64,000 nt of DNA. Source: an uncultured Bacteroidota bacterium. Its GTDB lineage: Bacteria > Bacteroidota > Bacteroidia > Bacteroidales > JAAUTT01. Location: the NCBI GenBank assembly GCA_963846585.1, contig CAWJWO010000002.1, positions 263,592 through 327,591 of the forward strand, read 5' to 3'. The notes under the pieces are model-generated. The model saw only the letters and a program-made list of their open reading frames with translations, was not told the DNA's origin and searched no databases. The position numbers and the translations under genes were made by a program. The first letter of the stretch is position 1, and each line of letters starts with the position of its first letter. This document shows, piece after piece, positions 1 to 64,000 of this stretch.

Positions 1-507
1 TATAATTGTTCTGGCCTGATCAACCGTTCCGGAAAAGCTATGAAATACACCTGATATATTTTTATTGGATATCTTTTCTCTTAAAATTTCAATTATGTGA
101 TCAAATGACTCACGACAATGTACTACAATTGGAAGCGATAATTCATATGCCCAATCAATCTGCCTGGAGAAAGCTTCTTTTTGTTCCTCTAAAAATTTTG
201 AATCCCAATATAAATCGATACCAATCTCCCCAATAGCTATGAATTTTGAGGAGTGTAAATTGCTGTATAAATTATCTAAATGATAAGAAAAATCTTCCTT
301 TACGTATGTTGGATGTAATCCTATCATTGGGAAACAATTTTCAGGATAACTGATACTTAATTCTAACATAGGTGCCAGTGTGGCAAGTTCTAAATTAGGC
401 ATTAGCATTTTAATAACCCCGCTGGAAAATGCCCTGTTCAAAGTTTCTGAACGGTCCGGTTGATAATCTGACAGGTATAAATGAGTATGCGTATCTATAA
501 AATTCAT
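1..507 (-). CDS. TatD family metal-dependent hydrolase/DNase (3-prime part cut by window edge)
   Basis: Absent from the ORF track because it runs off the window. Reverse translation from the ATG at 505-507 gives MNFIDTHTHLYLSDYQPDRSE...GLHPTYVKED...AIGEIGIDLYWD...LPIVVHCRESFD...GVFHSFSG. These are canonical TatD motifs, and the frame appeared open on a read-through translation back to position 1 (507 nt is exactly 169 codons; not every codon re-verified). Confidence 0.85.
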   Translation of the reverse strand, partial: MNFIDTHTHLYLSDYQPDRSETLNRAFSSGVIKMLMPNLELATLAPMLELSISYPENCFPMIGLHPTYVKEDFSYHLDNLYSNLHSSKFIAIGEIGIDLYWDSKFLEEQKEAFSRQIDWAYELSLPIVVHCRESFDHIIEILREKISNKNISGVFHSFSGTVDQARTII

Positions 508-654
508 CAATTTACCTTTAATAATGCAAACTTACAAAATTTGATGAATTGTTCTTAATAAAAGAAATATTTTAGAGGGACTATTTAAAAAATATTAAAT
601 ATTTTTGATAAAATACCAATTTTTTTGGGGTACATATTATATATTAAATTATTT

Positions 655-1773
655 TTAATTCCCATTAACAAGTTCCGATATTCCTGAAGTTGTTCCAAAC
701 CATATATTATCCTGTTTATCGGCTAAAATTGCCAGAACGGTATTGAATAACAAACCATTATTTGAAGTATAAGTTGTCCACGTAGTTCCATCAAATTTAG
801 AAACTCCTGCATCTGTTCCAAACCATTTGTTGCCATGATGATCAATAGTTACGGAAAAAACATTATTACTAACCAGCCCGACAGTAGTTTTTGCAGAAGT
901 ATTAGCTGTATTATACAATTTCCAGGTTGATGAGTCGACATTAAATTTCAATACCCCAACAGCGGTTCCAAACCATATGTTATTCCGGGCATCAACAACT
1001 GAAGCATAGATAACATTGCCATTTAAAATATTTGTTGTGTAATGTCTTTGTTTGAAATATCCGTCAGAAAATTTAAATACACCCCCTCCCAATGTTCCGA
1101 GAAACATAGTATCGTGAGCAAAAGAAATACATGTTATGGTATCTATTGTCAGTTTTTCCTCTTTGTTATAGTTAAACCATATAGTTTTATTATAAGATCC
1201 ATCATACTTTGGTTGAGATAAGCCACCGTATGTGCTAAACCATTTATTTCCCAAGGCATCAATAATACCTGCCCTGACTGTGTCATTTGCCAGACCATTG
1301 GCTATAGTATAATTTTCCCAGAGTAAAGTATCTTTAATAATAGTTAATGAATCTTTTCCATCATGACCAGTAGGGTCTTTGTAAGGAATTTTTGTAGTAT
1401 CTTTTACCGGTGTATTTAAATTTAAATATAAAACCCCGCCGCCATAGGTTCCAATCCATCCGTTTCCCTGTTTATCAAAGGCTATTGATGTAATAATATT
1501 TTTTGATGTACCATTGGTATCCGCGTTAGTGTATAGTGTCCATTTATTATTACTTACGGAATCAAGCAATATCCCCGTACCTGTTCCAAACCAGATTCTG
1601 CCACTGGAATCCATTGTGATACAATTTACATAAAAGTTTGTCAATCCTCCAACATTCACATAATTATTCCATTTTAAGGAACTACCTGATCCTGAATTAT
1701 TATCTTTCTTACAGGAATATATTATTACTGAAATAAATATCAGGCAAAACAAAAATATATTGTTAATTTTCAT
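655..1773 (-). CDS. Standalone Reg_prop (two-component regulator propeller) repeat lipoprotein
   Basis: 372-aa ORF with signal peptide and lipobox Cys (IIYSCKKD). Repeated beta-propeller blade motif W[FI]GT..G[VIL]..F (WFGTGTGILL, WIGTYGGGVLYL, WFGTAVGVLKF, WFGTDAGVSKFDG, WFGTTSGISEL). No kinase or HTH output domain. Confidence 0.8.
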   Translation of the reverse strand: MKINNIFLFCLIFISVIIYSCKKDNNSGSGSSLKWNNYVNVGGLTNFYVNCITMDSSGRIWFGTGTGILLDSVSNNKWTLYTNADTNGTSKNIITSIAFDKQGNGWIGTYGGGVLYLNLNTPVKDTTKIPYKDPTGHDGKDSLTIIKDTLLWENYTIANGLANDTVRAGIIDALGNKWFSTYGGLSQPKYDGSYNKTIWFNYNKEEKLTIDTITCISFAHDTMFLGTLGGGVFKFSDGYFKQRHYTTNILNGNVIYASVVDARNNIWFGTAVGVLKFNVDSSTWKLYNTANTSAKTTVGLVSNNVFSVTIDHHGNKWFGTDAGVSKFDGTTWTTYTSNNGLLFNTVLAILADKQDNIWFGTTSGISELVNGN

Positions 1774-1820
1774 ACGTAATTGAAGGTTATGTTTTAAGTC
1801 ACAGATTATAGGTAAATTAA

Positions 1821-1951
1821 GTGATTAAGTGATTAAGTGATTAAGTGAAATAAATTTTATAAAAATGAACATATAAACGCATAAACATATAAACCTTATA
1901 AACTTTATAAACCTTATAAACCTCATAAACTCATTTTCAAATTTTCAAATT
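1821..1951. repeat. Intergenic tandem-repeat mosaic: (GTGATTAA)n + (YATAAAC-type 9-mers)n + (ATTTTCA)n
   Basis: 1821-1848 gtgattaa x3.5. 1871-1932 atataaacgcataaacatataaaccttataaactttataaaccttataaacctcataaactc. 1933-1951 attttcaaattttcaaatt. Confidence 0.9.
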
Positions 1952-2996
1952 ATTTTCCAGCTAAAATTTCCGTTACCCCCATTGTAGTACCTATCCATGC
2001 ATTACCTTGTTTATCGCATACAATAGCGTTAACAGTTGTCCCTATAAGTCCATTATCTATAGTATAGGTTGTCCATTGCGCGCCATTAAATTTAGTTACA
2101 CCTCCACCGGTTCCAAACCATGTATTTCCCTTTAAATCGAAGGCAATAGACGTTACCCAAATTGTCCCAAGGCCGTTAATGTTTGCATAGTTTTCCCAAT
2201 GATTGTTTTTAGTATATTCCGACACACCCCCATCCGTTCCAATCCATTTATTTCCCTGGGCATCTATTTCAATACAACTTACTCCGTTATTGACTAAACT
2301 GTCATTTGTTGTGTAAAATTTTTGTATTGTATCTGTTTTATTTTGATACACAGCAACAGCAACCCCATAAATGGTACCAAACCATTTATTACCCTCGGCA
2401 TCTATAGATATGCCATAAGAACGTAAAGTATCTGGTTTTACAACAGTATCAATGAAGTTTGTCCATTGAGTACCATCAAATTTTGAAATTCCAAAATTTG
2501 TTGCTACCCACTTAACTCCTGCATTATCTATTGCAATTGAATAAATACTTAAAGTATCCACTCTGGGATAAGGAATTTTTATAATAGTATCTTTCCCATT
2601 AATGGTATCTGTATTGCTATGAATTTCATGCAAAGTATCCAGAGGAAAGGTCGTTGACCACGATCCATTAAATTCTGTTAATCCGCGTGTAGTGCCAAAC
2701 CATAAATTTCCATTCGGATCAATGGCAATAGTGTGAACAATATTATTAAATAAACCATTTTGAGTATTAGTTTTATTATAAGTTGTCCAGTGAGTGCCAT
2801 CAAATTCAGTTACACCATAATTAGTCCCAAACCATATATTATTGTTTCCGTCAATTGCAATTGCATTAATATAATTTCCAGCCAATCCGCTGGCCGTAGT
2901 ATATGAAGGCCATGCTGAAGTTTTGGTTTTACTGCAGGAAATGCCTATTAATAAAGCTAATCCTGACAAAATAAATTTTAAAACCGTTTTCACCAT
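1950..2996 (-). CDS. Standalone Reg_prop repeat lipoprotein (paralog)
   Basis: 348-aa ORF with lipoprotein signal (LLIGISCSK). Blades WFGTNYGVTEFDG, WFGTTRGLTEFNG, WVATNFGISKFDG, WFGTIYGV, WIGTDGGVSEY, WFGTGGGVTKFNG, WIGTTMGVTEI. Confidence 0.8.
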   Translation of the reverse strand: MVKTVLKFILSGLALLIGISCSKTKTSAWPSYTTASGLAGNYINAIAIDGNNNIWFGTNYGVTEFDGTHWTTYNKTNTQNGLFNNIVHTIAIDPNGNLWFGTTRGLTEFNGSWSTTFPLDTLHEIHSNTDTINGKDTIIKIPYPRVDTLSIYSIAIDNAGVKWVATNFGISKFDGTQWTNFIDTVVKPDTLRSYGISIDAEGNKWFGTIYGVAVAVYQNKTDTIQKFYTTNDSLVNNGVSCIEIDAQGNKWIGTDGGVSEYTKNNHWENYANINGLGTIWVTSIAFDLKGNTWFGTGGGVTKFNGAQWTTYTIDNGLIGTTVNAIVCDKQGNAWIGTTMGVTEILAGK

Positions 2997-3087
2997 AATC
3001 TATATCTGTAACAAAAGTAGTTAAATTTTATAACTCAATGTATTTCCATTTATTGTACAATAAATAAAATGAATATAATGTTTGGAA

Positions 3088-4740
3088 TTATTTAGATTTA
3101 CTAACATATTTCAACCTTAAAATATTAAGAGGATTACCTGAAAACCCTTTTATTGAAATTGGGCAAAAACGGACAGCCTGGTCATAATATAACGGCACTA
3201 TAGCAGCCTCCTGAACAATAATCCCATTCATTTTCCTGTATAATTCAATACGCTGCCGTTGATTACTGCAAATTGTTGCTTTTTCAAAATAACTATCGAA
3301 CAGCATATTTTTAAAATGACTATTGTTAGGGCCTTTAGGGCTGAAATTATGACTGTAAAACAGGGAAAGGTAATTTTCAGCGTCAGGATAATCGGCTATC
3401 CAGGAAGCCCTGTAAAATGATACTTTTGAATTTGCCACCATTTCGCGAAATGTTGCTCCGATACTTACTTCTATTTTCAAAGGGATGCCAACCTGTGCCA
3501 GATCATGTTGTATAAACTCGCATAAATCAAGGTAATCAGAGGTAGTATGCAGGGTGATCTCTGGCAGCCCTTTTCCATCAGGGAATCCGATCTCAGCAAG
3601 AAGTTGCCTTGCCTTATCCGGATTGTAACAATAACCTTCTGTATTCTCAGTATAACCCGGTAATCCTTTTGGTATAATACCCCATAATGCCTGGGTTCCA
3701 CAATTATTACGAAGATATTTCAGCATTTTTGCCCTGTCAAAGGATAAATTAATTGCCTTTCTTAAATTTTTATTCAACATCGGGTTACCCTTTAATTTTG
3801 ACGAATCGAGCATAAAACCTAAATATTCTGTATTTAAAAATGGTGAAACAATCATTCTGAACCTACTGGCATATTTAGGATTTAACTTTCCATTCCGTGT
3901 GATCAATTCATCCTTGTACACTGTTTGTACTCCTGATAAAAAATCGAGGTTACCCTTCATAAATTCAAGAAATTCTGATTGCTTGTCCTTTATAAATGTG
4001 ATCGCTATCGCATCAAGATACGGCAAACAATTACCAGAGGAATCTTTTTCAAAATAATTTGGGTTTTTTATTAATATGAGTTTCTCTCCCTCCTTCCACA
4101 TTTTAAACAGGAAAGGTCCCGACCCTATCGGATGGCTCCTGAAATCGGAGCCAAAATATTCTATTGCCTCGTGTGGTACAATTGATGTGTATGGCATAGA
4201 AAGCAATTCTGTAAAAGCTGCAAATGGTTTTTTCAGGCGGATACCGAACATAGAATCATTAAAAACCTCAAATCCCTTGTCTTTATATGTTTGATTAATG
4301 TTTTCAAATATCCATGATCCGGGTGAAGCAACTGCAGGGTCAATCAGCCTTTTGTAGCTAAATACTACGTCCCGGGATGTTAGTTTTCTTCCTTTGCCTG
4401 ATTGAAATATAGGATTGTTGTGAAAATAAACATCATTTCTCAAATAGAACGTGTACTCAAGTCCATCTTTTGAAATATCGTAATTCCTGGCCAATGAAGG
4501 ATGTATCTTCAATGAATCGTCAATTTCGAAAAGACGGTTAAAAAGCTGGAATACAACCCTCATATGCCTTTCATTGCTGGCAAATGCCGGATCTAATGAA
4601 TTAATCCCCTGCGTTTCGTTATACCTGAAAACAGTTCGTTTGTCATTATACTTTACATTGTAAGAACATGATATACATAGAAATATAATAGAAATAATAG
4701 AAATCTTAATAAGATTCATGTTTTCGAAATATAACTTCAC
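3088..4740 (-). CDS. ABC transporter substrate-binding protein, family 5 (peptide/oligopeptide-binding-like) lipoprotein
   Basis: 550-aa ORF with lipobox FLCISCSY. SBP_bac_5-type segments: FRYNETQGINSLDPAFA, LARNYDISKDGLEYTFYLRNDVYFHN, IKNPNYFEKD, ASWIADYPDAENYL. The start may be the internal Met at 4719. No permease or ATPase gene adjacent. Confidence 0.8.
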   Translation of the reverse strand: MKLYFENMNLIKISIISIIFLCISCSYNVKYNDKRTVFRYNETQGINSLDPAFASNERHMRVVFQLFNRLFEIDDSLKIHPSLARNYDISKDGLEYTFYLRNDVYFHNNPIFQSGKGRKLTSRDVVFSYKRLIDPAVASPGSWIFENINQTYKDKGFEVFNDSMFGIRLKKPFAAFTELLSMPYTSIVPHEAIEYFGSDFRSHPIGSGPFLFKMWKEGEKLILIKNPNYFEKDSSGNCLPYLDAIAITFIKDKQSEFLEFMKGNLDFLSGVQTVYKDELITRNGKLNPKYASRFRMIVSPFLNTEYLGFMLDSSKLKGNPMLNKNLRKAINLSFDRAKMLKYLRNNCGTQALWGIIPKGLPGYTENTEGYCYNPDKARQLLAEIGFPDGKGLPEITLHTTSDYLDLCEFIQHDLAQVGIPLKIEVSIGATFREMVANSKVSFYRASWIADYPDAENYLSLFYSHNFSPKGPNNSHFKNMLFDSYFEKATICSNQRQRIELYRKMNGIIVQEAAIVPLYYDQAVRFCPISIKGFSGNPLNILRLKYVSKSK

Positions 4741-4847
4741 TAATATAACAATTTTGCATAATACAATTATTTATAAATTTGCACATTTGCACATTATCAC
4801 ATCTGCACATAATCTTTATTAATTTTGTAAGAATTGCAAAATCCACT

Positions 4848-6275
4848 ATGCATAAATATTTAAAGCATCCCATTTTTAATGTAATCTCTGAAATAGCAGA
4901 TAAGGAAAATTTGGAAGTATATGTTGTAGGTGGATACGTCAGGGATGCATTATTACACAGATTTTCAAACGACATAGATATAGCTGTTGTAGGTAATGGC
5001 ATAAATTTAGCTAAAAAAGTTGCCAATAAAATTGGAGATAACACCAATGTAACTGTTTTTAAAAATTTTGGCACAGCAATGCTTAAATACATGGGTTGTG
5101 AAATAGAATTCGTTGGAGCCAGAAAAGAATCCTACAGGCTCAACTCACGAAAACCCATAGTTGAAAATGGGACACTTAAGGACGACCAGGAAAGAAGGGA
5201 CTTTACAATAAATGCACTGGCAATTAGCCTGGGTAAAGAAAATTTTGGAGAACTTATTGATCCGTTTGGAGGAATTGATGACTTAAAGAAAAAGATTATC
5301 CGTACACCTCTGGCTCCTGACACCACCTTTTCTGATGACCCGCTTCGTATGATAAGGGCCGTTCGTTTTGCAACACAGCTTAATTTTAATATTGAAGGGC
5401 CGACTTTTGAATCAATAATTAAGAACAATACAAGGATTCAAATAGTATCAAAGGAACGCATTTCTGATGAATTACAAAAAATAATACTTTCACCTAAACC
5501 TTCCCTGGGTTTTCATTTACTAGATCAAAGCGATCTGTTACAATTAATATTTCCTCTTTTAGCAAATCTAAAAGGAGTGGAAGTTATTAATGGACAGTCG
5601 CATAAAGATAATTTTGTTCACAGCCTCAAGGTTCTGGATAATATTTGCAAATTAACTGATAATGTTTGGCTGCGTTGGGCTGCATTATTGCATGATATAG
5701 CTAAACCAATTACAAAAAAATATAATCCGGTACAAGGATGGTCTTTTCATGGACATGAATACCTCGGAGCAAAAATGATCCCTGAAATTTTTAAGGAATT
5801 AAAGCTGCCATTAAATGAGAAAATGAGGTATGTCCAGAAGATGGTGCTATTGCATTTACGTCCAATTGTACTGGCCAACGAAGTAGTAACTGATTCTGCG
5901 GTTCGCAGGTTATTATTCGATGCAGGTGAGGATATAAACGATCTGATGTTCCTTTGTCAGGCGGATATTACTTCAGGCAATAAAGATACAGTAAAAAAAT
6001 ATCTGGCAAATTTCGAATTGGTAAATCAAAAACTAAAAGAATTAGAAGAACATGATACAATTAGAAATTTTCGCCCGCCTATTAATGGCGACGATATAAT
6101 TAAATTTTTTGGAATTAAACCTTGCAGGGAAATAGGAATAATCAAAAACGCTATAAAAGATGCAATATTGGATGGAGTGATATCAAATAATTATGACGAA
6201 GCTTATAAATTTATGATTGAAGCAGCAAGGGGCCTGGGGCTTGAAGTTAAGAACAAGCATAATATTGATTATTGA
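4848..6275 (+). CDS. cca: tRNA nucleotidyltransferase (CCA-adding) / poly(A) polymerase family protein with HD domain
   Basis: GGYVRD...DIDIAV...RRDFTINALA...DPLRMIRAVRFATQLNF head domain plus an HD motif (LLHDIAKP). The track ORF begins at 4779, but the conserved N-terminus MHKYLKHPIF starts at the ATG at 4848. Confidence 0.85.
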   Translation: MHKYLKHPIFNVISEIADKENLEVYVVGGYVRDALLHRFSNDIDIAVVGNGINLAKKVANKIGDNTNVTVFKNFGTAMLKYMGCEIEFVGARKESYRLNSRKPIVENGTLKDDQERRDFTINALAISLGKENFGELIDPFGGIDDLKKKIIRTPLAPDTTFSDDPLRMIRAVRFATQLNFNIEGPTFESIIKNNTRIQIVSKERISDELQKIILSPKPSLGFHLLDQSDLLQLIFPLLANLKGVEVINGQSHKDNFVHSLKVLDNICKLTDNVWLRWAALLHDIAKPITKKYNPVQGWSFHGHEYLGAKMIPEIFKELKLPLNEKMRYVQKMVLLHLRPIVLANEVVTDSAVRRLLFDAGEDINDLMFLCQADITSGNKDTVKKYLANFELVNQKLKELEEHDTIRNFRPPINGDDIIKFFGIKPCREIGIIKNAIKDAILDGVISNNYDEAYKFMIEAARGLGLEVKNKHNIDY

Positions 6276-6276
6276 G

Positions 6277-6292
6277 AACCAGGAACCAGGAT
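6277..6292. repeat. Short (GAACCAG)2 repeat, reverse orientation of the CTTGGYTC module
   Basis: gaaccaggaaccagga immediately after the cca stop codon. Confidence 0.6.
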
Positions 6293-6419
6293 ATAAATCT
6301 TTAGTAATTTAACCTCCGGTTATCTAAATAAAAGACAAGTTAAAATTAAATAATGGTATAAGAAATTAGTAGCTAATACTTCTTAATAAAAGTGATATAA
6401 TTCAACTTATTAATATTTA

Positions 6420-8786
6420 TCATCTCCATTTGAATGTATATGTTACTGACGGTATAATTGGTAATAAACTTCCATATGTAATATGTAGATTGTTAGGTGG
6501 ACCGTCAAAATACATATAAACCGGATTTTTACGGTCATATGCATTAAAAATATCAAAGCTCCACATATGAACCCCATAGCGGTTTCTCGTTTTACGATGA
6601 ATTCCAATATCAAGTCTATGATATGCAGGCAATCTGCAATTATTAAGTGTTGGGTAATAATATATTTGACCATCAAGCGGGCTATTGGTTGTACCAATTA
6701 ACAAATCAGGTACATATTGTTCAACCGGAATAGTAACCGGATAACCTGTACCATAAACCCACATAGCAGATGCATCCCATTTCTCTGAAAATTTATAATT
6801 GACAAAAATATTAAAGTCATTCAAACGGTCATACGAAAAAGGGAAGGTGGTGCCATTGTTCAAATCAGGATAAGTTCTGTCAGAGGAAGATAAAGTATAA
6901 TTTATGCTGCCTGTAATACGTCCATGTTGTTTTTCTATGGATAATTCAATTCCTTTTGCAATTCCTGTGCCTTGAGTAACTTGTTCGTACCATGGAACAA
7001 ATTGAGCAATTATTGATGCTCCGTTTTTATAATCTGTTGTATTATACAACCATTTATAGTAAGTTTCTATTGAAATAAGCAATGTTTTATTCCAATTGAA
7101 AGCTAAACCAATGTTAACCTGATCTGATTTAAGCGGATTTACTCCATTTGTTGCCGGAACCCAGATATCAGTAGGCCAACTAACATTATACATACTTAAA
7201 AGATGCATATATTGAACCATACGTGAACAACCTGTCTTAATAACTAAACCTGGCGAAATGCTATAATTAACAGATAACCTTGGCTCAGGATTAATAATTG
7301 ATTCTGTTTTAGAAATGAATCCACTGAAGCGTATACCTGCATTAATCTTAATTTTAGTATTTGGTTTTATTTCATCCTCAATATAACAATATGGCTCATT
7401 GGCATGAATTATTGCATTCGCGAAAGTGGTATCAGTTGTAGTTTTTAGGTATTGATCATTTTCATTATAATTGTCTTTACCAGGATTAAAAATATGAAAA
7501 GTATTTCCTGCTCCAAATTTTAATAATTGATTATTTGAAAGGGAATATTCAAAATCAGTTTTAGTAATAACATCAGTAATTTGCGAAGAATAATCAGCTA
7601 AATAGTTACGGGAAACAGTATTTGTGTCAAGGATTTCTTTACTGTTGTAGTGTTCCTGGGTAAAATAATTGTATTTACTATATGCTAAAGTGGTGTTTGA
7701 GAAAAGGCTGTTTCCAAAAGTGTGGTTCCATCTGACAGAACCAATCAAATTTCCCCAGCCGGATGTTTCCAGGGTGCTTTCCGTATATTGTTCATTTGTA
7801 CTTATTATTTCATCGTTATTATTTGTATTTTGAATATTGTCTTTTCCCATATAAAAACAAAGGTATATTCGGTCGTGTCTCGAAAATGTGTGGGACATAC
7901 TGGCATTCAAATCATAAAAATAATAGTCAGGAAAACCGGGATCTACGATACCTGATCTTTTAAGAGGTCCAGTAAACAAATCAAAATACGACCTTCTTCC
8001 CGAAATCATAAAGGTTGTTTTATTATTAAATAATGGACCTTGAACAGTAAATCTTGATGAAATAAGTCCAACTGATACTTCAGCTTTTACAATTTTATTG
8101 TTTCCATCAAGACTGCGTACATCTATCACGGATGATGTTCTTCCTCCATATTGAGCGGGAAAATTACCTTTTAGCAGTTCAACATCTTTAACAGCACTAA
8201 CGTTAAAAGCACTAAAAAAACCATATAAGTGGCTTACATTATAAATTGGAACATCGTCCAATAAAAAAAGGTTTTCACCTGCTCCACCACCTCTGACAAA
8301 TATTCCTGCAGAACCTTCTAATCCTCCCTTAATACCAGGCTGACTTTGAATCGATTTTAACAAATCGGCTTCACCTAAAGCAGGAATTGAAGTAAGCAAT
8401 TGAATGGGTATTAACTTAATACCCAATGGTGTATTTTCGTCCCGATTATATTGCGAACCTTCAATAATAACTTCCTGAATTTCACTTACAGGATAAATTG
8501 AAAATAAAACCATTGTATCATGGTCTAATTCCAAATACTTCACCTGAGATTTATATCCAAGATAGGTTGCTTTAAGAGCTAACTTACCTTGAGTAGTGTT
8601 CAAATGGTAAAAACCGAAATTATTAGATATTGTGCCTTTTTTACTAATGCTATCTATAACATAAGCACCTGATATTCTTTCTCCGGTTTTAAGATCTTCA
8701 ATATAACCAGAAATTGAATAATTTTGTGATTTAGCAATTTGAATTATTAATAAAAAGAAAACAAATATTTTGATTTTCATTAACAA
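6420..8786 (-). CDS. TonB-dependent receptor with N-terminal CarboxypepD_reg-like domain
   Basis: 788-aa ORF with signal peptide. Carboxypeptidase-regulatory-like N-domain (YSISGYIEDLKTGERISGAYV), plug segment (GIFVRGGGAGENLFLLDDVPIYN), long beta-barrel with an aromatic C-terminus (YTFKWR). Confidence 0.9.
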   Translation of the reverse strand: MLMKIKIFVFFLLIIQIAKSQNYSISGYIEDLKTGERISGAYVIDSISKKGTISNNFGFYHLNTTQGKLALKATYLGYKSQVKYLELDHDTMVLFSIYPVSEIQEVIIEGSQYNRDENTPLGIKLIPIQLLTSIPALGEADLLKSIQSQPGIKGGLEGSAGIFVRGGGAGENLFLLDDVPIYNVSHLYGFFSAFNVSAVKDVELLKGNFPAQYGGRTSSVIDVRSLDGNNKIVKAEVSVGLISSRFTVQGPLFNNKTTFMISGRRSYFDLFTGPLKRSGIVDPGFPDYYFYDLNASMSHTFSRHDRIYLCFYMGKDNIQNTNNNDEIISTNEQYTESTLETSGWGNLIGSVRWNHTFGNSLFSNTTLAYSKYNYFTQEHYNSKEILDTNTVSRNYLADYSSQITDVITKTDFEYSLSNNQLLKFGAGNTFHIFNPGKDNYNENDQYLKTTTDTTFANAIIHANEPYCYIEDEIKPNTKIKINAGIRFSGFISKTESIINPEPRLSVNYSISPGLVIKTGCSRMVQYMHLLSMYNVSWPTDIWVPATNGVNPLKSDQVNIGLAFNWNKTLLISIETYYKWLYNTTDYKNGASIIAQFVPWYEQVTQGTGIAKGIELSIEKQHGRITGSINYTLSSSDRTYPDLNNGTTFPFSYDRLNDFNIFVNYKFSEKWDASAMWVYGTGYPVTIPVEQYVPDLLIGTTNSPLDGQIYYYPTLNNCRLPAYHRLDIGIHRKTRNRYGVHMWSFDIFNAYDRKNPVYMYFDGPPNNLHITYGSLLPIIPSVTYTFKWR

Positions 8787-8811
8787 AAAATATATTTATT
8801 GATATGGTTTA

Positions 8812-9726
8812 TTAATAAAATACTATAGAATCGCATGAAACACCTGCACCTTCAAATATTCCATATCCTTCCTGTATGTTGGAAAATACCTGTGTAGGTT
8901 CGGCCAATGGGTTATTGTAATTAGTATAATAAAGATTAAGTGATTGGATATATTTAAAATAATCTTCAGTAATGGAATAAAGTTTAAAATAAAGTACCTT
9001 TTTAACAGGTGTATATGTACCGCCATAATCCCAAAAAGGATATCCAATGTCCTTACCATTAATTATTAACCTTGATACATGTGGCTTGCCATTGAAAGTT
9101 TTATCGGAAAATGCAAACCCGGCTAATATTGATCCACTATATAAATATTCTTCTATTGCCGGATCCTGAACTTGGCCATTAGTAGGCATAAAAATTAAAT
9201 AATAGTTTTGTTCGTTTGCCGGATCGTTGAACACTATATCAAATATCATATCCACATTACTTTCATACCAAGGATTTGAGATTATAACGCGAGATGTATC
9301 AACTCGTACAATTTTCACAATATTTGGAATTGTTGTAATGGCTGTAACTTCAGGTTTCCCAAATGCATCGACCTTAATTTTATATTGATAGCCGGGTTTT
9401 GGGTAAAAGAGTTTTGAACTATAATTATATAGTAAATACCCTGCAGAAGAATGATATTTATATGAATAGTTGTAACTAAGTGAATCAAGAAAAGTATTGT
9501 TTTCATAAATCACTGCTTTAGCATTCGTTATTTCAGATAAAGAATTGTTAACTGAAGTGTCTTGAAAAACATAAGCACTGGTAGTTATATTAGCACCAAT
9601 AAGGCTATCTGATGTAAGAAGACTATTTATAACAATTTTTCTACCTGTATCAGGAATATCAATTTTTTCAGGCTGACAGGATAAAAATGTTAAAATAATA
9701 AAAAGATTAAAAATTATTTTATCCAC
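8812..9726 (-). CDS. DUF4249-like lipoprotein (partner of the TonB-dependent receptor)
   Basis: The track ORF is 8812-9804, but its first 26 codons overlap the upstream gene. A GTG at 9724-9726 gives the typical lipoprotein signal (M)DKIIFNLFIILTFLSC. The C-terminal NIQEGYGIFEGAG motif and the position beside a CarboxypepD_reg TonB receptor match my memory of the DUF4249 family. Not verified by search. Confidence 0.6.
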   Translation of the reverse strand: MDKIIFNLFIILTFLSCQPEKIDIPDTGRKIVINSLLTSDSLIGANITTSAYVFQDTSVNNSLSEITNAKAVIYENNTFLDSLSYNYSYKYHSSAGYLLYNYSSKLFYPKPGYQYKIKVDAFGKPEVTAITTIPNIVKIVRVDTSRVIISNPWYESNVDMIFDIVFNDPANEQNYYLIFMPTNGQVQDPAIEEYLYSGSILAGFAFSDKTFNGKPHVSRLIINGKDIGYPFWDYGGTYTPVKKVLYFKLYSITEDYFKYIQSLNLYYTNYNNPLAEPTQVFSNIQEGYGIFEGAGVSCDSIVFY

Positions 9727-9757
9727 TTGTTTTTTATAATGTATTATTTCAATTGAA

Positions 9758-10750
9758 TTAATTACTGCCATTAAGTAATGAAACACCACCGCCTGCAATA
9801 CCAACCCATTTATTATTTTTGGAATCGATACACATGGATAAGATCGGACCTAAATTTGTATATGCTGTCCAAATAGTTCCACCGAATACAGATATTCCAT
9901 CATCAGTTCCAACCCAAATATTACCCCTGGTATCTATAGAAATGCAGTTAACCCGGTCAGATATTAAAGTAAGGCTGTCATTATTTGCTAAACCATTTAT
10001 TTTGTTTTTCGTAAAGGTGATCCAATTTGTGCCGTCAAATTGTGTTACACCATAATTTGTTGTACCAAACCATTTTGTATTATGGGAATCAATGGCAATA
10101 GCAGAAATATTATTTTTTGTCGATCCTGAATAAGTATTCCAATTAGTTCCATCAAATTCTGAAATTCCACCGGATATTGTACCGAACCATTTATTATTTT
10201 GATTATCGATGGCAATAGCAGAAACTTTATTACTTACCAGTCCTTCCTCAGTTGTATAAGTTGTCCAGTTTGTACCATTATATTTTGTAACTCCAGCATC
10301 AGTATACGATAAAAAGGCATATCCAAACCATTTATTTCCCTCTTTATCAATGGCAATTGAAGTAACAGTATCACTTGCTAATCCATCGGATTTGTGGTAA
10401 GTAGTCCATGTGGTACCATTAAATTTAGATAGTCCTCCAAAAGTTCCAAGCCATAGATTATTCAGGGAATCTACAATCATGGCACGGACATTATTATTTG
10501 CCAATCCATTACTTGTAGTATACGTAGTAAAGGTTTTACCATCAAATTTTGATAACCCGTTATAAGTTCCAAACCATTTGTTGCCGTTCAAATCTATGGC
10601 TATAGCCGATACACTAGAATTGACCAATCCATTAATCATATTATAATTTATCCAATTCGTATTGTCTTCCTTTTTGCATGAAAAAACGACAATAACCAAG
10701 GTCAACAAAATAAGTTTTGAATTTTTCATAATTTTTAAAATTAAAATCAC
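9758..10750 (-). CDS. Standalone Reg_prop repeat lipoprotein (third paralog)
   Basis: 330-aa ORF with lipobox VVFSCKKE. Blades WFGTYNGLSKFDG, WLGTFGGLSKFNG, WFGTISGGISEFDG, WFGTTNYGVTQFDG, WVGTDDGISVFGG, WVGIAGGGVSLL. Probable start is the Met at 10729. Confidence 0.8.
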   Translation of the reverse strand: MILILKIMKNSKLILLTLVIVVFSCKKEDNTNWINYNMINGLVNSSVSAIAIDLNGNKWFGTYNGLSKFDGKTFTTYTTSNGLANNNVRAMIVDSLNNLWLGTFGGLSKFNGTTWTTYHKSDGLASDTVTSIAIDKEGNKWFGYAFLSYTDAGVTKYNGTNWTTYTTEEGLVSNKVSAIAIDNQNNKWFGTISGGISEFDGTNWNTYSGSTKNNISAIAIDSHNTKWFGTTNYGVTQFDGTNWITFTKNKINGLANNDSLTLISDRVNCISIDTRGNIWVGTDDGISVFGGTIWTAYTNLGPILSMCIDSKNNKWVGIAGGGVSLLNGSN

Positions 10751-10789
10751 TAATTCATTATAAGGGTAATAATTTATATAATTAATTTA

Positions 10790-10826
10790 AAAAGCCCTTG
10801 TAAATATACAAATTACAAGGGCTTTT
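10790..10826 (-). terminator. Intrinsic terminator-like hairpin after the ChW-like lipoprotein gene
   Basis: aaaagcccttgtaa-atatacaaa-ttacaagggctttt: a 14-bp stem with A/T-run flanks, 14 nt downstream of the stop at 10840. Confidence 0.6.
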
Positions 10827-10839
10827 AAATAAATTATTG

Positions 10840-11721
10840 TCAATATTGTAAAATATAATAAGCGAATGCTTGAAGTTCTATTCCATAAATTCCTGCAATA
10901 TTTCCATCATTAGTCCAGTATTGCCAACCTTTATCTGCCATATGTGCTATATACCAAATATGAAAATTAGGGGTATTAGCAAATGCCATTTGTAATTGAC
11001 AGGTAGGCGCACTATGGTTCTGTGTACCAACAAATTGACTCCATCCATTACTGAAACCATTTGGATTATTATAATACCAGGTCCAATTTGGATTATAATT
11101 TTGATCACATCTCGCATAAATTGAATAAGAAATTGGATATGAAAGTATATTGCTATTTACCCAAAAACCTTCTAATCTTAAACCATCTCCAGTTGTTCCA
11201 ACATATGAAAAATCATTACTAGAGCCCAAAGAAGACGGGTTAATCTCTTCGTTACCGTTTCCTGAACCTCTAAAGGTAGGATAACCAGAACCAACATAAC
11301 CATGTGCTTCAACCCATGCTAGTCCAAAAACTCCACTTACATTCCAAAATGACGCCTTTGTCGTTAAAGGTAATTGCGGTACTGTATCCTTTGATGAAGA
11401 TATTTTTGAAGAATCTATAGGTATGTTTTTAAAAGGACTTATAATAGGTTCTTTCTTGCCCAATGATTTTAAAAACCCTGTGGTAGTATCGTATTGTGCA
11501 ATTACCTGAGCAGCATCAGATGTCCTTCCGTTTTTTAAAAGATTTGCATGAATTGCAAGAATAAGACTAGGATCAAGATATTGGAAAACTCGACCACTAT
11601 CATTTTTTAGAGCAAAAGTGCTGGATTGTATTGATGAATTTGTTTCGGATTTTTTGCAACTTTGCAATCCCAAAAACGTTATAAAAATAACGGCAATAGT
11701 ATAAAAAATTATTTTCTTAAT
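10840..11721 (-). CDS. Putative lipoprotein with ChW-like (hydrophobic-W) repeats; start codon unresolved
   Basis: The track ORF is 10840-11673 (TTG start). The frame stays open upstream to the TAA at 11737-11739 and encodes a perfect lipoprotein signal KKIKKIIFYTIAVIFITFLGLQSC, with no ATG/GTG/TTG. The end at 11721 assumes an ATT start. The C-terminal half shows ChW-like repeats (YIAHMADKGWQYWTNDGNIAGIYGIELQAF; VGTTGDGLRLEGFWV). Confidence 0.5.
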   Translation of the reverse strand: MKKIIFYTIAVIFITFLGLQSCKKSETNSSIQSSTFALKNDSGRVFQYLDPSLILAIHANLLKNGRTSDAAQVIAQYDTTTGFLKSLGKKEPIISPFKNIPIDSSKISSSKDTVPQLPLTTKASFWNVSGVFGLAWVEAHGYVGSGYPTFRGSGNGNEEINPSSLGSSNDFSYVGTTGDGLRLEGFWVNSNILSYPISYSIYARCDQNYNPNWTWYYNNPNGFSNGWSQFVGTQNHSAPTCQLQMAFANTPNFHIWYIAHMADKGWQYWTNDGNIAGIYGIELQAFAYYILQY

Positions 11722-11757
11722 TTTTTTAAATTTAGGTTAATTGTTACAATTTAATTA

Positions 11758-11799
11758 ATGAGATATAGTTTACTGTTGTTGTTTCCACGCCTGGTCTAA
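11758..11799 (+). other. Candidate 13-codon Leu-rich leader ORF ending in the terminator loop
   Basis: ATG AGA TAT AGT TTA CTG TTG TTG TTT CCA CGC CTG GTC TAA translates to MRYSLLLLFPRLV*. The four consecutive Leu codons sit just before the terminator stem, and the stop codon (11797-11799) lies in its loop. Confidence 0.25.
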
Positions 11800-11814
11800 A
11801 CAGGCGTGGTTTTT
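11785..11814 (+). terminator. Orphan plus-strand intrinsic terminator in the 714-bp divergent spacer upstream of the liu block
   Basis: ccacgcctg-gtctaaa-caggcgtgg followed by ttttt: a 9-bp GC-rich stem, 7-nt loop and T5. No annotated plus-strand gene lies upstream. Confidence 0.6.
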
Positions 11815-12146
11815 CATTTTTGGACAGCAGATGAAACTAACTACTGGTTGTTTTAATTACCTAGTAATTGAACAACAATTTAATTTCTTGATCTGTTAAT
11901 TCAAAATTAATTCATTATATTACGTTTTAATAATTTTATAATCTGCTAATTTGGCCTTTCCCAGAATTTGTTATAGTAAATAATTACTCAAAAACTAATA
12001 TGCTATATAAAATATTGAAATATAATGGTCTATTGACAAGAATTACTGTTAACTTTCTCTATCTTGCAATAGACAAATTTTGAATTAAAATTAAATACTA
12101 TTTCTTTGAATTCCAAGAAAAAATAATTAAATTAACGTTAATAATA

Positions 12147-12156
12147 CCCCCCCCCC
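12147..12156. repeat. Homopolymeric C10 tract
   Basis: ataatacccccccccccttatt read directly: ten consecutive C in an otherwise extremely AT-rich spacer, about 230 nt upstream of the liu block. Confidence 0.9.
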
Positions 12157-12247
12157 TTATTATATATAATTGATTATATGTATATTATAAATATTAAGTA
12201 TGATAAATTGAATGATTATATATTAATATTAATTTTATATTAATAAC

Positions 12248-12318
12248 AAAACCTTATAAACCTTATAAACCTTTATTACTTAATCACCTAATCACTTTTT
12301 TTACTTACGACTTACGAC
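12248..12318. repeat. Intergenic tandem-repeat mosaic: (CCTTATAAA)n + (CTTAATCAC)n + (TTACGAC)2
   Basis: aaaccttataaaccttataaaccttta (12248-12274). acttaatcacctaatcact (12278-12296). ttacgacttacgac (12305-12318). Confidence 0.9.
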
Positions 12319-12342
12319 TTTTCAAAATGAACACAATAATAA

Positions 12343-12350
12343 TACATTTG
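12343..12350 (+). promoter_or_regulatory. Possible Bacteroidota -7 promoter box (TAnnTTTG)
   Basis: tacatttg matches TAnnTTTG, 38 nt upstream of the ATG at 12388. No clear -33 TTTG partner. Motif match only. Confidence 0.2.
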
Positions 12351-12387
12351 TTAAATACATATTACCAGATATTTAACAAAGTACTTA

Positions 12388-13995
12388 ATGGAAACTATAA
12401 AATCAAACATAAATACTAAATCCAAAGATTATAATAACAATGTAACTGAATATAAAAAACTCCTTTCTGATTATTATCAGCTTTTGAAAGAAATTCAATC
12501 TGGCGGTGATAATCAGGCGATAGAAAAGCATAAATCGAGAAATAAATTATTAGCCAGGGAACGTATTAATTTATTGGTAGATAATAACACCCCATTCCTG
12601 GAACTTTCATGTTTTGCTTCATTTGGACAATATAACGGAAAATTCCCTTCAGCCGGGATAATAACTGGCATAGGACTGATACATGGCCGCGAAACAATTA
12701 TAGTGGCCAACGATTCCACCGTTAAAGGAGGAACATATATTAAGGAGACTATTCGAAAACATATACGCGCCCAGGAAATTGCACTTGAGAATAAGCTTCC
12801 TTGTATATACCTGGTTGATTCAGGCGGTATATTCCTTCCTGAACAGGCAAAAGTGTTTCCGGACAGGTTCGATTTCGGGAGGATATTCTATAATCAGGCA
12901 CATTTATCTGCTGAGGGTATTCCCCAGATTTCAATAGTCATGGGCTCCTGTACCGCCGGTGGTGCATATATACCTGCAATGAGCGACGAAACTATTATAG
13001 TACGCGGTCAGGGAACTATTTTTTTAGGGGGGCCTCCGCTGGTAAAAGCCGCTACAGGTGAAATTGTTACAGCCGAAGAACTGGGAGGAGCCGAAATACA
13101 TACCTTTTTTTCAGGAGTTGCTGATCATATGGCAGACAATGATCAGCATGCCATTGAAATTTGCCGTAATATTTTTGAGACATTGCCAAAACCGGAAAAG
13201 TTTAACATAGACAGAACAAATTACGAAGAACCGGCTTTCCCATCTGAAGAATTATATGGTATTGTAAATGTGGATTTACGCAAACCTGTGGATCCGAGAG
13301 AAATTATAGCAAGAATTGTAGATGGCAGCAAATTCGCAGAGTTTAAGAGTCTTTATGGAACAACCTTAGTGACCGGTTTCGCAAGAATCATGGGATATCC
13401 TGTAGGCATTGTTGCAAATAACGGGGTTCTGTTCTCAGAATCATCCCTTAAAGGTGCACACTTTGTTGAACTTTGTAATTTCCGAAAAATTCCAATTGTA
13501 TTTTTACAAAATATAACGGGGTTTATAGTTGGCAAACAATATGAAAAAGCTGGCATAGCTCGCGACGGGGCTAAATTTGTACATGCAGTGGCCACTGCAA
13601 CGGTACCTAAGTTTACTATTATTTGCGGAGGTTCTTTTGGTGCGGGGAATTATGCAATGTCCGGCAGAGCGTACGATCCTGCATTCCTGTTTATGTGGCC
13701 AAATGCAAAGATTTCGGTAATGGGTGGCGAGCAGGCAGCTAATGTACTTGTTACAGTAAAGGAGGATCAGTCAAAATCCTCAGGGAAAGCACACAATAAA
13801 GATGAGTTATTAAAATTACATAAAAAAATTATGTCCGGATATAATGAAGAAAGTTCAGCATATTACAGTTCTTCAAGATTATGGGACGATGGTATAATTG
13901 ATCCTGCTGAAACCCGTAAAATATTGGCCCTGTGTATAGAAATAACACTAAACCGTAAGTTCCCCGCTCCAAAAAGTGGAGTGTACAGAATGTAA
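12388..13995 (+). CDS. Methylcrotonyl-CoA carboxylase beta subunit (acyl-CoA carboxyltransferase)
   Basis: 535-aa ORF, collinear with the MCCC2/LiuB type: GGAYIPAMSDETIIVRGQGTIFLGGPPLVKAATGEIVTAEELGGAEIH and GFIVGKQYEKAGIARDGAKFV. Sits in a liu-type gene context. Confidence 0.9.
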   Translation: METIKSNINTKSKDYNNNVTEYKKLLSDYYQLLKEIQSGGDNQAIEKHKSRNKLLARERINLLVDNNTPFLELSCFASFGQYNGKFPSAGIITGIGLIHGRETIIVANDSTVKGGTYIKETIRKHIRAQEIALENKLPCIYLVDSGGIFLPEQAKVFPDRFDFGRIFYNQAHLSAEGIPQISIVMGSCTAGGAYIPAMSDETIIVRGQGTIFLGGPPLVKAATGEIVTAEELGGAEIHTFFSGVADHMADNDQHAIEICRNIFETLPKPEKFNIDRTNYEEPAFPSEELYGIVNVDLRKPVDPREIIARIVDGSKFAEFKSLYGTTLVTGFARIMGYPVGIVANNGVLFSESSLKGAHFVELCNFRKIPIVFLQNITGFIVGKQYEKAGIARDGAKFVHAVATATVPKFTIICGGSFGAGNYAMSGRAYDPAFLFMWPNAKISVMGGEQAANVLVTVKEDQSKSSGKAHNKDELLKLHKKIMSGYNEESSAYYSSSRLWDDGIIDPAETRKILALCIEITLNRKFPAPKSGVYRM

Positions 13996-14341
13996 AAGGA
14001 AAGTAGGCAGAGAATGGAAGAAGGCAGAAGCAGTGGGACATGAAAAGACATGAAAAGACGTGAGACGTGAGACGTGAAAAGAAGACAGAAGGCAGAAGAC
14101 AGAAAAAAGATAAAAGATTTAAGGAAAAAGATTTGAGATTTTAGAATCTAGATTTTAGAATTGAGATTTATAAATATCAATCTGGTAAAATATATTAAAT
14201 CTTAAATCACCAATCGCAAATCTGGAATCTTAAATCAAAGAGTCTTGGCTCATGGTTCTTGGCTCTTGGCTCTGTTTTTACAACCAACAACTAAGCACTA
14301 AGCACTAAGCACTAAGCACTAAGCACTAAGCACTATATAAA
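13996..14341 (+). repeat. Composite mosaic repeat element, copy A (fills the MCCase-beta / hydratase spacer)
   Basis: Module order: purine-rich GGCAGAAG units, (GACGTGA)x3 at 14057-14077, GAAGACAGAAGGCAGAAGACAG, AGATTT/GAGATTT-rich core, agtcttggctcatggttcttggctcttggctctg at 14241-14274, caaccaacaa, then (CTAAGCA)x6 at 14291-14336, then ATG. Collinear with the reverse complement of 34108-34396. Confidence 0.85.
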
Positions 14342-15127
14342 ATGGACACATTCGAAACAATCAAAGTTGAATTAAACGAAAAAGTCGCTACCATTTACCT
14401 AAACAGGCCTGAAATACATAATGCATTTAATCATAAAATGGTACTTGAGATAATTTCTGCACTAAAGTCTGTTGCAGATAATCAAAAACTAAGAGTTTTG
14501 GTAATTCGTGGCAATGGAAAATCTTTTTGTTCCGGGGCTGACTTAAACTGGATGAAGGAAGTTGTTGAATTCGATTTTGAAAAAAATTACAATGAAAGTC
14601 TGTTATTAGCTAATTGTTTCCAAACGATTTATCATTTCCCTGTACCGGTAATTTCTTTTGGACATGGCTCAGTAATTGGTGGCGGTAATGGATTTCTGGC
14701 TACCTCAGACTTTGCAATATGTACTAAAAATACTCATTTTGCATTTACTGAAGTAAATATCGGGTTGGTGCCGGCTGTAATTTCCTATTTTATTATCAGG
14801 CGTATGGGAATAAATAAAACTAAAGAATTAATGCTCTCCGGACAACAATTCAATGGAATTGAAGCTGAACATTGGGGGCTTGTAAATTATGCGATTGACG
14901 AGTCTGATACTGAGAATTTTATAAAATCCACTATCCAAAGATTAATTGAAAAAAGTCCACAGGCGTTAAAAAGAACAAAAAATTTACTTAATAACAATGA
15001 TTTATTATTCGATGAAAATGCATTTTTAAAAGAATCGGCAATTATAATTTCTCAGGCACGTGTTTCAAAGGATGGGCAGGAAGGAATGCGATCATTTTTA
15101 GAAAAAAGACGGCCGGTATGGGATTAG
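14342..15127 (+). CDS. Enoyl-CoA hydratase/isomerase family protein (methylglutaconyl-CoA hydratase by context)
   Basis: 261-aa crotonase fold: IYLNRPEIHNAFN, GNGKSFCSGADLNWM, FGHGSVIGGGNGF, EGMRSFLEKRRPVW. Lies between the two MCCase subunit genes. Confidence 0.85.
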   Translation: MDTFETIKVELNEKVATIYLNRPEIHNAFNHKMVLEIISALKSVADNQKLRVLVIRGNGKSFCSGADLNWMKEVVEFDFEKNYNESLLLANCFQTIYHFPVPVISFGHGSVIGGGNGFLATSDFAICTKNTHFAFTEVNIGLVPAVISYFIIRRMGINKTKELMLSGQQFNGIEAEHWGLVNYAIDESDTENFIKSTIQRLIEKSPQALKRTKNLLNNNDLLFDENAFLKESAIIISQARVSKDGQEGMRSFLEKRRPVWD

Positions 15128-15179
15128 AATGAACTAATCAGGCAAAGTCTTGTTCAGATGATGCCTATAGTATCCCAAA

Positions 15180-17174
15180 ATGTTAAATTTTAGTAAAATA
15201 TTAATAGCAAACCGGGGAGAAATTGCACGGAGAATAATTCGTACAGCCCGCGAAATGGACTACAAATGTGCAGTTATTTATTCTTCCGGGGAAATAAATG
15301 CTGATTTTGTATCCGAAGCTGATGAAGCATACGATTTAGGTAATGGCAACATTCATGAAACTTACCTCAATATAACAAAAATAATTGACATTGCCCTCAG
15401 AAACGGGATTCAGGCAATTCATCCCGGTTATGGCTTTTTATCTGAAAATTATAAGTTTGCAAAAGCTTGCGAAGAAAATAACATTGTATTTATTGGGCCA
15501 ACAAGTGAAAATATAAAATTGATGAGCCAAAAAACTGCAGCCCGTGAATTTGTAAAATCACTGGGAATTCCACTTTTGGAGTCAGTTCAGGGAAACAGTC
15601 CGGAAGAATTATTGAAAAAGTCAGGGAAACTTAAATATCCTGTTATAGTAAAGGCAGATACCGGTGGTGGTGGCAAAGGCATGCAAATAGTTAAAAAACC
15701 TGAAGAACTATCAAAAATACTTGAAATTTCCCAACGGGAAGCTTTGGCATATTTTGGTGATTCAAATGTTTATCTGGAAGAATATCTTGAATATCCCCGA
15801 CACATAGAAGTTCAGATATTAGGTGATTGTTATGGCAATATTATTCATCTTTACGAAAGGGAATGTACAATTCAAAGGAGACACCAAAAAATTATTGAAG
15901 AAGCTCCTTCTCTTTGCCTGTCAGATAATTTAAGAAATAAACTGTTGGAGGCATCCTTGACTATTGCCCGGAAAATGAAGTATTTGAATGCCGGAACAAT
16001 TGAGTTTTTGGTTGATGAAAATCAGAATTTCTATTTCCTCGAAATGAATACCAGAATTCAGGTCGAACATCCGGTTACTGAAAAAATTACGGGAATAGAC
16101 CTGGTCAGGGAACAACTGAATATTGCTTCCGGAAACCGGCTTAATTTTAAACAGGAAGATATTTCGGTCAATGGCCATGCTATAGAAAGCCGTATATATG
16201 CTGAAAACCCTTTTAATGAATTTTTGCCTTCAGTGGGATCAGTAATAAAATATCAGGAACCAACAGGCAGGTCTGTAAGAATTGATTCTGCATTATCAGG
16301 CCCTGCCCTGATATCTTCGGATTTTGACCCAATGATTGCCAAGGTAATCTCAGGTGATTTGAACAGGGAAAGCGCCAGGCTTAACCTTATCAGGTTTCTG
16401 CAGCAATATATTATACATGGAATTGATACAAATATTCCATATCTGATTGAGATTTTAAATAATCCAGGATTTATACAAAACTCATATTCAACATCATTTT
16501 GTAAAGATTCCAAAAATATGCTTCAGGCTTCGTATATTAAAAAAATGCATGGATTATCTATAGAACTTATAACTGCCGCTTTCCTGATTTTTACTTTCCC
16601 GTTTTTAATAAATCATGTCAATACAAATGATAACAGGGTATGGAAAAGTTTAGGATATTGGAGAAATATAATGGTTACAGAAATAAATATATTGGATGTC
16701 AATTATAACATAACATTTAAAAAGCAAGGCACAGATAACTTTACATTTTGTATTAATGAAAAAGTCCCGTTACTGGTGAAAGGCCGGGAAAAGAACGGAA
16801 GGGTAGATTTTTTATTCTCCGGTCAAAGACATGTAGCTTTTATTTCATCTTTAAGTGATATTTATTATTTATCTATTAATGGAAATACATATACAATCCG
16901 GCGTAATGATATCACAAAAACAAAATTTGTAAAAGAAAGCGGCCTGAATTCATTTAACCAACAAAACAAGATATTGGCCACCATAAATGGCAAGATTATA
17001 AAAATGAATGTAAAAATGAATGAAAAAGTAAACAAAGGAGATATATTAATGGTTGTTGAATCAATGAAAATGGAAAACTACATTCTTGCTCCTAAAGGGG
17101 GAAAAATCACTAATATTTGTGTTAACACAGGTGACCTGGTAAAAGGCAGGGATGTGTTGGCCATTTTAACGTAA
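15180..17174 (+). CDS. Methylcrotonyl-CoA carboxylase alpha subunit (biotin carboxylase + BCCP domain)
   Basis: 664-aa ORF. Biotin carboxylase N-terminus KILIANRGEIARRIIRT, ATP-grasp GGGGKGM, EMNTRIQVEHPVTE, and a C-terminal biotinyl-lysine motif VESMKMEN. Confidence 0.9.
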   Translation: MLNFSKILIANRGEIARRIIRTAREMDYKCAVIYSSGEINADFVSEADEAYDLGNGNIHETYLNITKIIDIALRNGIQAIHPGYGFLSENYKFAKACEENNIVFIGPTSENIKLMSQKTAAREFVKSLGIPLLESVQGNSPEELLKKSGKLKYPVIVKADTGGGGKGMQIVKKPEELSKILEISQREALAYFGDSNVYLEEYLEYPRHIEVQILGDCYGNIIHLYERECTIQRRHQKIIEEAPSLCLSDNLRNKLLEASLTIARKMKYLNAGTIEFLVDENQNFYFLEMNTRIQVEHPVTEKITGIDLVREQLNIASGNRLNFKQEDISVNGHAIESRIYAENPFNEFLPSVGSVIKYQEPTGRSVRIDSALSGPALISSDFDPMIAKVISGDLNRESARLNLIRFLQQYIIHGIDTNIPYLIEILNNPGFIQNSYSTSFCKDSKNMLQASYIKKMHGLSIELITAAFLIFTFPFLINHVNTNDNRVWKSLGYWRNIMVTEINILDVNYNITFKKQGTDNFTFCINEKVPLLVKGREKNGRVDFLFSGQRHVAFISSLSDIYYLSINGNTYTIRRNDITKTKFVKESGLNSFNQQNKILATINGKIIKMNVKMNEKVNKGDILMVVESMKMENYILAPKGGKITNICVNTGDLVKGRDVLAILT

Positions 17175-17178
17175 AAAA

Positions 17179-17357
17179 GTGCTTAGTGCTTAGTGCAAAG
17201 TGCATAGTACAGCAATATGCCGGCATTAAAAGCCTTCAAAAAATAACGTGCTAAAATAGTGAATTTAATATTATAAAAACAAGTCACATAAGAAGATTAT
17301 ACAACATTACAACATTACAACATTACAACATTACAACATTTACAACTTTACAACATT
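17179..17357 (+). repeat. TAGTGCW array (17179-17210) and (ACAACATT)n array (17301-17357)
   Basis: gtgcttagtgcttagtgcaaagtgcatagtac starts 5 nt after the MCCase-alpha stop. acaacatt x5 followed by tacaactttacaacatt lies 43 nt upstream of the ACAD start. Confidence 0.9.
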
Positions 17358-17399
17358 AAAATTTTTATAATATAATATATATTAATACACCCCTTATAT

Positions 17400-18545
17400 A
17401 TGGATATTTATTCAAATGGTGCTCATGAGACGTTAAGACAAAAAGTTAAAAATTTTGCTGAAAATGAAGTTCGGCCCAAGGCACGTGAACTGGATGAAAA
17501 AGAACAATTTTCTCCTGAATTGAGCCTTAGAATGGGTGAACTGGGGTTATTCGGGCTTACAATTCCAAAAAAATACGGGGGACAGGGATATGATTATCTT
17601 TCATTAATTATAGCTGTGGAAGAACTTGCCAGGGTGGATAGCTCCCAGGCAGCCATTTTAGCCTCACATAATTCGCTTGGTATTGGTCCAATATATAATT
17701 ACGGAACTGAGGAACAACGCAAAAAGTATTTACCACAACTTTGTAATGGAAAAGCACTTTGGGCCTTTGGACTTACTGAAAACAATGCCGGATCAGATTC
17801 CCGCAGTACCGAATCCATCGCCTTATTAGATAACGATCATTGGATTATAAACGGAACAAAGATTTTTATTTCCAACGCTTCTGCACCAATTTCGGCTGGC
17901 GTTACTATCCAGGTAATTACTGGCCAAAACGATGGGCAAAAAGAGCTTTCCACAATTATTGTTGAACAGGGAACAAAGGGATATCGTGCCGAAAAAATTC
18001 ATGGAAAAATGATGTGGCGCGCCATCGATACTGCACGTTTGTATTTCGATAATGTAATTGTTCCTAAAGATAATTTATTGGGAGGATTAGGCAAAGGATC
18101 GGGGATTATGCTTGAAACTTTAGATTCAGGCAGATTATCAATAGCAGCTATGGGACTCGGTTTAGCAACCGGAGCCTTCGAAATGGCTATGAATTATTCA
18201 CATAAACGATGGCAATTTGGAAAACCTATTGCCAAATTTCAATCTATTGGCTTCAAATTAGCAGATATGGCTACCAAAATAGAACTGGCAAGAAATATAC
18301 TTTATAAAGCATGCTGGCTTAAAGATTCTAACCAACCTTTTGCAAAAGAAGCTGCCATGGCAAAACTATATTGTTCCGAAATTGCAAAAGAAATTGCTGA
18401 TGAATCACTTCAAATACATGGAGCCTATGGACTAATGCGCGAATACGATATTGAACGGTTTTACCGCGATCAAAGATTATTGCAAATTGGTGAAGGTACT
18501 TCAGAAATACTGAGAATAGTTATATCAAAACATCTTGGAATATAG
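17400..18545 (+). CDS. Acyl-CoA dehydrogenase (isovaleryl-CoA dehydrogenase-like by context)
   Basis: 381-aa ORF with ACAD motifs: WAFGLTENNAGSD, QFGKPIAKFQ, ERFYRDQRLLQIGEGTSEI. Substrate cannot be assigned from sequence alone. Confidence 0.85.
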   Translation: MDIYSNGAHETLRQKVKNFAENEVRPKARELDEKEQFSPELSLRMGELGLFGLTIPKKYGGQGYDYLSLIIAVEELARVDSSQAAILASHNSLGIGPIYNYGTEEQRKKYLPQLCNGKALWAFGLTENNAGSDSRSTESIALLDNDHWIINGTKIFISNASAPISAGVTIQVITGQNDGQKELSTIIVEQGTKGYRAEKIHGKMMWRAIDTARLYFDNVIVPKDNLLGGLGKGSGIMLETLDSGRLSIAAMGLGLATGAFEMAMNYSHKRWQFGKPIAKFQSIGFKLADMATKIELARNILYKACWLKDSNQPFAKEAAMAKLYCSEIAKEIADESLQIHGAYGLMREYDIERFYRDQRLLQIGEGTSEILRIVISKHLGI

Positions 18546-18549
18546 AATT

Positions 18550-18580
18550 TAGTGCATAGTGCTTAGTGCATAGTGCTTAG
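18550..18580 (+). repeat. TAGTGCW heptamer array
   Basis: tagtgcatagtgcttagtgcatagtgcttag, 5 nt after the ACAD stop. Confidence 0.9.
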
Positions 18581-18848
18581 GAGTAAGAGATTAGTATATT
18601 TATAAATTTTAAAACATTTTAATAGACTTGTAACTTGAAACCAGTAACTATTTACATACTACTTACTAATGCGAATTAAGAGTTAAAATATTTATACTTA
18701 TTATCTAATAATTAGCAGAATATCATTTACATTAGCCAACTTTAACCCCAACCCCTTAAAAAGCATAGCCGTCAGGTTATGTCTATATAGAGCAGAATGA
18801 TAGATATTTAGTGTAAATGTAATAAAATATTAGTGTAATTAAGAGCGT

Positions 18849-19337
18849 ATGTCAACGACTGGATTTGTATATATTATGACCAATAAGAACAAAACAACTT
18901 TATATATTGGGGTTACAAACAATTTATGCAGAAGAATACATGAGCATAAAAATCATTTGATAAATGACACTTTTACAGATAAGTACAATATTGAATACTG
19001 TATTTATTACGAAGAATTTCAATATTTTGATTTGGCAATACAAAGAGAAAAAGAATTAAAAAAGTGGAACCGTCAAAAGTTTATTTCGAGTGACGCGAGA
19101 AAACTCAAGATTAACAAAAAGAACCCCGAATGGAAAGTGCTGGTAACAGAGCGTGGCTTTGTTCGGAATAATAAATCATTTTCTCAACATGTTTCGGACA
19201 TAGTCAATGAATTACAACCAATTAAAGAGATTCCTCCCTGCGGTCGGAATGACGACCAGCAGAATTGTGGCGTTGCTGGAGGTGAAGAGAGTGCGGCAAA
19301 GCCGCACTCTCTTCACCTCCAGCTCTCTGACCAATAA
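18849..19337 (+). CDS. GIY-YIG nuclease family protein (COG2827-like) with atypical C-terminal extension
   Basis: N-terminal GFVYIMTNKNKTTLYIGVTNNLCRRIHEH...YYEEF...AIQREKELKKWNR is the GIY-YIG core. The last roughly 60 codons run through a GC-rich hairpin region and are probably not a native domain. A 9-codon in-frame insert (ISSDARKLK, about 19082-19108) overlaps a repeat-motif copy at 19080-19106. Confidence 0.75.
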   Translation: MSTTGFVYIMTNKNKTTLYIGVTNNLCRRIHEHKNHLINDTFTDKYNIEYCIYYEEFQYFDLAIQREKELKKWNRQKFISSDARKLKINKKNPEWKVLVTERGFVRNNKSFSQHVSDIVNELQPIKEIPPCGRNDDQQNCGVAGGEESAAKPHSLHLQLSDQ

Positions 19338-19369
19338 CGACAGTCATTTCGAGCGAAGCGAGAAATCTC
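19227..19369 (+). other. GC-rich compound stem-loop region at the 3-prime end of the GIY-YIG ORF
   Basis: The outer 27-nt arms 19227-19253 (gagattcctccctgcggtcggaatgac) and 19343-19369 (gtcatttcgagcgaagcgagaaatctc) are 22/27 complementary. They enclose a 6-bp hairpin (19256-19279) and a perfect 23-bp stem (19275-19323). Confidence 0.6.
19275..19323 (+). other. Perfect 23-bp inverted repeat with a 3-nt loop
   Basis: gctggaggtgaagagagtgcggc-aaa-gccgcactctcttcacctccagc read directly. GC-rich, inside an AT-rich locus. Confidence 0.9.
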
Positions 19370-19514
19370 AAATAAAGTATTATAATTGTATATAAGCATT
19401 TTACAAGCGTTAACCTGACGGCTATGCCTTTTTAAGGGGTTGGGGTTAAAAAATACTAAAATGAATAAATATTGTCTTGAATAATTATAACAATAATTAA
19501 ATCCTTAATTCGCA

Positions 19515-19535
19515 TTACGACTTACGACTTACGAC
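19515..19535 (+). repeat. (TTACGAC)x3 array
   Basis: ttacgacttacgacttacgac ends 7 nt before the fni ATG. The same unit occurs at 12305-12318 and 61692-61705. Confidence 0.9.
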
Positions 19536-19542
19536 TAAATTT

Positions 19543-20535
19543 ATGAATGATAGAAAAAAGGACCATATTGAACTGGCTTTGCAAGCTCAAACCTGCAAAA
19601 ATGAATTAGATATCAGGTTTGACTATGAACCATTATTGGCTGCTCATCCTAAAGGTGGGTTACCTTCATTTAATTTTCTTGGAAAAACTTTCCGTGCTCC
19701 TTTATGGGTATCCAGCATGACAGGTGGAACGAAAACAGCTGCTAATATTAACAGAAACCTCGCCATGTCATGTAAAGAATTCGGTTTCGGGATGGGTCTG
19801 GGTTCCTGTCGTGTACTTATTGACAATGATGATTATTTTGGAGATTTTAACGTTCGTGATATTATTGGCGATGATTTGCCTTTGTTTGCCAACCTGGGAA
19901 TTTGCCAGGTTGAACAACTTATTGAGAACGGAAAAACAGAAAAAATCATAAGATTGCGTGAAAAGCTGCGGGCAGACGGGTTAATAATACATGTTAATCC
20001 ATTGCAGGAATGGTATCAAAAAGAAGGAGATAAATTAAAATATCCTCCAATTGAGACAATTAAAAAATTGATTGACAAAACAGATATGCCTCTGATTGTT
20101 AAAGAAGTAGGTCAAGGTATAGGCCCGGCAAGCCTCAGTGCTTTATTTAAATTGCCACTTGCAGCAATTGAATTTGCCGCATTTGGAGGAACTAATTTCT
20201 CGAAACTTGAACTTATGCGTAATTCTTCGCAATTGAATGAAATTTTTGAACCTCTTACGAAAGTTGGAATGGATGCATTTCAAATGCTTGAAATTGTCAA
20301 TAATATTGTCAATACAGAAAAAAATCCCGGGTGTAATCAAATTATTATTAGTGGCGGGATTAACTCATTTTTAGACGGGTATTACCTGGTACAAAAGTCA
20401 CTTTTACAGGCTGTTTATGGACAGGCATCTTCAATGCTAAAATATGCTAAGGAAGATTATGTACAATTGCAATCTTATATTTCTCAACAAATCAAAGGGC
20501 TGGAGATAGCTTATGCCTTTTTACGAATAAAGTAA
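19543..20535 (+). CDS. fni: Type 2 isopentenyl-diphosphate delta-isomerase (FMN-dependent)
   Basis: 330-aa ORF: RKKDHIELAL, PLWVSSMTGGT, IVKEVGQGIGP, AAFGGTNF, typical of IDI-2. Confidence 0.9.
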   Translation: MNDRKKDHIELALQAQTCKNELDIRFDYEPLLAAHPKGGLPSFNFLGKTFRAPLWVSSMTGGTKTAANINRNLAMSCKEFGFGMGLGSCRVLIDNDDYFGDFNVRDIIGDDLPLFANLGICQVEQLIENGKTEKIIRLREKLRADGLIIHVNPLQEWYQKEGDKLKYPPIETIKKLIDKTDMPLIVKEVGQGIGPASLSALFKLPLAAIEFAAFGGTNFSKLELMRNSSQLNEIFEPLTKVGMDAFQMLEIVNNIVNTEKNPGCNQIIISGGINSFLDGYYLVQKSLLQAVYGQASSMLKYAKEDYVQLQSYISQQIKGLEIAYAFLRIK

Positions 20536-20554
20536 TTGAATTAAATTCATTTAC

Positions 20555-21862
20555 ATGCAAAGAAATATTGTAAACGGTTTCTCAAAGCTAACCAAGGAAG
20601 AAAAAATTGAATCCTTATCAGGTATCCTTAACTTGCCAATGCTTAATGAAAAATTAAAATCATTCTGGCATAATACAAATCAGCAACTTTTCGATGAGTT
20701 TAGCGAAAATTCAATCTCCAACTATTATTTGCCCTATAGTATTGCTCCAAATTTCCTGATTAATGAAACTATCTGCCATATACCTATGGTAACTGAAGAA
20801 AGTTCAGTTGTTGCTGCAGCTGCAGCTGCAGCTAAATTTTGGTTTCATAATGGAGGTTTTAAGGCTGATGTTATATCTATGCAAAAATCCGGCCATGTAC
20901 ACTTTATTCTTTCTGGTGATAAACAAATTTTGTTTAACCATTGGACAATGCTTAAAAACGTGTTCCATCAAAACATAAAATCCATTAATTCCAATATGAT
21001 AAAACGGGGAGGCGGCGTGTTGGATATCAGTCTTGAAGATTGTACCTCATTGCTGAAAGATTATTGCCAGATATCGGTAACTTTTGATACGGTCGACTCA
21101 ATGGGTGCTAATTATATAAATTCTATTCTGGAACAAATAGCTTTAACCCTGTGCAATTATTGTTCTGAGAATTTATTAAATCAGGTACATTGTCAGGTGA
21201 TAATGTCAATACTTTCTAATTATACTCCAAATTGTAAAGTAATATGCAAAGTTGAAGCTCCCGTTTCAGTTTTTAATAAAAACGAAATGGGTATATCCAC
21301 TGCAGGATTTATCGAAAAATTCTTAATTGCCATTCGTATAGCGGAATCGGATATATACAGATGTGTAACTCACAACAAAGGAATAATGAATGGCATAGAT
21401 GCAGTTTTATTAGCTACCGGCAACGATTTTAGAGCCGTTGAAGCCGATGTACACGCTTATGCATCACGAACCGGTAAATATTCATCATTATCATTTGCTG
21501 ATGTGGAGGATGGTATATTTAAGTTTAATTTAGAATTGCCAATGAATATAGGTGTTATCGGAGGTGCGACTTCCCTTCATCCTTTAGCCGCCTTGTCACT
21601 TGAAATTCTTGGAAATCCTGATGCCAGACAATTAATGATGATTATTGCTGCAGCAGGTTTGGCTACTCATTTCTCAGCAATAAAAGCTTTGGTTACTGAA
21701 GGGATTCAGAATGGCCATATGAAAATGCACATAATTAATATATTACATCAAATGCATGCAACCGAAGAGGAGAAAAAAGAAGTTTATAAATGGTTCGAAA
21801 ACAAAACAATTACTTTTAATGAAGTTATCGAACTATTGAATAACCTTCGAAAGAATATATAA
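20555..21862 (+). CDS. Hydroxymethylglutaryl-CoA reductase, class II
   Basis: 435-aa ORF: ENSISNYYLPYSIAPNFLIN...IPMVTEESSVVAAAAAAAKFW, DSMGANYINS, HNKGIMNGIDAVLLATGNDFRAVEA, and the GHMKMH C-terminal motif. Confidence 0.9.
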   Translation: MQRNIVNGFSKLTKEEKIESLSGILNLPMLNEKLKSFWHNTNQQLFDEFSENSISNYYLPYSIAPNFLINETICHIPMVTEESSVVAAAAAAAKFWFHNGGFKADVISMQKSGHVHFILSGDKQILFNHWTMLKNVFHQNIKSINSNMIKRGGGVLDISLEDCTSLLKDYCQISVTFDTVDSMGANYINSILEQIALTLCNYCSENLLNQVHCQVIMSILSNYTPNCKVICKVEAPVSVFNKNEMGISTAGFIEKFLIAIRIAESDIYRCVTHNKGIMNGIDAVLLATGNDFRAVEADVHAYASRTGKYSSLSFADVEDGIFKFNLELPMNIGVIGGATSLHPLAALSLEILGNPDARQLMMIIAAAGLATHFSAIKALVTEGIQNGHMKMHIINILHQMHATEEEKKEVYKWFENKTITFNEVIELLNNLRKNI

Positions 21863-21875
21863 CTCATATTGTTTA

Positions 21876-22811
21876 GTGATAATTTCCGCCAAATCATATT
21901 ATTCCAATGGAAAACTCCTGTTAACCGGTGAATATCTTGTAATGTACGGCGCTAAAGCGTTGGCAATTCCTGTAAAATTTGGTCAATCAATTAGTATTAC
22001 TGAACATTCCGGAGATAATAAATTGGTTTGGGTAGCTAAAGAATATGGAAAAAATTGGTTTAAAGCAGTTTTTTCTTCCAAAACGCTTACTGTTGAAGAA
22101 TATTCAGATATACAAATTGTAAAACGTTTGCAGAAGATTATAAATGAGGCAAAATTATTAAACCAACAATTTATTAAAGAAGATTCCGGTTATTTGATTG
22201 AAACAAATTTAAACTTTAACAGATACTGGGGGTTGGGTACAAGTTCAACATTAATATCCAATATTGCCCTTTGGGCAAATATTGATCCATTTTGGCTTAA
22301 CCGGAAAGTTTCAAATGGATCAGGTTACGATATTGCCTGTGCTGAATCGGCATCATCAATTATTTATCAACTCAATAAACAAATTCCTGTCATTAAAAAT
22401 GTCTCTTTTAATCCAATATTCAGGGACAAAATATATTTTATATACCTTGAGAAAAAACAAGATTCCGCTGCCAGTATAGAAATCTTAAATCAAAAACAAT
22501 CATTATTTTTAAAAGAAATAAAACAAATATCTGACCTGACGGAAAAGTTTTTAAATGCCGGCTCAATTGAAGAAGTTATCCCTGTTATTAAGGCTCATGA
22601 AACAATCATCAGTTCACTATTAAATATCCCTGCTATTCAAAATACATTATTCCCGGATTTTACAGGTATAATAAAATCTCTTGGTGCCTGGGGCGGAGAT
22701 TTTATTATGGCAATTTCTTCAATGAATAAAAATTCGGTTGAACAATACTTCAGGGATAAGGGTTTCCCTGTAATAATACCTTTTGACGAAATGGTACTGA
22801 ATAGTGCTTAG
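21876..22811 (+). CDS. GYDIA-family GHMP kinase (putative phosphomevalonate kinase of the Bacteroidota MVA pathway)
   Basis: 311-aa ORF with GTG start. GKLLLTGEYLVMYGAKALAIPV, GHMP motif GLGTSSTLISN, and the signature GSGYDIACA. The last two codons and the stop lie inside the TAGTGC repeat array. Confidence 0.7.
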   Translation: MIISAKSYYSNGKLLLTGEYLVMYGAKALAIPVKFGQSISITEHSGDNKLVWVAKEYGKNWFKAVFSSKTLTVEEYSDIQIVKRLQKIINEAKLLNQQFIKEDSGYLIETNLNFNRYWGLGTSSTLISNIALWANIDPFWLNRKVSNGSGYDIACAESASSIIYQLNKQIPVIKNVSFNPIFRDKIYFIYLEKKQDSAASIEILNQKQSLFLKEIKQISDLTEKFLNAGSIEEVIPVIKAHETIISSLLNIPAIQNTLFPDFTGIIKSLGAWGGDFIMAISSMNKNSVEQYFRDKGFPVIIPFDEMVLNSA

Positions 22812-22867
22812 TGCATAGTGCATAGTGCATAGTGCTTAATGATTAGTGCTAAATGATTAGTGCTTAG
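22802..22867 (+). repeat. TAGTGCW heptamer array (about 9 units, degenerate at the distal end)
   Basis: tagtgcttagtgcatagtgcatagtgcatagtgcttaatgattagtgctaaatgattagtgcttag. Contains the stop codon of the GYDIA kinase gene. Confidence 0.9.
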
Positions 22868-22901
22868 AACATATTATTTATATATATTAGTTAACAACAT
22901 T

Positions 22902-23990
22902 ATGAGCTTAATGTCAGCTAAATCTGTTAAATACTCCTATTTGCCAAAAGAAAGTACAGGCAAGGTTACATGGCGATGCCCTTCAAACATAGCCCTTATT
23001 AAATATTGGGGGAAACAGGAACAGCAGTTGCCCTTAAACCCTTCCTTAAGTTTCACATTAAATAATTCTTACACCGAAACATCTGTTGAATATGAATATA
23101 TTGAAGATTCTGCAGCACCTCGGATACATTTTATTTCGGATGATATAGATGGCTATTTATTTGAAAAAAGAGTTAAAGAATTTATTAAAAGCCTTATTAT
23201 AGATATTCCTGTTTTGCAAAAGATGAATCTGATTATCCATTCGAAAAATAATTTTCCACATTCTGCAGGCATTGCATCATCTGCTTCAGCTTTTGGTTCA
23301 TTAGCCTTATGTTTATGTTACATAGAAAACCTTGTGACAGGATCACTTAACGGATCAATGGATTTTTTCCGGAAAGCTTCATATATTTCCAGATTAGGTT
23401 CAGGCAGCGCATGCAGGTCTATATATGGAGGTTTTGTAAGTTGGGGGTCAATTGAAGAATATCCTGAATTTTCAAATTTATTTGCCCAACCTCTTCCGTT
23501 TGAAATACATCCTGTCTTTAAAGGTACACATGACACTATATTAATTGTTTCCTCTAAGAAGAAAAAACTTTCAAGCAGCGCCGGACACAATTTAATGGTA
23601 AAACATCCATACGCTTATGGCCGGTATGAGCAGGCTAAACAAAATTATGTATTATTATTAAAGTCGTTACAAAATGGTGACATGGTTAACTTTATAAAAA
23701 TTGTTGAAAATGAGGCCCTCAGCCTACATGCACTTTTGTTTTCTTCTGAAGGTGGGCATATTTTATTAAAACCGGAAAGCATAATGATAATTGATAAAAT
23801 TGTTAATTTCCGGATGGCATCGGATATTCCTGTATGTTTTACTATAGATGCCGGCCCAAATTTACATATAATTTATCCCCTGAAATATAAAGATAAGGTT
23901 TCAGCATTTATTCAATCTGAACTATTAATTTATTGTGAAAATTCAAAATACATTGATGACCAAATAGGAAACGGCCCTGTAAAACTATGA
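22902..23990 (+). CDS. mvaD: Diphosphomevalonate decarboxylase
   Basis: PSNIALIKYWGK, NFPHSAGIASSASAF, LGSGSACRSIYGGFVSW, FTIDAGPNLHI. The track start at 22860 (GTG) lies inside the repeat array, so the ATG at 22902 is more plausible. Confidence 0.9.
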   Translation: MSLMSAKSVKYSYLPKESTGKVTWRCPSNIALIKYWGKQEQQLPLNPSLSFTLNNSYTETSVEYEYIEDSAAPRIHFISDDIDGYLFEKRVKEFIKSLIIDIPVLQKMNLIIHSKNNFPHSAGIASSASAFGSLALCLCYIENLVTGSLNGSMDFFRKASYISRLGSGSACRSIYGGFVSWGSIEEYPEFSNLFAQPLPFEIHPVFKGTHDTILIVSSKKKKLSSSAGHNLMVKHPYAYGRYEQAKQNYVLLLKSLQNGDMVNFIKIVENEALSLHALLFSSEGGHILLKPESIMIIDKIVNFRMASDIPVCFTIDAGPNLHIIYPLKYKDKVSAFIQSELLIYCENSKYIDDQIGNGPVKL

Positions 23991-24940
23991 GGAAATTTTC
24001 TGAGGTTTATCCTAAATTGCTTTTGCTGGGTGAATATAGCATCCTGCTGGGAGGGAATGCCTTAACATTGCCTTTGAGAATATTTAATGCACAATTTGAT
24101 TTTTTAATTAAGGCAAATGATACAGAGGCAGCCATAAGATCGAATAGAATTTTAAAAAATTTTTTAAAATTCATTCGTGGCAATGAATTAATTATTAATA
24201 ATATAAATTTTACTCGCCTTGCCAGTGATATCAATAATGGTTTATATGTAAAATCCAATATTCCGACCGGATACGGGCTTGGCAGCTCCGGATCAGTATG
24301 TGCCGCAATTTTGAAATCATATTCTAAAATTAAATTACCTGCTAAAATATCTCAAATTGAAACATTCAGAATAAAGTCAATTTTAGCCTCAATGGAATCG
24401 TTTTTTCATGGAATAAGTTCAGGAATAGATCCTTTAGCCTGTTATTTCAACTGTTCAATTCTTATAAAAGATACATCAATTGCAAGCCTGCATAATTTGT
24501 GTTTGCCAAAAACCCATATGTTTTTACTTGATTCGGATATTCAAAGAAATAGCCAGTTATTGATAGAAACCTTTACCGATGATTATAAGGATCAGGAATA
24601 TAAAATGTCCTTTAATAAAGACTACATTCCATATGTTAACAGTTTAATTGATACAATTATTGATTTTAATTATAATAAAAAGTATGATCATATTAAGAAC
24701 CGTAATAACTATTATAATTTATGGGAAGGCCTGTCTATTCTTCAATTTAAATTCTTTAATAAAATGATCCCTGATAATATACTGCCTTTATGGGAATCAG
24801 GATTAAATTCAGGTTTGTATTTTCTTAAATTACTGGGTGCTGGAGGTGGTGGTTACTTTTTAGGATTTACCAATAATAAAATTAAAACCGAAACATTCCT
24901 GGCTAATAATGGCTATAAGTTAATATGGCCGGAATTATGA
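23987..24940 (+). CDS. mvk: Mevalonate kinase (Bacteroidota-type GHMP kinase)
   Basis: 317-aa ORF overlapping the upstream stop (ATGA coupling). KLLLLGEYSILLGGNALTLP, GHMP motif PTGYGLGSSGSVCAA, C-terminal LGAGGGGYFLGF. Confidence 0.7.
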   Translation: MRKFSEVYPKLLLLGEYSILLGGNALTLPLRIFNAQFDFLIKANDTEAAIRSNRILKNFLKFIRGNELIINNINFTRLASDINNGLYVKSNIPTGYGLGSSGSVCAAILKSYSKIKLPAKISQIETFRIKSILASMESFFHGISSGIDPLACYFNCSILIKDTSIASLHNLCLPKTHMFLLDSDIQRNSQLLIETFTDDYKDQEYKMSFNKDYIPYVNSLIDTIIDFNYNKKYDHIKNRNNYYNLWEGLSILQFKFFNKMIPDNILPLWESGLNSGLYFLKLLGAGGGGYFLGFTNNKIKTETFLANNGYKLIWPEL

Positions 24941-24952
24941 AGATTAATTTTA

Positions 24953-25072
24953 AAATTTGAAAATGTGTAAATTTGAAAATGCAACCTGTAACCTGAAATA
25001 TGTAACCTGTAACCTGCAACTAAGCACTATGCACTAAACACTATGCACTATGCACTATGCACTATGCACTAT
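24953..25072 (-). repeat. Mosaic: (AATTTGAAAATG)x2 + (AACCTGT)n + CTAAGCA/CTATGCA array
   Basis: 24953-24981 has two aatttgaaaatg copies. 24983-25019 aacctgtaacctgaaatatgtaacctgtaacctgc. 25020-25072 ctaagcactatgcactaaacactatgcactatgcactatgcactatgcactat, overlapping the stop of the minus-strand HAMP-GAF gene. Confidence 0.9.
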
Positions 25073-26718
25073 TTCTTGTTCATTTTCTTTTGCATACCTT
25101 CCAAAGCAAGTTTAAGCTCCTCTTCCTTTCTTGATGATTGTTCCTGAGTTGCCCTTAGTTCTTCCATATTCTGACGCATTTCTTCTTCCTGGGATGCAAG
25201 CTCTTCTGCCTGAATACGTGATTGTTCCAAAAGTTTTGTAGTTTGAATATTTATTTTTACAGTTGATAAGGTACCGGCAATACTATCGGCAATTTTCTCA
25301 ATAAATTCAATCTGGTATGCCTGGATATCTTCAAAGGAAGCTAATTCAATAACTCCAAATACATTATCATTCATAGCCAGTGGTACCAATAATAAACTTT
25401 TAGGATTGGCAGTACCCAACCCTGATGTTATATTGATGTAGTTATCAGGTATATCGGTTAGATAAATTGTTTCATGTTCCTTAATACACCTGCCGACTAA
25501 ACCTTCTCCCATTTCTAAGTTTTTTTGAAGATATTTTTTATGATTATAAGCATAACATGCAAGCATTTCAATATAAATATGATTGGGATCACCGTCATTT
25601 ACAATGAAAATACCACCCTGATTGGCATCAAGGTATTTTACCAGGTTACTGATAATATTATAAGATAAAATATCCAGTTTATCATTGTTCTTTCTAAGTA
25701 TATCGCTGAATTTTGCTATTCCTGACGATGCCCAGTTTCTATGTTCATCTTCCAGTTTTCTTTTCGTATCTTCAATAGCTGCCGCCTTTAAATCATCACG
25801 CATCCGCAATAATGAATTTCCTAAAACATCTTCTTCACTAAGAGGATTAAACTGGCTGTTATAATTTCCTCTCCCAATCTCAAGGGCAAAGGAAGATAAA
25901 TTTTTTAACCCGTACACTAATTGATTCATTGCCTTCGACATTTCTCCAATTTCATCCCGGCCTTCTTTAAATTTATCTTTAGGCAACACTCCACGGCTCA
26001 TTGATAGAAGTATATTTTTTATAAATGTCAGAGGAACAACTAATCCCCTGATTGTAATATTGGCAATTATCAAAGATATAATAATCAAAGCGATACAAGT
26101 ATAAATAATATTCTTTTTCAATTGAATGAATGATTTGTCAATTTCAGAAGTGGCGGTTACAACATTATGCTGTTCAATGTTTATCAATGATTCGAGCTGT
26201 AATTCAATTTTAGCAGTTAAAATTCCAATTAAACCACTATCAGAAACCATATTAAAAATTTTAACCATTTCAGAATGATTATTTGATATTGAACTATCAT
26301 AGAATAATTCTATAATTTCATTATGTAACCTGAATAAAGTATCAGAAATTGTACTGCAAATATTATTAAGTTTCTGCCTTTCAATTTCGTCCAATTGATC
26401 AGATATATTCATCAAATCTTTTTTTATCCCCGGGAAAATTGTTTTATGAAGATCAACTAACTTTTGTTTATCAGAATTATCATTATGCTCACCTGAACTG
26501 ACAAGGTTTTTTATAAGTAATTTAGAATTAACAATTTCTACTTTTACACTATTTAGCAAAAACCTTGAAGGCTGGTATACTGTATTAACCTGATCGTTAA
26601 TACTCCTGGCCTTATCTAACACACTACTAATTATTACTGCATTAATTATCAGGGCTAAAGTAATTATTCCAAAGCCCAGGCTAATCCTGGCAGAAATTTT
26701 TATGTTAAATTTGTTCAT
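25069..26718 (-). CDS. Membrane sensor protein with HAMP and GAF domains, no recognisable output domain
   Basis: 549-aa ORF with an N-terminal TM segment, a periplasmic region and a second TM segment. HAMP (VPLTFIKNILLSMSRGVLP...EIGEMSKAMNQLV), GAF (DANQGGIFIVND...GEGLVGRC...VPLAMNDNVFGVIELASF), then a coiled-coil tail (QAEELASQEEEMRQNMEELRATQEQ) and stop. Confidence 0.7.
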   Translation of the reverse strand: MNKFNIKISARISLGFGIITLALIINAVIISSVLDKARSINDQVNTVYQPSRFLLNSVKVEIVNSKLLIKNLVSSGEHNDNSDKQKLVDLHKTIFPGIKKDLMNISDQLDEIERQKLNNICSTISDTLFRLHNEIIELFYDSSISNNHSEMVKIFNMVSDSGLIGILTAKIELQLESLINIEQHNVVTATSEIDKSFIQLKKNIIYTCIALIIISLIIANITIRGLVVPLTFIKNILLSMSRGVLPKDKFKEGRDEIGEMSKAMNQLVYGLKNLSSFALEIGRGNYNSQFNPLSEEDVLGNSLLRMRDDLKAAAIEDTKRKLEDEHRNWASSGIAKFSDILRKNNDKLDILSYNIISNLVKYLDANQGGIFIVNDGDPNHIYIEMLACYAYNHKKYLQKNLEMGEGLVGRCIKEHETIYLTDIPDNYINITSGLGTANPKSLLLVPLAMNDNVFGVIELASFEDIQAYQIEFIEKIADSIAGTLSTVKINIQTTKLLEQSRIQAEELASQEEEMRQNMEELRATQEQSSRKEEELKLALEGMQKKMNKK

Positions 26719-26728
26719 ACCACATAAA

Positions 26729-26877
26729 TTAGTTGTTAGTTGTTAGTTGTTAGTTGCTAGTTACAATAATTTATCAAATATTAAATTTAATGGAATTTAA
26801 TAAATCCTTTACGATTAATCAAAAATAAATTAAATAAACCTATAATAACCTAATAAACCATTACAACTTTTACAACC
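26729..26877 (+). repeat. (TTAGTTG)x5 array (26729-26764) plus degenerate AAACC/TACAAC units (26836-26877)
   Basis: ttagttgttagttgttagttgttagttgctagttac lies 10 nt from the minus-strand start at 26718. aaacctataataacctaataaaccattacaacttttacaacc abuts the patB-like stop. Confidence 0.85.
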
Positions 26878-28042
26878 TCTCAACAGCATTTTTAACCCTA
26901 TCAAGAGCTTCTCTTAATACAGACTGAGGACATCCGATATTAATGCGCATAAAGCCATCGCCTCCGGGACCAAAATCGGTTCCCCTCGATAAGCCTGCTT
27001 TTGCTTTTTGTACAAAAAAATTATTTAGGTCTCCTGCCTTGTTTTTAAGATAATTACAATCAAGCCACACTAAATATGTCCCTTCCAAACGAATTACCTT
27101 AATATCCTTAATATATTCATCTATAAAGGATTTTACAAATATGTAATTGTTCTCAATGTATTCCAGCATTTGTCCAAGCCATTCTTCCCCTTTACTGTAT
27201 GCCGCCTCAAGTGCAATATTACCAAATATATTCCCACTGGTAAGATGCAAACTTTTAGGAATTTGTTCAAATCTTTTCCTCAATCCTGCATCGGATATAA
27301 TTGCAACCGAACTTGCCAGCCCTGCAACATTAAATGTCTTGCTTGGTGCCATGCTTGTAACCGTAATACTATCAAGTTCTTTTGAAATAGAAGCAAATGG
27401 AGTATGGATATTGCCTTTTATAATAATATCGGAATGTATTTCATCTGAAAAAACAACAAGGTTATGTTTTAAACATATATCTCCGAGGGCAATTAGTTCT
27501 TCCCGTTTCCATACCCTTCCAACCGGGTTATGCGGACTACATAGAATCAGAAGTTTTGCTTTATCATCTATAAGGGATTCAAGATTTTCCAGATCCATAT
27601 TATAATTGCCGTCCTGATATTTAAGCTGGTTATACAAAATAAGCCTGTTATGATCTTTTATAGCAGTAAAAAACGGAAAATAAACAGGTACCTGTATTAT
27701 GATTTTATCACCCGGATCAGTATATGCCAATACTGCAAAATTAATAGCTGATACAACTCCCGGCGTAAAGGAAATCCATTCAGGCTGAATTGTCCATCCG
27801 AAACGACGTTCCATCCAATTAACTACGGATTGATCATATCCTTCCGATTTTATTGAATACCCTAAAATTTCATGTTCAGCCCTTTTCCTGATAGCCTGCA
27901 TAATAAAATCAGGCGTCCTGAAATCCATGTCAGCTACCCAAAGTGGTAAAATATCATCAGTCCCAAAATATCTTAACCTGCCATCATGTTTAAGCGAATT
28001 TGTTCCTTTTCTATTTAAAATCTCGTCAAAATTGTATACCAT
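26870..28042 (-). CDS. PatB/MalY-family PLP-dependent C-S lyase (cystathionine beta-lyase-like aminotransferase class I/II)
   Basis: 390-aa ORF: RKGTNSLKHD, LPLWVADMDF, CSPHNPVGRVW, SMAPSKTFNVAGL (PLP lysine), MRINIGCP. Confidence 0.85.
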   Translation of the reverse strand: MVYNFDEILNRKGTNSLKHDGRLRYFGTDDILPLWVADMDFRTPDFIMQAIRKRAEHEILGYSIKSEGYDQSVVNWMERRFGWTIQPEWISFTPGVVSAINFAVLAYTDPGDKIIIQVPVYFPFFTAIKDHNRLILYNQLKYQDGNYNMDLENLESLIDDKAKLLILCSPHNPVGRVWKREELIALGDICLKHNLVVFSDEIHSDIIIKGNIHTPFASISKELDSITVTSMAPSKTFNVAGLASSVAIISDAGLRKRFEQIPKSLHLTSGNIFGNIALEAAYSKGEEWLGQMLEYIENNYIFVKSFIDEYIKDIKVIRLEGTYLVWLDCNYLKNKAGDLNNFFVQKAKAGLSRGTDFGPGGDGFMRINIGCPQSVLREALDRVKNAVERL

Positions 28043-28067
28043 ATTTTTTAATTTTTAACAAATGTAA

Positions 28068-28877
28068 TTGAAAAAAATGTTGCAGTTTTACCGGATGAAT
28101 TATGTGACCCCTAAAAAAAGCCTGGGACAGCATTTCCTGAAGGACCGGAATATTGCCCAAAAAATTGTGTCTGGCATACTGCCCGGTAACATAGCAACTG
28201 TTTTAGAAATCGGTCCCGGAATGGGTATACTTACAGGATTCCTCTTGGAAAACCCTGCCTATACTACCTATGCAGTTGAAATAGACCGTGAATCAATAAA
28301 TTATCTTTCTGCTAACTATCCGGAAATTACAAACAGGATAATTTCAGGAAATTTTCTGGACCTTGAACTTTCGGAAATTGTTCCAATCCCAATGATAATT
28401 ATTGGCAATTTCCCCTATAATATAGGATCTCAAATTTTTTTTAAAATATTGGATAACAAAAATATAGTTCAGCAAGTAGTATGTATGGTGCAGAAGGAAG
28501 TAGCTGAGCGCATTGCCTCAAGGCCATCCTCCAGGACCTATGGAATTTTAAGCGTGTTGCTGCAGGCGTTTTATAATATAGAATATCTTTTTACCGTGAA
28601 CGAACATGTTTTCTCTCCTCCCCCTAAAGTAAAATCAGCTGTTATAAGGCTTACAAGAAACAATACCAAAGAATTGGCATGTGATGAAAGGCTATTTTTT
28701 AAAGTAGTTAAAACTTCATTTAACCAGCGGCGAAAAACCATTCATAATTCCTTGAAAAGTATAGTGAAAGAACATCCCGAAAATGATATTTTCCGTAAAA
28801 GGCCAGAACAATTGAATGTTGCTGAATTTGTTACATTAACAAATATAGTTAATCAGTGCTTAGTGCATAGTGCTTAG
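28068..28877 (+). CDS. rsmA: 16S rRNA (adenine1518-N6/adenine1519-N6)-dimethyltransferase
   Basis: PKKSLGQHFL, LEIGPGMGILT, GNFPYNIGSQI, FNQRRK. The real start is probably an ATG at 28077 or 28095. The last six codons (CLVHSA) and the stop are encoded by the TAGTGC array. Confidence 0.9.
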   Translation: MKKMLQFYRMNYVTPKKSLGQHFLKDRNIAQKIVSGILPGNIATVLEIGPGMGILTGFLLENPAYTTYAVEIDRESINYLSANYPEITNRIISGNFLDLELSEIVPIPMIIIGNFPYNIGSQIFFKILDNKNIVQQVVCMVQKEVAERIASRPSSRTYGILSVLLQAFYNIEYLFTVNEHVFSPPPKVKSAVIRLTRNNTKELACDERLFFKVVKTSFNQRRKTIHNSLKSIVKEHPENDIFRKRPEQLNVAEFVTLTNIVNQCLVHSA

Positions 28878-29028
28878 TTGTTGGTTGTTAGTTGTTAGTT
28901 GTTAGTTGTTGGTTGTTAGTTTTTAGTTGTTGGTTGTTAGTTGTTAGGAAATTATACAACCTTTACAACCTTTACAACCTTTACAACCAATTTCAATTTT
29001 ATAAACCTTATAAACCAATTTTCAAATT
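28855..29028 (+). repeat. Four-module mosaic: TAGTGCW, (TTAGTTG)~10, (TACAACCTT)x3.7, (TTATAAACC)x2
   Basis: 28855-28877 agtgcttagtgcatagtgcttag. 28874-28947 ttagttgttggttgttagttgttagttgttagttgttggttgttagtttttagttgttggttgttagttgttag. 28955-28988 tacaaccttx3+tacaacc. 28999-29016 ttataaaccttataaacc. 29017-29028 aattttcaaatt. Confidence 0.9.
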
Positions 29029-29135
29029 ATCTCAATGAAATATTATAAAAGTTTGATTTAACGAAACAATTGTCATAAACTTTTATATTTTTGAAACTTT
29101 GTTTGAAAATTAAGTATAAAAAATATAACTTAAGA

Positions 29136-30044
29136 ATGAAACCAACATTATTAATACTGGCCGCAGGAATGGGAAGCCGTTATGGCAGCCTGAAACAGGT
29201 AGATCCTGTTGGACCATCGGGTGAAACTATATTGGAATATTCAGTTTACGATGCTATAAGGGCAGGTTTTGGAAAAGTTGTTTTCGTTATCAGAAAGGAC
29301 CTGGAAAAAGATTTTAAAGAAATATTTATTCTAAAATTACAAAAACATATAGATGTTAGTTATGTGTTTCAGGAATTAGATATGGTCCCAAAAGGTATTC
29401 CGATCCCTGTTGATAGAGTAAAGCCTTGGGGCACAGGACATGCAGTATTAGTTGCATCTTCAAAAATAAAAGAACCATTTGCTGCTATAAATGCTGATGA
29501 TTATTATGGTGTTGATGCTTACAAAAAGATGTCTGTTTACCTGTCGGGACTTGGCAATTCAGAATCAACCTATGCAATGGCCGGTTTTGACCTCAACAAT
29601 ACGCTTTCTGAACATGGATTAGTGTCCCGTGGCATTTGTGAAATTGATAAAAACTCCTTTTTAAAAACTGTAGCAGAACGGTCAAAAATTGGCCGTGATA
29701 ATAATGGTGTAGGTTATCAGGATGAAAACGGAAAGTTTGTTTATGTTGATGAAAAATCAATAGTTTCAATGAATTATTGGGGATTTACACCTATGTTTTT
29801 TTCGCAGCTTGAAGAACAATTTCATTCTTTTATTTCAGCAAACTTTAGTAATCTTAAAGCGGAAATCTTTCTGCCAATGGTCATTGACGATCTTATAAAA
29901 TCTAAGATTGCAAAAGTTAAGGTATTACATAGTTCCGATCTTTGGTGTGGAGTAACCTATAAAGAAGACAAGCCTCTGGTAGTAACTAAAATTAAAGATT
30001 TGGTCAATGCAGGGGTCTATCCGAAGAATCTTTGGCTGGAATAG
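29136..30044 (+). CDS. Sugar-phosphate nucleotidyltransferase family protein (NTP_transferase fold)
   Basis: N-terminal LILAAGMGSRYGSLKQ glycine-rich NTP loop, then KPWGTGHAV and INADDYYG. The track ORF starts at 29091, but the ATG at 29136 gives the conserved N-terminus. Confidence 0.7.
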   Translation: MKPTLLILAAGMGSRYGSLKQVDPVGPSGETILEYSVYDAIRAGFGKVVFVIRKDLEKDFKEIFILKLQKHIDVSYVFQELDMVPKGIPIPVDRVKPWGTGHAVLVASSKIKEPFAAINADDYYGVDAYKKMSVYLSGLGNSESTYAMAGFDLNNTLSEHGLVSRGICEIDKNSFLKTVAERSKIGRDNNGVGYQDENGKFVYVDEKSIVSMNYWGFTPMFFSQLEEQFHSFISANFSNLKAEIFLPMVIDDLIKSKIAKVKVLHSSDLWCGVTYKEDKPLVVTKIKDLVNAGVYPKNLWLE

Positions 30045-30186
30045 TGATGAGGTGATTAAGTGATTAAGTGATTGAGTGATTGAGTAATTAATATTATAAT
30101 TAAAATAAACCTTATAAACCTTATAAACCTTATAAACCTCATAAACGAATAAACTAATATACCTTATCAATTTACAATTTACAATT
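30044..30186. repeat. Mosaic: (GTGATTRA)x6 + (CTTATAAAC)n + (CAATTTA)x2.7
   Basis: 30044-30091 gtgatgaggtgattaagtgattaagtgattgagtgattgagtaattaa. 30105-30154 ataaaccttataaaccttataaaccttataaacctcataaacgaataaac. 30168-30186 caatttacaatttacaatt. Confidence 0.9.
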
Positions 30187-30191
30187 ATCCA

Positions 30192-31832
30192 ATGAGCAAT
30201 TTATCTTATTCAAACGGAATCAGTTCTATCCCTTTAAAGGGAGAAACAATTAGCGAATGTTTACGGAAGACAATTGAAAAATATGGTCATCGCGAAGGAT
30301 TAGTAGTCGTTTCACAGAATTACAGGGCAACCTACCTTGAGCTGTGGGAACAGATAGAGGAAGTTGCTAAAAGTTTATTAGCCTATGGCATTAAGAAGGG
30401 AGACAGGGTGGGGATATGGGCCCCAAACCGGTTTGAATGGGTATTGGTTCAATTTGCAACCGCTCGTATTGGAGCTATAATGGTTAACATTAATCCTGCC
30501 TATAAATCGTCGGATTTGAAATATGCCCTTGAACAAAGTAAAGTTAACCTTTTGATAACTGCACACTATTTCCGGAAAACCGATTATGTTGAAATATTAA
30601 ACCATATCAGGCCGGAATGCGAATATCCATATCGTACGATTATTCTTGAAAAAGATTGGGAAAAATTCATTCTGGCAGGTAAAAAAATATCTGAAATAGA
30701 GCTTTCAGAACGTGAAAATAATTTACAATTCGACGACCCTATTAACATTCAATATACTTCGGGAACAACAGGGTTCCCAAAAGGTGCAACCTTATCCCAT
30801 CATAACATTCTTAATAACGGGTTTTTTATAGGTGAACGAATGTTATTCAGCGAAAATGACAGGGTTTGTATTCCGGTGCCTTTTTATCATTGCTTTGGTA
30901 TGGTGTTGGGAAACATGGCATGTATAACACATGGTTCATGTATGGTAATTCCAGGTGAGTTTTTCGAACCTGAATCAGTGTTAAAAACTGTTGAAGATGA
31001 GAAATGTACGGCATTATACGGTGTCCCTACAATGTTTATTGCCGAACTTGAGAATCCCAATTTCAATAAATATATTTATTCCACACTCCGGACAGGTATT
31101 ATGGCAGGTTCCCCCTGTCCTATTGAAACAATGAAACAGGTAGTCAGCAAAATGCATATAAGCCAGGTAACAGTGTGTTATGGTATGACAGAAACTTCAC
31201 CCGTATCTACACAAAGTTTTGCCGATGATATTATTGATAAAAGAGTATCTACAGTTGGGAAAGTCCATCCCCATCTTGAAATAAAAATTATTGATCCTGA
31301 ATCAGGATATATAGTCCCGGTCGGACAGAGGGGTGAAATATGCACCCGCGGCTATTCAGTTATGATAGGTTATTGGGATATGCCTGAAGAAACTGCTAAT
31401 GTAATTGATCGGAACCGGTGGATGCATACCGGTGATTTAGGCGTTATGGACGAAGAAGGATATGTTAAAATTGTAGGACGTGCAAAGGATATCATTATTC
31501 GTGGCGGGGAAAATATTGCTCCCCGGGAAATTGAGGAATTTTTGATGACACATCAGGCCATATCCGATGTTCAGGTAATTGGTGTCCCTGACGCTAAATA
31601 CGGTGAGGAAGTAATGGCCTGGGTTCAACTGCGTTCAGGTTTTGAAGTTACATTTGAAGAACTTCACGAATATTGCAAAGGACAAATTGCCACCTATAAA
31701 ATACCAAAATACTGGAAGTATACTGATCAATTTCCAATGACCATAAGTGGCAAAGTAAGAAAAATAGAAATGCGTGAAATATCAATTAAAGAATTAGGGC
31801 TGCAGGATGCAGCAGATATCTTAACAGCTTGA
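30192..31832 (+). CDS. AMP-binding acyl-CoA synthetase (medium/long-chain fatty-acid--CoA ligase-like)
   Basis: 546-aa ORF: AMP motif [57 protein letters not shown]. Confidence 0.85.
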
Positions 31833-31877
31833 TTTTTACTGATACTAACTAATTCCAGTTCTGATAAATTTAACCTT

Positions 31878-33590
31878 ATGAACAACAAGAATTGGAAAAT
31901 AAAATCTCCGGGCAGTATATCATCATTAGAACATTTAATAAATGTTTTAGGGGTTGACAGAACTATTGCAAATCTTCTTGTTAAAAGAGAAATTACTTCA
32001 TTTGAAGAAGCTAAAGCCTTTTTCAGGCCAGATTTATCGCTGTTACATGACCCGTTTTTAATGAAAGACATGGATACTGCGGTTAACCGGATTAGCCTGG
32101 CAATTGAAAATAATAGAAAAATACTTATTTACGGGGATTATGATGTCGATGGCACTACTTCAGTAGCAATGGTTTATTCATTCTTTAAAAAATTAACAAG
32201 GGAAATACTTTATTATATTCCAAACCGTAATTCGGAAGGTTATGGAATATCTTTTAAAGGAATCGAATATGCTGTTGAAAATAATGTAGACCTGATTATA
32301 TCTCTGGATTGTGGCATTAAAGCAATTGAAAAAGTAAGTTACGCGAAAAAAAACAATATAGACTTTATAATCTGCGATCATCACTATCCTGGCGACATCC
32401 TGCCTGATGCAATGGCTGTGCTTGATCCTAAACGCACTGACTGTTTATATCCCTACAAGGAGCTATCCGGTTGCGGAGTAGGATATAAATTATTACAGGC
32501 TTATTGTATAAGCAAACAAATATCTCTGGATGTACTGGAAAATTTTCTTGATTTGGTTGCTGTCAGTATCGCCTCTGATATAGTGCCCATAACCGGTGAA
32601 AACAGGATTTTAGCTTATTTCGGATTAATTCAGCTTACCAAATCCCCTTGTCCCGGATTAAAATCAATTATAAAAATTTCCGGTCTTGAAAGCAAAGAAA
32701 TTACCATTGATGATATTGTATACAAAATAGGGCCCAGGATCAATGCTGCAGGAAGAATTGAAAATGGCATAAAGGCAGTGGAATTATTGGTTTCAGATGA
32801 CGAAGAACACGCTTTTTCATTGGTTGGCAAAATCGATAATTATAATAATACACGAAAAAACATTGACAGTAATATTACCGCGGAAGCACTGAAAATAATA
32901 GTTAATGATCCAAATTTAAAGGAAAACAATTCCATTGTATTGTTCAACCCAAACTGGCACAAAGGTGTTATTGGTATTGTAGCATCGCGGTTAATTGAAT
33001 ATTATTACAGGCCTACAATTATACTTACTGAATCAAACGGCTTGGCGTCAGGTTCGGCACGTTCGGTGGAAGGTTTTGATCTTTACAGGGCTATTTCCGC
33101 GTGCAGTGACTTATTGGAAAATTTTGGCGGACACATGTTTGCAGCCGGGTTAACACTTAAGGTTGAAAATGTGCCTGCCTTTAAGGAAAGGTTTGAGAAA
33201 GTAGTGTCCTCCACAATTAAATGGGATCAGTTGGCTCCAACAATCGAAATTGATGATGAAATTGAATTAAAGGATATTACTTTAAAATTCTACCGTATTT
33301 TAAAACAATTCCAACCTTTTGGGCCGGGTAATTTGTCGCCGGTATTTCTTACAAAAAACGTATCAGATAATGGAAGTGCCAGGATTGTCGGAAATAATTC
33401 CGACCACCTGAAACTTGAACTTATACAGGAATCTGACCCTTTTCATAAATACCCGGCAATTGCATTTCAAATGTCAGAACATTTTAGCTATATCAAAAAC
33501 GGGAATCCTTTTGATATTTGCTATTCAATTGAAGAAAATGCATACAGGGGAAAAACCACACTTCAATTGCGGTTAAAAGACATAAAATAA
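31878..33590 (+). CDS. recJ: Single-stranded-DNA-specific exonuclease RecJ
   Basis: 570-aa ORF with DHH-family motifs: IYGDYDVDGTTS, SLDCGI, ICDHHYP, GGHMFAAG. Confidence 0.9.
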   Translation: MNNKNWKIKSPGSISSLEHLINVLGVDRTIANLLVKREITSFEEAKAFFRPDLSLLHDPFLMKDMDTAVNRISLAIENNRKILIYGDYDVDGTTSVAMVYSFFKKLTREILYYIPNRNSEGYGISFKGIEYAVENNVDLIISLDCGIKAIEKVSYAKKNNIDFIICDHHYPGDILPDAMAVLDPKRTDCLYPYKELSGCGVGYKLLQAYCISKQISLDVLENFLDLVAVSIASDIVPITGENRILAYFGLIQLTKSPCPGLKSIIKISGLESKEITIDDIVYKIGPRINAAGRIENGIKAVELLVSDDEEHAFSLVGKIDNYNNTRKNIDSNITAEALKIIVNDPNLKENNSIVLFNPNWHKGVIGIVASRLIEYYYRPTIILTESNGLASGSARSVEGFDLYRAISACSDLLENFGGHMFAAGLTLKVENVPAFKERFEKVVSSTIKWDQLAPTIEIDDEIELKDITLKFYRILKQFQPFGPGNLSPVFLTKNVSDNGSARIVGNNSDHLKLELIQESDPFHKYPAIAFQMSEHFSYIKNGNPFDICYSIEENAYRGKTTLQLRLKDIK

Positions 33591-33612
33591 TAATGTCTTC
33601 TTTTCTAATAAC

Positions 33613-34107
33613 TTAAGACATTTTCAGGTAAGTAATAAAGGAATATGGATACATATGCCTTTCATCCATAGGATGCTCCTCTGATTCTATAATTTTCCAA
33701 TTTTCAGGATCAATTTCAGGGAAAAAAGTATCTGCTTTAAAGGTCGAATGTACTTTAGTAATATATAGCTTCTGTGCAAGGGGGTAAAATTGTTTATATA
33801 CCGATGCTCCGCCACAAATAAAGTTTTCCTTCTGATCATCACATTTTAACATAACATCCTCGATAGAATAAGCCATTAAACAATTATCGATCTGTTCTCC
33901 GGGCCGGTCACTGATTACTATATTGACCCTTCCAGGCAGAGGCCGGAATGGCAATGAATAATATGTATTTTTACCCATAATAATAGTATGTCCGCCTGTA
34001 ATTCTTTTAAATCGTTTTAAGTCTTCCGGCAGATGCCAAAGTAGTTTGTTGTCCTTTCCTATTGCATTGTTTTCATCAATAGCTGCTATTATGGATATCC
34101 TTTTCAT
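33613..34107 (-). CDS. folA: Dihydrofolate reductase
   Basis: 164-aa ORF: ISIIAAIDENNAIGKDNKLLWHLPEDLKRFKRIT, GHTIIMGKNTY, GRVNIVIS, GGASVY. Confidence 0.9.
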   Translation of the reverse strand: MKRISIIAAIDENNAIGKDNKLLWHLPEDLKRFKRITGGHTIIMGKNTYYSLPFRPLPGRVNIVISDRPGEQIDNCLMAYSIEDVMLKCDDQKENFICGGASVYKQFYPLAQKLYITKVHSTFKADTFFPEIDPENWKIIESEEHPMDERHMYPYSFITYLKMS

Positions 34108-34396
34108 TATAAAATAGTGATTAGTGCTTAGTTGTTAGTTGCAAAAACAGAGCCAGGAGCCAAGAACCAGGAGCCAAGACTTTATGATGATTCTAGATTT
34201 AATATTTTAATAGTCTTTCTAAATTGTAAATCTTAAATCTCAAATCTGGAATCTCAAATCTTTTATCTTTTTTCTGTCTTCTGCCTTCTGTTTTCTGATT
34301 GCTGTCTTCTTTTCACGTCTCACGTCCCACGTCTCACGTCCCATATCTTGGTCTTGGTTCCTGGCTCTTGGCTCTTGGTTCCAACCTGAAATTACA
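34108..34396 (-). repeat. Composite mosaic repeat element, copy B (fills the thyA / folA spacer)
   Basis: The reverse complement reads ggaaccaagagccaagagccagg..., (GACGTGR)x4, gaaaagaagacag...cagaaggcagaagacagaaaaaagataaaagatttgagatt..., aagtcttggctcctggttcttggctcctggctctgtttttgcaactaacaactaagcactaatcacta, then the ATG of folA. This is collinear with copy A. Confidence 0.85.
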
Positions 34397-35191
34397 TTAA
34401 ATCGAAATCTCTCCTTTTATATGCGGATGCGGACTATAATTTTCAAGTATAAAATCATCGAATTTGAAATCAAAAATAGATTTTACTTCGGGATTCAGCT
34501 TAAGTTTTGGCAATGGCCTTGGATCCCTTGTTAACTGAAGGATAACCTGCTCAACATGATTAAGGTAAATATGAGCATCGCCTAAAGAGATAATAAGTTC
34601 CCCAGGCTGAAGATCTGTTACCCTTGCAACCATATGCAAAAGAAATGCATATGAAGCAATATTAAATGGTACCCCCAAAAACACATCAGCACTTCGTTGA
34701 TACATCTGACAAGATAATTTTCCGTCACCAACATAAAACTGGAACAGAATATGACAGGGTGGCAGTGCCATATTATCAAGTTCGCCGACATTCCATGCAC
34801 TTACAATATGCCTTCTCGAATCAGGATCTTTTTTAATTGATTCAATAACTTTCGAAATCTGGTCAATATGCTGTCCGTTAGCAGTTGGCCATGATCTCCA
34901 TTGGTGGCCATAGATTGGGCCAAGATTGCCGAGATCATCTGCCCATTCATCCCAAATTGTTATGCCATTTTCATTAAGATATCGGGTATTTGTAGATCCT
35001 TGCATAAACCATATCAATTCGTGTAAAATCGATTTTATATGCAACTTCTTAGTAGTAAGCAATGGGAAACCTTTGGATAAATCGAATCGCATCTGGTACC
35101 CAAAAATGCTGATAGTGCCTGTACCGGTCCTATCAGTCTTTTTTATCCCTCTGGCAAGTACATGGTCAAGTAAATCAAGGTATTGCTTCAT
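34397..35191 (-). CDS. thyA: Thymidylate synthase
   Basis: 264-aa ORF: [54 protein letters not shown]. Confidence 0.95.
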
Positions 35192-35246
35192 GTAGTAAAT
35201 TAGTTATTATTGTTCACTAAAATGTAAAATAAATAAAATTTTACGA

Positions 35247-35771
35247 CTAATTAAAGTGGTTATCTATTCTGATTACTCTAAGTACATTATTCCGAAAAAT
35301 AAAATACATCGAATTAATTGCCTTCCCTGAGGTTAAACGAATTGTATCCTCATTGCCAACAGGCAAATCCAAAAAACATTTTTGAAAATCCCTGCGGCAG
35401 ATACCAACTTTTATCCCATTACGCAATACTATCCTGGAATCATATATATTTCCGGCAATAAATAGCTCTCTTTCATAAGCTTTATATACAAATAATTCCG
35501 ATCTTTTTTTATAAAACCTGAAAATTGAATCTGTTTGAGTAGGGATAAGCCTGTTTTTAATTGTATAAACCTTCATTTTATAACACGGCCTTAAATAAAT
35601 ATTAAAATTTTTAACTGTTGGATCGTAATTAAAAGGGGAAAGTACGAGTTGAGCCATTTTGATGGGAAAATTGTCCGAAACAGGAACCATTTTCATATGG
35701 CAAGTCAGGCACCCAGGATATAAAAAACCGGATAAACATGCAATAAACAGTATTTTAAAGAATTTTATCAT
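35247..35771 (-). CDS. Hypothetical secreted protein
   Basis: 174-aa ORF with an N-terminal hydrophobic signal (ILFIACLSGFLYPGC). No family recognised. Confidence 0.45.
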   Translation of the reverse strand: MIKFFKILFIACLSGFLYPGCLTCHMKMVPVSDNFPIKMAQLVLSPFNYDPTVKNFNIYLRPCYKMKVYTIKNRLIPTQTDSIFRFYKKRSELFVYKAYERELFIAGNIYDSRIVLRNGIKVGICRRDFQKCFLDLPVGNEDTIRLTSGKAINSMYFIFRNNVLRVIRIDNHFN

Positions 35772-35934
35772 GCGAATATTTTTATTTATATTAACCAGGT
35801 TTTAAATTATTATTTTTATTCAATAAGGAACAAATATCATATATTACAATGAAAAAAATCAGGATGTTGCTAAATAAATATTAAAATGTTAAAAAAATAT
35901 CTGTAAAAAATTAATCTTTAACCTTTCAAAGTTT

Positions 35935-35942
35935 TATATTTG
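35935..35942 (+). promoter_or_regulatory. Possible Bacteroidota -7 promoter box (TAnnTTTG)
   Basis: tatatttg lies 18 nt upstream of the ATG at 35960. Motif match only. Confidence 0.2.
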
Positions 35943-35959
35943 AGAGAATTATTCTTGCA

Positions 35960-36538
35960 ATGAAGCACTCTGGATATTTACTTTTGTTTTTTTTTACCAG
36001 TTTTTGTTCAGGCTTAACCGCCCAGGATGTTACGATTAACGTTGATACTATAAAAAGTAGCTGTGATCAGGCTACATTCAAATTTACATTTACTATTACA
36101 CCTCTCCCTGCAAATATTACTTCCATCTTGTGGGATTTTGATAACGGCATTACTGTTAATGATAGTACTATTTCTCCAACAGTTCCATATGTTCATAGCG
36201 GAACCTATCATATTAAACTTTGGATTAACAAAACAGATTCTGCCGAAGCGACTATTAAAATTCCACCTTGTCTTTTTGTACCTAATGTTTTTACGCCAAA
36301 TGGAGGCAATGTAAACGATCAATTAATAATTACCTATCTTGGGGATGGTTTAATATCATTTAAGGTATTTACACGATCAGGGATTATGATTCTCAATACT
36401 GAAGGGAAAAATATCACCTGGGATGGCCGGCTGGAATCAGGCGTAATAGTTGATCCCGGAATATATTATTACATTATTGAAGGGGTAGGTTCGTCAATAC
36501 CTTTTTCAAAAAGAGGGTTTTTCTATGTTTTCTATTAA
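35960..36538 (+). CDS. PKD-domain protein with T9SS type-B (gliding-motility-associated C-terminal) sorting domain
   Basis: Signal peptide, PKD-like WDFDNG...GTYHIKL, and a C-terminal VPNVFTPNGGNVNDQLII...WDGR...PGIYYYII motif typical of the CHU_C / TIGR04131 sorting domain. Confidence 0.75.
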   Translation: MKHSGYLLLFFFTSFCSGLTAQDVTINVDTIKSSCDQATFKFTFTITPLPANITSILWDFDNGITVNDSTISPTVPYVHSGTYHIKLWINKTDSAEATIKIPPCLFVPNVFTPNGGNVNDQLIITYLGDGLISFKVFTRSGIMILNTEGKNITWDGRLESGVIVDPGIYYYIIEGVGSSIPFSKRGFFYVFY

Positions 36539-37269
36539 GAGAATGTAATTAACGATATAACAACATATAATATAAAAATTAACGGTACTGCTAAATACTG
36601 AAAAAAAACAATAAGCAGCAAGGATAATGTTATTAATATATACCTTGATATATTATCGCGAAACGAAACATTTTTAAATTTCATTGAAATCATTGGAAGT
36701 TCCGAAACAAGCAAAAATGAGAGTATAAGAATTAATGGAATTAAAAACCAAACATTTATAATTGTGCTACCAATAAAATTATTACTTCTCATTACCAAAG
36801 GTATCGAAGCAATTAAAAAAGCGTTAGCCGGAGTTGGTAATCCTATGAATGAGTTAACCTGTCTCTGATCGATGTTAAATTTTGCCAGCCTTAAGGCTGA
36901 AAATACGGTAATAATAAAAGCACTGCTTACTTGAATGTTTTCATTAATATTGCCAGTGTTGAATTGAAATCCGGGATTCGATTTTTTGACTGCCATTATT
37001 AACAATTGAAACATAATTGCTGATGGTGCCAAACCAAAACTTATCACATCGGCAAGGGAATCCAAAGATTTTCCAAATTCAGAATAAACTTTTAGCATCC
37101 GTGCCGTAAATCCATCCAAAAAATCAAATAATCCAGCCAGAAATATTAAAATTGATGCTATTAACAGATTATTGCCAAATGCACAAACTATTGCAAGAGA
37201 TCCGGATAATAAGTTTAATGATGTTATAAAGTTAGGTACCTGCCTGATTATCGATTGAATGGACTTCAT
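36535..37269 (-). CDS. pssA: CDP-diacylglycerol--serine O-phosphatidyltransferase (CDP-alcohol phosphatidyltransferase family)
   Basis: 244-aa polytopic ORF carrying the CDP-alcohol motif DFLDGFTARMLKVYSEFGKSLDSLADVISFG. Confidence 0.8.
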   Translation of the reverse strand: MKSIQSIIRQVPNFITSLNLLSGSLAIVCAFGNNLLIASILIFLAGLFDFLDGFTARMLKVYSEFGKSLDSLADVISFGLAPSAIMFQLLIMAVKKSNPGFQFNTGNINENIQVSSAFIITVFSALRLAKFNIDQRQVNSFIGLPTPANAFLIASIPLVMRSNNFIGSTIINVWFLIPLILILSFLLVSELPMISMKFKNVSFRDNISRYILITLSLLLIVFFQYLAVPLIFILYVVISLITFS

Positions 37270-37301
37270 AGAATAAAATTTGCCACAAAGTTAAACTATA
37301 A

Positions 37302-37373
37302 ATTGATTATTGAATATTGAATATTGAATATTGAAATATTTAGTCTTGGTTCCTGGCTCTTGGCTCTTGGTTC
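37302..37373 (+). repeat. (ATTGAAT)x5 array and CTTGGYTC module
   Basis: 37302-37337 attgattattgaatattgaatattgaatattgaaat. 37342-37373 agtcttggttcctggctcttggctcttggttc, the same module as 14241-14274 and 34347-34382. Confidence 0.9.
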
Positions 37374-37440
37374 TAATATTATTTAACAGATTTTAATAAT
37401 CTATTTTGAATTAATTCCTTATATTTAAACGATTTTTTAA

Positions 37441-37881
37441 ATGCGTAACTATCATAAAATTATGAAGATTGCCGTCGATTTTGATGGAACTATTGTTGAA
37501 CATAAATTTCCTGACATTGGTGAAGAATTGCTGTTTGCAATAGAAACTTTAAAAGAATTACAGCGTCAGCAACACCAGATAATCCTGTGGACTTTCCGAT
37601 CAAACAAGGAATTGGACGAGGCTGTGGAATATTGCAGTCGTCGTGGTTTAGAATTTTATGCTGTTAACAAAAATTTTCCTGAAGAAGTTTTTGATGATAC
37701 AATTAGTCGTAAAATAAATGCTGATCTGTATATAGATGATCGTAACCTGGGTGGATTTCCAGGTTGGAGCGTTGTCTTCGAAATGATACAAAATGGTATG
37801 TCTCTGGAGCCATATCAAAAAGAACTATCCGATAAAAAAAAGCCCTTTTCCGGCATATTTAAAGGCCTTTTTAGTACTTAA
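37441..37881 (+). CDS. Small HAD-like hydrolase (DxDGT motif), function unknown
   Basis: MKIAVDFDGTIVEH (a HAD motif I-like sequence), LWTFR, YIDDRN. Probable start is the ATG at 37462. Confidence 0.5.
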   Translation: MRNYHKIMKIAVDFDGTIVEHKFPDIGEELLFAIETLKELQRQQHQIILWTFRSNKELDEAVEYCSRRGLEFYAVNKNFPEEVFDDTISRKINADLYIDDRNLGGFPGWSVVFEMIQNGMSLEPYQKELSDKKKPFSGIFKGLFST

Positions 37882-37882
37882 T

Positions 37883-37985
37883 TATAAGAGGTTTATAAGG
37901 TTTATAAGGTTTATATTAATTATAATATTTTTCACTTAATCACTTAATCACCTCATAACTTAATCATTTAATCACCTAATCACTC
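37883..37985. repeat. Mosaic: (GGTTTATAA)x3 + (CACTTAAT)~6
   Basis: 37883-37915 tataagaggtttataaggtttataaggtttata. 37933-37985 cacttaatcacttaatcacctcataacttaatcatttaatcacctaatcactc. This is the reverse-complement arrangement of the blocks at 1821-1932 and 30044-30154. Confidence 0.9.
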
Positions 37986-37996
37986 ATATATTAAGA

Positions 37997-39106
37997 TTGA
38001 AAACTCTTTTACTAAAAACCTTTTGTACAATAATATTTATTGTATCAGTTGCTTCATCATGTAACAGGAACACACCTAACTCCTCGGATAATTCAGGTAC
38101 CCAAAATGAAAAAAGAACACTGCCCAAATCAAAAATTCATTTTATATTACCATTAAAAAATTCAACATGCAAATCGGGCAATAAACTAATTTTTCAGGTT
38201 GAACTTGCTGATAATGATTTATTTCCCGATTCAATAGAATTTCTTATAGATGGTAAAACAACCGGATCAGTTAAAAGTGTAACAGAGCCTTTTACCGTAC
38301 TGACAGATGGACTTAAAATGGGAACCAGAAATGCAGAAGCTATAGCCTTTTTCAAGGGAAACCGCAAAGATTTTGCAAATATTGTTTTTAAAATATTTGC
38401 CCCATCCCCTCCGGTTAACTATAATTATAATATTATTGAAATATTCCCTCATGACATTAACGCCTTCACTCAGGGACTTATATATGAAGATGGATTTATT
38501 TTTGAGGGAACAGGAGAATACACTCAATCTACATTGAGAAAAGAAAAATTAAGTTCAGGTGAATTGATCCTTTCAATAAATTTACCATCTGATGTTTTTG
38601 GTGAAGGTGTTACGGCGTTTGATGACAAATTAATACAACTAACATGGAAAGAACAAGTTGCTTTTATTTATGATAAAGCTACCTTTAAATTGATTAACAA
38701 ATTGCATTATCCAATAAAAGAAGGCTGGGGTATTACTTATGATGGCAAAAACCTTATTATGAGCGATGGTTCTGCTTATCTTTACTATCTGAAAAAAGAA
38801 GACATGTCAGAAGTCGACAGGCTTGAAGTATCCGATGATAAGGGCCCTGTTGAAAAATTAAATGAATTGGAATATATAAATGGTGAAATATGGGCTAATG
38901 TCTGGCAAACAGATTACATAATCAGAATTAATGCCAAAAATGGTGCAGTAAATGGAAAACTGGATCTTTCCGGCTTATTAAAGGCAAAAGACAGGCATCC
39001 TAATACAGATGTACTTAATGGCATAGCATTTATACCTCAAACCAATCATTTAATTGTAACCGGCAAGAATTGGCCTAAGCTATTTGAAATATCCGTCCAT
39101 AAATAG
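37997..39106 (+). CDS. Glutaminyl-peptide cyclotransferase (beta-propeller type) lipoprotein
   Basis: TTG start and lipobox VASSCN. FPHDINAFTQGLIYEDGFIFEGTGEYTQSTL, FGEGVTAFDDKLIQLTWKE, EGWGITYDGKNLIMSDGS, LNELEYINGEIWANVW. Confidence 0.85.
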   Translation: MKTLLLKTFCTIIFIVSVASSCNRNTPNSSDNSGTQNEKRTLPKSKIHFILPLKNSTCKSGNKLIFQVELADNDLFPDSIEFLIDGKTTGSVKSVTEPFTVLTDGLKMGTRNAEAIAFFKGNRKDFANIVFKIFAPSPPVNYNYNIIEIFPHDINAFTQGLIYEDGFIFEGTGEYTQSTLRKEKLSSGELILSINLPSDVFGEGVTAFDDKLIQLTWKEQVAFIYDKATFKLINKLHYPIKEGWGITYDGKNLIMSDGSAYLYYLKKEDMSEVDRLEVSDDKGPVEKLNELEYINGEIWANVWQTDYIIRINAKNGAVNGKLDLSGLLKAKDRHPNTDVLNGIAFIPQTNHLIVTGKNWPKLFEISVHK

Positions 39107-39291
39107 TGTTTGTCTATTCGGTTATTTTTAATAACTTTATTGAAAAGATGTTGAAAAGATGTTAATAACTCGAATTTTATTGTTTATAATTGAATCGGCA
39201 TCTTACCGTATTATTAATGAATGGATGTTAATTTTGCGACGATCTTAATTTAGAAAATAATTAAACCATTATAAACCAGAAATTTAAAAAG

Positions 39292-40089
39292 ATGTCAAAA
39301 GTAATCGCATTGGCAAATCAAAAGGGTGGTGTTGGAAAAACAACTACTGCTATTAATCTGTCAGCAAGTTTGGCTGTACTTGAAAAAAAAATATTGCTAA
39401 TAGATGCTGATCCACAGGCGAATGCAACTTCAGGCCTGGGTTTTGACATCCGATCCATCAAGGCTAGTATTTATGATTGCCTTATTGATGGTTTAGACCC
39501 TAAAGAAATAGTCCTGAAATCAGAAATACCTGGCCTTGATCTTATTCCTTCTCATATTGACCTGGTTGGTGCAGAGATTGAAATGGTAAACCTGCCGGAC
39601 CGTGAAAAAATTTTAAAACGTGTAATTGCTAAAATAAAAGACGATTATGATTATGTATTGATAGATTGTTCTCCATCATTAGGATTAATAACTGTTAATG
39701 CCCTAAGTGCTGCAAATTCTGTTATAATTCCCGTGCAATGTGAATATTTTGCACTTGAAGGTTTGGGTAAACTTCTCAATACGATAAAATTTATTCAGAC
39801 CAGGTTAAACACTTCACTTGAAATTGAAGGTTTCCTTTTAACCATGTATGACGCCCGCTTACGTTTAAGTAACCAGGTAGTTGATGAAGTTACAAAGCAT
39901 TTCCAACAAATGGTATTTAAAACATTGATCCAACGCAATATAAAACTTAGTGAATCACCAAGCTTTGGTAAACCTGTAATTCTTTACGACGCGAGTTCTA
40001 CCGGGTCAATTAATTACCTTAATATGGCAAAGGAATTCCTCCAAAAGAATGAAGAATCTGTACACAGTACTGAAAAAGTATTTAATTGA
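39292..40089 (+). CDS. parA: Chromosome partitioning ATPase ParA/Soj
   Basis: Deviant Walker A NQKGGVGKTTTAINL, then LIDADPQANAT, IDCSPSLG, PSFGKPVILYD. Confidence 0.9.
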   Translation: MSKVIALANQKGGVGKTTTAINLSASLAVLEKKILLIDADPQANATSGLGFDIRSIKASIYDCLIDGLDPKEIVLKSEIPGLDLIPSHIDLVGAEIEMVNLPDREKILKRVIAKIKDDYDYVLIDCSPSLGLITVNALSAANSVIIPVQCEYFALEGLGKLLNTIKFIQTRLNTSLEIEGFLLTMYDARLRLSNQVVDEVTKHFQQMVFKTLIQRNIKLSESPSFGKPVILYDASSTGSINYLNMAKEFLQKNEESVHSTEKVFN

Positions 40090-40109
40090 TAAAACCACTT
40101 TAATTTAAA

Positions 40110-41081
40110 ATGGCTGTTAAAAAAAGTGCATTGGGTAGAGGTTTAAGTGCTTTAATCGAAGATGCCAATGAGGGTAAAAAACGCGGTAACAACGATTCTT
40201 TCAGCGATATTGATATTAACCTGATAGAAGTGAATCCTTTTCAGCCACGCAAAACTTTCGAAGAGGATGCATTACAGGATCTTGCCGTATCAATTCGTGA
40301 ATTGGGTATTATCCAACCAATTACAGTTAGAAAATCAGATGCCAATAAATACCAGTTAATAACAGGTGAACGTAGGCTACGTGCATCACAGTTGGCAGGA
40401 TTAACTGCAATTCCTGCATATATCAGAATCGCCAACGATCAGGCAATGCTTGAATTGTCTCTTGTTGAAAACATCCAGAGGGAAGATCTTGATGCTATTG
40501 AAATAGCCATAAGTTTTCAGAGATTGATAGAAGAATGCAACCTCACCCAGGAAGATCTAAGCGAAAGGGTTGGGAAAAAACGTGCTACAGTATCCAATTA
40601 TCTGAGACTATTAAAACTACCCGCCGAAATGCAGATAGCAATCAGAAACCGCAAAATCTCAATGGGGCACGCCAGGGCTATCATTAATGTCGATTCAGAA
40701 ACTGAACAAAAAAACCTTTTCCATAAAATTTTGGATGAGGGGCTTTCTGTCAGACAGGTTGAAGATATCGTTAGGTCTATATCAACAGTGAGGGAATCTG
40801 ATTCTGCATTACAAAATAATATTATTGCTGACGAAACATCAGTTCAAAATACTGCTGTATCAGAAAATGTCACCGGAGAATCAATTAAAACAGGGCCAAA
40901 GAAAAAGTTCCCTGATGAAACTTTAAAGGATTACAGTAATTTTCAAAGCAAGTTGCGTAACCATTTTAATGTTAAAGTTGAGGTAACGCGCAATAATAAT
41001 GGCGCTGGTAAAATAGTTATCCCTTTTAATTCTGATGATGAATTATCCAGGATTATTAATATCCTTGAATCAAAAGAATAG
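40110..41081 (+). CDS. parB: Chromosome partitioning protein ParB/Spo0J
   Basis: ALGRGLSALI, NPFQPRK, IQPITVRK, ITGERRLRAS, and the HTH segment LTQEDLSERVGKKRATVSNYLRLLKLP. Confidence 0.9.
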   Translation: MAVKKSALGRGLSALIEDANEGKKRGNNDSFSDIDINLIEVNPFQPRKTFEEDALQDLAVSIRELGIIQPITVRKSDANKYQLITGERRLRASQLAGLTAIPAYIRIANDQAMLELSLVENIQREDLDAIEIAISFQRLIEECNLTQEDLSERVGKKRATVSNYLRLLKLPAEMQIAIRNRKISMGHARAIINVDSETEQKNLFHKILDEGLSVRQVEDIVRSISTVRESDSALQNNIIADETSVQNTAVSENVTGESIKTGPKKKFPDETLKDYSNFQSKLRNHFNVKVEVTRNNNGAGKIVIPFNSDDELSRIINILESKE

Positions 41082-41150
41082 TGCATAGTGCATAGTACTT
41101 AGTGCATAGTTCACATTACTAGCAACTAGCAACTAACAACTAACAACTAA
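41079..41150. repeat. TAGTGCW array (41079-41114) followed by CAACTAR array (41119-41150)
   Basis: tagtgcatagtgcatagtacttagtgcatagttcac begins with the parB stop codon. ctagcaactagcaactaacaactaacaactaa ends 6 nt before the next start. Confidence 0.9.
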
Positions 41151-41156
41151 TTTGAA

Positions 41157-41864
41157 TTGCTAATAATAAAGACGAAATATTTACTTACAATCCTTATAAT
41201 AATATTAGTTGCTGCAATTCCTGCAACAGGCCAGAATAATAATCAGGTATCCCAAGACACTATAACTGTTGGCAGTGACACTACTTCAACAGAAACAGAC
41301 ACTACGTCAATAGTTTACAGACATAACCCTGCCAGGGCAGCTTTCCTGTCAGCAGTTGTACCCGGACTTGGCCAAATATATAACGGAAAGGGTTTGTTCT
41401 GGCGATTGCCTGTACTATATGCCGGAATTGCTGTTGAAGTTTATGTTATATCTTACATGAATACTCAATACCAAAATTTTCATTCAGCTTATGTTAACTA
41501 TACAACATATATTAATAATCTTGGAGGCAATACTTATAACCCTGTTTATGTATATAAGATGCTTTCAAGCCTTGGTATTATTTCTTTAAGTACAATATCT
41601 GAATACGGCCTAAACGGAAATACAAGCATTATTTCAACTCTTAAAGTAAATAATGATTCATATAAGCAATGGCTCGATTTAAATGTAATCATAATGGCAG
41701 GTATCTATTTTTTAAATATTATAGATGCTACAGTTACCGCTTATTTTTTTGACTATAACATCTCAGATGACCTTACGCTAAAAATTCGTCCTGCCATATT
41801 AAATAATTCAATTACAAATATTGGAACCTTAGGACTGAAAATTTCGTTTAACCTGCGTAAATAA
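41157..41864 (+). CDS. DUF5683-like membrane protein
   Basis: 235-aa ORF (TTG start) with PARAAFLSAVVPGLGQIYNGKGLFWRLPVLYAG. The position directly after parAB matches conserved Bacteroidota synteny as I recall it. Confidence 0.65.
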   Translation: MLIIKTKYLLTILIIILVAAIPATGQNNNQVSQDTITVGSDTTSTETDTTSIVYRHNPARAAFLSAVVPGLGQIYNGKGLFWRLPVLYAGIAVEVYVISYMNTQYQNFHSAYVNYTTYINNLGGNTYNPVYVYKMLSSLGIISLSTISEYGLNGNTSIISTLKVNNDSYKQWLDLNVIIMAGIYFLNIIDATVTAYFFDYNISDDLTLKIRPAILNNSITNIGTLGLKISFNLRK

Positions 41865-41872
41865 AATGAATT

Positions 41873-43399
41873 ATGTCTATGATAAAATTATACTTTACTG
41901 CAATAATTCTCTGGTTTTTTGGAATTACAATAAATGCCCAGGTTGATGATACACTGATTAATAATATACCATTTATTAATGCCGACAAGAATATTGATAG
42001 CCTGATCAGGAATATGTTTGCACAGGAACCTGCGCACGGAGATAGTGCCCTTCCTGTTGATATAGATACTACTCAGAACATTATAACAGATATTCCTGAT
42101 TCAGTTTATATTGACAGAATAAAAAGAATACCATCAGCAATTAGTTTTACATACAATGAAGTTGTAAAACGCTATATAGAGGTATATACAATTAAAAAAC
42201 AGGATAAACTGCAGGAAATGTTAGGATTGAAAGATTATTATTTCCCCATGATTGAAGAAATTCTGGATTCATATGGCATACCTCTGGAATTAAAATATTT
42301 ATCTGTAATAGAATCAGCTTTAAATCCCAGGGCAGTATCAAGAGCCGGGGCAACAGGTTTATGGCAATTTATGTACCATACCGGCCGTTTATATAACCTT
42401 ACAATAAATTCGTTCGTTGATGAACGCCGCGACCCTGTTTTAGCTACCAGGGCTGCTGCAAAATATCTTAAAGACGCGTATTATGTTTATAACGACTGGG
42501 TATTAGCCATTGCAGCCTATAACTGTGGCGCAGGCAATGTTAACAGGGCAATTCACAGATCCGGAGGAAAATCAAATTATTGGGATATATATCCTTTTTT
42601 ACCCCGTGAAACAAGGGGATACGTTCCGGCTTTCATAGCCGCTGCCTATTCAATGACATACTATAAGGAACATGGGCTTTCCCCTGTTATTTCATATATG
42701 CCGCCAAATACGGATACTGTAATGATTAACGAAAACCTTCATTTACAACAAATCTCTGATGTAATGCATATACCCCTTCAACAACTTATAGAACTTAACC
42801 CGCAATATAGGTTAAATATTATACCTGGCAGGTATTCAGCTTGCCCATTGCGCCTTCCCGATAATCTGACAAATCAATTTATTGATTTACAGGATTCAAT
42901 ATTAAAATATAAACACGATGTCTTTTTCTCAGGCGATTTTAAAATAGTTAATCCTTCGTATTTTAAATATGGCCGGTATGCAACTGCAATACCTTCAAAA
43001 AATATGCTTAAACTTATTTACACTGTTAAATCAGGAGATAACCTCGCAGGTATTGCCGCAACATATAAAGTCAGGATTAACGATTTACGTTATTGGAATG
43101 ATATTTCCCGCAATAATATAAAAACAGGTCAACATTTGATTGTTTATATACCTAAAAAACAATTAAATGATAATAATACAATTTCAAAAACCTCACCAGA
43201 TACGATGATTCCGGTTAAAGGTAACATGAATGAAATTGACGGATTCATTTATTACCAGGTAAAAAATGGCGACAGCCTTTGGAAAATCGCTAATCAATTT
43301 CCTGGTGTATCTGATTTGGATATTATAAAATGGAATAATATATCCAGGCCAGACAAAATTAAACCGGGGCAAACTATAAAAATTAAAAAGATAAACTAA
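41873..43399 (+). CDS. Lytic transglycosylase (SLT domain, MltD-like) with C-terminal LysM domains
   Basis: SLT catalytic region LSVIESALNPRAVSRAGATGLWQFM...AAYNCGAGNV. Two LysM-like repeats (YTVKSGDNLAGIAATYKVRINDLRYWN; YQVKNGDSLWKIANQF...IIKWNN). Confidence 0.85.
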   Translation: MSMIKLYFTAIILWFFGITINAQVDDTLINNIPFINADKNIDSLIRNMFAQEPAHGDSALPVDIDTTQNIITDIPDSVYIDRIKRIPSAISFTYNEVVKRYIEVYTIKKQDKLQEMLGLKDYYFPMIEEILDSYGIPLELKYLSVIESALNPRAVSRAGATGLWQFMYHTGRLYNLTINSFVDERRDPVLATRAAAKYLKDAYYVYNDWVLAIAAYNCGAGNVNRAIHRSGGKSNYWDIYPFLPRETRGYVPAFIAAAYSMTYYKEHGLSPVISYMPPNTDTVMINENLHLQQISDVMHIPLQQLIELNPQYRLNIIPGRYSACPLRLPDNLTNQFIDLQDSILKYKHDVFFSGDFKIVNPSYFKYGRYATAIPSKNMLKLIYTVKSGDNLAGIAATYKVRINDLRYWNDISRNNIKTGQHLIVYIPKKQLNDNNTISKTSPDTMIPVKGNMNEIDGFIYYQVKNGDSLWKIANQFPGVSDLDIIKWNNISRPDKIKPGQTIKIKKIN

Positions 43400-43401
43400 A
43401 A

Positions 43402-43512
43402 TAGTGCTTGGTTCATAGTGCTTAGTGCATAGAAGTTGTAAAGGTTGTAGGGGTTATAGAGGTTGAAGAGGATGTAAAAATACAACTTTACAACTTTTAC
43501 AACCTTTACAAC
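43402..43512. repeat. TAGTGCW array (43402-43432) and inverted TACAACCTT arrays (43435-43512)
   Basis: tagtgcttggttcatagtgcttagtgcatag. Then gttgtaaaggttgta (43435-43449) is perfectly complementary to tacaacctttacaac (43498-43512), with degenerate units between them. Confidence 0.9.
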
Positions 43513-43537
43513 TATATAACCATAATACTTTTCAAAT

Positions 43538-45040
43538 ATGAAGCCCTTGCATGTTTTCATTTTTGGCTTTTGCGTTTTCATAATTTTAGCTTCTATTTCA
43601 CTGATATTTAATAATCATCCCCCTGAATTATTAGGATATACGTTTAATGTGCCTCCCTTTTCAATAAATAATTATAAAACCAAATACAAGGATATTTCAC
43701 AAATCATTAAACTTTCAAAAATCATTTCGGATACAACCACAATCTGCAAACCTGATTCATTAAAATCAATTACTAAAAAACTTCCCCAAAACACAAGGAC
43801 TACATATAAATATTCAAAATCAGGAATAAATGCAGATAGTATCCGCTATATTATTCGTGAAATTGAATTCCCTGATGGCCAGGATACTTTATTATACCCA
43901 TTTTTCAGACAATTAGGCAATTTACAGGAAAACAATAAATTAATCAGAATTTTGCATTATGGTGATTCCCAAATTGAAGGTGACAGAATAACTTCATACT
44001 TAAGAAATCAATTGCAAACTCAGTTCGGAGGAAACGGAACAGGCCTTTTACCAATTATTGCTGCAAACCCGTCATCAATGTCGTATGTATATAAGACATC
44101 AGGTAACTGGACTAAATATTCTCCCTTTCAACCATCTTCAACAGATATACATTTTAATAAATACGGGGCACTTATTTGTTTTGCCAAAATGAATGAAACT
44201 TCCGTATTTTCAGAAAAAGATAAGGATATAGAGGGATGGATTAATTTACAACATTCGAATTTACCATATCCCTTAACAGGAAATTTTCAGGTATGCCGTG
44301 TGTTTTATGGGTTTAATAAATCTCCAATGATCATTGAACTTGATCAGAAAAAACAATTGCTTGATGCAGAACTTTATGAAGCTTCGCCTGGTTTAAGTGT
44401 TGCCCAATGGATTGTTCATTGGCCTGTAAACGATTTAACTGTTAAAATTAAAACCAACGCTTCTCCTTATGTTTTTGGAATAGCTCTTGATGGAAAAAAT
44501 GGTATTGCGGTTGATAACATACCTTTAAGGGGAAGTTCAGGACTTGAATTCACTAAAATGGACCTGACGTTTCTTCATGAGTTTTATAAATTACTTAATG
44601 TTAAATTATTAATTCTTCAGTTTGGTGTCAATATTGTTCCATATGTAACTGATAATTATGATTATTACAAAAAGAATTTCATTCAGCAATTGAAATTATT
44701 AAAAGTGTATAATCCTGATATTTCTATTATAGTAATTGGCGTGAGCGATGTATCAAGAATTGGGAAAAATGGATATGAATCCTATCCGAATATTGAAAAA
44801 ATCAGAAATGCTCAAAAAAAAGCTGCATTTGAAACAGGTTGTGCATTTTGGGATAGCTTTGAAGCTATGGGGGGCAACAATTCCATGCCCAGCTGGGTAT
44901 TTGCCAACCCACCGTTAGCCCAGAAGGATTTTATACACTTCAATACAACCGGTGCAAAAATTATCGGGGAAATGTTCTATCGTTCCTTCATTAAAGAGTA
45001 TACCAATTTTACTGATTATAATAAAGCAATAACTCCTTAA
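43538..45040 (+). CDS. SGNH/GDSL-like hydrolase or acyltransferase family protein (partner of MBOAT)
   Basis: 500-aa ORF with an N-terminal TM segment. Block I-like ILHYGDSQIEGDR, then QFGVN and a DFIHFN (DxxH-like) block near the C-terminus. Sits 4 nt upstream of the MBOAT gene. Confidence 0.55.
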   Translation: MKPLHVFIFGFCVFIILASISLIFNNHPPELLGYTFNVPPFSINNYKTKYKDISQIIKLSKIISDTTTICKPDSLKSITKKLPQNTRTTYKYSKSGINADSIRYIIREIEFPDGQDTLLYPFFRQLGNLQENNKLIRILHYGDSQIEGDRITSYLRNQLQTQFGGNGTGLLPIIAANPSSMSYVYKTSGNWTKYSPFQPSSTDIHFNKYGALICFAKMNETSVFSEKDKDIEGWINLQHSNLPYPLTGNFQVCRVFYGFNKSPMIIELDQKKQLLDAELYEASPGLSVAQWIVHWPVNDLTVKIKTNASPYVFGIALDGKNGIAVDNIPLRGSSGLEFTKMDLTFLHEFYKLLNVKLLILQFGVNIVPYVTDNYDYYKKNFIQQLKLLKVYNPDISIIVIGVSDVSRIGKNGYESYPNIEKIRNAQKKAAFETGCAFWDSFEAMGGNNSMPSWVFANPPLAQKDFIHFNTTGAKIIGEMFYRSFIKEYTNFTDYNKAITP

Positions 45041-45044
45041 AATA

Positions 45045-46595
45045 TTGCATAAAGTTATTTGGATGAAAAGTAACATTTTCTACATAGTGTTAAGCCAGCT
45101 CTCTTATGATCCGTCTTCTCCTATGCTGTTTACCAATATATCGTTCTGGTTGTTCTTTCTTATTGTTTTGCTTGGATATTCAATAATTTATAAGAATTTA
45201 GCTTTAAGGAATGGTTACCTGTTGTTCGTAAGCCTTTTTTTCTATTATAAGTGCAGTGGCATATTCGTATGGCTGTTGGTAATTTCAATTATAACAAATT
45301 ATTTCATCGGTATTGGAATTGCACACAGCTCGAAAAAATTTATCAGGAAACTATATGTTGTTCTGGGGATAATATTATGTATAGCCTTATTATCGTATTT
45401 TAAGTATACCGGATTTTTTATCGAATGTTGGAACAGGATTTTCAATACCAATTACAGTGTAATAAATTATATTGCTATATGGGCCAATCAAATTGATAAA
45501 ACCTCGCACTTCGATATCAACACAATCATACTACCGGTGGGTATTTCATTTTATACATTTCAGGCATTAAGCTATTTGATTGATCTATATCGATATAGGA
45601 CTAAGCCTGCTAAAAATATAATCGATTTTGGGTTTTATAAATCTTTTTTCCCTCAAATAGTATCAGGGCCAATTGTCAGGGCTGCCGAGTTTATCCCTCA
45701 AATTTACAAAGGCTATGCAATTACAAACAGGGAAATGGGACATGCATTATTTTTAATTATAAATGGATTAATTAAAAAAATGATCATTTCTGATTATTTA
45801 TCCTTAAATTTTGTGGATAGAATTTTCGATAGTCCGCTTAGTTATTCGGGGTTCGAAAATTTATTGGGAGTTTACGGGTATGCTATTCAAATCTATTGTG
45901 ATTTTTCAGGTTACACTGATATAGCTATTGGAATTGCCCTGTTGTTAGGATTCAGGATACCAATCAATTTTAATTCCCCCTATAAAGCTGCAGATCTCAC
46001 AGATTTCTGGAGACGCTGGCATATATCTTTATCCTCCTGGCTGCGTGATTATCTGTATATTCCATTGGGAGGAAACAGAAAAGGCAAAATAATTACTAAC
46101 TTAAACCTGTTGATTACAATGTTGATTGGTGGATTATGGCATGGAGCAAATATAAGGTTCCTAATCTGGGGTGCTTTGCATGGAATTGGCTTAATAATAA
46201 ATAAGTTATGGCAAAAAATATTTGGAAATAAAAAATCCGTAAGGAGATTAAGAAAGTTCATTTATCAATTCTTAACATTCCAGTTTGTAACATTCGCATG
46301 GATATTCTTCAGAAGCCAAAACCTGCCTAATGCATTTCAAATTATCAATCAAATTGTACATCATTTTCAGTTTCAGCTGATACCTGATATAATACAAAGT
46401 TATCCTGCCATTATTACAGTTTTATTTGCAGGTTTTGTAATGCACTGGTTACCTTATTCCATAAAAGAAAAATACAGAGGATGGTTTATTAAAACGCCAA
46501 TTTATGTAAAAGCAATTATTACCATCATGGCAGTTATTCTAATTGTTCAGGTTAAATCTTCAGTTTTACAGCCATTTATATATTTTCAATTTTAG
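45045..46595 (+). CDS. MBOAT family O-acyltransferase (AlgI/DltB/PatA-like)
   Basis: Polytopic ORF with [38 protein letters not shown] and GLWHGA (catalytic His). The true start may be the ATG at 45063 or 45123 ([12 protein letters not shown]). Confidence 0.85.
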
Positions 46596-47452
46596 CCCAG
46601 ATAACCTTTCAGCAATTTGCTTCGGGAAGTATGGCGCAATCGGCGAATAGCTTTTTCTTTAATCTGTCGCACCCGTTCCCGTGTCAATCCAAATTTCTCC
46701 CCTATCTCTTCAAGAGTCATTTCCTGAATCCCAATACCAAAAAATAATTTTATAATATCACGTTCCCGTTCAGTAAGGGTAGCTAATGCCCTGTCAATTT
46801 CCCTGCTGAGCGACTCATTAATAAGACGGCGGTCAGCATTAGGAGAATCATTATTTATTAAAACATCAAGCAAACTATTATCTTCTCCTTCGACAAATGG
46901 AGCATCTACAGAAACATGCCTTCCTGATACGCGCAATGTGTCAGCTACTTTTTCCTTTGGAAGTTCAAGGACATCAGCCAGTTCTTCAGGTGAAGGCGTA
47001 CGTTCGTTCTCCTGTTCAAATTTTGAAAAGGCTTTATTTATTTTATTCAGCGATCCTACCTGGTTTAAAGGCAGACGAACTATTCTGGATTGTTCTGCCA
47101 ATGCCTGCAAAATAGATTGACGAATCCACCAAACTGCGTATGAAATAAATTTAAATCCACGAGTTTCATCAAATTTTTCTGCTGCTTTAATCAAACCAAG
47201 GTTTCCTTCATTTATTAAGTCGGGAAGACTAAGCCCTTGGTTCTGATATTGTTTAGCCACAGATACCACAAAACGTAAATTTGCCCTGGTTAATTTTTCA
47301 AGAGCAGCCCTGTCACCCTTTTTAATTCGTTGAGCTAATTCAACTTCTTCTTCTACAGTAATTAATTCTTCTTTACCTATTTCCTGCAGATATTTATCAA
47401 GCGAAGCGCTTTCTCTGTTTGTAATTGATTTTGTGATCTTTAATTGTCTCAT
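46592..47452 (-). CDS. rpoD: Primary RNA polymerase sigma factor (sigma-70 family, Bacteroidota SigA type)
   Basis: 286-aa ORF. Region 2 [35 protein letters not shown], region 4.2 [28 protein letters not shown]. Confidence 0.92.
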
Positions 47453-47530
47453 TTCCCGCGATCAGAATTTTGTGCGAATTTAGGCTATTTTAATATATAA
47501 TTCAACATATATTATACAAATAAGTTCGAT

Positions 47531-47555
47531 AAAAAAAGGCCTGCCCAGGCAAGCC
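47531..47555 (-). terminator. Intrinsic terminator between htrA and rpoD
   Basis: Minus-sense ggcttgcc-tg-ggcaggcc followed by ttttttt (plus strand aaaaaaaggcctgcccaggcaagcc). GC-rich stem plus U7. Confidence 0.65.
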
Positions 47556-47558
47556 CTA

Positions 47559-47700
47559 TTTTAGTTTTTAGTTGTTGGTTGCTAGTTGCTAGCTGCTAAA
47601 GGTCATTTATGCAATATTTAATTTATTTGGAATGCATTAAAATATAAAAATATAATCGAATAAATATTTAATTAACTAACAACCATCAACTAACAACTAA
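47559..47700. repeat. Inverted TTAGTTG / CAACTAA arrays bracketing an 82-nt AT-rich loop (htrA-rpoD spacer)
   Basis: 47559-47599 ttttagtttttagttgttggttgctagttgctagctgctaa. 47672-47700 ttaactaacaaccatcaactaacaactaa. The arms 47561-47589 and 47672-47700 are 25/29 complementary. Confidence 0.85.
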
Positions 47701-47701
47701 A

Positions 47702-49183
47702 TTACACTCCAAATGCATAATATGCAAGTACCCCATTCGGATATACACCTTCAATTAATACACCACCTTTAAATCCGGATAATTCATTTTTTACATCTTC
47801 TGTAGAATAAACAGGGTGATTATTTATTTTAGTGATAATAAAACCTTTTTGAACACCTTCATCCTTTAATTTGCCCTGAGCAAGGTTTAGCACTTTAACC
47901 CCTGACTTAATTCCCAGTTTATGTTTTTCAGCGGAGGACACTTCACCCAATTGAGCTCCTAAAAGGGATAATTCTTCATCATTTGATGTAATAATTTTGG
48001 TATTTCCTTCCATATTACGTAAGATAACTGATATTTGTTTCCTTTTATTATCCTGCATTATTACTAAATCGACTTTATCCTTTGGACGAAAACGGCTTAT
48101 CTGTTCCTGTAATTCAGAAGTGCTGTTTACATTTACATTATTAACTGATAAAATAATATCCCCCTCTTTTATCCCTGCGGCTTCGGCAGCTCCATCCTTA
48201 GCAATTCCGGCAACATAAACTCCCTCAATCTTATCAAGTTTTTTATCGCGCAGCAAATCTTCATCAATATCTTTTATTGAAACTCCCAACAATGCTCTTT
48301 GAACTTTTCCATATTCAATTATATCGGAAGCAACTTTTTTTACAATAGATACAGGTATAGCGAAGGAATTACCAATATAACTACCTGTTGGAGAAGCTAT
48401 AGCTGTATTAATTCCGATAAGTTCCCCTTTAGTGTTTACCAAAGCCCCGCCACTATTGCCAGGGTTAACAGCAGCATCTGTCTGGATAAACGATTCAATT
48501 GCATAATTTCCCCTTTTATCATTTCTATCACTAAGAATATTAAGATTCCTGGCCTTAGCACTTACAATCCCTGCAGTTACCGTTGAAGTAAGATTATATG
48601 GATTACCAACTGCAAGTACCCATTCACCAACTTTAATATCATCTGAATTTCCATAAGTTATATATTGAAGATTGGATTCATCAATTTTTAAAACTGCAAT
48701 ATCGCTATCCGGATCCCTGCCAATGACTTTGGCCGTATAAGTGTGTTTATTATTAAGAGTAACTTCAACCTTATCAGCTTCATCAATAACATGATTGTTT
48801 GTTATAATATATCCATCAGCCGAGATAATAACTCCTGATCCAAAACCAGATACCGGTTGTGGTTTTTCCTGAAAATTCCTTTCGCCAAAGAAAAAATCGT
48901 AAAAAGTACCGCCTGATGTAACATTTTGAACTGAAGTTGTCTTTACATGAACCACTGCATGGACAGTTTTATCTGCAGCATATGTAAAGTCAAGGCAATT
49001 GCCATTAGTACCTGTTGACAGCTGTGTCAAATGAGGGTATTGGGGTTGTTCTGCAGAAATAATAACAGGCTTACGAACAAATTTTGAATAAATAAATACT
49101 GTGATAAGGCATGTAGCCAATATCATCAAAAATAATCCTCCCGGATTCTGGATTTTCCTATTGATAAATAATGAAGTTTTCAT
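47702..49183 (-). CDS. htrA: HtrA/DegP/DegQ-family periplasmic serine protease with two PDZ domains
   Basis: Catalytic triad context TNNHVI, DIAVLKI, GNSGGALVN, followed by two PDZ-like segments. Confidence 0.9.
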   Translation of the reverse strand: MKTSLFINRKIQNPGGLFLMILATCLITVFIYSKFVRKPVIISAEQPQYPHLTQLSTGTNGNCLDFTYAADKTVHAVVHVKTTSVQNVTSGGTFYDFFFGERNFQEKPQPVSGFGSGVIISADGYIITNNHVIDEADKVEVTLNNKHTYTAKVIGRDPDSDIAVLKIDESNLQYITYGNSDDIKVGEWVLAVGNPYNLTSTVTAGIVSAKARNLNILSDRNDKRGNYAIESFIQTDAAVNPGNSGGALVNTKGELIGINTAIASPTGSYIGNSFAIPVSIVKKVASDIIEYGKVQRALLGVSIKDIDEDLLRDKKLDKIEGVYVAGIAKDGAAEAAGIKEGDIILSVNNVNVNSTSELQEQISRFRPKDKVDLVIMQDNKRKQISVILRNMEGNTKIITSNDEELSLLGAQLGEVSSAEKHKLGIKSGVKVLNLAQGKLKDEGVQKGFIITKINNHPVYSTEDVKNELSGFKGGVLIEGVYPNGVLAYYAFGV

Positions 49184-49308
49184 TTTTTCTGATTTAATTA
49201 CAAAATATTACAGGTAAACTACAAAATAACTGCCATATTTTTGTATTTAATGATTAATTAACAATATTTAACAGGGAGATACTATTATGAAGCTTTAGAT
49301 TGATATAC

Positions 49309-49416
49309 GTTTATAAGATTTATAAGGTTTATAAGGTTTATAAATTTATGTGTTTATTTGTTTAGTGTTTATATTAAATTCCATAAACTTTATAAACTCT
49401 ATAAACTTCATAAACC
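49309..49416. repeat. Inverted GTTTATAAG / ATAAACT arrays (gyrB-htrA spacer)
   Basis: 49309-49373 gtttataagatttataaggtttataaggtttataaatttatgtgtttatttgtttagtgtttata. 49381-49416 ccataaactttataaactctataaacttcataaacc. Confidence 0.85.
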
Positions 49417-49473
49417 AACTATTCATTTGTAATAGTAATTTTATTTACAAATTTTGTCCATCTGCAAATCGTT

Positions 49474-51513
<2,040 letters not shown>

Positions 51514-51589
51514 TTAAAGCAACGTAAAGATAACAAAATACCCTGTTAATACGACTTATTTTACAGTCATATTGTTGTTAAATTATTAA

Positions 51590-52705
51590 CTATTTTACTT
51601 CCCAAAAACCTGACTCATTCCTTCGTATTTTATCTGCGGTTAAAATCCTGGGATTATTATAAAGCTGTGTTAATTTTTCATTATTGTTGCCAAAATGGTT
51701 AATAAAATATCCCCAAACCATAAACCATGTCCAGTTGGTTTGCATTTTTAAAACAGTATCTGATGGGAACTGCCCTATTTCACCTAATCCGACAGGCTTA
51801 TTTTTGCCAAGGCTGACCAAATCGTCCTGATGGCTTTGTTTATAATCAGCACGGTAAACATCAGCTGCAAGAACATCTACCCATTCATTCCCGGGATAAA
51901 AAAGAGAGTAATCATATGCTTCATCTCCGGCTATCTGACGGGGAGCATTGGCATCCCATACCCATATCAGATTATTGAGCTTATTTTGTTTTGTAAAATA
52001 TTTATACATCATAATCCACAGGCGTTTAAAACCCTTGTCACCTTTATGGTTACACCACCAAAACCAGACCCCATTCATTTCATGGTAAGGTCTCCAAAGC
52101 ACAGGAACCTTGGCATCACGGAGCTGTAGCAGGTAGCCGGCAATCATATCTGCCTGCTTTTTCCAAGCCAAATTAAGTCTTGTACCTTCAGTAACCAATG
52201 AATCGAAGGTTGCCTTATCAGGACGGTTTTCCATAGCCCAAACCGATGAACCGTTGCAGGAATCGCCTTCAGTCGGAAAACAATGGTGCCACATTAACGT
52301 TACAATTTTCCCGGACCGGTATTGTTTTATTGCTTCTTTAACCATGGCATCACGCAATTTCAAAGGGCTTATTCCATTAAATTGTATTGTAAGCATCGGG
52401 TCATTTAGGTTAAGCGGGCCACAATGATGATAATTCTTTGCAGTTTCTCCCTCAACGTTAAAACTGAAATCGCAACCCCAGACAGCAGGTTCCTTTGAAG
52501 TTATTTTCTTAACCGAATCGCTGTATGCAGTAGGACTGGCTATAAAATTATGCTGACCGGCAAGTATGTACTTTCCTCTGATTTGAGTAAGAAATTTTAA
52601 AAGGTTCTTTGCCTCTTGGGATTTTTCAACTTTTTTGCATTCGTTGACTTTGCAACTTCCGATAATTAAAGCTAACCCAAGTATTACAAGTGATATACTT
52701 TTCAT
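51590..52705 (-). CDS. Glycoside hydrolase family 26-like (beta-mannanase-like) lipoprotein
   Basis: Lipobox IIGSCK. VLWRPYHEMNGVWFWW resembles the GH26 catalytic-acid block RPxHEMNGxWFWWG. Confidence 0.7.
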   Translation of the reverse strand: MKSISLVILGLALIIGSCKVNECKKVEKSQEAKNLLKFLTQIRGKYILAGQHNFIASPTAYSDSVKKITSKEPAVWGCDFSFNVEGETAKNYHHCGPLNLNDPMLTIQFNGISPLKLRDAMVKEAIKQYRSGKIVTLMWHHCFPTEGDSCNGSSVWAMENRPDKATFDSLVTEGTRLNLAWKKQADMIAGYLLQLRDAKVPVLWRPYHEMNGVWFWWCNHKGDKGFKRLWIMMYKYFTKQNKLNNLIWVWDANAPRQIAGDEAYDYSLFYPGNEWVDVLAADVYRADYKQSHQDDLVSLGKNKPVGLGEIGQFPSDTVLKMQTNWTWFMVWGYFINHFGNNNEKLTQLYNNPRILTADKIRRNESGFWEVK

Positions 52706-53000
52706 TGTGTTCTTTATCTATTGTTTGTATGAGTCTTAATAAACCTCTACAATTTAAATAAATAAACCTGAAATTGCAAACTTTGCTAAAGTCTTTACAT
52801 TATTATCAATGATTTCTATGTTCCTTGAAGAAGTCAAATTTTTAATAATAATATCCCGATTAATACTAATTAATCTAACGTATTTTGAAAATTTCAGCAA
52901 TTTTATCAGTTCCTTTAAATAACATAAATATTATCAGGACAATAATACCCCAAAGGGGTATTAGCAACGCCCAGTGATATGAATTAATATATAAATTTAT

Positions 53001-53600
53001 GCCCTGAAAGGGCCTAAGAAACAGCACAGGGCAACGCCCTGTGAAATATTGTGAATACAATGCCACAATCATTATCAAAAGTCTATGTACATATTATATT
53101 TAGTACAAAGAACAGGCAAAATCTTATTGATGACAACATTGAAAATTCATTGCATGATTATTTGGGAGGTATTTGCAAAGGATTAGAGTGTAATCCTGTC
53201 AAAATTGGTGGACATAAAGAACATGTACATATACTATGTCTTTTATCTCGTAAAGTGGCTCAAATGAATTTGGTTGAAGAACTAAAAAAACAATCTTCCA
53301 AATGGATCAAAACGAAAGATAACGTATATTCAAATTTTTACTGGCAGGATGGATATGGTATTTTTTCAATTAATCCTAATCAAACGGATATAGTTATTGA
53401 ATATATTGAGAAGCAACATGAACATCATAAAAATAATAGTTTCCAGGTAGAATTCCGTGATTTTCTAAATAAATATAATGTCGGATATGATGAACGTTAT
53501 GTTTGGAATTAGGCTGATTCCCCTTCAGGGCTTAAAATTCTGATTTGCCAATTTGTTCACAGGGCGTTGCCCTGTGCTATTGATTATGCCCTTTCAGGGC
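53001..53600 (+). mobile_element. RAYT gene with flanking REP-like GC-rich hairpins in inverted orientation
   Basis: The left hairpins gccctgaaagggc (53001-53013) and agcacagggcaacgccctgtgaa (53023-53045) recur as exact reverse complements on the right: ttcacagggcgttgccctgtgct (53556-53578) and gccctttcagggc (53588-53600). An extra hairpin, taccccaaaggggta, lies at 52946-52960. Confidence 0.7.
53060..53512 (+). CDS. REP-associated tyrosine transposase (RAYT) / IS200-like Y1 transposase
   Basis: VYVHIIFSTKNRQNLI, GGHKEHVHILC (HUH motif), and FYWQDGYGIFSI with the catalytic Tyr region. The track ORF starts at the GTG at 53051. Confidence 0.85.
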   Translation: MPQSLSKVYVHIIFSTKNRQNLIDDNIENSLHDYLGGICKGLECNPVKIGGHKEHVHILCLLSRKVAQMNLVEELKKQSSKWIKTKDNVYSNFYWQDGYGIFSINPNQTDIVIEYIEKQHEHHKNNSFQVEFRDFLNKYNVGYDERYVWN

Positions 53601-53630
53601 AAATGCGAATTGCCACTAACAACTAGCAAT

Positions 53631-55316
53631 TTACAAAGAATAACTCAGCCCTGCCATCAAATTAAATCTCTGTGAAGGATACTGGTTCCAGACATAATAC
53701 TTTGATGCTGTGAAATTATTCAAATGCAGCCAAAAAGATAAAATTTTGGTATACCTGTATTCTGCGCCAAGATTAAAATCAAGTACTGAGGGCATAACTT
53801 TATAATTCCCATCAGGAATATACGGAAAATCTCTGGAGTAAATTTTGGCATATCGCTTTCCAAGTTCCAAAATATCAAAGTTTACAAGTATTTTATTACC
53901 AAGGTTATATTTTGCCGAGAATGTAGCATCTGATTTTGGTTTTTGCCAGGCATATTGCTGTTGAAACATTTGGTACTGATATATATTGATTTTAGCAGCA
54001 AACGACAATTCTGTTGAAAAATCGTAACTGGCATCAAGCGTTAATGTTAACTGGTTTGCATTATCATATACTACATTGAAATGGTTTTGCAAAACAGTAG
54101 CAGCGTCATTTACATAAAAGTATTGATTTGTGAATTGAGAATAATCAAATTTTAAATTATAGGAAACCTTTGAAACTAAACTGCCTTTAATTCCACCGTA
54201 TAATGATAACCGGTCGTTAGAGTTTTTTACTAGCAAATCGGGTAGTATAAAGGGATTTTCCGTTGCAATATTCTGATAACTATGATTAATGTCTTTACCA
54301 TAAATGCCAATGAAAGGCAGTAATATATTTTTAACTACAACAAACTGGAAATCTGCCATCGGATAAAGTCTTAGGGAAACTGTATTCATTTGATCTTCAA
54401 AAGTAATATTTAATCCCAGTTTAAGGCGGTATTCTTCATTTGAGAAACAGACCGAAGGATATATCACTAACAATGAATTTACAGCACCTGTAGAATCAAG
54501 TGTTTTGTCCCGGTGCAACTGGTCAAAACTTAAATCAAGATCAAACAATTTATTTGCATATAGTTGGGAAAACTTAGCATTCAGGTTTAAATCATTTTCT
54601 ACATGGTTAAACCTGTCCTGAAAATAATCATACTTAATATCTCCATGATAATTCAATCTTGATGAGTCGGAGTGAAATGATTGAATACCGGCTTTTATAT
54701 CAGCCAAAAAGTAATTTTGACGAATATTGCCTTTCTGTAAAATAGTATCAATTTGAGGATTGGAACCATAATCATACACAGTATTGCTTCGAACACCGCC
54801 TTCTGCAAATATACAGGACTCACCGATAAATTTTTTACCAAATACTGTTGCAGAAGCATTGGAATATCCGGCAAATACACTTTGATTATTATCCAAAGTA
54901 ATAGCACCCGATGAAGATTGGTAATCCAATTTAGCACCAGCACTATATTTCCTGGAGCGTAAAGTATTCAAATACAGTTCAGCCATGGGAGTTTGATAAT
55001 TCCCCAGTCCCAATATCAAATATCCGTTGTAAAGCTTCGATAAAGGCATATTGAGCATTTTGGCTGCATTAATTTGTGAAACCTCATACTCGGTATTAAT
55101 CATCACAGGCACAACGTTATATTGAAAAGATGGCTTAACGGTAGTTGAATCATTAATTATTGGGAGAACATTTAATTTTTTGGCATCTGCAACTGAAGGC
55201 TGGTATGGTTGCACAACTTCAACTTCCTTCTTTATTGTTGCCTGGCTAAATACCTCTCCAATACTTATAATACTGAAAATAACGATTAATACTATATTAA
55301 TTGTTTGTTTTGTCAT
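53631..55316 (-). CDS. Putative outer-membrane beta-barrel protein (hypothetical)
   Basis: 561-aa ORF with signal peptide (VIFSIISIGEVFSQA). Alternating-hydrophobic strands throughout and a C-terminal LMAGLSYSL beta-signal-like end. No family recognised. Confidence 0.5.
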   Translation of the reverse strand: MTKQTINIVLIVIFSIISIGEVFSQATIKKEVEVVQPYQPSVADAKKLNVLPIINDSTTVKPSFQYNVVPVMINTEYEVSQINAAKMLNMPLSKLYNGYLILGLGNYQTPMAELYLNTLRSRKYSAGAKLDYQSSSGAITLDNNQSVFAGYSNASATVFGKKFIGESCIFAEGGVRSNTVYDYGSNPQIDTILQKGNIRQNYFLADIKAGIQSFHSDSSRLNYHGDIKYDYFQDRFNHVENDLNLNAKFSQLYANKLFDLDLSFDQLHRDKTLDSTGAVNSLLVIYPSVCFSNEEYRLKLGLNITFEDQMNTVSLRLYPMADFQFVVVKNILLPFIGIYGKDINHSYQNIATENPFILPDLLVKNSNDRLSLYGGIKGSLVSKVSYNLKFDYSQFTNQYFYVNDAATVLQNHFNVVYDNANQLTLTLDASYDFSTELSFAAKINIYQYQMFQQQYAWQKPKSDATFSAKYNLGNKILVNFDILELGKRYAKIYSRDFPYIPDGNYKVMPSVLDFNLGAEYRYTKILSFWLHLNNFTASKYYVWNQYPSQRFNLMAGLSYSL

Positions 55317-55344
55317 AATATCCTATTTTACTGTATTTTAATTA

Positions 55345-55520
55345 GAACCATGAACCAATAATTAGTGCTTAGTGCCCAGTGCTTAGTGCTTAGTAAATAA
55401 AGTATAAACATTGGAAATAATAATACTCTTTTTTAGCCCTGTATTCCAATATCATTTATCCTCATGTAAATATCATAATATTCAACTTCTAAGCACTAAG
55501 CTCTATGCACTATGCACTAT
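55345..55520. repeat. Inverted TAGTGCW / CTAAGCA arrays bracketing a 94-nt loop (TPR gene to beta-barrel gene spacer)
   Basis: 55362-55394 ttagtgcttagtgcccagtgcttagtgcttagt. 55489-55520 ctaagcactaagctctatgcactatgcactat. The arms are 27/32 complementary. gaaccatgaaccaa lies at 55345-55358. Confidence 0.85.
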
Positions 55521-58500
55521 TTCTTCACGTCCACTTCAATATCCTGTTGTTTTTCCTTTACCTGCGAACCTGTATATTGTGAAACAAGCTTGTCATGTTT
55601 TACTTTTGCTTCGGTTTTAATCCCGTCATTATTATTTTCGTAGTAATCAAGAATGCTTTGCAGCGTATTTACTGCCTGAAATTCATCGTTACGGTCAACA
55701 TAAATATCGCTGAGCAAAATAAAACTCTTGCCAAGCCAATATTGATAAGGAGTATTTTTATCAATGAAATTCATAATTTCTTTTTGGGCGTCGTCCTTTT
55801 TATTTTCATCGTAATACAATTTTGCCAACAGGTATTTGCATTCTGAACCTTCTTTACTTTTCAAATCTTTGGCAACCAACTTCAGTTCCTCTGCAGCTGA
55901 TGTCGTATTGTTGTTTTCAAGATACGATTTTGCCATAATGTAATGAGCTTCCCTGTAAATTTCCCCGGGTAGGTTTTCATAAAGAAGCAGTGCTTTTGCA
56001 CTTACAATTGCATTATCGGAATTTGAAAGCTTAAAATTACAACGCATCTGTCCCAGTCTGGCTTCCATCACATTGCTCTTTATTTCAGCTTCAGTTTCCA
56101 AGCGTTTATATAGTTCCAATGCTTTGGCAAAATTTTCCTTTTCGAAATAAATACCTGCTGCAACAAATAATGATTGCTCGGTAAATATATTACGCGAGGC
56201 TGAAATAACATATTCATACCCCTTTAAGGCCTCATCCTGTTTATGATTTTTATTGTTGCAATCGGCTATGTAGAAATTGGCATTCAGAATAAAATTTCCA
56301 TTTTTGTATTTTTCAAGGTATTTTGAAAATTGTTGTATTGATTTTTCACAGTCTCCACTCATATAAATATTTTCAGCTGAAGAATATGTCAAGGAATCCT
56401 GTTCGGAGAGCCTTAAGTTTGAACTTTGTCCTTTACTTTCAAGGTAAGCAAAATAAGTATCAATATCATTTTTATCAACATAAACAGATTTTAATCCAAT
56501 ATATGCATCATGCGATTCAGGTGTACCCGGGAACTGATCAATTACTTTTTTATAGGCAGCAATAGCTTCTGATTGTTTATCCTGATTAAAATAAATAAGG
56601 CCTAATTGAAGATAAGCTTTTGCAACATAACTGCTTATTGAAAACTCATTGATAATTCTATAAAAAGTCCTTATAGCCTGATCATTCAAATTAAGGGTCA
56701 CATATGCCCTGCCAAGTTCAAATAATGCGTGGTCAACATATAAAGATTTCGGATAATCCTTCATCAACTCATTCAGAAAATTTACCTTTTTTTCCGGCCT
56801 GTTTACTAAACCAAGTGAAAATGCTTTTTGAAAGAGAGAATAATCGGAATCAGCTGCTTTTAAGTTTATTGCTTTTTCATAATTTTCAATCGCAACCCAA
56901 TATGATTGTTTCATGAAATAGCAATCTCCTATACGGTTATATGCATCAGCAATTGTTTTTCCTTTTGTATTTTTCTGCAGGTCAGTATAGCGCCGGAACC
57001 AGTCGAGTGCTTCGTCAAACTTATTAAGATTAAACCAGGAATAAGCAATATTATAGTCAACAAAATTGTATTCGTTAAGATTTGCCGCCAGTGGATAAGT
57101 AATAAAGCGGTTATACGTTTCTATTGCCTCTGAATAATTATGTAGCCTGTAATTTGCCTCTCCTTTCCAATAATATGAACGTGCTGCAATTTCTTTATCA
57201 AACTCTTCATATTCAAGAGATTTATCGAATAACAAAATTGATGTATCAAATTTCTGATTATTAATAAGCTCTAACCCTCTGAAAAAAGCAATATGCTGAT
57301 AAGCTTTTCTTACGCTATTGTCCTTTATTTTAATTTTTTGAAGCGATTCAAGTGCTGCACGGTAGTTTTTTGTTGTCATATAAGCCATCATCAGATAGTT
57401 ATATGCCATATCGCTTCTATTTGAGTGAGGATAAAGCTTAAGATACTCGTTAAATGCTTTTACAGCTTCATTAAATGGCGATAACGATAATTCGTAAGTC
57501 GAAACTGCATAATAATATAATGCATTTTCCTTAATATCAGGGTCAAAATCCATTGAAGATGCCGAAGAAAATGCAAGGCGTGCTTTTTGTATGTCGCTGT
57601 TATGTATGTAACAATCAGCTAAATGATACAATGCATTCTGGCTTAGGGCTGTATTTACCAATGTTATTGGTTCAAAATTCCTGATCGCATTGTCATAATC
57701 ATCAGCTTTATAATAGGCAAAAGCAAGTTGATACCGATCTTCAGGGGTCATTGATTTCGCCTTTTCAGCAAATTTTTCCAGGTATGGGAGTGATTCCTTA
57801 AATTTGCCGAGACGATAGTACGATTCTCCGATTATCCTCGACATTTCTGCTACCCTTTTTTCGACCACAGAATCGAGTAAGGGTGGTGCATACTCTACAA
57901 CTTTATCATACTTTTTTTGCAGGAAATAAATTTGTGCAATATAATACGGTACAATTGATGCAAATGTCTCATCATCACGAAGCCTTAGAAATCCTTCAAG
58001 GGCAGTTTCGTAATTTTTTTGTTCATACGCTATATGTGAATAATAATATAAGGCTGCAGAAGTATATTTTGTATCAATATCCTTAATTTCATAAAAGTTT
58101 AACCTGGCTTTTTCGAAATTTTTATCCATAAAATAACAATAACCTGATTCGAAATGATATTCTGCCAGTTGATCACTATTAAGTTTATGTACATCCACTT
58201 TTTCGAACCATTCAGCAGCTCTTTTAAATTTTTTGTTGTTATACTCGTAGTGTGCCAAATTAAAATAAGCATCATTCACTTTACAATTTGCAGGATTTGA
58301 AGAGATAAAACTGGTAATCCGTTTCACTGCATCAGGATTAAAAAGTTCCATTGCACATAACGAGGCATAATATTCTGCCGTGGCTTTAGTTTCGGAATTA
58401 ACCAACGCTTCCTTTTTAATGACAACATCAAAATAATGCTGAGCAGCCACATATTTTTGTTTTTCAAACAATTCCAAACCTTCCTTCAAATTCTGGTCAG

Positions 58501-58591
58501 GTAACGAATAAAATAAGCTTTTTTGAGCATATATGCCTGTAACCAAAAAATTAAACAGGATCAATATTAGAAAAATTCTATTTACTATCAT
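55517..58591 (-). CDS. Large secreted tetratricopeptide-repeat protein
   Basis: 1024-aa ORF with signal peptide (LILFNFLVTGIYAQ). More than 15 TPR-like A..Y..A...Y repeats along the whole length. The stop codon is the first unit of a TAGTGC array. Confidence 0.8.
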   Translation of the reverse strand: MIVNRIFLILILFNFLVTGIYAQKSLFYSLPDQNLKEGLELFEKQKYVAAQHYFDVVIKKEALVNSETKATAEYYASLCAMELFNPDAVKRITSFISSNPANCKVNDAYFNLAHYEYNNKKFKRAAEWFEKVDVHKLNSDQLAEYHFESGYCYFMDKNFEKARLNFYEIKDIDTKYTSAALYYYSHIAYEQKNYETALEGFLRLRDDETFASIVPYYIAQIYFLQKKYDKVVEYAPPLLDSVVEKRVAEMSRIIGESYYRLGKFKESLPYLEKFAEKAKSMTPEDRYQLAFAYYKADDYDNAIRNFEPITLVNTALSQNALYHLADCYIHNSDIQKARLAFSSASSMDFDPDIKENALYYYAVSTYELSLSPFNEAVKAFNEYLKLYPHSNRSDMAYNYLMMAYMTTKNYRAALESLQKIKIKDNSVRKAYQHIAFFRGLELINNQKFDTSILLFDKSLEYEEFDKEIAARSYYWKGEANYRLHNYSEAIETYNRFITYPLAANLNEYNFVDYNIAYSWFNLNKFDEALDWFRRYTDLQKNTKGKTIADAYNRIGDCYFMKQSYWVAIENYEKAINLKAADSDYSLFQKAFSLGLVNRPEKKVNFLNELMKDYPKSLYVDHALFELGRAYVTLNLNDQAIRTFYRIINEFSISSYVAKAYLQLGLIYFNQDKQSEAIAAYKKVIDQFPGTPESHDAYIGLKSVYVDKNDIDTYFAYLESKGQSSNLRLSEQDSLTYSSAENIYMSGDCEKSIQQFSKYLEKYKNGNFILNANFYIADCNNKNHKQDEALKGYEYVISASRNIFTEQSLFVAAGIYFEKENFAKALELYKRLETEAEIKSNVMEARLGQMRCNFKLSNSDNAIVSAKALLLYENLPGEIYREAHYIMAKSYLENNNTTSAAEELKLVAKDLKSKEGSECKYLLAKLYYDENKKDDAQKEIMNFIDKNTPYQYWLGKSFILLSDIYVDRNDEFQAVNTLQSILDYYENNNDGIKTEAKVKHDKLVSQYTGSQVKEKQQDIEVDVKK

Positions 58592-58619
58592 AATAAGTAA
58601 TTAAAGTAGAACCTCAAGA

Positions 58620-58669
58620 TTAGTTGTTAGTTACTAGTTGTCAGTTGTTAGATGTCAGTTGTTGGTTAC
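58620..58669 (+). repeat. (TTAGTTG)-type array, about 7 degenerate units
   Basis: ttagttgttagttactagttgtcagttgttagatgtcagttgttggttac, 29 nt from the minus-strand start at 58591. Confidence 0.85.
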
Positions 58670-58856
58670 TTTTTGTAAAAATAAAGATTAATTAAACAAC
58701 GTAAGAAAAGCTTTATTCATTTATATTAACATAAAATTGTTAACTATATTATCTAAACTTTTGTTAAAGATCATTATATTAATCAAAACTCTTGTTAAAC
58801 TTGTATATTAATAGCCAGATATTTTGATATTATTTGAATATTTATTTTAGTATTAA

Positions 58857-60764
58857 ATGAAAGCCATAACCGACCTTTTCGAAGAAAGCACAAATAAATA
58901 CAGCAAAAATGTATTTATGTGGGAAAAAAAAGGAGGTATTTACGAACCTGCAACTTACCAAAAAATTAAAGAACAGGTATATTGGTTTGCTGCAGGTTTG
59001 ATATCACTTGGAATTCAAAAAGGTGACAGAATAGCCCTGCTATCTGAAGGAAGAAATGATTGGATGGTAAGTGAACTCGGGATTTTATATGCTGCAGGGG
59101 TTAATGTTCCGATATCTGTTAAATTGAACGAACCGGATGAAATTAAATTCCGGCTTGAACATTCCGGGGCACGTATGGTTATTGTATCAAATCAGCAGGC
59201 CGGAAAAATTGCTAAAATAAAGAATGATTTGCACCAGATTGAAAAAATTATTCTTATTGACAATATCGAAGAACCTACTGAAAGGGATATATTATTTTCT
59301 GAGGTAATTCAATCGGGAATTGAATATCTTAAACAACAACCTGATAAATTTAAAGAAAGATGGCAATCGGTTTCAGGTGAAGATATTGCAAATATCTGTT
59401 ACACTTCAGGCACTGTAGCCGACCCTAAAGGTGTTATATTAACTCACCGCAACTATACAGCTAATGTAGAACAGTCCCTTACACTTATGAATATACCGGA
59501 ATACTTTATTTCATTAGTAATATTGCCATGGGACCATGCATTTGCACATACTGTAGGATACGTGTTAATGGCCAGCGGTGCAGGTATAGCTTCCGTTCAG
59601 ATTGGTAAAACTCCTATGGACACCTTAAAAAATATTCCGGCAAATTTGAAAGAAATAAAACCACACTTACTATTAAGCGTACCTTCCCTTGCCAAAAATT
59701 TTAAAAAACAAATCGAAAAAGGCATCAGGTCAAAAGGTAAAATTATGTTTTCCTTGTTCAGATGGGGATTGTCAGTAGCATATTTTTATAATGGTATTGG
59801 CTGGAATAAGGGGAAAGGAATCCGTTTTTATCTTAAACCATTATTATTTATATTTGACAAATTGATTTTCTCAAAGGTTCGACTGGTTTTTGGTGGTAAT
59901 TTGGAATTCTTTGTAGGTGGAGGGGCATATCTTGATATAGAATTGCAACGTTTCTTTTATGCAATAGGAATACCAATGTACCAGGGATATGGCTTATCAG
60001 AATCATCACCGGTAATTTCAAGTAATTCAGCAGAAAGACATAAACTTGGATCATCCGGTTACCTGATAAAAAACCTTGATTTACTTATATGTGATGATAC
60101 CGGGAAACAATTACCTTTAGGCGAAAAAGGTGAAATAGTAGTAAGGGGTGAGAATGTAATGGCAGGTTATTGGAAAAACCCTGAGACAACTGCCCTTACA
60201 CTTAAAGACGGTTGGTTATACACAGGAGATTTAGGTTCGATGGACAAAGATGGTTATCTGTTTGTTTATGGCCGGTTTAAAAGTTTGCTTATTTCAGATG
60301 ATGGAGAAAAATATAGCCCCGAAGCTATGGAGGAAACATTTGTATCCCATACTCCGTTTATTGAACAATGTATGTTATACAATTGCCAGAATAAATACAC
60401 TATCGCTTTAGTGGTTCCGTCGAAAGAAGCATTCAATAATTGGAAGCTAAGGCAGTCTGCTCATTTTCATGAAAAGGAATATACAGTTTCGGAATCATTA
60501 AAACATTTTGAAGAAGTTTTTTTAGAATATCGTACAGGTAAAAAATTAAGCCATATGTTCCCGCAACGATGGTTACCAGCTGCTGTTGGAATATTGCCTG
60601 AAGCATTCACTGAAGATAACCAAATGTTGAATAGTACTATGAAAATGGTAAGAAGCAAAATTACAGAGAAATATAGCGGACTTATAAAATTTCTCTATAC
60701 ACCGGAAGGCAAAAACATTTGCAACGACCGGAATATTAAAAATTTTGAAAAATTTATGTCATGA
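58857..60764 (+). CDS. AMP-dependent synthetase/ligase (long-chain acyl-CoA synthetase-like)
   Basis: 635-aa ORF: ICYTSGTVADPKGVILTH, QGYGLSESSP, TGDLGSMDKDGYLFVYGRFKS. Confidence 0.85.
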   Translation: MKAITDLFEESTNKYSKNVFMWEKKGGIYEPATYQKIKEQVYWFAAGLISLGIQKGDRIALLSEGRNDWMVSELGILYAAGVNVPISVKLNEPDEIKFRLEHSGARMVIVSNQQAGKIAKIKNDLHQIEKIILIDNIEEPTERDILFSEVIQSGIEYLKQQPDKFKERWQSVSGEDIANICYTSGTVADPKGVILTHRNYTANVEQSLTLMNIPEYFISLVILPWDHAFAHTVGYVLMASGAGIASVQIGKTPMDTLKNIPANLKEIKPHLLLSVPSLAKNFKKQIEKGIRSKGKIMFSLFRWGLSVAYFYNGIGWNKGKGIRFYLKPLLFIFDKLIFSKVRLVFGGNLEFFVGGGAYLDIELQRFFYAIGIPMYQGYGLSESSPVISSNSAERHKLGSSGYLIKNLDLLICDDTGKQLPLGEKGEIVVRGENVMAGYWKNPETTALTLKDGWLYTGDLGSMDKDGYLFVYGRFKSLLISDDGEKYSPEAMEETFVSHTPFIEQCMLYNCQNKYTIALVVPSKEAFNNWKLRQSAHFHEKEYTVSESLKHFEEVFLEYRTGKKLSHMFPQRWLPAAVGILPEAFTEDNQMLNSTMKMVRSKITEKYSGLIKFLYTPEGKNICNDRNIKNFEKFMS

Positions 60765-61321
60765 AAATATACACCAAAACCGGTGATAAAGGCAAAACAT
60801 CACTAATAGGCGGTCAAAGAGTTTCTAAAAATCATATTCGTATTGAGGCATACGGAACAATTGACGAGTTAATGTCAAATATTGGTTTTGTGAGGGATAA
60901 TAATTTAAACCCTGAAATAAATATAATTCTCCTTGAAATCCTTGACAGGTTAATGAGTTGCGCTTCAATCCTGGCTACAGATGTTGAAAATATTAATATT
61001 AATATTCCCGAAATATTTCAATCAGATATCGAATTTCTTGAAAAAGAAATAGATAAAATGGATTCGGAACTTAATCCTTTAACTTCATTTATTCTTCCAA
61101 CCGGACATCCGTTGGTATCCGGTTGCCATATTGCAAGATGTGTTTGCCGTCGGGCAGAACGTATCATAATTATGGTTGCCGAAAATTTCTATGTGGCTGA
61201 TAATGTTATAAAATATATGAACCGTCTGAGTGATTACCTGTTTGTTCTTGCAAGAAAATTTACAAAAGATTTGAATGTAGAAGAAATTCCATGGCATCCC
61301 AGGTTGCAAATTCAAAAATAA
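60761..61321 (+). CDS. ATP:cob(I)alamin adenosyltransferase, PduO type
   Basis: MKIYTKTGDKGKTSLIGGQRVSKNHIRIEAYGTIDEL and ARCVCRRAER...LNRLSDYLFVLAR. The start overlaps the upstream stop (ATGA). Confidence 0.9.
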   Translation: MKIYTKTGDKGKTSLIGGQRVSKNHIRIEAYGTIDELMSNIGFVRDNNLNPEINIILLEILDRLMSCASILATDVENININIPEIFQSDIEFLEKEIDKMDSELNPLTSFILPTGHPLVSGCHIARCVCRRAERIIIMVAENFYVADNVIKYMNRLSDYLFVLARKFTKDLNVEEIPWHPRLQIQK

Positions 61322-61381
61322 TTTATAATTTCAGGCAACAGTAATAATATATATCTTATTAAATATTAAATCGTTAGCCTT

Positions 61382-61603
61382 ATGTACTGGACTTTAGAAT
61401 TAGCCTCAAAGCTTGAAGATGCTCCCTGGCCTGCAACCAAGGAAGAATTAATTGATTTTGCAATAAGGTCTGGCGCACCGATGGAAGTTATTGAAAACCT
61501 TCAGGAAATAGAAGATGAAGGGGAAATATATGAGAGTATTGAAGATATTTGGCCCGATTATCCAAGCAAAGATGATTTCTTTTTTAATGAAGACGAATAC
61601 TAA
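61382..61603 (+). CDS. DUF2795-like small protein
   Basis: 73-aa ORF: APWPATKEELIDFAIRSGAPMEVIENLQEI with an acidic tail, matching my recollection of DUF2795. Confidence 0.65.
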   Translation: MYWTLELASKLEDAPWPATKEELIDFAIRSGAPMEVIENLQEIEDEGEIYESIEDIWPDYPSKDDFFFNEDEY

Positions 61604-61712
61604 TAGTGCTTAGTGCATAGTGCTTAGTGCATAGTGCTTAGTGTTTAGTAATTATTTTACAAACTGAAACCTGTAAATTATGACTAATTACTTACGACTT
61701 ACGACTTACTAC
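61604..61712. repeat. TAGTGCW array (61604-61648), AACCTGT-like remnant, (TTACGAC)x2 (61692-61705)
   Basis: tagtgcttagtgcatagtgcttagtgcatagtgcttagtgtttag starts right after the DUF2795 stop TAA. aaactgaaacctgtaaatt follows. ttacgacttacgac, flanked by degenerate units, abuts the stop of the minus-strand OstA-like gene. Confidence 0.9.
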
Positions 61713-63235
61713 TATTCTTTCCAGATAAATATGTCATCCGGATTTAAAGGCCTGATATTTTCATACCATTTAAAATCTTTTAATAACAGATCGTTACCTG
61801 ATAATTCATATGGAGGATAGAAAGTTCCTGAAACACTGTTTATAAATGTAATTATAGTAGGTTTTCTATCCTTAAGCAAAATATTAATTTCCGAACTTTC
61901 AGTTTTTTTTACACCTGACAACTCAGTAGAATCACCATTTTCATAAGCAAAATATATAGTTTGGCCATTTCCTTTCACAAACATTTTATAAAGTTCATTA
62001 TGTTTATCGAAATATCCTGTCATATTGCGTCCTTTTATTTGCTGGAAGCGTATCGAGTCGGCCTGTGAAATCAGAAACGCCGACTTTCTAAGTTCCATTT
62101 TATCAATGCGTTGATGATGAGTTATAAGGTCAATATGCTCGGCAGTCAGTTGAGTTTTACCTGTCCATAATATTGGTTCTCTGAAAAGTTGCAAAATTGA
62201 ATCCTTAAAAGAGTAAAACATTGAATCACACTTGCCCTGTAGATCTTTACGGTAAAATTTTACATGATAATATGCTTTTACAAATTTAAAAGTATCAGTA
62301 TTTTCTACAAACACTCCCGATCGGATTGTATCTGCATGCATAAAAAGGGAATCATTATCATCAACCTGAATCATCATAGCCTTTATAGTAACTACTGCCG
62401 TTTTCTTTATCCGGTTATAAACAGCATAATCGCCACAAATTAAAATATTTTGTGTTGTGTCAATAATAACTGTATTAGTGTAGGCCCTTCCAATACCTGT
62501 AAGCTTTTCATAATACAAAGTGTCACTGTCTATTATCTGATCTTTGCTTTTCATCCAGGCATTTTGCCTAAGTAATGCTATCCCTGTAGTGGTATTATAC
62601 CATCCTTTTTCGCAATATATTGAATCATTTTCATTCCCTATCATATTCGTAGGTCCTACAAAATAGGCTGTTTTAATAGATGTGTTATAGTTCATGCTAT
62701 CAGTGAGAACCACCCCCTGAGGATTTGTTTCTACAACATTTTTTTTAAAAAATGCAAACTTTGTATTTTTATTATATGTGCCCAGATCACTTACAATATG
62801 ATCATCTCCGTCTATAATTATTCCTTTTGAAGGATAATTTGCAATTCCTGTTTTAATATTATAGAATATAGTATGTGTAGTGAGAGTGGTATTATCGTCT
62901 ACCATAACCACATCACCCGAGAGCTCGGCGATATGATTAATTGCAACATAATGCATTACCTTTCCGGTAATTGTCGTCTTACCTTCCTTTGGAATGATTC
63001 TGATATTACTAAAAGCATCAAAATCCTTATTTGGATATAAATATGCACTATCACAATACATAGTTGTTGAATTATCTATAAAAATGACATTCCCAACAAG
63101 ACGTTGAAGATCAACGCCATCTTTTTTAAATCCTTCCATATAACCAGCTTTATAATCAATCTTGGTTTGCGGAAAAACTGAAAAGCTTATCACAAATAAA
63201 AAAGTGAGGAGACAATAAAAACCTCTGATAATCAT
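61712..63235 (-). CDS. OstA-like (LptD N-terminal / LptA fold) repeat protein
   Basis: Repeated L.GNV.F....T.Y.DSA.Y-type beta-jellyroll segments (LVGNVIFIDNSTTMYCDSAYLY; LSGDVVMVDDNTTLTTHTIFYN). The start at the ATG at 63233-63235 gives the signal MIIRGFYCLLTFLFVISFSVFPQ and removes the overlap with the upstream gene. It lies directly after a SurA-like PPIase, as in lptD-surA synteny. Confidence 0.6.
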   Translation of the reverse strand: MIIRGFYCLLTFLFVISFSVFPQTKIDYKAGYMEGFKKDGVDLQRLVGNVIFIDNSTTMYCDSAYLYPNKDFDAFSNIRIIPKEGKTTITGKVMHYVAINHIAELSGDVVMVDDNTTLTTHTIFYNIKTGIANYPSKGIIIDGDDHIVSDLGTYNKNTKFAFFKKNVVETNPQGVVLTDSMNYNTSIKTAYFVGPTNMIGNENDSIYCEKGWYNTTTGIALLRQNAWMKSKDQIIDSDTLYYEKLTGIGRAYTNTVIIDTTQNILICGDYAVYNRIKKTAVVTIKAMMIQVDDNDSLFMHADTIRSGVFVENTDTFKFVKAYYHVKFYRKDLQGKCDSMFYSFKDSILQLFREPILWTGKTQLTAEHIDLITHHQRIDKMELRKSAFLISQADSIRFQQIKGRNMTGYFDKHNELYKMFVKGNGQTIYFAYENGDSTELSGVKKTESSEINILLKDRKPTIITFINSVSGTFYPPYELSGNDLLLKDFKWYENIRPLNPDDIFIWKE

Positions 63236-63239
63236 GTGA

Positions 63240-64000
63240 TTAAAAAGATGTTTTAAACCATTCGTCAGATTTGAAAGTACATGATCTGAAAGAATTATCG
63301 ATATGAATAAAGGTATTTTTCCTTTTTTCCGAGTACCAATTATTGATAATTTCCTGCCGCTTATTAATTTTTGCCAATTCCTCAATACGGCTATAATCCT
63401 GTTTTAAATTAGCAAGGTGTGCTTCAGAAGATGATAAAATTTTAATTATTTTAAAATATACAATCCCGTTTTTATCTCTTGATTCATATGAATTTGATAT
63501 TTCTTCCACTTTAAGCGATTTTATAGCATTATAATCAGCAGGAGAAATCTGTTCAGTTTCAAATTTATTATCGCCTGTACCCTGATTTACTAATATCCCC
63601 TTATTAAACCTCGATTCCTGGTCCATGGAATATTTAGCCACTGCTTTCTCAAAGGATATGGAATCTAATCGAATTAAATTAGCAATACTATCGAGAAAAT
63701 GTTTTGTTTTTATAACTGCATCGTAGTCAGGCTTTGGTTTCATTAAAATATGCCGGGTGTTAATCCTGTCTCCTTTTTTTTCAATTAGTTGTATTAAGTG
63801 CAAACCCATCTCAGATTCTATTACGTGAGAAACATCACCGGGATTATTAAGCGAGAAGGCAGCTTTTGCGTAGCCAGGATCAAGTTCAAATTTTGTGAGG
63901 AACCCCACCTCTCCGCCATGTTTAGCAGATCCTTCATCTTCAGAATAAAGGGTAGCTAATGTTGCAAATCTCTCACCATCAATAATTCGTTTACGCATTT
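63240..64000 (-). CDS. PpiC-type peptidyl-prolyl cis-trans isomerase (SurA-like), 5-prime part cut by window edge
   Basis: Parvulin segment FATLATLYSEDEGSAKHGGEVGF...GDVSHVIESEMGLHLIQLIEKKG. The frame is open to the window end. Confidence 0.8.
   Translation of the reverse strand, partial: MRKRIIDGERFATLATLYSEDEGSAKHGGEVGFLTKFELDPGYAKAAFSLNNPGDVSHVIESEMGLHLIQLIEKKGDRINTRHILMKPKPDYDAVIKTKHFLDSIANLIRLDSISFEKAVAKYSMDQESRFNKGILVNQGTGDNKFETEQISPADYNAIKSLKVEEISNSYESRDKNGIVYFKIIKILSSSEAHLANLKQDYSRIEELAKINKRQEIINNWYSEKRKNTFIHIDNSFRSCTFKSDEWFKTSF

Follow-up and report, generated by a model that had tools for sequence, protein, structure and literature searches.

Short Tandem Arrays in the Intergenic Spacers

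The window considered here is a stretch of 64,000 nucleotides from an uncultured Bacteroidota bacterium, with host traits that include 34% GC, a CarboxypepD_reg TonB-dependent receptor and a CHU_C type IX secretion domain; its GyrB has its best matches among Bacteroidales MAGs. Between its genes, among them thyA, folA, gyrB and an acyl-CoA dehydrogenase gene, lie arrays of perfect head-to-tail copies of short units, with variant units grouped together within arrays. A preliminary description had flagged seven unit families; the unit it named was present at every position cited, and Tandem Repeats Finder, used together with exact-period scans, called the same arrays. The features are as follows, in window coordinates.

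1816–1848, plus strand: (GTGATTAA)4.1, G-rich, C-free; left module of composite copy 1 (Tandem Repeats Finder, alignment of copies)
1868–1932, plus strand: ATAAAC-core array, ATAAACNN then about five TTATAAACC; C-rich, with one G (in ATAAACGC)
1888–1930: (TATAAACCT)4.8, strong array
1933–1951, plus strand: (ATTTTCAA)2.4, short, after the TTATAAACC module
12249–12273, plus strand: (TTATAAACC)2.8, in a 714-nt divergent spacer, at its start-codon end
12278–12296, minus strand: about 2.3 units of GTGATTAA, reading TTAATCAC, C-rich on the plus strand
12303–12320, plus strand: (TTACGAC)2.6
14037–14335, unstranded context: ordered heptamer run AGACGTG, AGAAGAC, AGATTTW / AAATCTN, TCTTGGC, ACTAAGC (inverted pair I2); the first three arrays (AGACGTG, AGAAGAC, AGATTTW) reappear reverse-complemented at 34227–34340
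17300–17358, plus strand: (TACAACAT)7.2, its 8-nt unit related to TACAACCTT; lies upstream of the gene for acyl-CoA dehydrogenase
19515–19536, plus strand: (TTACGAC)3.1, ending 6 nt before the ATG at 19543
24946–24981, minus strand: (AATTTGAAAATG/AATTTGAA), reverse complement of the ATTTTCAA family, just past the stop at 24940
24983–25020, plus strand: (AACCTGT)5.4, imperfect (77% matches)
26862–26877, plus strand: TACAACTTT TACAACC, two units only, adjoining a degenerate ATAAACC-like stretch
28955–28988, plus strand: (TACAACCTT)3.8, perfect
28999–29028, plus strand: (TTATAAACC)2 then AATTTTCAAATT
30043–30091, plus strand: (GTGATTAA)6.1, beginning at the upstream gene's stop TAG; left module of composite copy 2
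30092–30104, plus strand: linker TATTATAATTAAA, sharing TATTATAATTAA with the inverted copy at 37916–37931
30105–30159, plus strand: (TTATAAACC)4.7 and degenerate ATAAACNN units
30105–30146: (ATAAACCTT)4.7, strong array
30168–30186, plus strand: (CAATTTA)2.7, ending 5 nt before the ATG at 30192
34108–34396, unstranded context: thyA-folA spacer, 289 nt, largely tandem arrays (TAGTGCT, TTAGTTG, GAGCCAG ... AAATCTN, TTCTGTC, TCACGTC, TCTTGGC), identical in a second assembly
37302–37340, plus strand: (ATTGAAT)5.4, sole window array of this unit
37882–37915, minus strand: (TTATAAACC)3, reading GGTTTATAA, G-rich first; composite copy 3, inverted
37932–37985, minus strand: (GTGATTAA)6.6, reading TTAATCAC, C-rich second; composite copy 3
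43430–43513, unstranded: inverted pair I5, (AAGGTTGTA)5.2 ... (TACAACYTT)3.8, arms of 28 nt, 82% complementary
49273–49473, unstranded: about 200 nt inserted immediately past the stop codon of gyrB (hairpin fold, relatives), holding the inverted pair (GTTTATAAG)4.6 at 49309–49349 and (ATAAACTYT)3.7 at 49383–49416
61661–61679, plus strand: AAACTGAAACCTGTAAATT, weak, AACCTGT-like, about 1.5 units
61690–61713, plus strand: (TTACGAC)3.4, abutting the stop of the minus-strand gene 61712–63385, on whose sense strand it reads GTCGTAA, G-rich

Arrays of period 6–12 cover 1777 of the 7083 intergenic bases of the window (25.1%) and 0.28% of its coding bases; 100 dinucleotide-preserving shuffles of the spacers gave a mean of 11 covered bases (0.16%) and a maximum of 77. 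The claim that the arrays occupy a large share of the non-coding DNA was borne out, coverage being about 20 times the approximately 1% found at 80 other Bacteroidota loci. The seven flagged families together make up 832 nt, or 12% of the window's intergenic DNA. By spacer type, coverage is 24–26% in convergent and co-directional spacers and 13% in divergent ones.

Four families, TTATAAACC, GTGATTAA, TACAACCTT/TACAACAT and TTACGAC, are clearly non-random. In 57 kb of coding DNA and 6.9 kb of spacers, respectively, TTATAAACC has 0 and 14 copies (13 of the 14 in tandem), GTGATTAA 1 and 9 (7/9 in tandem) and TACAACCTT 0 and 5 (3/5 in tandem), spacer counts that are 15–60 times the composition expectation, while TTACGAC has two coding copies versus eight in spacers. 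The other three, ATTGAAT, AACCTGT and ATTTTCAA, are weak families: with 47, 16 and 22 copies in genes they are ordinary k-mers, and ATTGAAT forms an array at one site only in the window. Strong arrays include those at 1816–1848, 1888–1930, 17300–17358, 19515–19536, 28955–28988, 30105–30146 and 37302–37340; weak sites are 61661–61679 (about 1.5 imperfect AACCTGT units), 29017–29028 (about 1.5 units) and 26862–26877 (two units). Clustering of the 57 window arrays gave families of 11, 7, 7, 5, 3, 3, and 3 members, a 12-member single-linkage cluster having been divided by eye into seven TTAGTTG arrays and five others. Identical-unit families reach 11 members for TAGTGCW and seven for TTATAAACC; among 57 random arrays of matched unit composition the largest such family averaged 1.5 and never exceeded 4. 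As had been claimed, the recurrence of these short units in spacer after spacer goes well past what chance would produce. The flagged families share spacers with TAGTGCW and TTAGTTG arrays, directly adjoining them in consistent orders, and on this ground we treat all seven as part of one system.

An alternative is artefact: in an AT-rich genome the units might simply be the most frequent k-mers, or they might stem from misassembly. The k-mer version, foreseen in the preliminary description, holds in part for ATTGAAT, AACCTGT and ATTTTCAA, since these are frequent in coding DNA as well. For the four main families, artefact is ruled out by the shuffles (0.16% versus 25% observed), by the absence or near-absence of the main units from coding DNA, by short-read contigs that reproduce the array sequence and by occurrence of the same arrays in independent metagenomes; as an account of the arrays at large, we give it virtually no credence. 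Over their overlap with the window, the independent short-read contigs L081, L082, and L215 match it at 100% identity and L214 at 99.93% (one mismatch and one gap); with identity thus 99.9–100%, the arrays are not assembly artefacts. L081, L082, and L214 terminate within arrays. The thyA-folA spacer carries identical arrays in three assemblies of the same population.

A Dispersed Composite Block

The units do combine as modules, and the pair of GTGATTAA and TTATAAACC is, as described earlier, a recurring block in both orientations. This (GTGATTAA)n-linker-(TTATAAACC)n block has three window copies, and none other than this two-module block recurs. Six copies from the window, L115 and L133 were aligned, with a mean column identity of about 55% between window and metagenome copies; the linker TATTATAATTAA is common to the window copies at 30036 and 37998 (minus strand). 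In metagenome contigs the module order is unchanged wherever the pair is found (L108, L115, L133), and blastn matched the block twice in L115. The block is a newly recognised dispersed composite with a conserved linker, and is present also in metagenome contigs. It folds no better than shuffles (z = −1.6), and no full-length element family with many near-identical copies was found.

REPs, known from enterobacteria and pseudomonads, are imperfect palindromes of 20–40 nt in alternating orientation, linked to RAYT transposases. The preliminary description had called the window mosaic BIME-like, and a REP/BIME system, whose palindromic units are scattered outside genes by a RAYT transposase, would resemble it in being an extragenic mosaic of recurring short modules with somewhat lower coverage in divergent spacers; separate GC-rich hairpin doublets also lie on both sides of ORF 53051–53512. 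However, the window units are 7–9 nt long, non-palindromic, head to tail and mostly without G or without C, the composite block has no significant structure, and no Y1/RAYT domain or transposase was found among 38 scanned window ORFs. The label does not fit, and we consider such a system very improbable here.

Array-Poor Relatives and the Insertion After gyrB

Orthologous spacers were compared with those of relatives, as proposed in the preliminary description. The relative L203 has a GyrB 95% identical in protein sequence to that of the window and 71–83% nucleotide identity over 22 syntenic kb, in which no array of 6–12 nt units (at least three copies, score at least 40) was found, versus about 15 in the window; the comparison covers 64 kb of genome and 22 kb of this one array-poor relative. 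Most L203 spacers are much shorter than their window orthologs (104 vs. 290, 23 vs. 138, 49 vs. 200, and 84 vs. 265 nt), and the one orthologous to the 43430–43513 site is 23 nt long, without inverted pair I5. The roughly five TAGTGCW units that follow the ParB stop codon in the window correspond to TTAGTGATTAGTA in L203, and a single GTAGTTGAAAAG stands at the site of the window's (GTTGTAAAG)n. Since a syntenic relative does without them, the arrays appear dispensable for the flanking housekeeping genes.

The insertion at 49273–49473 is present in the window and in the closer relative L208, whose gyrB is 88% identical to that of the window in nucleotides, and absent from L203 and L209 (approximately 82%). 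Arms of about 4–5 units in the window correspond in L208 to one recognisable copy in one arm and degenerate copies in the other. The insertion folds as one long hairpin, non-array ends included (z = −3.7), and inverted array pairs of one family occur in five window spacers (I1, I2, I3, I5, I11). Exact TTATAAACC arrays were found in more than 120 metagenome contigs from many samples, often as inverted arms flanking a GC-rich palindrome. Such TTATAAACC-type arms surround a related palindromic core, TTGATATT..GCTCG / CGAGC..AATATCAA, in L086, L096, L111, L140, and L200.

Foldback elements and MITEs have a central loop between inverted arms that are themselves built from short sub-repeats in tandem. 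The window resembles them in its terminal inverted arrays and in the presence or absence of an insert among relatives, so that the arrays might be arms and debris of non-autonomous, MITE-like foldback elements whose enzyme is encoded elsewhere, solitary arrays and blocks being partial or decayed. The inverted pairs, the hairpin insert with its filled and empty sites, the metagenome arms around a related core and the dispersed composite with its conserved linker all speak for this view. Arm polarity is the same in all but one of the raw inverted pair combinations in metagenome contigs (62:1). Conversely, no defined termini were found for the arrays, no target-site duplication was recognisable at the gyrB spacer, the one filled/empty site, and no transposase linked to arrays was found in the 38 scanned window ORFs or in 130 ORFs flanking the metagenome loci. 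Moreover, most arrays are solitary and L203 has proto-units at the same sites. Taken with the polarity data below, these points make a foldback origin unlikely, though not negligible.

A G-Rich-Then-C-Rich Polarity

Every window spacer reads G-rich arrays and then C-rich arrays, a strict rule that is new. Adjacent arrays of opposite skew are in this order at 13/13 junctions in the window and 41/42 at metagenome loci, the reverse order accounting for one of 55. G-rich and C-rich arrays number 80:10 in left spacer halves and 19:98 in right halves (p = 2.5e-27). The polarity is kept in co-directional, divergent and convergent spacers, without TTATAAACC-like units, and in spacers with arrays of a single skew sign (p = 1e-13), and the G-rich arm is 5′ in 28 of 29 unique inverted pairs. 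Once the arrays are masked, only a weak skew is left in the spacers. On their G-rich strand the arrays have only 4–8% C, their units being mostly three-letter, with A, T and G on one strand and A, T and C on the other, and more than 100 unrelated units follow the same polarity. The composite block was said to be independent of gene direction, which is true of its sequence but overlooks this order: as GTGATTAA is G-rich and C-free and TTATAAACC C-rich and G-free, either block orientation reads G-rich then C-rich. The different relative orientation of the two modules at 12248–12296 was confirmed, and this copy too obeys the rule, being all C-rich and located in a divergent spacer, at its start-codon end.

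Polarity compliance is 88–97% up to 50 nt from a start or stop codon, falling to approximately 50–65% beyond 100 nt. Of 72 arrays within 50 nt of a start codon, 68 have a sense strand rich in C and poor in G, and within 15 nt of a stop codon the polarity is 78:3. In 63 of 80 start-proximal arrays there is no start trinucleotide on the sense strand. Shine-Dalgarno motifs are absent (4.5% in the window and 9% at metagenome loci, with 5.5% in shuffled sequence), and in Bacteroidetes AUG is under-represented near start codons (PMC6847099). Start-codon avoidance is a possible cause of the start-codon side of the polarity. The stop-codon side is equally strong; back-up stop codons were rejected as its cause (9.6 sense vs. 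7.6 antisense stops per 100 nt).

These findings tell against a foldback origin in three ways. Descent from one element cannot explain the same polarity in more than 100 unrelated units, array polarity varies with distance to the nearest gene, and independent tandem insertions predict C-rich-then-G-rich junctions, of which there is only the one. Another proposal, similar to one made for TAACTGA repeats, is that the arrays are functional cis elements in mRNA or DNA, either reiterated sites for an RNA- or DNA-binding protein or unstructured A/C-rich translational enhancers before starts, paired with G/U-rich elements after stops. In its favour, orientation to start and stop codons is strict and strongest within 50 nt, arrays often end 5–7 nt before the start codon (19536/19543, 30186/30192, 14335/14342), the nonamer unit is conserved over many metagenomes, and TAACTGA arrays likewise lie forward before starts and reverse after stops (PMC4679880; L100, L144). 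However, orthologous housekeeping genes in L203 (gyrB, parAB, the sigma-70 gene, and others) have no arrays, the arrays show no pattern with gene function and match no Rfam family, and block 12248–12320 probably lies outside the 5′ UTR, being upstream of a TAnnTTTG box. Since over a hundred different units follow one rule, sequence-specific recognition is impossible, and we regard a cis-element function as doubtful.

Relation to Known Repeat Classes

Cyanobacterial short tandemly repeated repetitive sequences (STRR) consist of head-to-tail units of 7–9 nt. Long simple sequence repeats with 5–11 nt units were described by Mrazek et al. (2007; according to the summary in PMC4679880), and intergenic heptamer-type arrays in cyanobacteria, Beggiatoaceae and a few Bacteroidetes (PMC4679880), so that the term "unusual for bacteria" calls for qualification. 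By unit length, above-chance length, non-coding bias and several dispersed families, the arrays fit the class of STRR and long simple sequence repeats; they share with it the head-to-tail 7–9 nt units, several families per genome, an almost exclusively intergenic location, lengths far beyond chance and sporadic occurrence among lineages. They differ in their Bacteroidales-like host of 34% GC, in other unit sequences, in making up a quarter of spacer DNA and in octamers and nonamers as prominent as heptamers. STRR in the strict sense (heterocystous cyanobacteria, STRR1–3 units) were rejected, as the host is Bacteroidota and the units are different. No description of a strand-polarity rule or a recurring module order was found for STRR or for long simple sequence repeats.

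TAACTGA heptamers form intergenic direct repeats in Beggiatoaceae, cyanobacteria and five Bacteroidetes (MacGregor, 2015, PMC4679880), "forward" just upstream of starts and, in Flexibacter litoralis, with a reverse set just after a stop; arrays of other heptamers adjoin them in Gramella and Aequorivita, and close relatives lack arrays at the same loci (PMC4679880). The window arrays are likewise intergenic direct repeats with a fixed orientation to the start codon and array-free relatives, but many families coexist here and the rule is compositional (G-rich versus C-rich) rather than tied to one sequence. TAACTGA arrays themselves number zero in the window and four in two fetched metagenome loci. 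Phase-variation (contingency-locus) repeats are similarly slippage-prone tandem repeats near start codons, yet they concern single loci with 1–8 nt units at surface or restriction genes, whereas here nearly every housekeeping-operon spacer is affected, outside ORFs. A CRISPR array (25–50 nt repeats with unique spacers of similar length) was rejected, the window units being 7–9 nt long and directly adjacent. The arrays fall within an established class, the intergenic short tandem repeats, alongside STRR, the long simple sequence repeats of Mrazek and TAACTGA arrays. Bacterial "satellite" DNA of this kind is known; in the window it is unusually dense and orderly.

Origin and Maintenance of the Arrays

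The seven families are probably part of one genome-wide population of 7–9 nt satellite arrays that proliferated recently in the spacers of a Bacteroidales-like lineage of low GC. The arrays are best read as fast-evolving, non-essential, slippage-driven satellite DNA that spread as blocks and was filtered by orientation. Array anatomy and the sister comparison suggest that arrays would grow and shrink by whole units, through replication slippage or unequal exchange, and that in at least some spacers they may start from short seeds present at the same position in array-poor relatives. Composite blocks and foldback inserts with inverted arms, which occur in related genomes, would be copied between spacers, giving the look of shuffled modules. 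Only arrays whose G-rich strand points away from the nearest gene would persist; such a filter on three-letter arrays, whose cause we infer, would make each spacer read G-rich then C-rich and the block look alike in both orientations. On the start side, a G-free sense strand would provide no ATG, GTG or TTG and no internal G-C pairs, and G-free leaders may suit Bacteroidota, which are without Shine-Dalgarno sites and choose their starts in leaders that are unstructured and depleted in AUG.

The fading of polarity with distance points to function-related selection rather than pure "junk." Exact TTATAAACC arrays, recurring as they do in over 120 contigs, are likewise hard to square with neutral fast drift, and suggest a sequence-specific constraint and/or an active spreading agent. 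In the insert shared with L208, unit numbers differ from those of the window; as a point against slippage, no such difference was seen at the shortest timescale, among the three same-population assemblies at 34108–34396.

Abundance and Recurrence of the Arrays

Tandem arrays with unit periods of 6–12 nt cover 25.1% of the intergenic bases of the window vs. 0.28% of its coding bases, and spacer shuffles that keep dinucleotides give an array coverage of 0.16%. The preliminary description had listed seven families of such units; the units were present at every position listed for them, TRF reported the same arrays, and these families by themselves account for 832 nt of the spacer DNA (12%). The possibility that the units are merely the most frequent k-mers of a biased genome fails for TTATAAACC (a C-rich, G-free nonamer), its G-rich, C-free partner GTGATTAA, TACAACCTT, and TTACGAC, which have 0–2 copies over 57 kb of genes vs. 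5–14 copies, most of them tandem, over 6.9 kb of spacers. It holds in part for ATTGAAT, AACCTGT, and ATTTTCAA, which are ordinary k-mers (47, 16, and 22 gene copies, respectively) that form arrays at one or two places only. Identical units recur, as had been noted, and do so far beyond chance, with observed families of 7 and 11 members against a simulated maximum of 4. Overlapping short-read contigs from public runs match the window at 99.9–100% identity and three of four end within arrays, indicating that the arrays are real and that they disrupt short-read assembly. Furthermore, the arrays at 34108–34396 are identical in three assemblies of the same population.

Module Order and the Composite Block

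The flagged families occupy the same spacers as the TAGTGCW and TTAGTTG classes and the heptamers TCTTGGC, AGACGTG, AGAAGAC, and AGATTTW, and together with these other array classes they are one system, not seven extra ones. Three orders of modules recur:

28855–29028: TAGTGCW, TTAGTTG, TACAACCTT, TTATAAACC, ATTTTCAA
1816–1951 and 30043–30186: GTGATTAA, TTATAAACC, then ATTTTCAA or CAATTTA
14056–14169, and reverse-complemented at 34227–34340: AGACGTG, AGAAGAC, AGATTTW

Same-family inverted pairs occur in five window spacers. The GTGATTAA/TTATAAACC pair, noted earlier as a recurring block, proved to be one: its three window copies align with two copies in the metagenome contig L115 and one in L133, and the window copies at 30036 and 37998 (minus strand) have the non-repeat linker TATTATAATTAA in common. 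Where the two modules are adjacent in L115, L133, and a third contig, L108, GTGATTAA is always 5′ of TTATAAACC on the same strand. These three contigs derive from relatives, as judged by their similar GC content (33–37%) and the further array units in common (TAGTGCT, TTAGTTG, and CATTTTCA). The block is a dispersed composite, and it is unstructured (folding z = −1.6).

A Strand-Polarity Rule

The units are essentially three-letter sequences, with C making up only 4–8% of the G-rich strand and 47–67% of units having G but no C. Neighbouring arrays of opposite G-C skew read G-rich and then C-rich in 13 of 13 cases in the window and in 41 of 42 cases in metagenome loci, which were chosen by one unit and have gene boundaries from a simple ORF caller. 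On the plus strand, the ratio of G-rich to C-rich arrays is 80:10 in left spacer halves and 19:98 in right halves (p = 2.5e-27). The rule is valid in co-directional, divergent, and convergent spacers, survives removal of TTATAAACC-like units (about 100 distinct units remain), and is obeyed by spacers with a single skew sign (36:6 vs. 7:50, p = 1e-13); of 29 unique inverted pairs, which come from some 20 unit families, 28 conform to it.

Relative to the nearest gene, the G-rich strand points away, 5′ to 3′; on the sense strand, post-stop arrays are G-rich and C-poor, and pre-start arrays are C-rich and G-poor. Compliance near stop codons is 96% at 0–15 nt and 88% at 15–50 nt, near start codons 92% and 97% at the same distances, and beyond 100 nt from a gene roughly 50–65%. 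The composite block had been called independent of gene direction. It does occur in both orientations, and both satisfy the polarity rule, because G-rich GTGATTAA followed by C-rich TTATAAACC agrees with it either way. The rearranged copy at 12248–12320, at the start-codon end of its spacer, is C-rich throughout. Amplification of a background skew was rejected as an explanation, given that array-masked spacers skew only weakly (about 0.15 at most for the 80 loci and for the window, the larger samples).

Possible Causes of the Polarity

Translation in Bacteroidetes initiates without Shine-Dalgarno pairing on unstructured leaders, and AUG is under-represented near start codons (PMC6847099). The sense strand of start-proximal arrays agrees with this depletion: 63 of 80 arrays are free of ATG, GTG, and TTG, and 39 have no G at all. 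This offers a literature-based reason for the polarity on the start-codon side only. Back-up stop codons behind genes were rejected, as the two strands hardly differ in stop density (9.6 vs. 7.6 per 100 nt). A speculative further cause is that promoter boxes requiring G, or Rho loading sites, are avoided on the strand reading into the neighbour gene. Fold-back duplication primed by G/T-rich nascent strands would yield inverted pairs that read G-rich and then C-rich; however, solitary arrays also obey the rule and compliance varies with distance to the gene, and we reject it as the sole cause. The same arrangement has been reported for a single unit, TAACTGA, which lies “forward” before start codons, with a reverse-oriented set after a stop codon in a Bacteroidetes genome (MacGregor, PMC4679880).

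Polarity might, rather than being a by-product, be a general, undescribed principle of repeat DNA in Bacteroidota, a group without Shine-Dalgarno sites, or, alternatively, the trace of polar repeat genesis, a proposal that we make tentatively and with more doubt than confidence. As a general principle, three-letter arrays alone would be tolerated, and these solely where it is the G-free strand that reads into the gene beside them, and the arrays would be signal-free (start-codon-free, weakly structured) buffers at both gene ends. Polar genesis could proceed, for example, through fold-back priming by G/T-rich nascent strands or through end-directed synthesis at gene borders, with the widespread TTATAAACC/palindrome elements as seeds. 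A polarity that over 100 unit types share (p about 1e-27), and that is strongest no farther than 50 nt from a start or stop codon, opens testable alternatives, namely translation-start hygiene without Shine-Dalgarno pairing, avoidance of G-requiring signals, Rho loading, and a polar mutational mechanism.

Gain and Turnover in Relatives

A GyrB protein search found relatives at 95%, 95%, 93%, and 89% identity. To the nucleotide comparisons, the host genome contributed 64 kb, an array-poor relative 22 kb, and the closest relative 4 kb. The array-poor relative (L203) is a 148-kb contig whose 22-kb locus around gyrB is syntenic with window 39.6–61.6 kb at 71–83% nucleotide identity. That locus has no arrays of 6–12 nt units (at least 3 copies, score at least 40) vs. 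about 15 in the window, and most of its spacers are far shorter (104 vs. 290, 23 vs. 138, 49 vs. 200, 84 vs. 265, and 24 vs. 118 nt). Promoter-proximal sequence and an intrinsic terminator are kept between the two, which marks the arrays as additions. Two sites that hold arrays in the window show just one or two proto-units in L203, TTAGTGATTAGTA at the ParB stop codon in one case and GTAGTTGAAAAG in the other, and this sequence comparison suggests that the arrays may have grown in place from seeds. We infer slippage, block copying, and selection as the processes behind them.

In gyrB nucleotide identity to the window, a closer relative (L208) stands at 88% vs. about 82% for L203 and a further relative, L209. 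An insert of ~200 nt right behind the gyrB stop codon is common to the window and L208 and missing in L203 and L209. Its ATTTTCAA-type units are reiterated in L208, where TTATAAACC-type units are single or degenerate, and in the window it folds as one long hairpin (z = −3.7). Arrays occupy only about 1% of spacers in 80 other Bacteroidota gyrB loci (1.4 Mb). Other Bacteroidota have arrays of quite different units directly behind the gyrB stop codon (L035:3185-3887, L025:11978-12186), which in a 48% GC Lentimicrobiaceae MAG are GC-rich with an inverted partner 550 nt off; the post-gyrB position thus seems to recur as units turn over. An intrinsic terminator (GGGCTTGCCTGGGCAGGCC plus a T run, 47530–47556, minus strand) upstream of the sigma-70 gene is kept in L203 and L209, and TTAGTTG-type arrays have accumulated in the window solely upstream of it.

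A Widespread Nonamer and Its Palindromic Core

At least 120 stretches with 2.5 exact nonamer units were found in many samples among JGI metagenome contigs, with the variants TTACAAACC, TCATAAACC, TTATCAACC, and the 8-nt ATAAACNN; a unit logo was uninformative because the loci had been picked with the exact unit. Genes of these contigs are devoid of Shine-Dalgarno motifs (9%; shuffled, 5.5%) and enriched in TAnnTTTG, and most of the contigs are therefore Bacteroidota-like. In several (L086, L096, L111, L140, L200), a related GC-rich palindrome, TTGATATT..GCTCG / CGAGC..AATATCAA (consensus TTGATATT[CT][AG]NCNGCTCG ... CGAGC..AATATCAA), lies between inverted, outward-facing nonamer arms, and the array units adjoining this core look like the outer stem of the palindrome. 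One palindrome copy requires G-U pairing in one of its strands, a hint of structure at the RNA level.

The palindrome had no match among Rfam families, and a 3-mismatch search of the window gave noise only, so the core is absent there. Rfam searches by E-value at seven metagenome loci yielded no bacterial family; the hits, all of them sub-threshold, were hairpin models of plant and animal miRNAs, owing to the long perfect hairpins in these loci. A literature search for the exact repeat strings found no searchable paper that has them. All-against-all comparison of 130 ORFs beside metagenome arrays recovered duplicates of the same loci only and no array-linked gene, and blastn and tblastn found no orthologous regions of the window among the metagenome matches. 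The array was present in only 2 of 2.9 million viral contigs, making phages no obvious vector. A putative viral contig (L212, IMG/VR UViG_3300044843_000577) has an (TATAAGGTT)10 array and, over 11 kb, an extraordinary wealth of other tandem arrays with 8–36 nt periods.

Relationship to Known Repeat Classes

On their defining features, the arrays qualify as intergenic short tandem repeats (STRR, long simple sequence repeats); they are not STRR in the strict sense, as host and units differ. They had been described as BIME-like, a label that has to be dropped, as the defining features of REP/BIME are missing: the units are not palindromic, and the 38 window ORFs scanned include no RAYT. Foldback elements and MITEs resemble the arrays in their inverted arms and in having filled and empty sites, but no target duplication, full-length family, or transposase was found. 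New here are the extreme density, the module grammar, and the general strand-polarity rule, together with a widespread undescribed nonamer family tied to a palindromic core and fast turnover between close relatives. Short intergenic tandem repeats have been known in bacteria for decades and never explained, and the present case provides an unusually clean handle: with a quarter of spacer DNA made of arrays in one lineage and none in a syntenic relative, each locus lends itself to a study of how arrays are gained, how they grow, and what they cost. In practice, short-read contigs break off in arrays, arrays can inflate ORF calls at gene ends, and arrays would serve as sensitive strain markers.

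Host and Other Features of the Window

The window has a GC content of 34% and tightly packed housekeeping genes, including gyrB, parAB, thyA-folA, recJ, a mevalonate-pathway row, and leucine-catabolism genes, and it also encodes a TonB-dependent receptor with a CarboxypepD_reg domain and a protein with a CHU_C type IX secretion domain. Just 4.5% of its genes show a Shine-Dalgarno-like motif, and the TAnnTTTG promoter box is found for 18%. GyrB has its top matches in uncultured MAGs of Bacteroidales and Bacteroidota, which together with the gene and motif content places the host in a lineage of Bacteroidia that has no close relative in culture. Scans of the whole window found no tRNA or tmRNA and, at gathering thresholds, no Rfam family.

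Arrays run into gene ends at 28855–28877, 22802–22867, and 30042. The last codons and stop codon of ORFs 28068–28877, 21876–22811, and 29091–30044 lie within the first repeat units, and ORF 22860–23990 as listed begins within an array; mechanical ORF calls are thus unreliable at such borders. The long divergent spacer 11674–12387 contains a run of ten C (12143–12152) and, near 11785–11815, a terminator-like hairpin (CCACGCCTG..CAGGCGTGG plus a T run) with no annotated gene ahead.

ORF 53051–53512 is bracketed by inverted blocks of ~50 nt (52995–53045 and 53555–53605), each with two GC-rich hairpins, GCCCTGAAAGGGC and CACAGGGCAACGCCCTGTG; these blocks are missing from the orthologous L203 spacers and are closer to REP/BIME than the tandem arrays are. 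Amid a metabolic gene row, ORF 18849–19337 (region 18740–19450) encodes a GIY-YIG nuclease domain, is bracketed by inverted copies of ~40 nt (about 18740–18790 and 19400–19450), and has a perfect 23-nt palindrome at its end (19275–19323). The inverted repeats on either side had made it a RAYT candidate, rejected since the product is a GIY-YIG nuclease; the region looks like a small mobile cassette. A second assembly (L213, ENA contig_21778, 422,931 bp) is 100% identical to window 31397–35817 and carries, at about 35814–35817, a 1.67-kb insertion with a DDE_Tnp_1 transposase gene (L213:705-2374) that the window lacks, with a 4-nt overlap suggestive of a target duplication.

Follow-up and report, generated by a model that had tools for sequence, protein, structure and literature searches.

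Leucine-degradation genes joined to mevalonate-pathway genes suggest a leucine-to-isoprenoid route in a Bacteroidales bacterium

The 64,000-nucleotide stretch of a Bacteroidales genome analyzed here (the window) contains nine genes in which a block of leucine/isovalerate utilization (liu) type runs into mevalonate-pathway genes, the two meeting at HMG-CoA. The nine genes probably act as a single anabolic unit leading from isovaleryl-CoA to IPP and DMAPP. The bacterium most likely builds isoprenoid units directly from the carbon skeleton of leucine, because the liu enzymes are joined to mevalonate genes that start at HMG-CoA and no other recognizable route to HMG-CoA is encoded.

All nine genes are located on the plus strand. 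The order given in the original prediction was recovered, with the open reading frames at the expected coordinates and the families assigned by profile search. The run is broken solely by a multicopy GIY-YIG mobile element. The start of the mevalonate kinase (MK) gene overlaps the end of the diphosphomevalonate decarboxylase (MDD) gene by 4 nt, and no intrinsic terminator is predicted on the plus strand in the interior of the cluster, except for a repeat artifact inside the coding sequence of the HMG-CoA reductase.

Table. Features of the nine-gene cluster and the inserted element (positions in the window)
Feature	Position	Strand	Length and supporting matches
3-Methylcrotonyl-CoA carboxylase (MCC) beta (carboxyltransferase)	12388..13995	+	535 aa; PF01039 500 bits
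Crotonase, putative 3-methylglutaconyl-CoA hydratase	14342..15127	+	261 aa; PF00378
3-Methylcrotonyl-CoA carboxylase alpha (biotin carboxylase + BCCP)	15180..17174	+	664 aa; Biotin_carb_N, CPSase_L_D2, Biotin_carb_C, Biotin_lipoyl
Acyl-CoA dehydrogenase (ACAD), putative isovaleryl-CoA dehydrogenase, Bcd/SCAD type	17400..18545	+	381 aa; three ACAD domains
Mobile element, non-pathway	18664..19517	+	GIY-YIG ORF 18849-19337, PF01541; in ACAD/IDI-2 spacer
Type 2 isopentenyl-diphosphate isomerase (IDI-2)	19543..20535	+	330 aa; TIGR02151 191 bits (cut-off 281)
Class II HMG-CoA reductase (HMGR)	20555..21862	+	435 aa; TIGR00532 261 bits (cut-off 260, passed); PF00368 278 bits
GYDIA-family GHMP kinase, putative phosphomevalonate kinase (PMK)	21876..22811	+	311 aa; NF040656 363 bits (above cut-off)
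Diphosphomevalonate decarboxylase (MDD)	22860..23990	+	376 aa; TIGR01240 156 bits (cut-off 171); PF22700, PF18376
Mevalonate kinase (MK)	23987..24940	+	317 aa; TIGR00549 61 bits (under cut-off); PF00288

In the proposed pathway, either leucine or 2-ketoisocaproate made de novo would give isovaleryl-CoA via a BCKDH-type complex, and the ACAD would oxidize it to 3-methylcrotonyl-CoA. MCC alpha and beta would then form 3-methylglutaconyl-CoA at the expense of ATP, and hydration by the crotonase would give HMG-CoA. The reductase would convert HMG-CoA to mevalonate, from which MK, the GYDIA kinase (as PMK), and MDD would lead to IPP, with IDI-2 yielding DMAPP. The liu block would here stand in for thiolase and HMG-CoA synthase (HMGS) as the "upper" mevalonate pathway.

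The carboxyltransferase shows its best PDB matches with MCC-beta chains (672 to 691 bits, e.g., human 8j4z with 679 and Pseudomonas aeruginosa 3u9r with 672), compared to 448 bits with GCC-beta and 286 bits or less with PCC-beta. The best full-length PDB match of the alpha subunit is human MCC-alpha, 8j4z_E, covering residues 3 to 651. By these matches, the carboxylase is a complete, two-subunit, ATP-dependent MCC. The top NCBIfam models of the crotonase are gamma-carboxy-enoyl-CoA hydratase types (NF004227 with 220 bits and NF005675 with 203 bits, both under cut-off), the first of them the gamma-carboxygeranoyl-CoA hydratase of the AtuE type, and the protein also matches the AtuE-like hydratase 4zu2 in the PDB. 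Together with an AtuA-family gene situated inside the block in 12 other related loci, these matches could speak for a module degrading acyclic terpenes of the geranyl-CoA type that merely neighbors isoprenoid synthesis. Such a role is highly improbable given the clear preference of the carboxyltransferase for MCC-beta over GCC-beta; moreover, tblastn finds no AtuA in the source genome, and a beta-oxidation set to finish terpenes is missing: the genome encodes no thiolase and just two ACADs and two crotonases, MenB being one of the latter. For the leucine module, the position of the crotonase between MCC-beta and MCC-alpha, which is kept in more than 50 loci, suggests a function as 3-methylglutaconyl-CoA hydratase. 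The original prediction placed the ACAD at the isovaleryl-CoA dehydrogenase (IVD) step. Its membership in the ACAD family stands, but it differs in type from the canonical IVDs: it scores ∼350 bits against Bcd/SCAD-type structures compared to 212 to 232 bits against canonical IVDs and carries its catalytic Glu at the MCAD-type position, within a GEG motif. Its putative action on isovaleryl-CoA is assigned from context.

Among the mevalonate enzymes, MK, MDD, and IDI-2 all score under their NCBIfam cut-offs, yet each matches its own family alone, and the PDB matches of IDI-2 are IDI-2 enzymes only. The model recognizing the GYDIA kinase is labeled "hypothetical equivalog," and a PDB search gave no relative of this protein. 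The MVK and PMVK of Bacteroidetes were not identified until 2017 (PMC6107057); this statement and the position of the gene suggest that the GYDIA kinase acts as the PMK.

The absence of HMG-CoA lyase (HMGL), HMGS, and thiolase, originally noted for the window, extends to the whole genome (4.07 Mb, 98.5% complete), in which neither synthase nor lyase is encoded elsewhere, within the reach of homology searches, which are blind to nonhomologous versions of these two enzymes. The whole genome contains no match to bacterial or archaeal HMGS (profiles including TIGR01835 and PF08540), to thiolase (PF00108 and PF02803), or to the AibA/B-type CoA-transferase (PF01144). For HMGL, no NF004283 match above the cut-off was found in the genome, and tblastn with Bacteroidota HMGL at an E value of 1e-3 returned nothing. 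Two weak HMGS matches are true FabH, and five HMGL-like Pfam matches represent LeuA, a CimA-like synthase, a homocitrate-synthase-like protein, OadA/5S, and a DmpG-like aldolase. Since no other recognizable source or sink of HMG-CoA is present in the genome, no recognizable enzyme but HMGR would consume the liu-block product, and the reductase substrate has no recognizable source besides the liu block. The supply side is encoded by a fused E1 alpha/beta 2-oxoacid dehydrogenase of the BCKDH type, EtfBA, and LeuA.

The original prediction considered both a leucine shunt and the reverse route, of which the forward direction is strongly supported by these absences, the synteny, and the exchange of the lyase for mevalonate genes described below. 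The iso-C15 lipids of Bacteroidota require isovaleryl-CoA as a primer, and the Bcd-type enzymes that the ACAD resembles are able to act as enoyl-CoA reductases, as a flow from HMG-CoA via 3-methylglutaconyl-CoA and 3-methylcrotonyl-CoA to isovaleryl-CoA for the priming of iso-branched fatty acids would demand. The known model for such a flow is the alternative isovaleryl-CoA pathway of Myxococcus xanthus, comprising MvaS, LiuC, AibA/B, and AibC. It shares the intermediates HMG-CoA and 3-methylglutaconyl-CoA and a LiuC-like hydratase with the source cluster but runs in the direction opposite to the one proposed here, and its MvaS and AibA/B are missing from the source genome. Reverse flux is barely credible in this bacterium, which has no HMGS or thiolase to make HMG-CoA, no AibA/B-type CoA-transferase/decarboxylase, and a complete ATP-dependent MCC. 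Isovaleryl-CoA is already provided by the BCKDH-type E1 and LeuA, and MK, MDD, and IDI-2 make sense only toward IPP.

The adjacency of the two gene groups is not unique to the source genome. The nine-gene order is found, compact and cassette-free, in nine other genomes (G197, L025-L027, L034, L044, L047, L055, and L063), with the MK position kept in 9 of the 10 fused loci. The G197 locus contains the nine genes in identical order at 34 to 59% amino acid identity and with a GC content of 52% versus 34%; MCC-beta shows 59% identity to its G197 orthologue and 71 to 73% to those of L025-L027. The only genes conserved across the fused loci are the nine pathway genes. The fused loci group together in a single clade (SH-aLRT of 99), and the state changes only once. 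Both HMGL and HMGS are absent from all 10 fused genomes, which represent one evolutionary event and not independent replicates, compared to the presence of HMGL in 11 of 18 unfused genomes, mostly adjoining the ACAD.

The ACAD/IDI-2 spacer of the source genome has a length of 997 bp and holds the mobile element, which contains a 23-bp GC hairpin. At least 14 further copies of the element (90 to 99% amino acid identity) are located on six other contigs, sharing a DNA span of about 18664 to 19517 in window positions. None of the nine other fused loci carries it, and there the junction measures about 35 nt or less (9 to 13 nt in L025-L027). Comparison of the loci identifies the cassette as a later insertion into an ancestral junction of 9 to 35 nt, so that the adjacency predates the cassette. 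In the source genome, the cluster is presumably cotranscribed as a whole, although the enlarged spacer and its element might uncouple the transcription of its two halves there.

Separate transcription would fit two groups of genes that are neighbors by chance, with a catabolic liu block served by an unrecognized lyase or other sink and mevalonate genes fed by an unrecognized nonhomologous HMGS. Such enzymes would escape homology searches, and a nonhomologous HMGCS is raised as one possibility for Flavobacterium (PMC12016392). Co-occurrence alone is uninformative, as MCC-beta-like genes are near-universal (176 of 201 genomes of the class). Chance is nevertheless an unlikely explanation in view of the short junction in all other fused loci, the order held at such low identity, and the contrast in lyase content between fused and unfused genomes. 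Within the order to which the source belongs, HMGR and MCC-beta are either both present (G000 and G197) or both absent (five genomes), and the source genome has no thiolase or CoA-transferase to use acetoacetate, the product of the lyase.

The joint function of the two halves also agrees with the organization of related loci. P. aeruginosa liuRABCDE is an example of a liu cluster. The liu pathway has HMGL as its last step and a LiuA/IVD-like ACAD, in contrast to the Bcd/SCAD-like ACAD of the source cluster, which has five mevalonate-pathway genes in the lyase slot within a genome devoid of the lyase. In the liu operons of Bacteroidota (28 unfused related loci with MCC-beta, crotonase, MCC-alpha, ACAD, and HMGL), the first four genes have the same order as in the source cluster, MCC-beta and ACAD are 60 to 80% identical to the source proteins, and HMGL directly adjoins the ACAD. 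This placement of HMGL and the AtuA gene inside the block in the 12 loci mentioned above indicate that the four-gene block yields HMG-CoA and that its sink module is exchangeable. By locus comparison, the mevalonate genes occupy the operon slot that HMGL fills in relatives; they thus appear to be a third, mutually exclusive sink, and HMG-CoA would be reduced instead of cleaved.

The genome also carries Dxs, Dxr, and IspG of the MEP pathway, which the original prediction did not foresee; ispH appears frameshifted in the source assembly. The MEP pathway is retained in all of the fused genomes, with IspH intact in most, in contrast to the 32 other HMGR-positive genomes of the class sample, all of which are without IspG. 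The leucine route would therefore be dispensable in principle and is probably a second source of IPP, unless the ispH frameshift is real. In that case, every isoprenoid of the source genome, including menaquinone and undecaprenyl phosphate, would come from the leucine skeleton. A stricter proposal, that this lineage has no "upper mevalonate pathway" other than the liu block and that HMG-CoA arises solely by carboxylation of leucine-derived 3-methylcrotonyl-CoA and never from acetyl-CoA, is possible but rather doubtful.

The textbook mevalonate pathway begins at acetyl-CoA via thiolase and HMGS. Classical bacterial mevalonate clusters, including the GYDIA type of Flavobacteriales, have class II HMGR, MK, a GHMP kinase in the PMK position, MDD, and IDI-2 in common with the source cluster. 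They differ in containing thiolase and HMGS, whereas the source genome has neither and its mevalonate genes are physically joined to liu genes. A leucine-to-mevalonate shunt occurs in myxobacteria. It is also described for trypanosomatids (PMC5993337) and, in the work of Yamauchi (2010) as cited in PMC9201399, for Halobacterium salinarum and is proposed for Calditenuis archaea (PMC12979851). Its chemistry, from isovaleryl-CoA through 3-methylcrotonyl-CoA, 3-methylglutaconyl-CoA, and HMG-CoA to mevalonate, matches that predicted for the source operon. In those organisms the shunt supplements an HMGS-containing pathway; the source genome lacks the synthase, and its predicted shunt is, at the level of the genes, hard-wired in one operon.

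Mevalonate genes without HMGS are known from Flavobacterium (PMC12016392) and Legionella (PMC13001223), where the gap was left open. The operon offers a concrete, testable answer, a lyase-less leucine module wired to HMGR. The HMG-CoA source of mevalonate-only Flavobacteriales without HMGS (∼23 of 32 sampled) may follow the same logic, which may also hold for Legionella (PMC13001223). The loci illustrate a clean module swap in evolution, in which one HMG-CoA-producing block is combined with three alternative sinks (HMGL, AtuA, or mevalonate genes). The operon would also represent a compact natural blueprint for producing isoprenoid units out of branched-chain amino acids or isovalerate while bypassing acetyl-CoA. 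The reading of isotopes and lipid biomarkers would be affected as well, since the isoprenoids and iso-fatty acids of such Bacteroidota would draw on one precursor pool.

The cluster at positions 12388 to 24940 of the window contains ten plus-strand open reading frames (ORFs), which were identified by NCBIfam and Pfam profiles (see the table below). ORF calls and profile identities bear out the predicted order of nine genes on one strand, in which a leucine-catabolic block, the liu block, comprising both subunits of 3-methylcrotonyl-CoA carboxylase (MCC), a crotonase, and an acyl-CoA dehydrogenase (ACAD), leads into five mevalonate genes. The carboxyltransferase scores 672 to 691 bits against solved structures of MCC beta, compared to 448 bits with geranyl-CoA carboxylase and at most 286 bits with propionyl-CoA carboxylases, and the best full-length structural match of the alpha subunit is MCC alpha. 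The structural matches of the type 2 IPP isomerase (IDI-2) are exclusively IDI-2 enzymes. Two assignments are weaker: the crotonase falls into the gamma-carboxy-enoyl-CoA hydratase group with scores under the cutoffs, and the ACAD reaches ∼350 bits with Bcd/SCAD, compared to 212 to 232 bits with canonical isovaleryl-CoA dehydrogenases. The catalytic glutamate of this ACAD is in the MCAD-type position.

ORFs of the leucine-mevalonate cluster and their positions in the window
Feature	Position	Strand	Basis
Carboxyltransferase (MCC-beta)	12388-13995	+	NCBIfam/Pfam
Crotonase	14342-15127	+	NCBIfam/Pfam
Biotin carboxylase fused to BCCP (MCC-alpha)	15180-17174	+	NCBIfam/Pfam
Acyl-CoA dehydrogenase (ACAD)	17400-18545	+	NCBIfam/Pfam
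GIY-YIG protein	18849-19337	+	NCBIfam/Pfam
Type 2 IPP isomerase (IDI-2)	19543-20535	+	NCBIfam/Pfam
Class II HMG-CoA reductase (HMGR)	20555-21862	+	Exceeds TIGR00532 cutoff
GYDIA-family GHMP kinase	21876-22811	+	Exceeds its family cutoff
Diphosphomevalonate decarboxylase (MDD)	22860-23990	+	NCBIfam/Pfam
Mevalonate kinase (MK)	23987-24940	+	NCBIfam/Pfam

The original prediction noted a lack of HMG-CoA synthase (HMGS), HMG-CoA lyase (HMGL), and thiolase in the window; profile and tblastn searches extend this lack to the whole genome, an assembly of 4.07 Mb on 20 contigs with 98.5% completeness. Neither bacterial nor archaeal HMGS was found in this genome, where the profile models give only two weak matches, and neither of the two thiolase domains was found. 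The weak HMGS/thiolase matches, on contigs C7 and C19, are true FabH proteins, one of them adjoining plsX. No HMGL match in the genome reaches the cutoff in the profile search, and tblastn with a query from a related Bacteroidota locus returned nothing at an E value of 1e-3; five HMGL-like Pfam matches are LeuA, a CimA-like synthase, a homocitrate-synthase-like protein, an OadA/5S subunit, and a DmpG-like aldolase. These genome-wide absences leave HMGR as the sole recognizable consumer of HMG-CoA and the liu block as its sole recognizable producer. On the supply side, the genome encodes EtfBA, LeuA, and a 2-oxoacid dehydrogenase with fused E1 alpha/beta, a type that serves branched-chain keto acids in Bacteroidota.

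The same searches bear on two other interpretations of the block. An Atu-like terpene degradation module is disfavored by the carboxyltransferase scores, which favor MCC over geranyl-CoA carboxylase, and by the absence from the genome of both AtuA, for which no match was found, and β-oxidation; there are only two ACADs and two crotonases, MenB being one of the latter, and the genome therefore lacks β-oxidation. The originally proposed alternative of a reverse, myxobacterial-type flow from HMG-CoA to isovaleryl-CoA is not supported either. Its entry enzyme, HMGS, is missing, as is the decarboxylase AibA/B (no CoA-transferase of this type was found in the genome), the ATP-dependent carboxylase would have to work backwards, and MK, MDD, and IDI-2 make sense only in the direction of IPP.

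The adjacency of liu and mevalonate genes is not restricted to one genome, which had been a concern. Genome G197, from another family of the same order, carries the nine genes in identical order as a compact string with protein identities of 34 to 59%; its locus has ∼52% GC, compared to 34% in the window, and contains no GIY-YIG gene. When species-representative genomes were searched with the ACAD as the query, 80 loci were returned; these show the four-gene liu block to be common across Bacteroidota. In eight more loci (L025 to L027, L034, L044, L047, L055, and L063), the block runs directly into IDI-2, HMGR, the GYDIA kinase, MDD, and MK, with IDI-2 missing from L047 and MCC-beta missing from L044. 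Conservation among the fused loci is confined to the nine operon genes. Intergenic gaps from ACAD through MK measure 2 to 10 nt in L025, and gene spacing in the operons of relatives is 2 to 50 nt, compared to unusually long spacers with repeat-like fill in the window (346 bp at 13996 to 14341, 225 bp at 17175 to 17399, and 997 bp at 18546 to 19542). A tree of ACAD and MCC-beta covered the window plus eight other fused loci, with L044 left out for its lack of MCC-beta; these nine fused rows form one clade with an SH-aLRT value of 99 and a single state change, which points to one old fusion event retained across deep divergence. The fused genomes are not independent replicates.

In the window's order, HMGR occurs in two genomes, the same two that contain MCC-beta, and five others contain neither. 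Although MCC-beta is present in 34/34 HMGR-positive genomes of the class sample, this class-wide co-occurrence was dropped as evidence because 176/201 class members have MCC-beta, and it was kept only within the order. A partly fused arrangement is seen in Ancylomarina salipaludis (G223), where a second paralogue of ACAD, sharing 67% identity with the window ACAD, lies directly upstream of IDI-2, HMGR, the GYDIA kinase, MDD, and MK (L108:5733-12244, on contig C55), with the MCC genes and another ACAD copy located elsewhere (L090).

The GIY-YIG ORF sits on an element of ∼850 bp (roughly positions 18664 to 19517), of which at least 14 copies with 90 to 99% amino acid identity are found on six other contigs (C1, C7, C10, C11, C17, and C18). 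So many near-identical copies indicate an actively spreading mobile element, which here is a recent insertion into an ancestrally short operon junction. The junction being short and cassette-free ancestrally, the suggestion that the cassette had created the adjacency falls away. Within the cluster, no canonical terminator was predicted on the plus strand, but a 23-bp GC hairpin lies within the element, and the insertion may uncouple transcription of the two halves of the cluster. Upstream of the operon, at positions 11758 to 11809, a 13-codon mini-ORF contains four consecutive leucine codons, and its end falls within the loop of a hairpin predicted as a strong terminator on the plus strand. 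Its role as a leucine attenuator was rejected, as it lies 580 nt upstream of MCC-beta and has no conserved counterpart in front of the operon at 14 related loci.

HMGL and HMGS were likewise not found in eight additional fused genomes and, with the window's genome and G197, are absent in 10/10. HMGL is present in 11 of the 18 genomes with an unfused liu block and, by tblastn, directly adjoins ACAD in 28 loci, the slot occupied by the mevalonate genes in fused loci. An AtuA-family gene (PF07287) is positioned between MCC-alpha and ACAD in 7/7 unfused genomes without HMGL. It is found in 12 loci (L053, L067, L070, L072, L077, L083, L086, L090, L094, L096, L098, and L104; e.g., L090:8114-9907), and the AtuA-bearing blocks are exactly those in HMGL-less genomes, belonging to Marinifilaceae, Reichenbachiella, and some Cyclobacteriaceae. 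AtuA may be a nonhomologous stand-in for the lyase step. The block therefore has three mutually exclusive partners, the lyase, AtuA, and the mevalonate genes, a pattern that supports the view that the block truly makes HMG-CoA and that this would be reduced to mevalonate, not cleaved, in the window's lineage. A chance adjacency of two operons, with nonhomologous enzymes handling HMG-CoA, is improbable; it leaves unexplained the conserved tight junction, the absence of HMGL and HMGS in every fused genome, and the swap at the lyase position. The forward reading first proposed, from leucine and isovaleryl-CoA via HMG-CoA to IPP, is well supported by comparative genomics and is probably correct. 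Many unfused blocks also contain an acetate/butyrate-kinase-like gene after ACAD or HMGL (L090:11198-12283 and 12 other loci), which may serve isovalerate activation; in the window's genome, the only match to it is weak.

The window's genome has intact Dxs, Dxr, and IspG; IspG is present in 26/26 related genomes tested, and IspH is intact in 11/13 genomes tested. These intact MEP genes suggest that the liu-mevalonate operon would normally be a second route to IPP. An apparent 1-nt deletion outside a homopolymer breaks the ispH gene of the window's genome (C19:37801-38657; L020:893-1749, minus strand) into two frames ('...THGEPESTYS*', then 'LIQKTNNIYFDGTCP...'). The gene is thus either a genuine pseudogene or the product of an assembly error; the metagenome-assembled genome G204 likewise has a split ispH. 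Should the frameshift be genuine, IPP in the window's genome could come only from the shunt, making the mevalonate route essential. IspG was not found in 32 HMGR-positive genomes of other orders (class sample, G009 to G198). Only 9 of these 32 mevalonate-only genomes have a recognizable HMGS, matching the gaps reported for Flavobacterium, with mevalonate genes but no HMGS (PMC12016392), and Legionella (PMC13001223). One of the sampled genomes, G141, contains a weak, possibly divergent HMGS-like ORF adjoining a thiolase-like ORF. MCC-beta and thiolases are present in all 32 genomes and an HMGL-like gene is present in 31; because of their HMGL and thiolases, an extension of the shunt explanation to these genomes is hypothetical.

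Leucine-to-mevalonate shunt chemistry is known in myxobacteria. It is established in trypanosomatids (PMC5993337) and, as cited in PMC9201399, in Halobacterium, and has been proposed for Calditenuis (PMC12979851). In contrast to these shunts, the route described here would be hard-wired as an operon, with HMGS replaced rather than supplemented. No description of a liu-mevalonate operon in Bacteroidota was found in the full-text literature (open-access papers and preprints). The finding makes the source of HMG-CoA in bacteria with mevalonate genes but without the synthase directly testable.

Follow-up and report, generated by a model that had tools for sequence, protein, structure and literature searches.

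Strand polarity of TTAGTTG heptanucleotide arrays near gene ends in a Bacteroidota-like genome and beyond

Heptanucleotide tandem repeats are reportedly (Mazel, 1990; Mrazek, 2007) the dominant class of long simple-sequence repeats (SSRs), scattered across lineages and generated by polymerase slippage. The cyanobacterial STRR1-3 repeats have the units CCCCAGT, TTGGTCA and CAACAGT, and to our knowledge polarity relative to ORF ends is absent from descriptions of STRR and long SSRs. REP units, about 35 nt long, are imperfect palindromes linked to RAYT transposases. Closest to the arrays described here are the heptamers GGGAATC of Xanthomonas and GGGGA(C/T)T of Nostoc/Anabaena, which are tandem and strongly intergenic, with the nearest ORF lying 5' of the G-richer strand whatever the ORF orientation, a preference seen mostly within about 50 bp of a start or stop codon (Rehm et al., 2015; PMC4692102). 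Inverted pairs of these heptamers occur; their function was left unexplained, the rule being discussed with G-quadruplexes in mind (Rehm et al., 2015). TAACTGA arrays are mostly 'forward' and precede start codons by 1-43 nt, in genomes poor in canonical ribosome-binding sites, while a set in Flexibacter litoralis sits just past a stop in reverse orientation; their hosts are Beggiatoaceae, Cyanobacteria and a few Bacteroidetes, they are often mixed with other heptamers, orientations in Microcystis are mixed, and a translational role was proposed for them (MacGregor, 2015; PMC4679880).

The stretch of DNA analysed here, 64,000 nucleotides long and called the window below, comes from a host that looks like a Bacteroidota member not using Shine-Dalgarno sites; no Shine-Dalgarno motifs are visible at the window genes, and the Bacteroidetes -7 box TAnnTTTG is found at -23 to -25 ahead of array-free genes. 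The window contains 28 exact TTAGTTG heptamers against 12.1 ± 3.1 expected from dinucleotide shuffles, none of 100 of which reached 28. Spacers make up about 11% of the window, yet hold 21 of the 28 matches, and the remaining seven are coding, each a lone unit. TRF found period-7 TTAGTTG arrays at six sites (3.9-10.6 copies), and every TTAGTTG array of the window is located in a spacer. A first-pass annotation had counted nine arrays: six are solid by TRF, two have two units only, and at 53614-53629 TRF gives no array. The gene names it gave agree with the Pfam matches of the flanking genes. TTAGTTG is one of at least nine unit classes called by TRF in the window, which jointly occupy a third of the genome's spacer DNA. 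Rfam 15 families gave no match at gathering score in the whole window. TTAGTTG is none of the three named STRR units, and the host resembles Bacteroidota, not a heterocystous cyanobacterium. It also differs from the TAACTGA unit, sharing five of seven positions (AACTGAT vs AACTAAC); like TAACTGA, its arrays lie a few nucleotides upstream of starts where no Shine-Dalgarno motifs are seen, and their distribution is centred on Cyanobacteria with some Bacteroidetes. As with REP/BIME, these are abundant short intergenic repeats a subset of which fold into hairpins between genes of an operon, but the units here are 7-9 nt long, non-palindromic and tandem, and hairpins need two opposed arrays per spacer. 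The TTAGTTG unit is not self-complementary, and the arrays do not look like REP/BIME or MITE-like elements.

The strand polarity of TTAGTTG is genuine and reaches far beyond the window. It follows one geometric rule: the strand reads TTAGTTG outward from the nearest gene end, be it a start or a stop. The polarity had been described as TTAGTTG lying 3' and CAACTAA 5' of genes; it stands, and is better restated as the gene lying 5' of the TTAGTTG-reading strand in any gene orientation. At stop ends, the longest array (28874-28947, plus strand, 10.6 copies, 88%) begins at the rsmA stop codon, TAG at 28875-28877 falling within the first TTAGTTG unit, and its G-richer strand points outward from the stop end. 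The array at 47672-47700 (TRF 47674-47700, 3.9 copies, 80%) reads TTAGTTG on the minus strand and starts 1 nt past the htrA stop. A lone CAACTAA unit on the plus strand (25017-25023, hence minus-sense TTAGTTG) is joined to a (GCACTAT) array abutting the stop of a GAF gene, so that in minus sense the stop is followed by a TAGTGC array and then by one TTAGTTG unit. At start ends, the array at 26729-26763 (TRF 26729-26762, plus strand, 4.9 copies, 96%) is (CAACTAA)n in minus sense and ends 10 nt before the ATG of a GAF-domain gene (start 26718). The array at 41118-41150 (minus strand, 4.7 copies, 96%; CAACTAA/CAACTAG on the plus strand) is preceded by a TAGTGCA array starting at the parB stop and lies 6 nt from the TTG start of a DUF5683 gene. 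In a divergent spacer, the degenerate TTAGTTG/TCAGTTG array at 58620-58669 (TRF 58620-58667, plus strand, 6.9 copies, 73% matches) is CAACTAA-type in minus sense, 28 nt from the start of a TPR gene (58591). The two short cases are CAACCAA CAACTAA on the plus strand at 14281-14294 (minus-strand TTAGTTG), directly 5' of an (ACTAAGC)6.6 array at 14290-14335 that stops 6 nt short of the hydratase ATG, and two exact TTAGTTG units at 34128-34141 (plus strand), the paralogous counterpart of 14281-14307, where the minus-sense order is CAACTAACAACTAA, GCACTAATCACTA, folA start. The marginal 53614-53629 site (CACTAACAACTAGCAAT, minus strand) holds about two imperfect units, with no exact TTAGTTG unit and no TRF call. 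It adjoins hairpins flanking an IS200-like gene.

By nearest ORF end, eight of the nine sites fit the rule, not nine as first counted, the exception being the degenerate array at 47559-47599 (TRF 47569-47598, plus strand, 4.3 copies, 82%), which is CAACTAA-type in minus sense and lies 106 and 102 nt from its two genes. The window alone is suggestive, with 8/8 unambiguous arrays, or 5/5 if only the solid ones are taken. When all classes are considered, 33 of the 34 window arrays lying up to 60 nt from a gene end have the G-richer strand pointing outward; inside arrays the outward G-C skew is +0.43 and +0.42. The arrays are not equally common inside coding sequence, all being in spacers, yet this absence is automatic, since three or more TTAGTTG copies place a stop codon in all three frames of both strands. 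The arrays are not specific to operons: co-directional, convergent and divergent spacers all bear them.

The wider census that the first-pass annotation had proposed was run on 118 loci with (TTAGTTG)3 from roughly 90 other genomes, mostly Cyanobacteria, with 28 loci from Bacteroidota and others from a few further phyla; ORFs were called with our own caller on 8-kb blocks. All 123 census arrays are intergenic. Arrays of (TTAGTTG)≥3 obey the polarity in 77 of 99 cases (p=2.5e-8), 38 of them after stops and 39 before starts, and in 68 of 78 when within 60 nt of an ORF end. Therefore the polarity, suggestive in the window, becomes significant across genomes. Census loci partly share a genome, a single Stigonema MAG supplying many, and with one array per locus the rule is kept in 80/89. 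Within 60 nt of an ORF end, TTAGTTG-like arrays obey in 95/105. The strand rule is not specific to TTAGTTG: in the same range, unrelated heptamer arrays of the census loci have the G-richer strand outward in 60/62 cases, and the STRR-like units TGTTGAC and GGTCAGT show the same polarity. Half of all arrays are no more than 10 nt away from an ORF end. The gap between a CAACTAA-sense array and the ATG is 2-10 nt at many loci of Bacteroidota, and that to the start is 6-28 nt in the window. The share of obeying arrays falls with distance, from 108/113 at up to 10 nt, 24/25 at 10-30 nt and 23/29 at 30-60 nt to 12/24 at 60-100 nt and 6/21 at 100-200 nt. The polarity thus disappears past about 60 nt, with 155/167 arrays obeying within this distance and 24/60 beyond it. 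The trailer rule (93/100) is kept as well as the leader rule (62/67).

The arrays are best read as slippage-generated heptanucleotide SSRs. They consist of head-to-tail copies of a unit within the 5-11 nt SSR range and are excluded from coding sequence, the unit length not being a multiple of 3. Copy number changes while the flanks remain aligned, as the paralogous spacers 13996-14341 and 34108-34396 differ by whole units. In a 78%-identical relative (L122) the orthologous spacer is about 80 nt long and, in place of the window's arrays, carries single degenerate units, GCACTAA CAACTAT GCACAAT CAACTAT, ahead of the ATG. Judged from these alignments, the arrays turn over rapidly.

What then sets their orientation? 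We propose, at somewhat less than even odds (roughly 0.45), that selection on untranslated mRNA regions filters slippage-born repeats near genes by orientation, and we infer that it acts via translation initiation. Three or more copies would shut all reading frames on both strands, keeping the arrays non-coding, and beside a start codon only the G-free strand would survive as sense. (CAACUAA)n contains no AUG, GUG, UUG, Shine-Dalgarno-like sequence or self-structure and could leave ribosomes an open, A-rich region to land on up to the start codon, while a (UUAGUUG)n leader would put UUG starts and UAG stops into each frame ahead of the true start. About one start codon falls in each unit of the G-rich strand; the C-rich strand is free of them in 47/50 start-end arrays and 54/55 stop-end arrays. 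Bacteroidetes lack Shine-Dalgarno sites, their mRNA structure and upstream bases tune initiation, and AUG is depleted near their start codons (Baez et al., 2019; PMC6847099). Start-proximal arrays are predicted to be less paired than the remaining spacer in 9 of 11 cases; counter to accessibility, hairpins are predicted to sequester the two arrays that precede 43538 and 55316, at paired probabilities of 0.88 and 0.82.

The leader side is in this way reasonably explained; the reason for the trailer side is the weakest step. Just past a stop codon the sense strand is the G-containing, C-free one, as a G-free, leader-like tract there would presumably load ribosomes unproductively. For many other units three-frame stops come from the G-rich strand only, and at stop ends all frames are closed by the G-rich strand in 29/45 of the other heptamer arrays and by the C-rich strand in 8/45. 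TTAGTTG, however, supplies a stop in every frame on either strand, and (UUAGUUG)8 and (CAACUAA)8 both have an MFE of 0.0 kcal/mol, so its polarity on the stop side is accounted for neither by the supply of stops nor by self-structure. That trailer and leader arrays keep the rule equally well also hints, against our proposal, at one symmetric cause and not two filters. Spacer DNA outside arrays is skewed the same way but only weakly, and at start ends in cyanobacteria its skew is about 0, so the arrays do not merely follow general UTR composition. The proposed filter would cease beyond about 60 nt from the ORF end, and opposite orientations of one unit in a shared spacer would pair into long hairpins.

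Such pairing could instead be the design itself, a view that we consider unlikely, though it fares best among the alternatives: the array on the stop side would pair, as RNA or single-stranded DNA, with the start-side array of the next gene, and the long stem-loop would terminate, stabilise or translationally couple the two genes, the polarity following from that layout. In the htrA-rpoD spacer the TTAGTTG and CAACTAA arrays (47672-47700 and 47559-47599) are indeed the 5' and 3' arms of one long predicted hairpin (z = -3.9). They are followed directly downstream, in minus sense, by a terminator-like hairpin AGGGCTTGCCTGGGCAGGCCTT and TTTTTAT (47536-47557, minus strand). An intrinsic terminator is a G+C-rich stem followed by a U-tract. 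The arrays were not detected as intrinsic terminators in their own right; a separate canonical one follows the htrA arrays, which leaves both arms upstream of it. The 47559-47599 array, once assigned to the rpoD leader, is equidistant from both genes and, being upstream of the terminator (47557-47536), belongs to the htrA 3' region. Three other long array-built hairpins are predicted at 34108-34396 (z = -5.6), where ~30 nt directly ahead of the folA start stay unpaired, 43400-43537 (z = -5.0) and 55317-55516 (z = -5.4). Folding of the full spacers, suggested earlier as a check, thus beat shuffles in four of 23 (z -3.9 to -5.6, a plain terminator excluded) and not in the rest; most TTAGTTG-bearing window spacers, five in number, fold no better than shuffles (z -0.6, -1.1, -2.2, -0.6 and 0.0). 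In other genomes, an inverted CAACTAA-like partner of the same class is present in 26 of 93 spacers with a TTAGTTG array (clean examples are L041, L061, L074 and L119), far above a roughly estimated chance rate of ~0.003 per spacer, but about 72% have no partner, and left and right arrays of one spacer are often of unrelated classes, e.g. AGTGATTA ... ATAAACCTT. Furthermore, a palindrome could be built in the C...T sense too, and pairing alone leaves unexplained why it is always the G-rich arm that is gene-proximal, with the gene on its 5' side.

Spacers with an inverted partner are real and recurrent, but a minority; the idealised A-B...B'-A' spacer of the first-pass annotation is not supported as the rule, and its fixed nesting order does not generalise: elsewhere locus L098 is alike, L081 reversed and L037 interleaved. 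Three B-to-A junctions occur within the window, and a fourth has just one A unit. At rsmA, the (TAGTGCW) array adjoining TTAGTTG (28855-28878, plus strand, 3.4 copies) does not follow the stop as had been thought; the ORF runs through it, the array coding the final seven codons, and ends in the first TTAGTTG unit. The two cases of CAACTAA, CTAAGCA, start are not independent, being paralogous copies of one ~300-nt composite multi-array spacer (79% identity, with a 74-nt core at 91%), found between the carboxyltransferase and enoyl-CoA hydratase genes (13996-14341, plus strand, the top strand G-rich in the first half and C-rich in the second) and between thyA and folA (34108-34396, minus strand). 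Separately, the spacer at 30044-30130 repeats 37889-37975 in inverted orientation (86% over 87 nt), both lying between co-directional genes.

Less probable still is that the arrays are multimeric sites for a sequence-specific single-strand RNA/DNA-binding protein defining a post-transcriptional regulon, for which S1, a cold-shock protein or a ring protein reading the UAG-N4 periodicity would be candidates. Readings of this type were proposed for TAACTGA (MacGregor, 2015) and for Nostoc heptamers, where deletion of heptamer repeats altered regulation of a recO reporter in Nostoc and E. coli (Pradhan et al., 2022; bioRxiv 10.1101/2022.06.06.494920). The recurrence of TTAGTTG arrays in Cyanobacteria, Bacteroidota and a few further phyla, anchored a few nucleotides from start codons, would fit a bound protein, but dozens of unrelated units share one strand rule (60/62) and at least nine classes coexist in the window, making a protein per class implausible; the arrays are also not conserved at an orthologous site, and the flanking genes have no common function. 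Improbable, finally, is a footprint of DNA-level array making, whether repeats were synthesised outward on 3' ends, at breaks or at the edges of genes, or strand-symmetric cassettes spread by inserting either way: a rule blind to gene orientation and equal at starts and stops, the crowding of half of all arrays within 10 nt of ORF ends, the 79%-identical composite paralogs and the inverted 30044-30130/37889-37975 copies would suit it, but spacer-wide synthesis does not predict loss of polarity beyond ~60 nt, the ortholog comparison points to in-place expansion from single units, and no associated enzyme was seen, nor were terminal inverted repeats (TIR) or, on unsystematic inspection, target duplications (TSD) visible around the two composite spacers.

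We therefore favour selection on untranslated mRNA as the source of the polarity. The TTAGTTG arrays share the geometric rule of the heptamers of Rehm et al. (2015), in 8/9 window sites, 77/99 and 95/105 census arrays and 60/62 arrays of other units, as well as their concentration near ORFs (155/167 within 60 nt vs 24/60 beyond). MacGregor (2015) formulated no mirror rule including stop ends. The units of Rehm et al. carry G-runs, whereas TTAGTTG has no GG and cannot form a G-quadruplex. The strand rule itself was already known (Rehm et al., 2015); what is added here is its extension to units that do not form G-quadruplexes and to Bacteroidota, with an explicit cut-off at about 60 nt from the ORF end.

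Arrays of the heptamer TTAGTTG (complement CAACTAA) had been described in the first-pass annotation as reading TTAGTTG after stops and CAACTAA before starts, with nine of nine arrays in the window consistent. The two statements are one geometric rule, in which the nearest gene lies 5' of the strand that reads TTAGTTG, whichever direction the gene runs; put more generally, the G-richer strand of the array reads outward from the nearest ORF end. The observation is real, yet partly mis-scored, with eight of the nine following the rule and one ambiguous. Six are solid arrays called by TRF (starting at 26729, 28874, 41118, 47569, 47674 and 58620), those at 14281–14294 and 34128–34141 contain two units only, and 53614–53629 is not an array, having neither an exact TTAGTTG unit nor a TRF call. 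Pfam agrees with the names given to the flanking genes, which encode carboxyltransferase, enoyl-CoA hydratase, GAF, RsmA-type methylase, DHFR, ThyA, ParB, DUF5683, sigma-70, HtrA, a TPR protein and an AMP-binding enzyme. Two placements have to be revised. The TAGTGC array thought to follow the rsmA stop is traversed by the rsmA ORF, which takes its stop from the TAG in the first unit of the TTAGTTG array, and 47559–47599, taken for the rpoD leader, sits 106 and 102 nt from its two neighbouring genes with a canonical terminator (47557–47536, minus sense) directly downstream. The latter array therefore belongs to the 3' region of htrA, and in the RNA fold of the spacer it pairs with 47672–47700.

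The window has 33% G+C and is ~89% coding, and its spacers are dense with short tandem arrays (more than 100 TRF rows), which occupy 2105 of 6305 spacer nt. Their units include TAGTGC[AT], TTAGTTG, TCTTGGC, AGACGTG, TTAAATC, ACTTACG, ATTAAGTG, ATAAACCTT and TACAACCTT. The window has 28 exact copies of TTAGTTG, where shuffles give 12.1 ± 3.1; 21 of the 28 are in spacers, and each of the 7 coding matches is a lone unit. Since three or more units place stops in all three frames of both strands, exclusion from coding sequence is automatic. A 73-aa DUF2795 ORF at 61382–61603, below the 100-aa ORF cut-off, has a 6.6-copy TAGTGCT array directly after its stop.

A search for (TTAGTTG)3 in one genome per species returned at least 118 loci, the window's own genome not being among them, and confirmed the polarity and extended it to other genomes. 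Those listed are mostly from Cyanobacteria (Stigonema, Calothrix, Rivularia, Microcoleus, Kamptonema and others), with at least 28 from Bacteroidota and a few from other phyla. With neighbouring genes found by a simple ORF caller, 77 of the 99 TTAGTTG arrays with both neighbours called obey the rule among the matches listed (p = 2.5e-8); of these, 38 follow stops and 39 precede starts. For arrays no more than 60 nt from an ORF end the figure is 68/78, and co-directional, convergent and divergent spacers in this set all follow the rule. In many Bacteroidota loci the CAACTAA-sense array ends 2–10 nt from the ATG, and at census loci the TAG of the first TTAGTTG unit is often the gene's own stop. 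Copy number varies widely among genomes: in Winogradskyella pacifica 23 exact copies abut a stop (7069–7229 of the locus) and are followed by TCTTGTC and TCTTAGC arrays, and in bacterium nzgw385 a mixed TTAGTTG/TTAGTTA array exceeds 300 nt.

The polarity is not specific to TTAGTTG. Of the 34 window arrays, whatever their class, that lie no more than 60 nt from a gene end, 33 have the G-richer strand pointing outward. At the same census loci, period-7 arrays unrelated to TTAGTTG, which were not used to choose the loci, follow the rule in 60 of 62 cases up to 60 nt and in 48 of 49 up to 30 nt among the matches listed. When all arrays among the matches listed are pooled, obedience is nearly deterministic up to 10 nt from the ORF boundary (108/113), stays high at 10–30 nt (24/25) and 30–60 nt (23/29), and is 12/24 at 60–100 nt and 6/21 at 100–200 nt, so the effect is confined to ~60 nt of ORF ends. 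Among the same matches it holds in 62/67 arrays at start ends and 93/100 at stop ends, and in 80/89 when one array per locus is taken.

The same geometry was reported by Rehm et al. 2015 (PMC4692102) for the GGGAATC repeats of Xanthomonas and the GGGGA(C/T)T repeats of Nostoc/Anabaena, which lie almost exclusively closer to the 5'-neighbouring ORF in any ORF orientation and whose function was left open; the TTAGTTG polarity therefore joins an already described kind of repeat. The distribution of TTAGTTG among the matches listed is likewise that of the TAACTGA repeats, centred on Cyanobacteria plus some Bacteroidetes (MacGregor 2015, PMC4679880). The repeats of Rehm et al. are G-quadruplex-type units, while the rule here also holds for units without quadruplex potential. 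What is added is that such potential is not needed, that Bacteroidota are covered and that there is a distance limit near 60 nt.

Could the orientation follow from a larger spacer design? The first-pass annotation had proposed a fixed nesting of TTAGTTG and TAGTGC-type arrays within palindromic spacers. On the TTAGTTG-reading strand of the window there are indeed three TAGTGN-to-TTAGTTG junctions, plus one with a single unit, and none reversed. The spacer 13996–14341 and the reverse complement of 34108–34396 are 79% identical over ~300 nt, with whole-unit copy-number differences and a 74-nt common core at 91%; these are copies of one composite spacer, and their two junctions are therefore not independent. 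In other genomes one locus has the same order (L098), another the reverse (L081), and in a third the units are interleaved (L037), so a fixed order lacks support. TTAGTTG sub-arrays often adjoin mutationally related ones in the same orientation (TTAGGTG, TCAGTTG, TTAGTCG, TTGGTTA). The palindrome itself is real and recurrent, an inverted CAACTAA-like partner being present in 26/93 TTAGTTG-array spacers of other genomes among the matches listed, but it is not general. Of 24 window spacers folded as RNA against dinucleotide shuffles, 5 are clearly structured: four array spacers (34108–34396, z = -5.6; 55317–55516, z = -5.4; 43400–43537, z = -5.0; 47453–47701, z = -3.9) and a plain terminator (10751–10839, z = -5.5). 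Five TTAGTTG-bearing spacers are unstructured by the same comparison (13996–14341, z = -0.6; 26719–26869, z = -1.1; 28878–29090, z = -2.2; 41082–41156, z = -0.6; 58592–58856, z = 0.0). Moreover, a palindrome does not account for the G-rich arm being the one closer to the gene.

Asymmetric self-structure through G-U wobble fits most units, the G-rich strand being the more stable in 97/98 untied cases, but fails for TTAGTTG, each strand of which folds at 0.0 kcal/mol. Rho loading (rut) by the G-free inward tracts is rejected since cyanobacteria, which to our knowledge lack Rho, follow it in 42 of the 43 stop-end cases among the matches listed, as regards array orientation; the absence of YC dinucleotides from CAACUAA also counts against it. 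Background UTR composition is too weak a source, as the outward G-C skew of non-array spacer DNA in the window is +0.09 at start ends and +0.12 at stop ends, where the arrays reach +0.43 and +0.42; other non-array DNA close to gene ends is likewise only weakly skewed. An ORF-caller artefact is rejected because longest-ORF bias would act against the polarity seen for TTAGTTG; among the matches listed, 18 arrays were scored as coding, mostly through over-extended ORFs, and these obey too. Replication strand is dismissed by the presence of both orientations within one window stretch, tracking local gene ends.

Comparison of orthologous spacers shows the arrays to be lineage-specific expansions in which the strand skew is retained. 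In a relative at 78% protein identity the carboxyltransferase–hydratase spacer is only ~80 nt long, with single degenerate units (GCACTAA CAACTAT GCACAAT CAACTAT) just 5' of the ATG, and in a second relative it has a different sequence, G-rich then C-rich. Best matches of the window translations are to Bacteroidales and Flavobacteriaceae loci. Short-read contigs of the source organism (3-kb Logan contigs) end within arrays, which accounts for the spacer breaks in short-read assemblies of such genomes. Two inverted 87-nt copies, 86% complementary (30044–30130 and 37889–37975), each consist of a AGTGATTA array followed by a ATAAACCTT array between co-directional genes, with a third similar spacer at 1816–1930; as this cassette is strand-symmetric in G/C polarity, the rule is met in either orientation.

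Several further features were seen in the window. Between the acyl-CoA dehydrogenase gene and its neighbour, inverted repeats of ~38 nt (AACCCCAACCCCTTAAAAAGCATAGCCGTCAGGTTA at 18744, with the complement running to about 19447) bracket a 162-aa GIY-YIG-domain ORF (18849–19337), and 18744–19450 has the look of a small insertion of mobile or homing-endonuclease type. An IS200-like Y1 transposase gene (53051–53512) lies between 46-nt inverted repeats (53000–53045 and 53556–53601, 91% complementary) holding G+C-rich hairpins (CACAGGGCGTTGCCCTGTG), an arrangement (53000–53601) resembling a REP/RAYT or IS200/IS605 element. Upstream of the carboxyltransferase gene, the 714-nt divergent spacer has a run of ten C (12147–12156), a homopolymer that could be prone to slippage. 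Four neighbouring minus-strand ORFs (655–2996 and 8812–10750) have common internal repeats of ~120–150 nt (CCAAACCAT motifs; direct-repeat families D3–D8, D12 and D13), which suggests paralogous repeat-domain proteins; there is a faint Reg_prop match at 655–1773. The Rfam search of the window gave zero matches.

Initiation in Bacteroidetes proceeds without SD sites, relying on open mRNA and upstream bases, and AUG is scarce near starts (Baez et al. 2019, PMC6847099). Shine-Dalgarno motifs are absent upstream of the window starts. Array-free window genes have the Bacteroidetes -7 box TAnnTTTG at -23 to -25, and this box is not present before the array-abutted starts; the window also encodes a 286-aa sigma-70 and a DUF5683 gene. 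Together with the best translated matches, these features indicate Bacteroidota. In a leucine-catabolism-type cluster (12388–18545; carboxyltransferase, enoyl-CoA hydratase, biotin carboxylase/BCCP and acyl-CoA dehydrogenase genes) the cistrons are separated by array-filled spacers of 346 and 225 nt, and since the array-abutted starts there lack the box, these arrays are probably intercistronic RNA.

What would impose the orientation? The G-free strand, CAACTAA, contains no start codon and the G-rich strand about one per unit, (UUAGUUG)n reading in each of the three frames as a string of UUG...UAG mini-frames, and start-proximal arrays are less paired than the remaining spacer in 9/11 window cases folded as RNA. 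Beside a start codon, then, only the G-free orientation may be tolerated or useful, and a leader-like G-free tract after a stop may be disfavoured. The trailer side is the weak point of this mechanism: for other units the G-rich strand closes all three frames in 29/45 and the C-rich strand in 8/45, while TTAGTTG has stops on both strands and no self-structure in either orientation. The equal strength of the rule at start and stop ends is also compatible with one common cause. We consider it unlikely, at perhaps one chance in seven, that one mechanism acts symmetrically at both gene ends, with the arrays as a general entry/exit code of transcription units, copy number set by slippage as a heritable dial, and leader and trailer pairing in trans.

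One third of this genome's spacer DNA consists of heptamer repeats, which abound in two major phyla. A quadruplex-free rule that holds for unrelated units and reaches ~60 nt narrows the causes to untranslated mRNA ends or gene boundaries, and array orientation is a strong cue to which side of a spacer bears a gene end. If the symmetric mechanism is true, the arrays would be more than tolerated slippage products, the entry tract of a transcription unit being free of G and its exit tract free of C. By changing copy number, slippage would then tune translation or termination heritably, and two mRNAs could pair in trans where a leader array of one is complementary to a trailer array of that class in the other.
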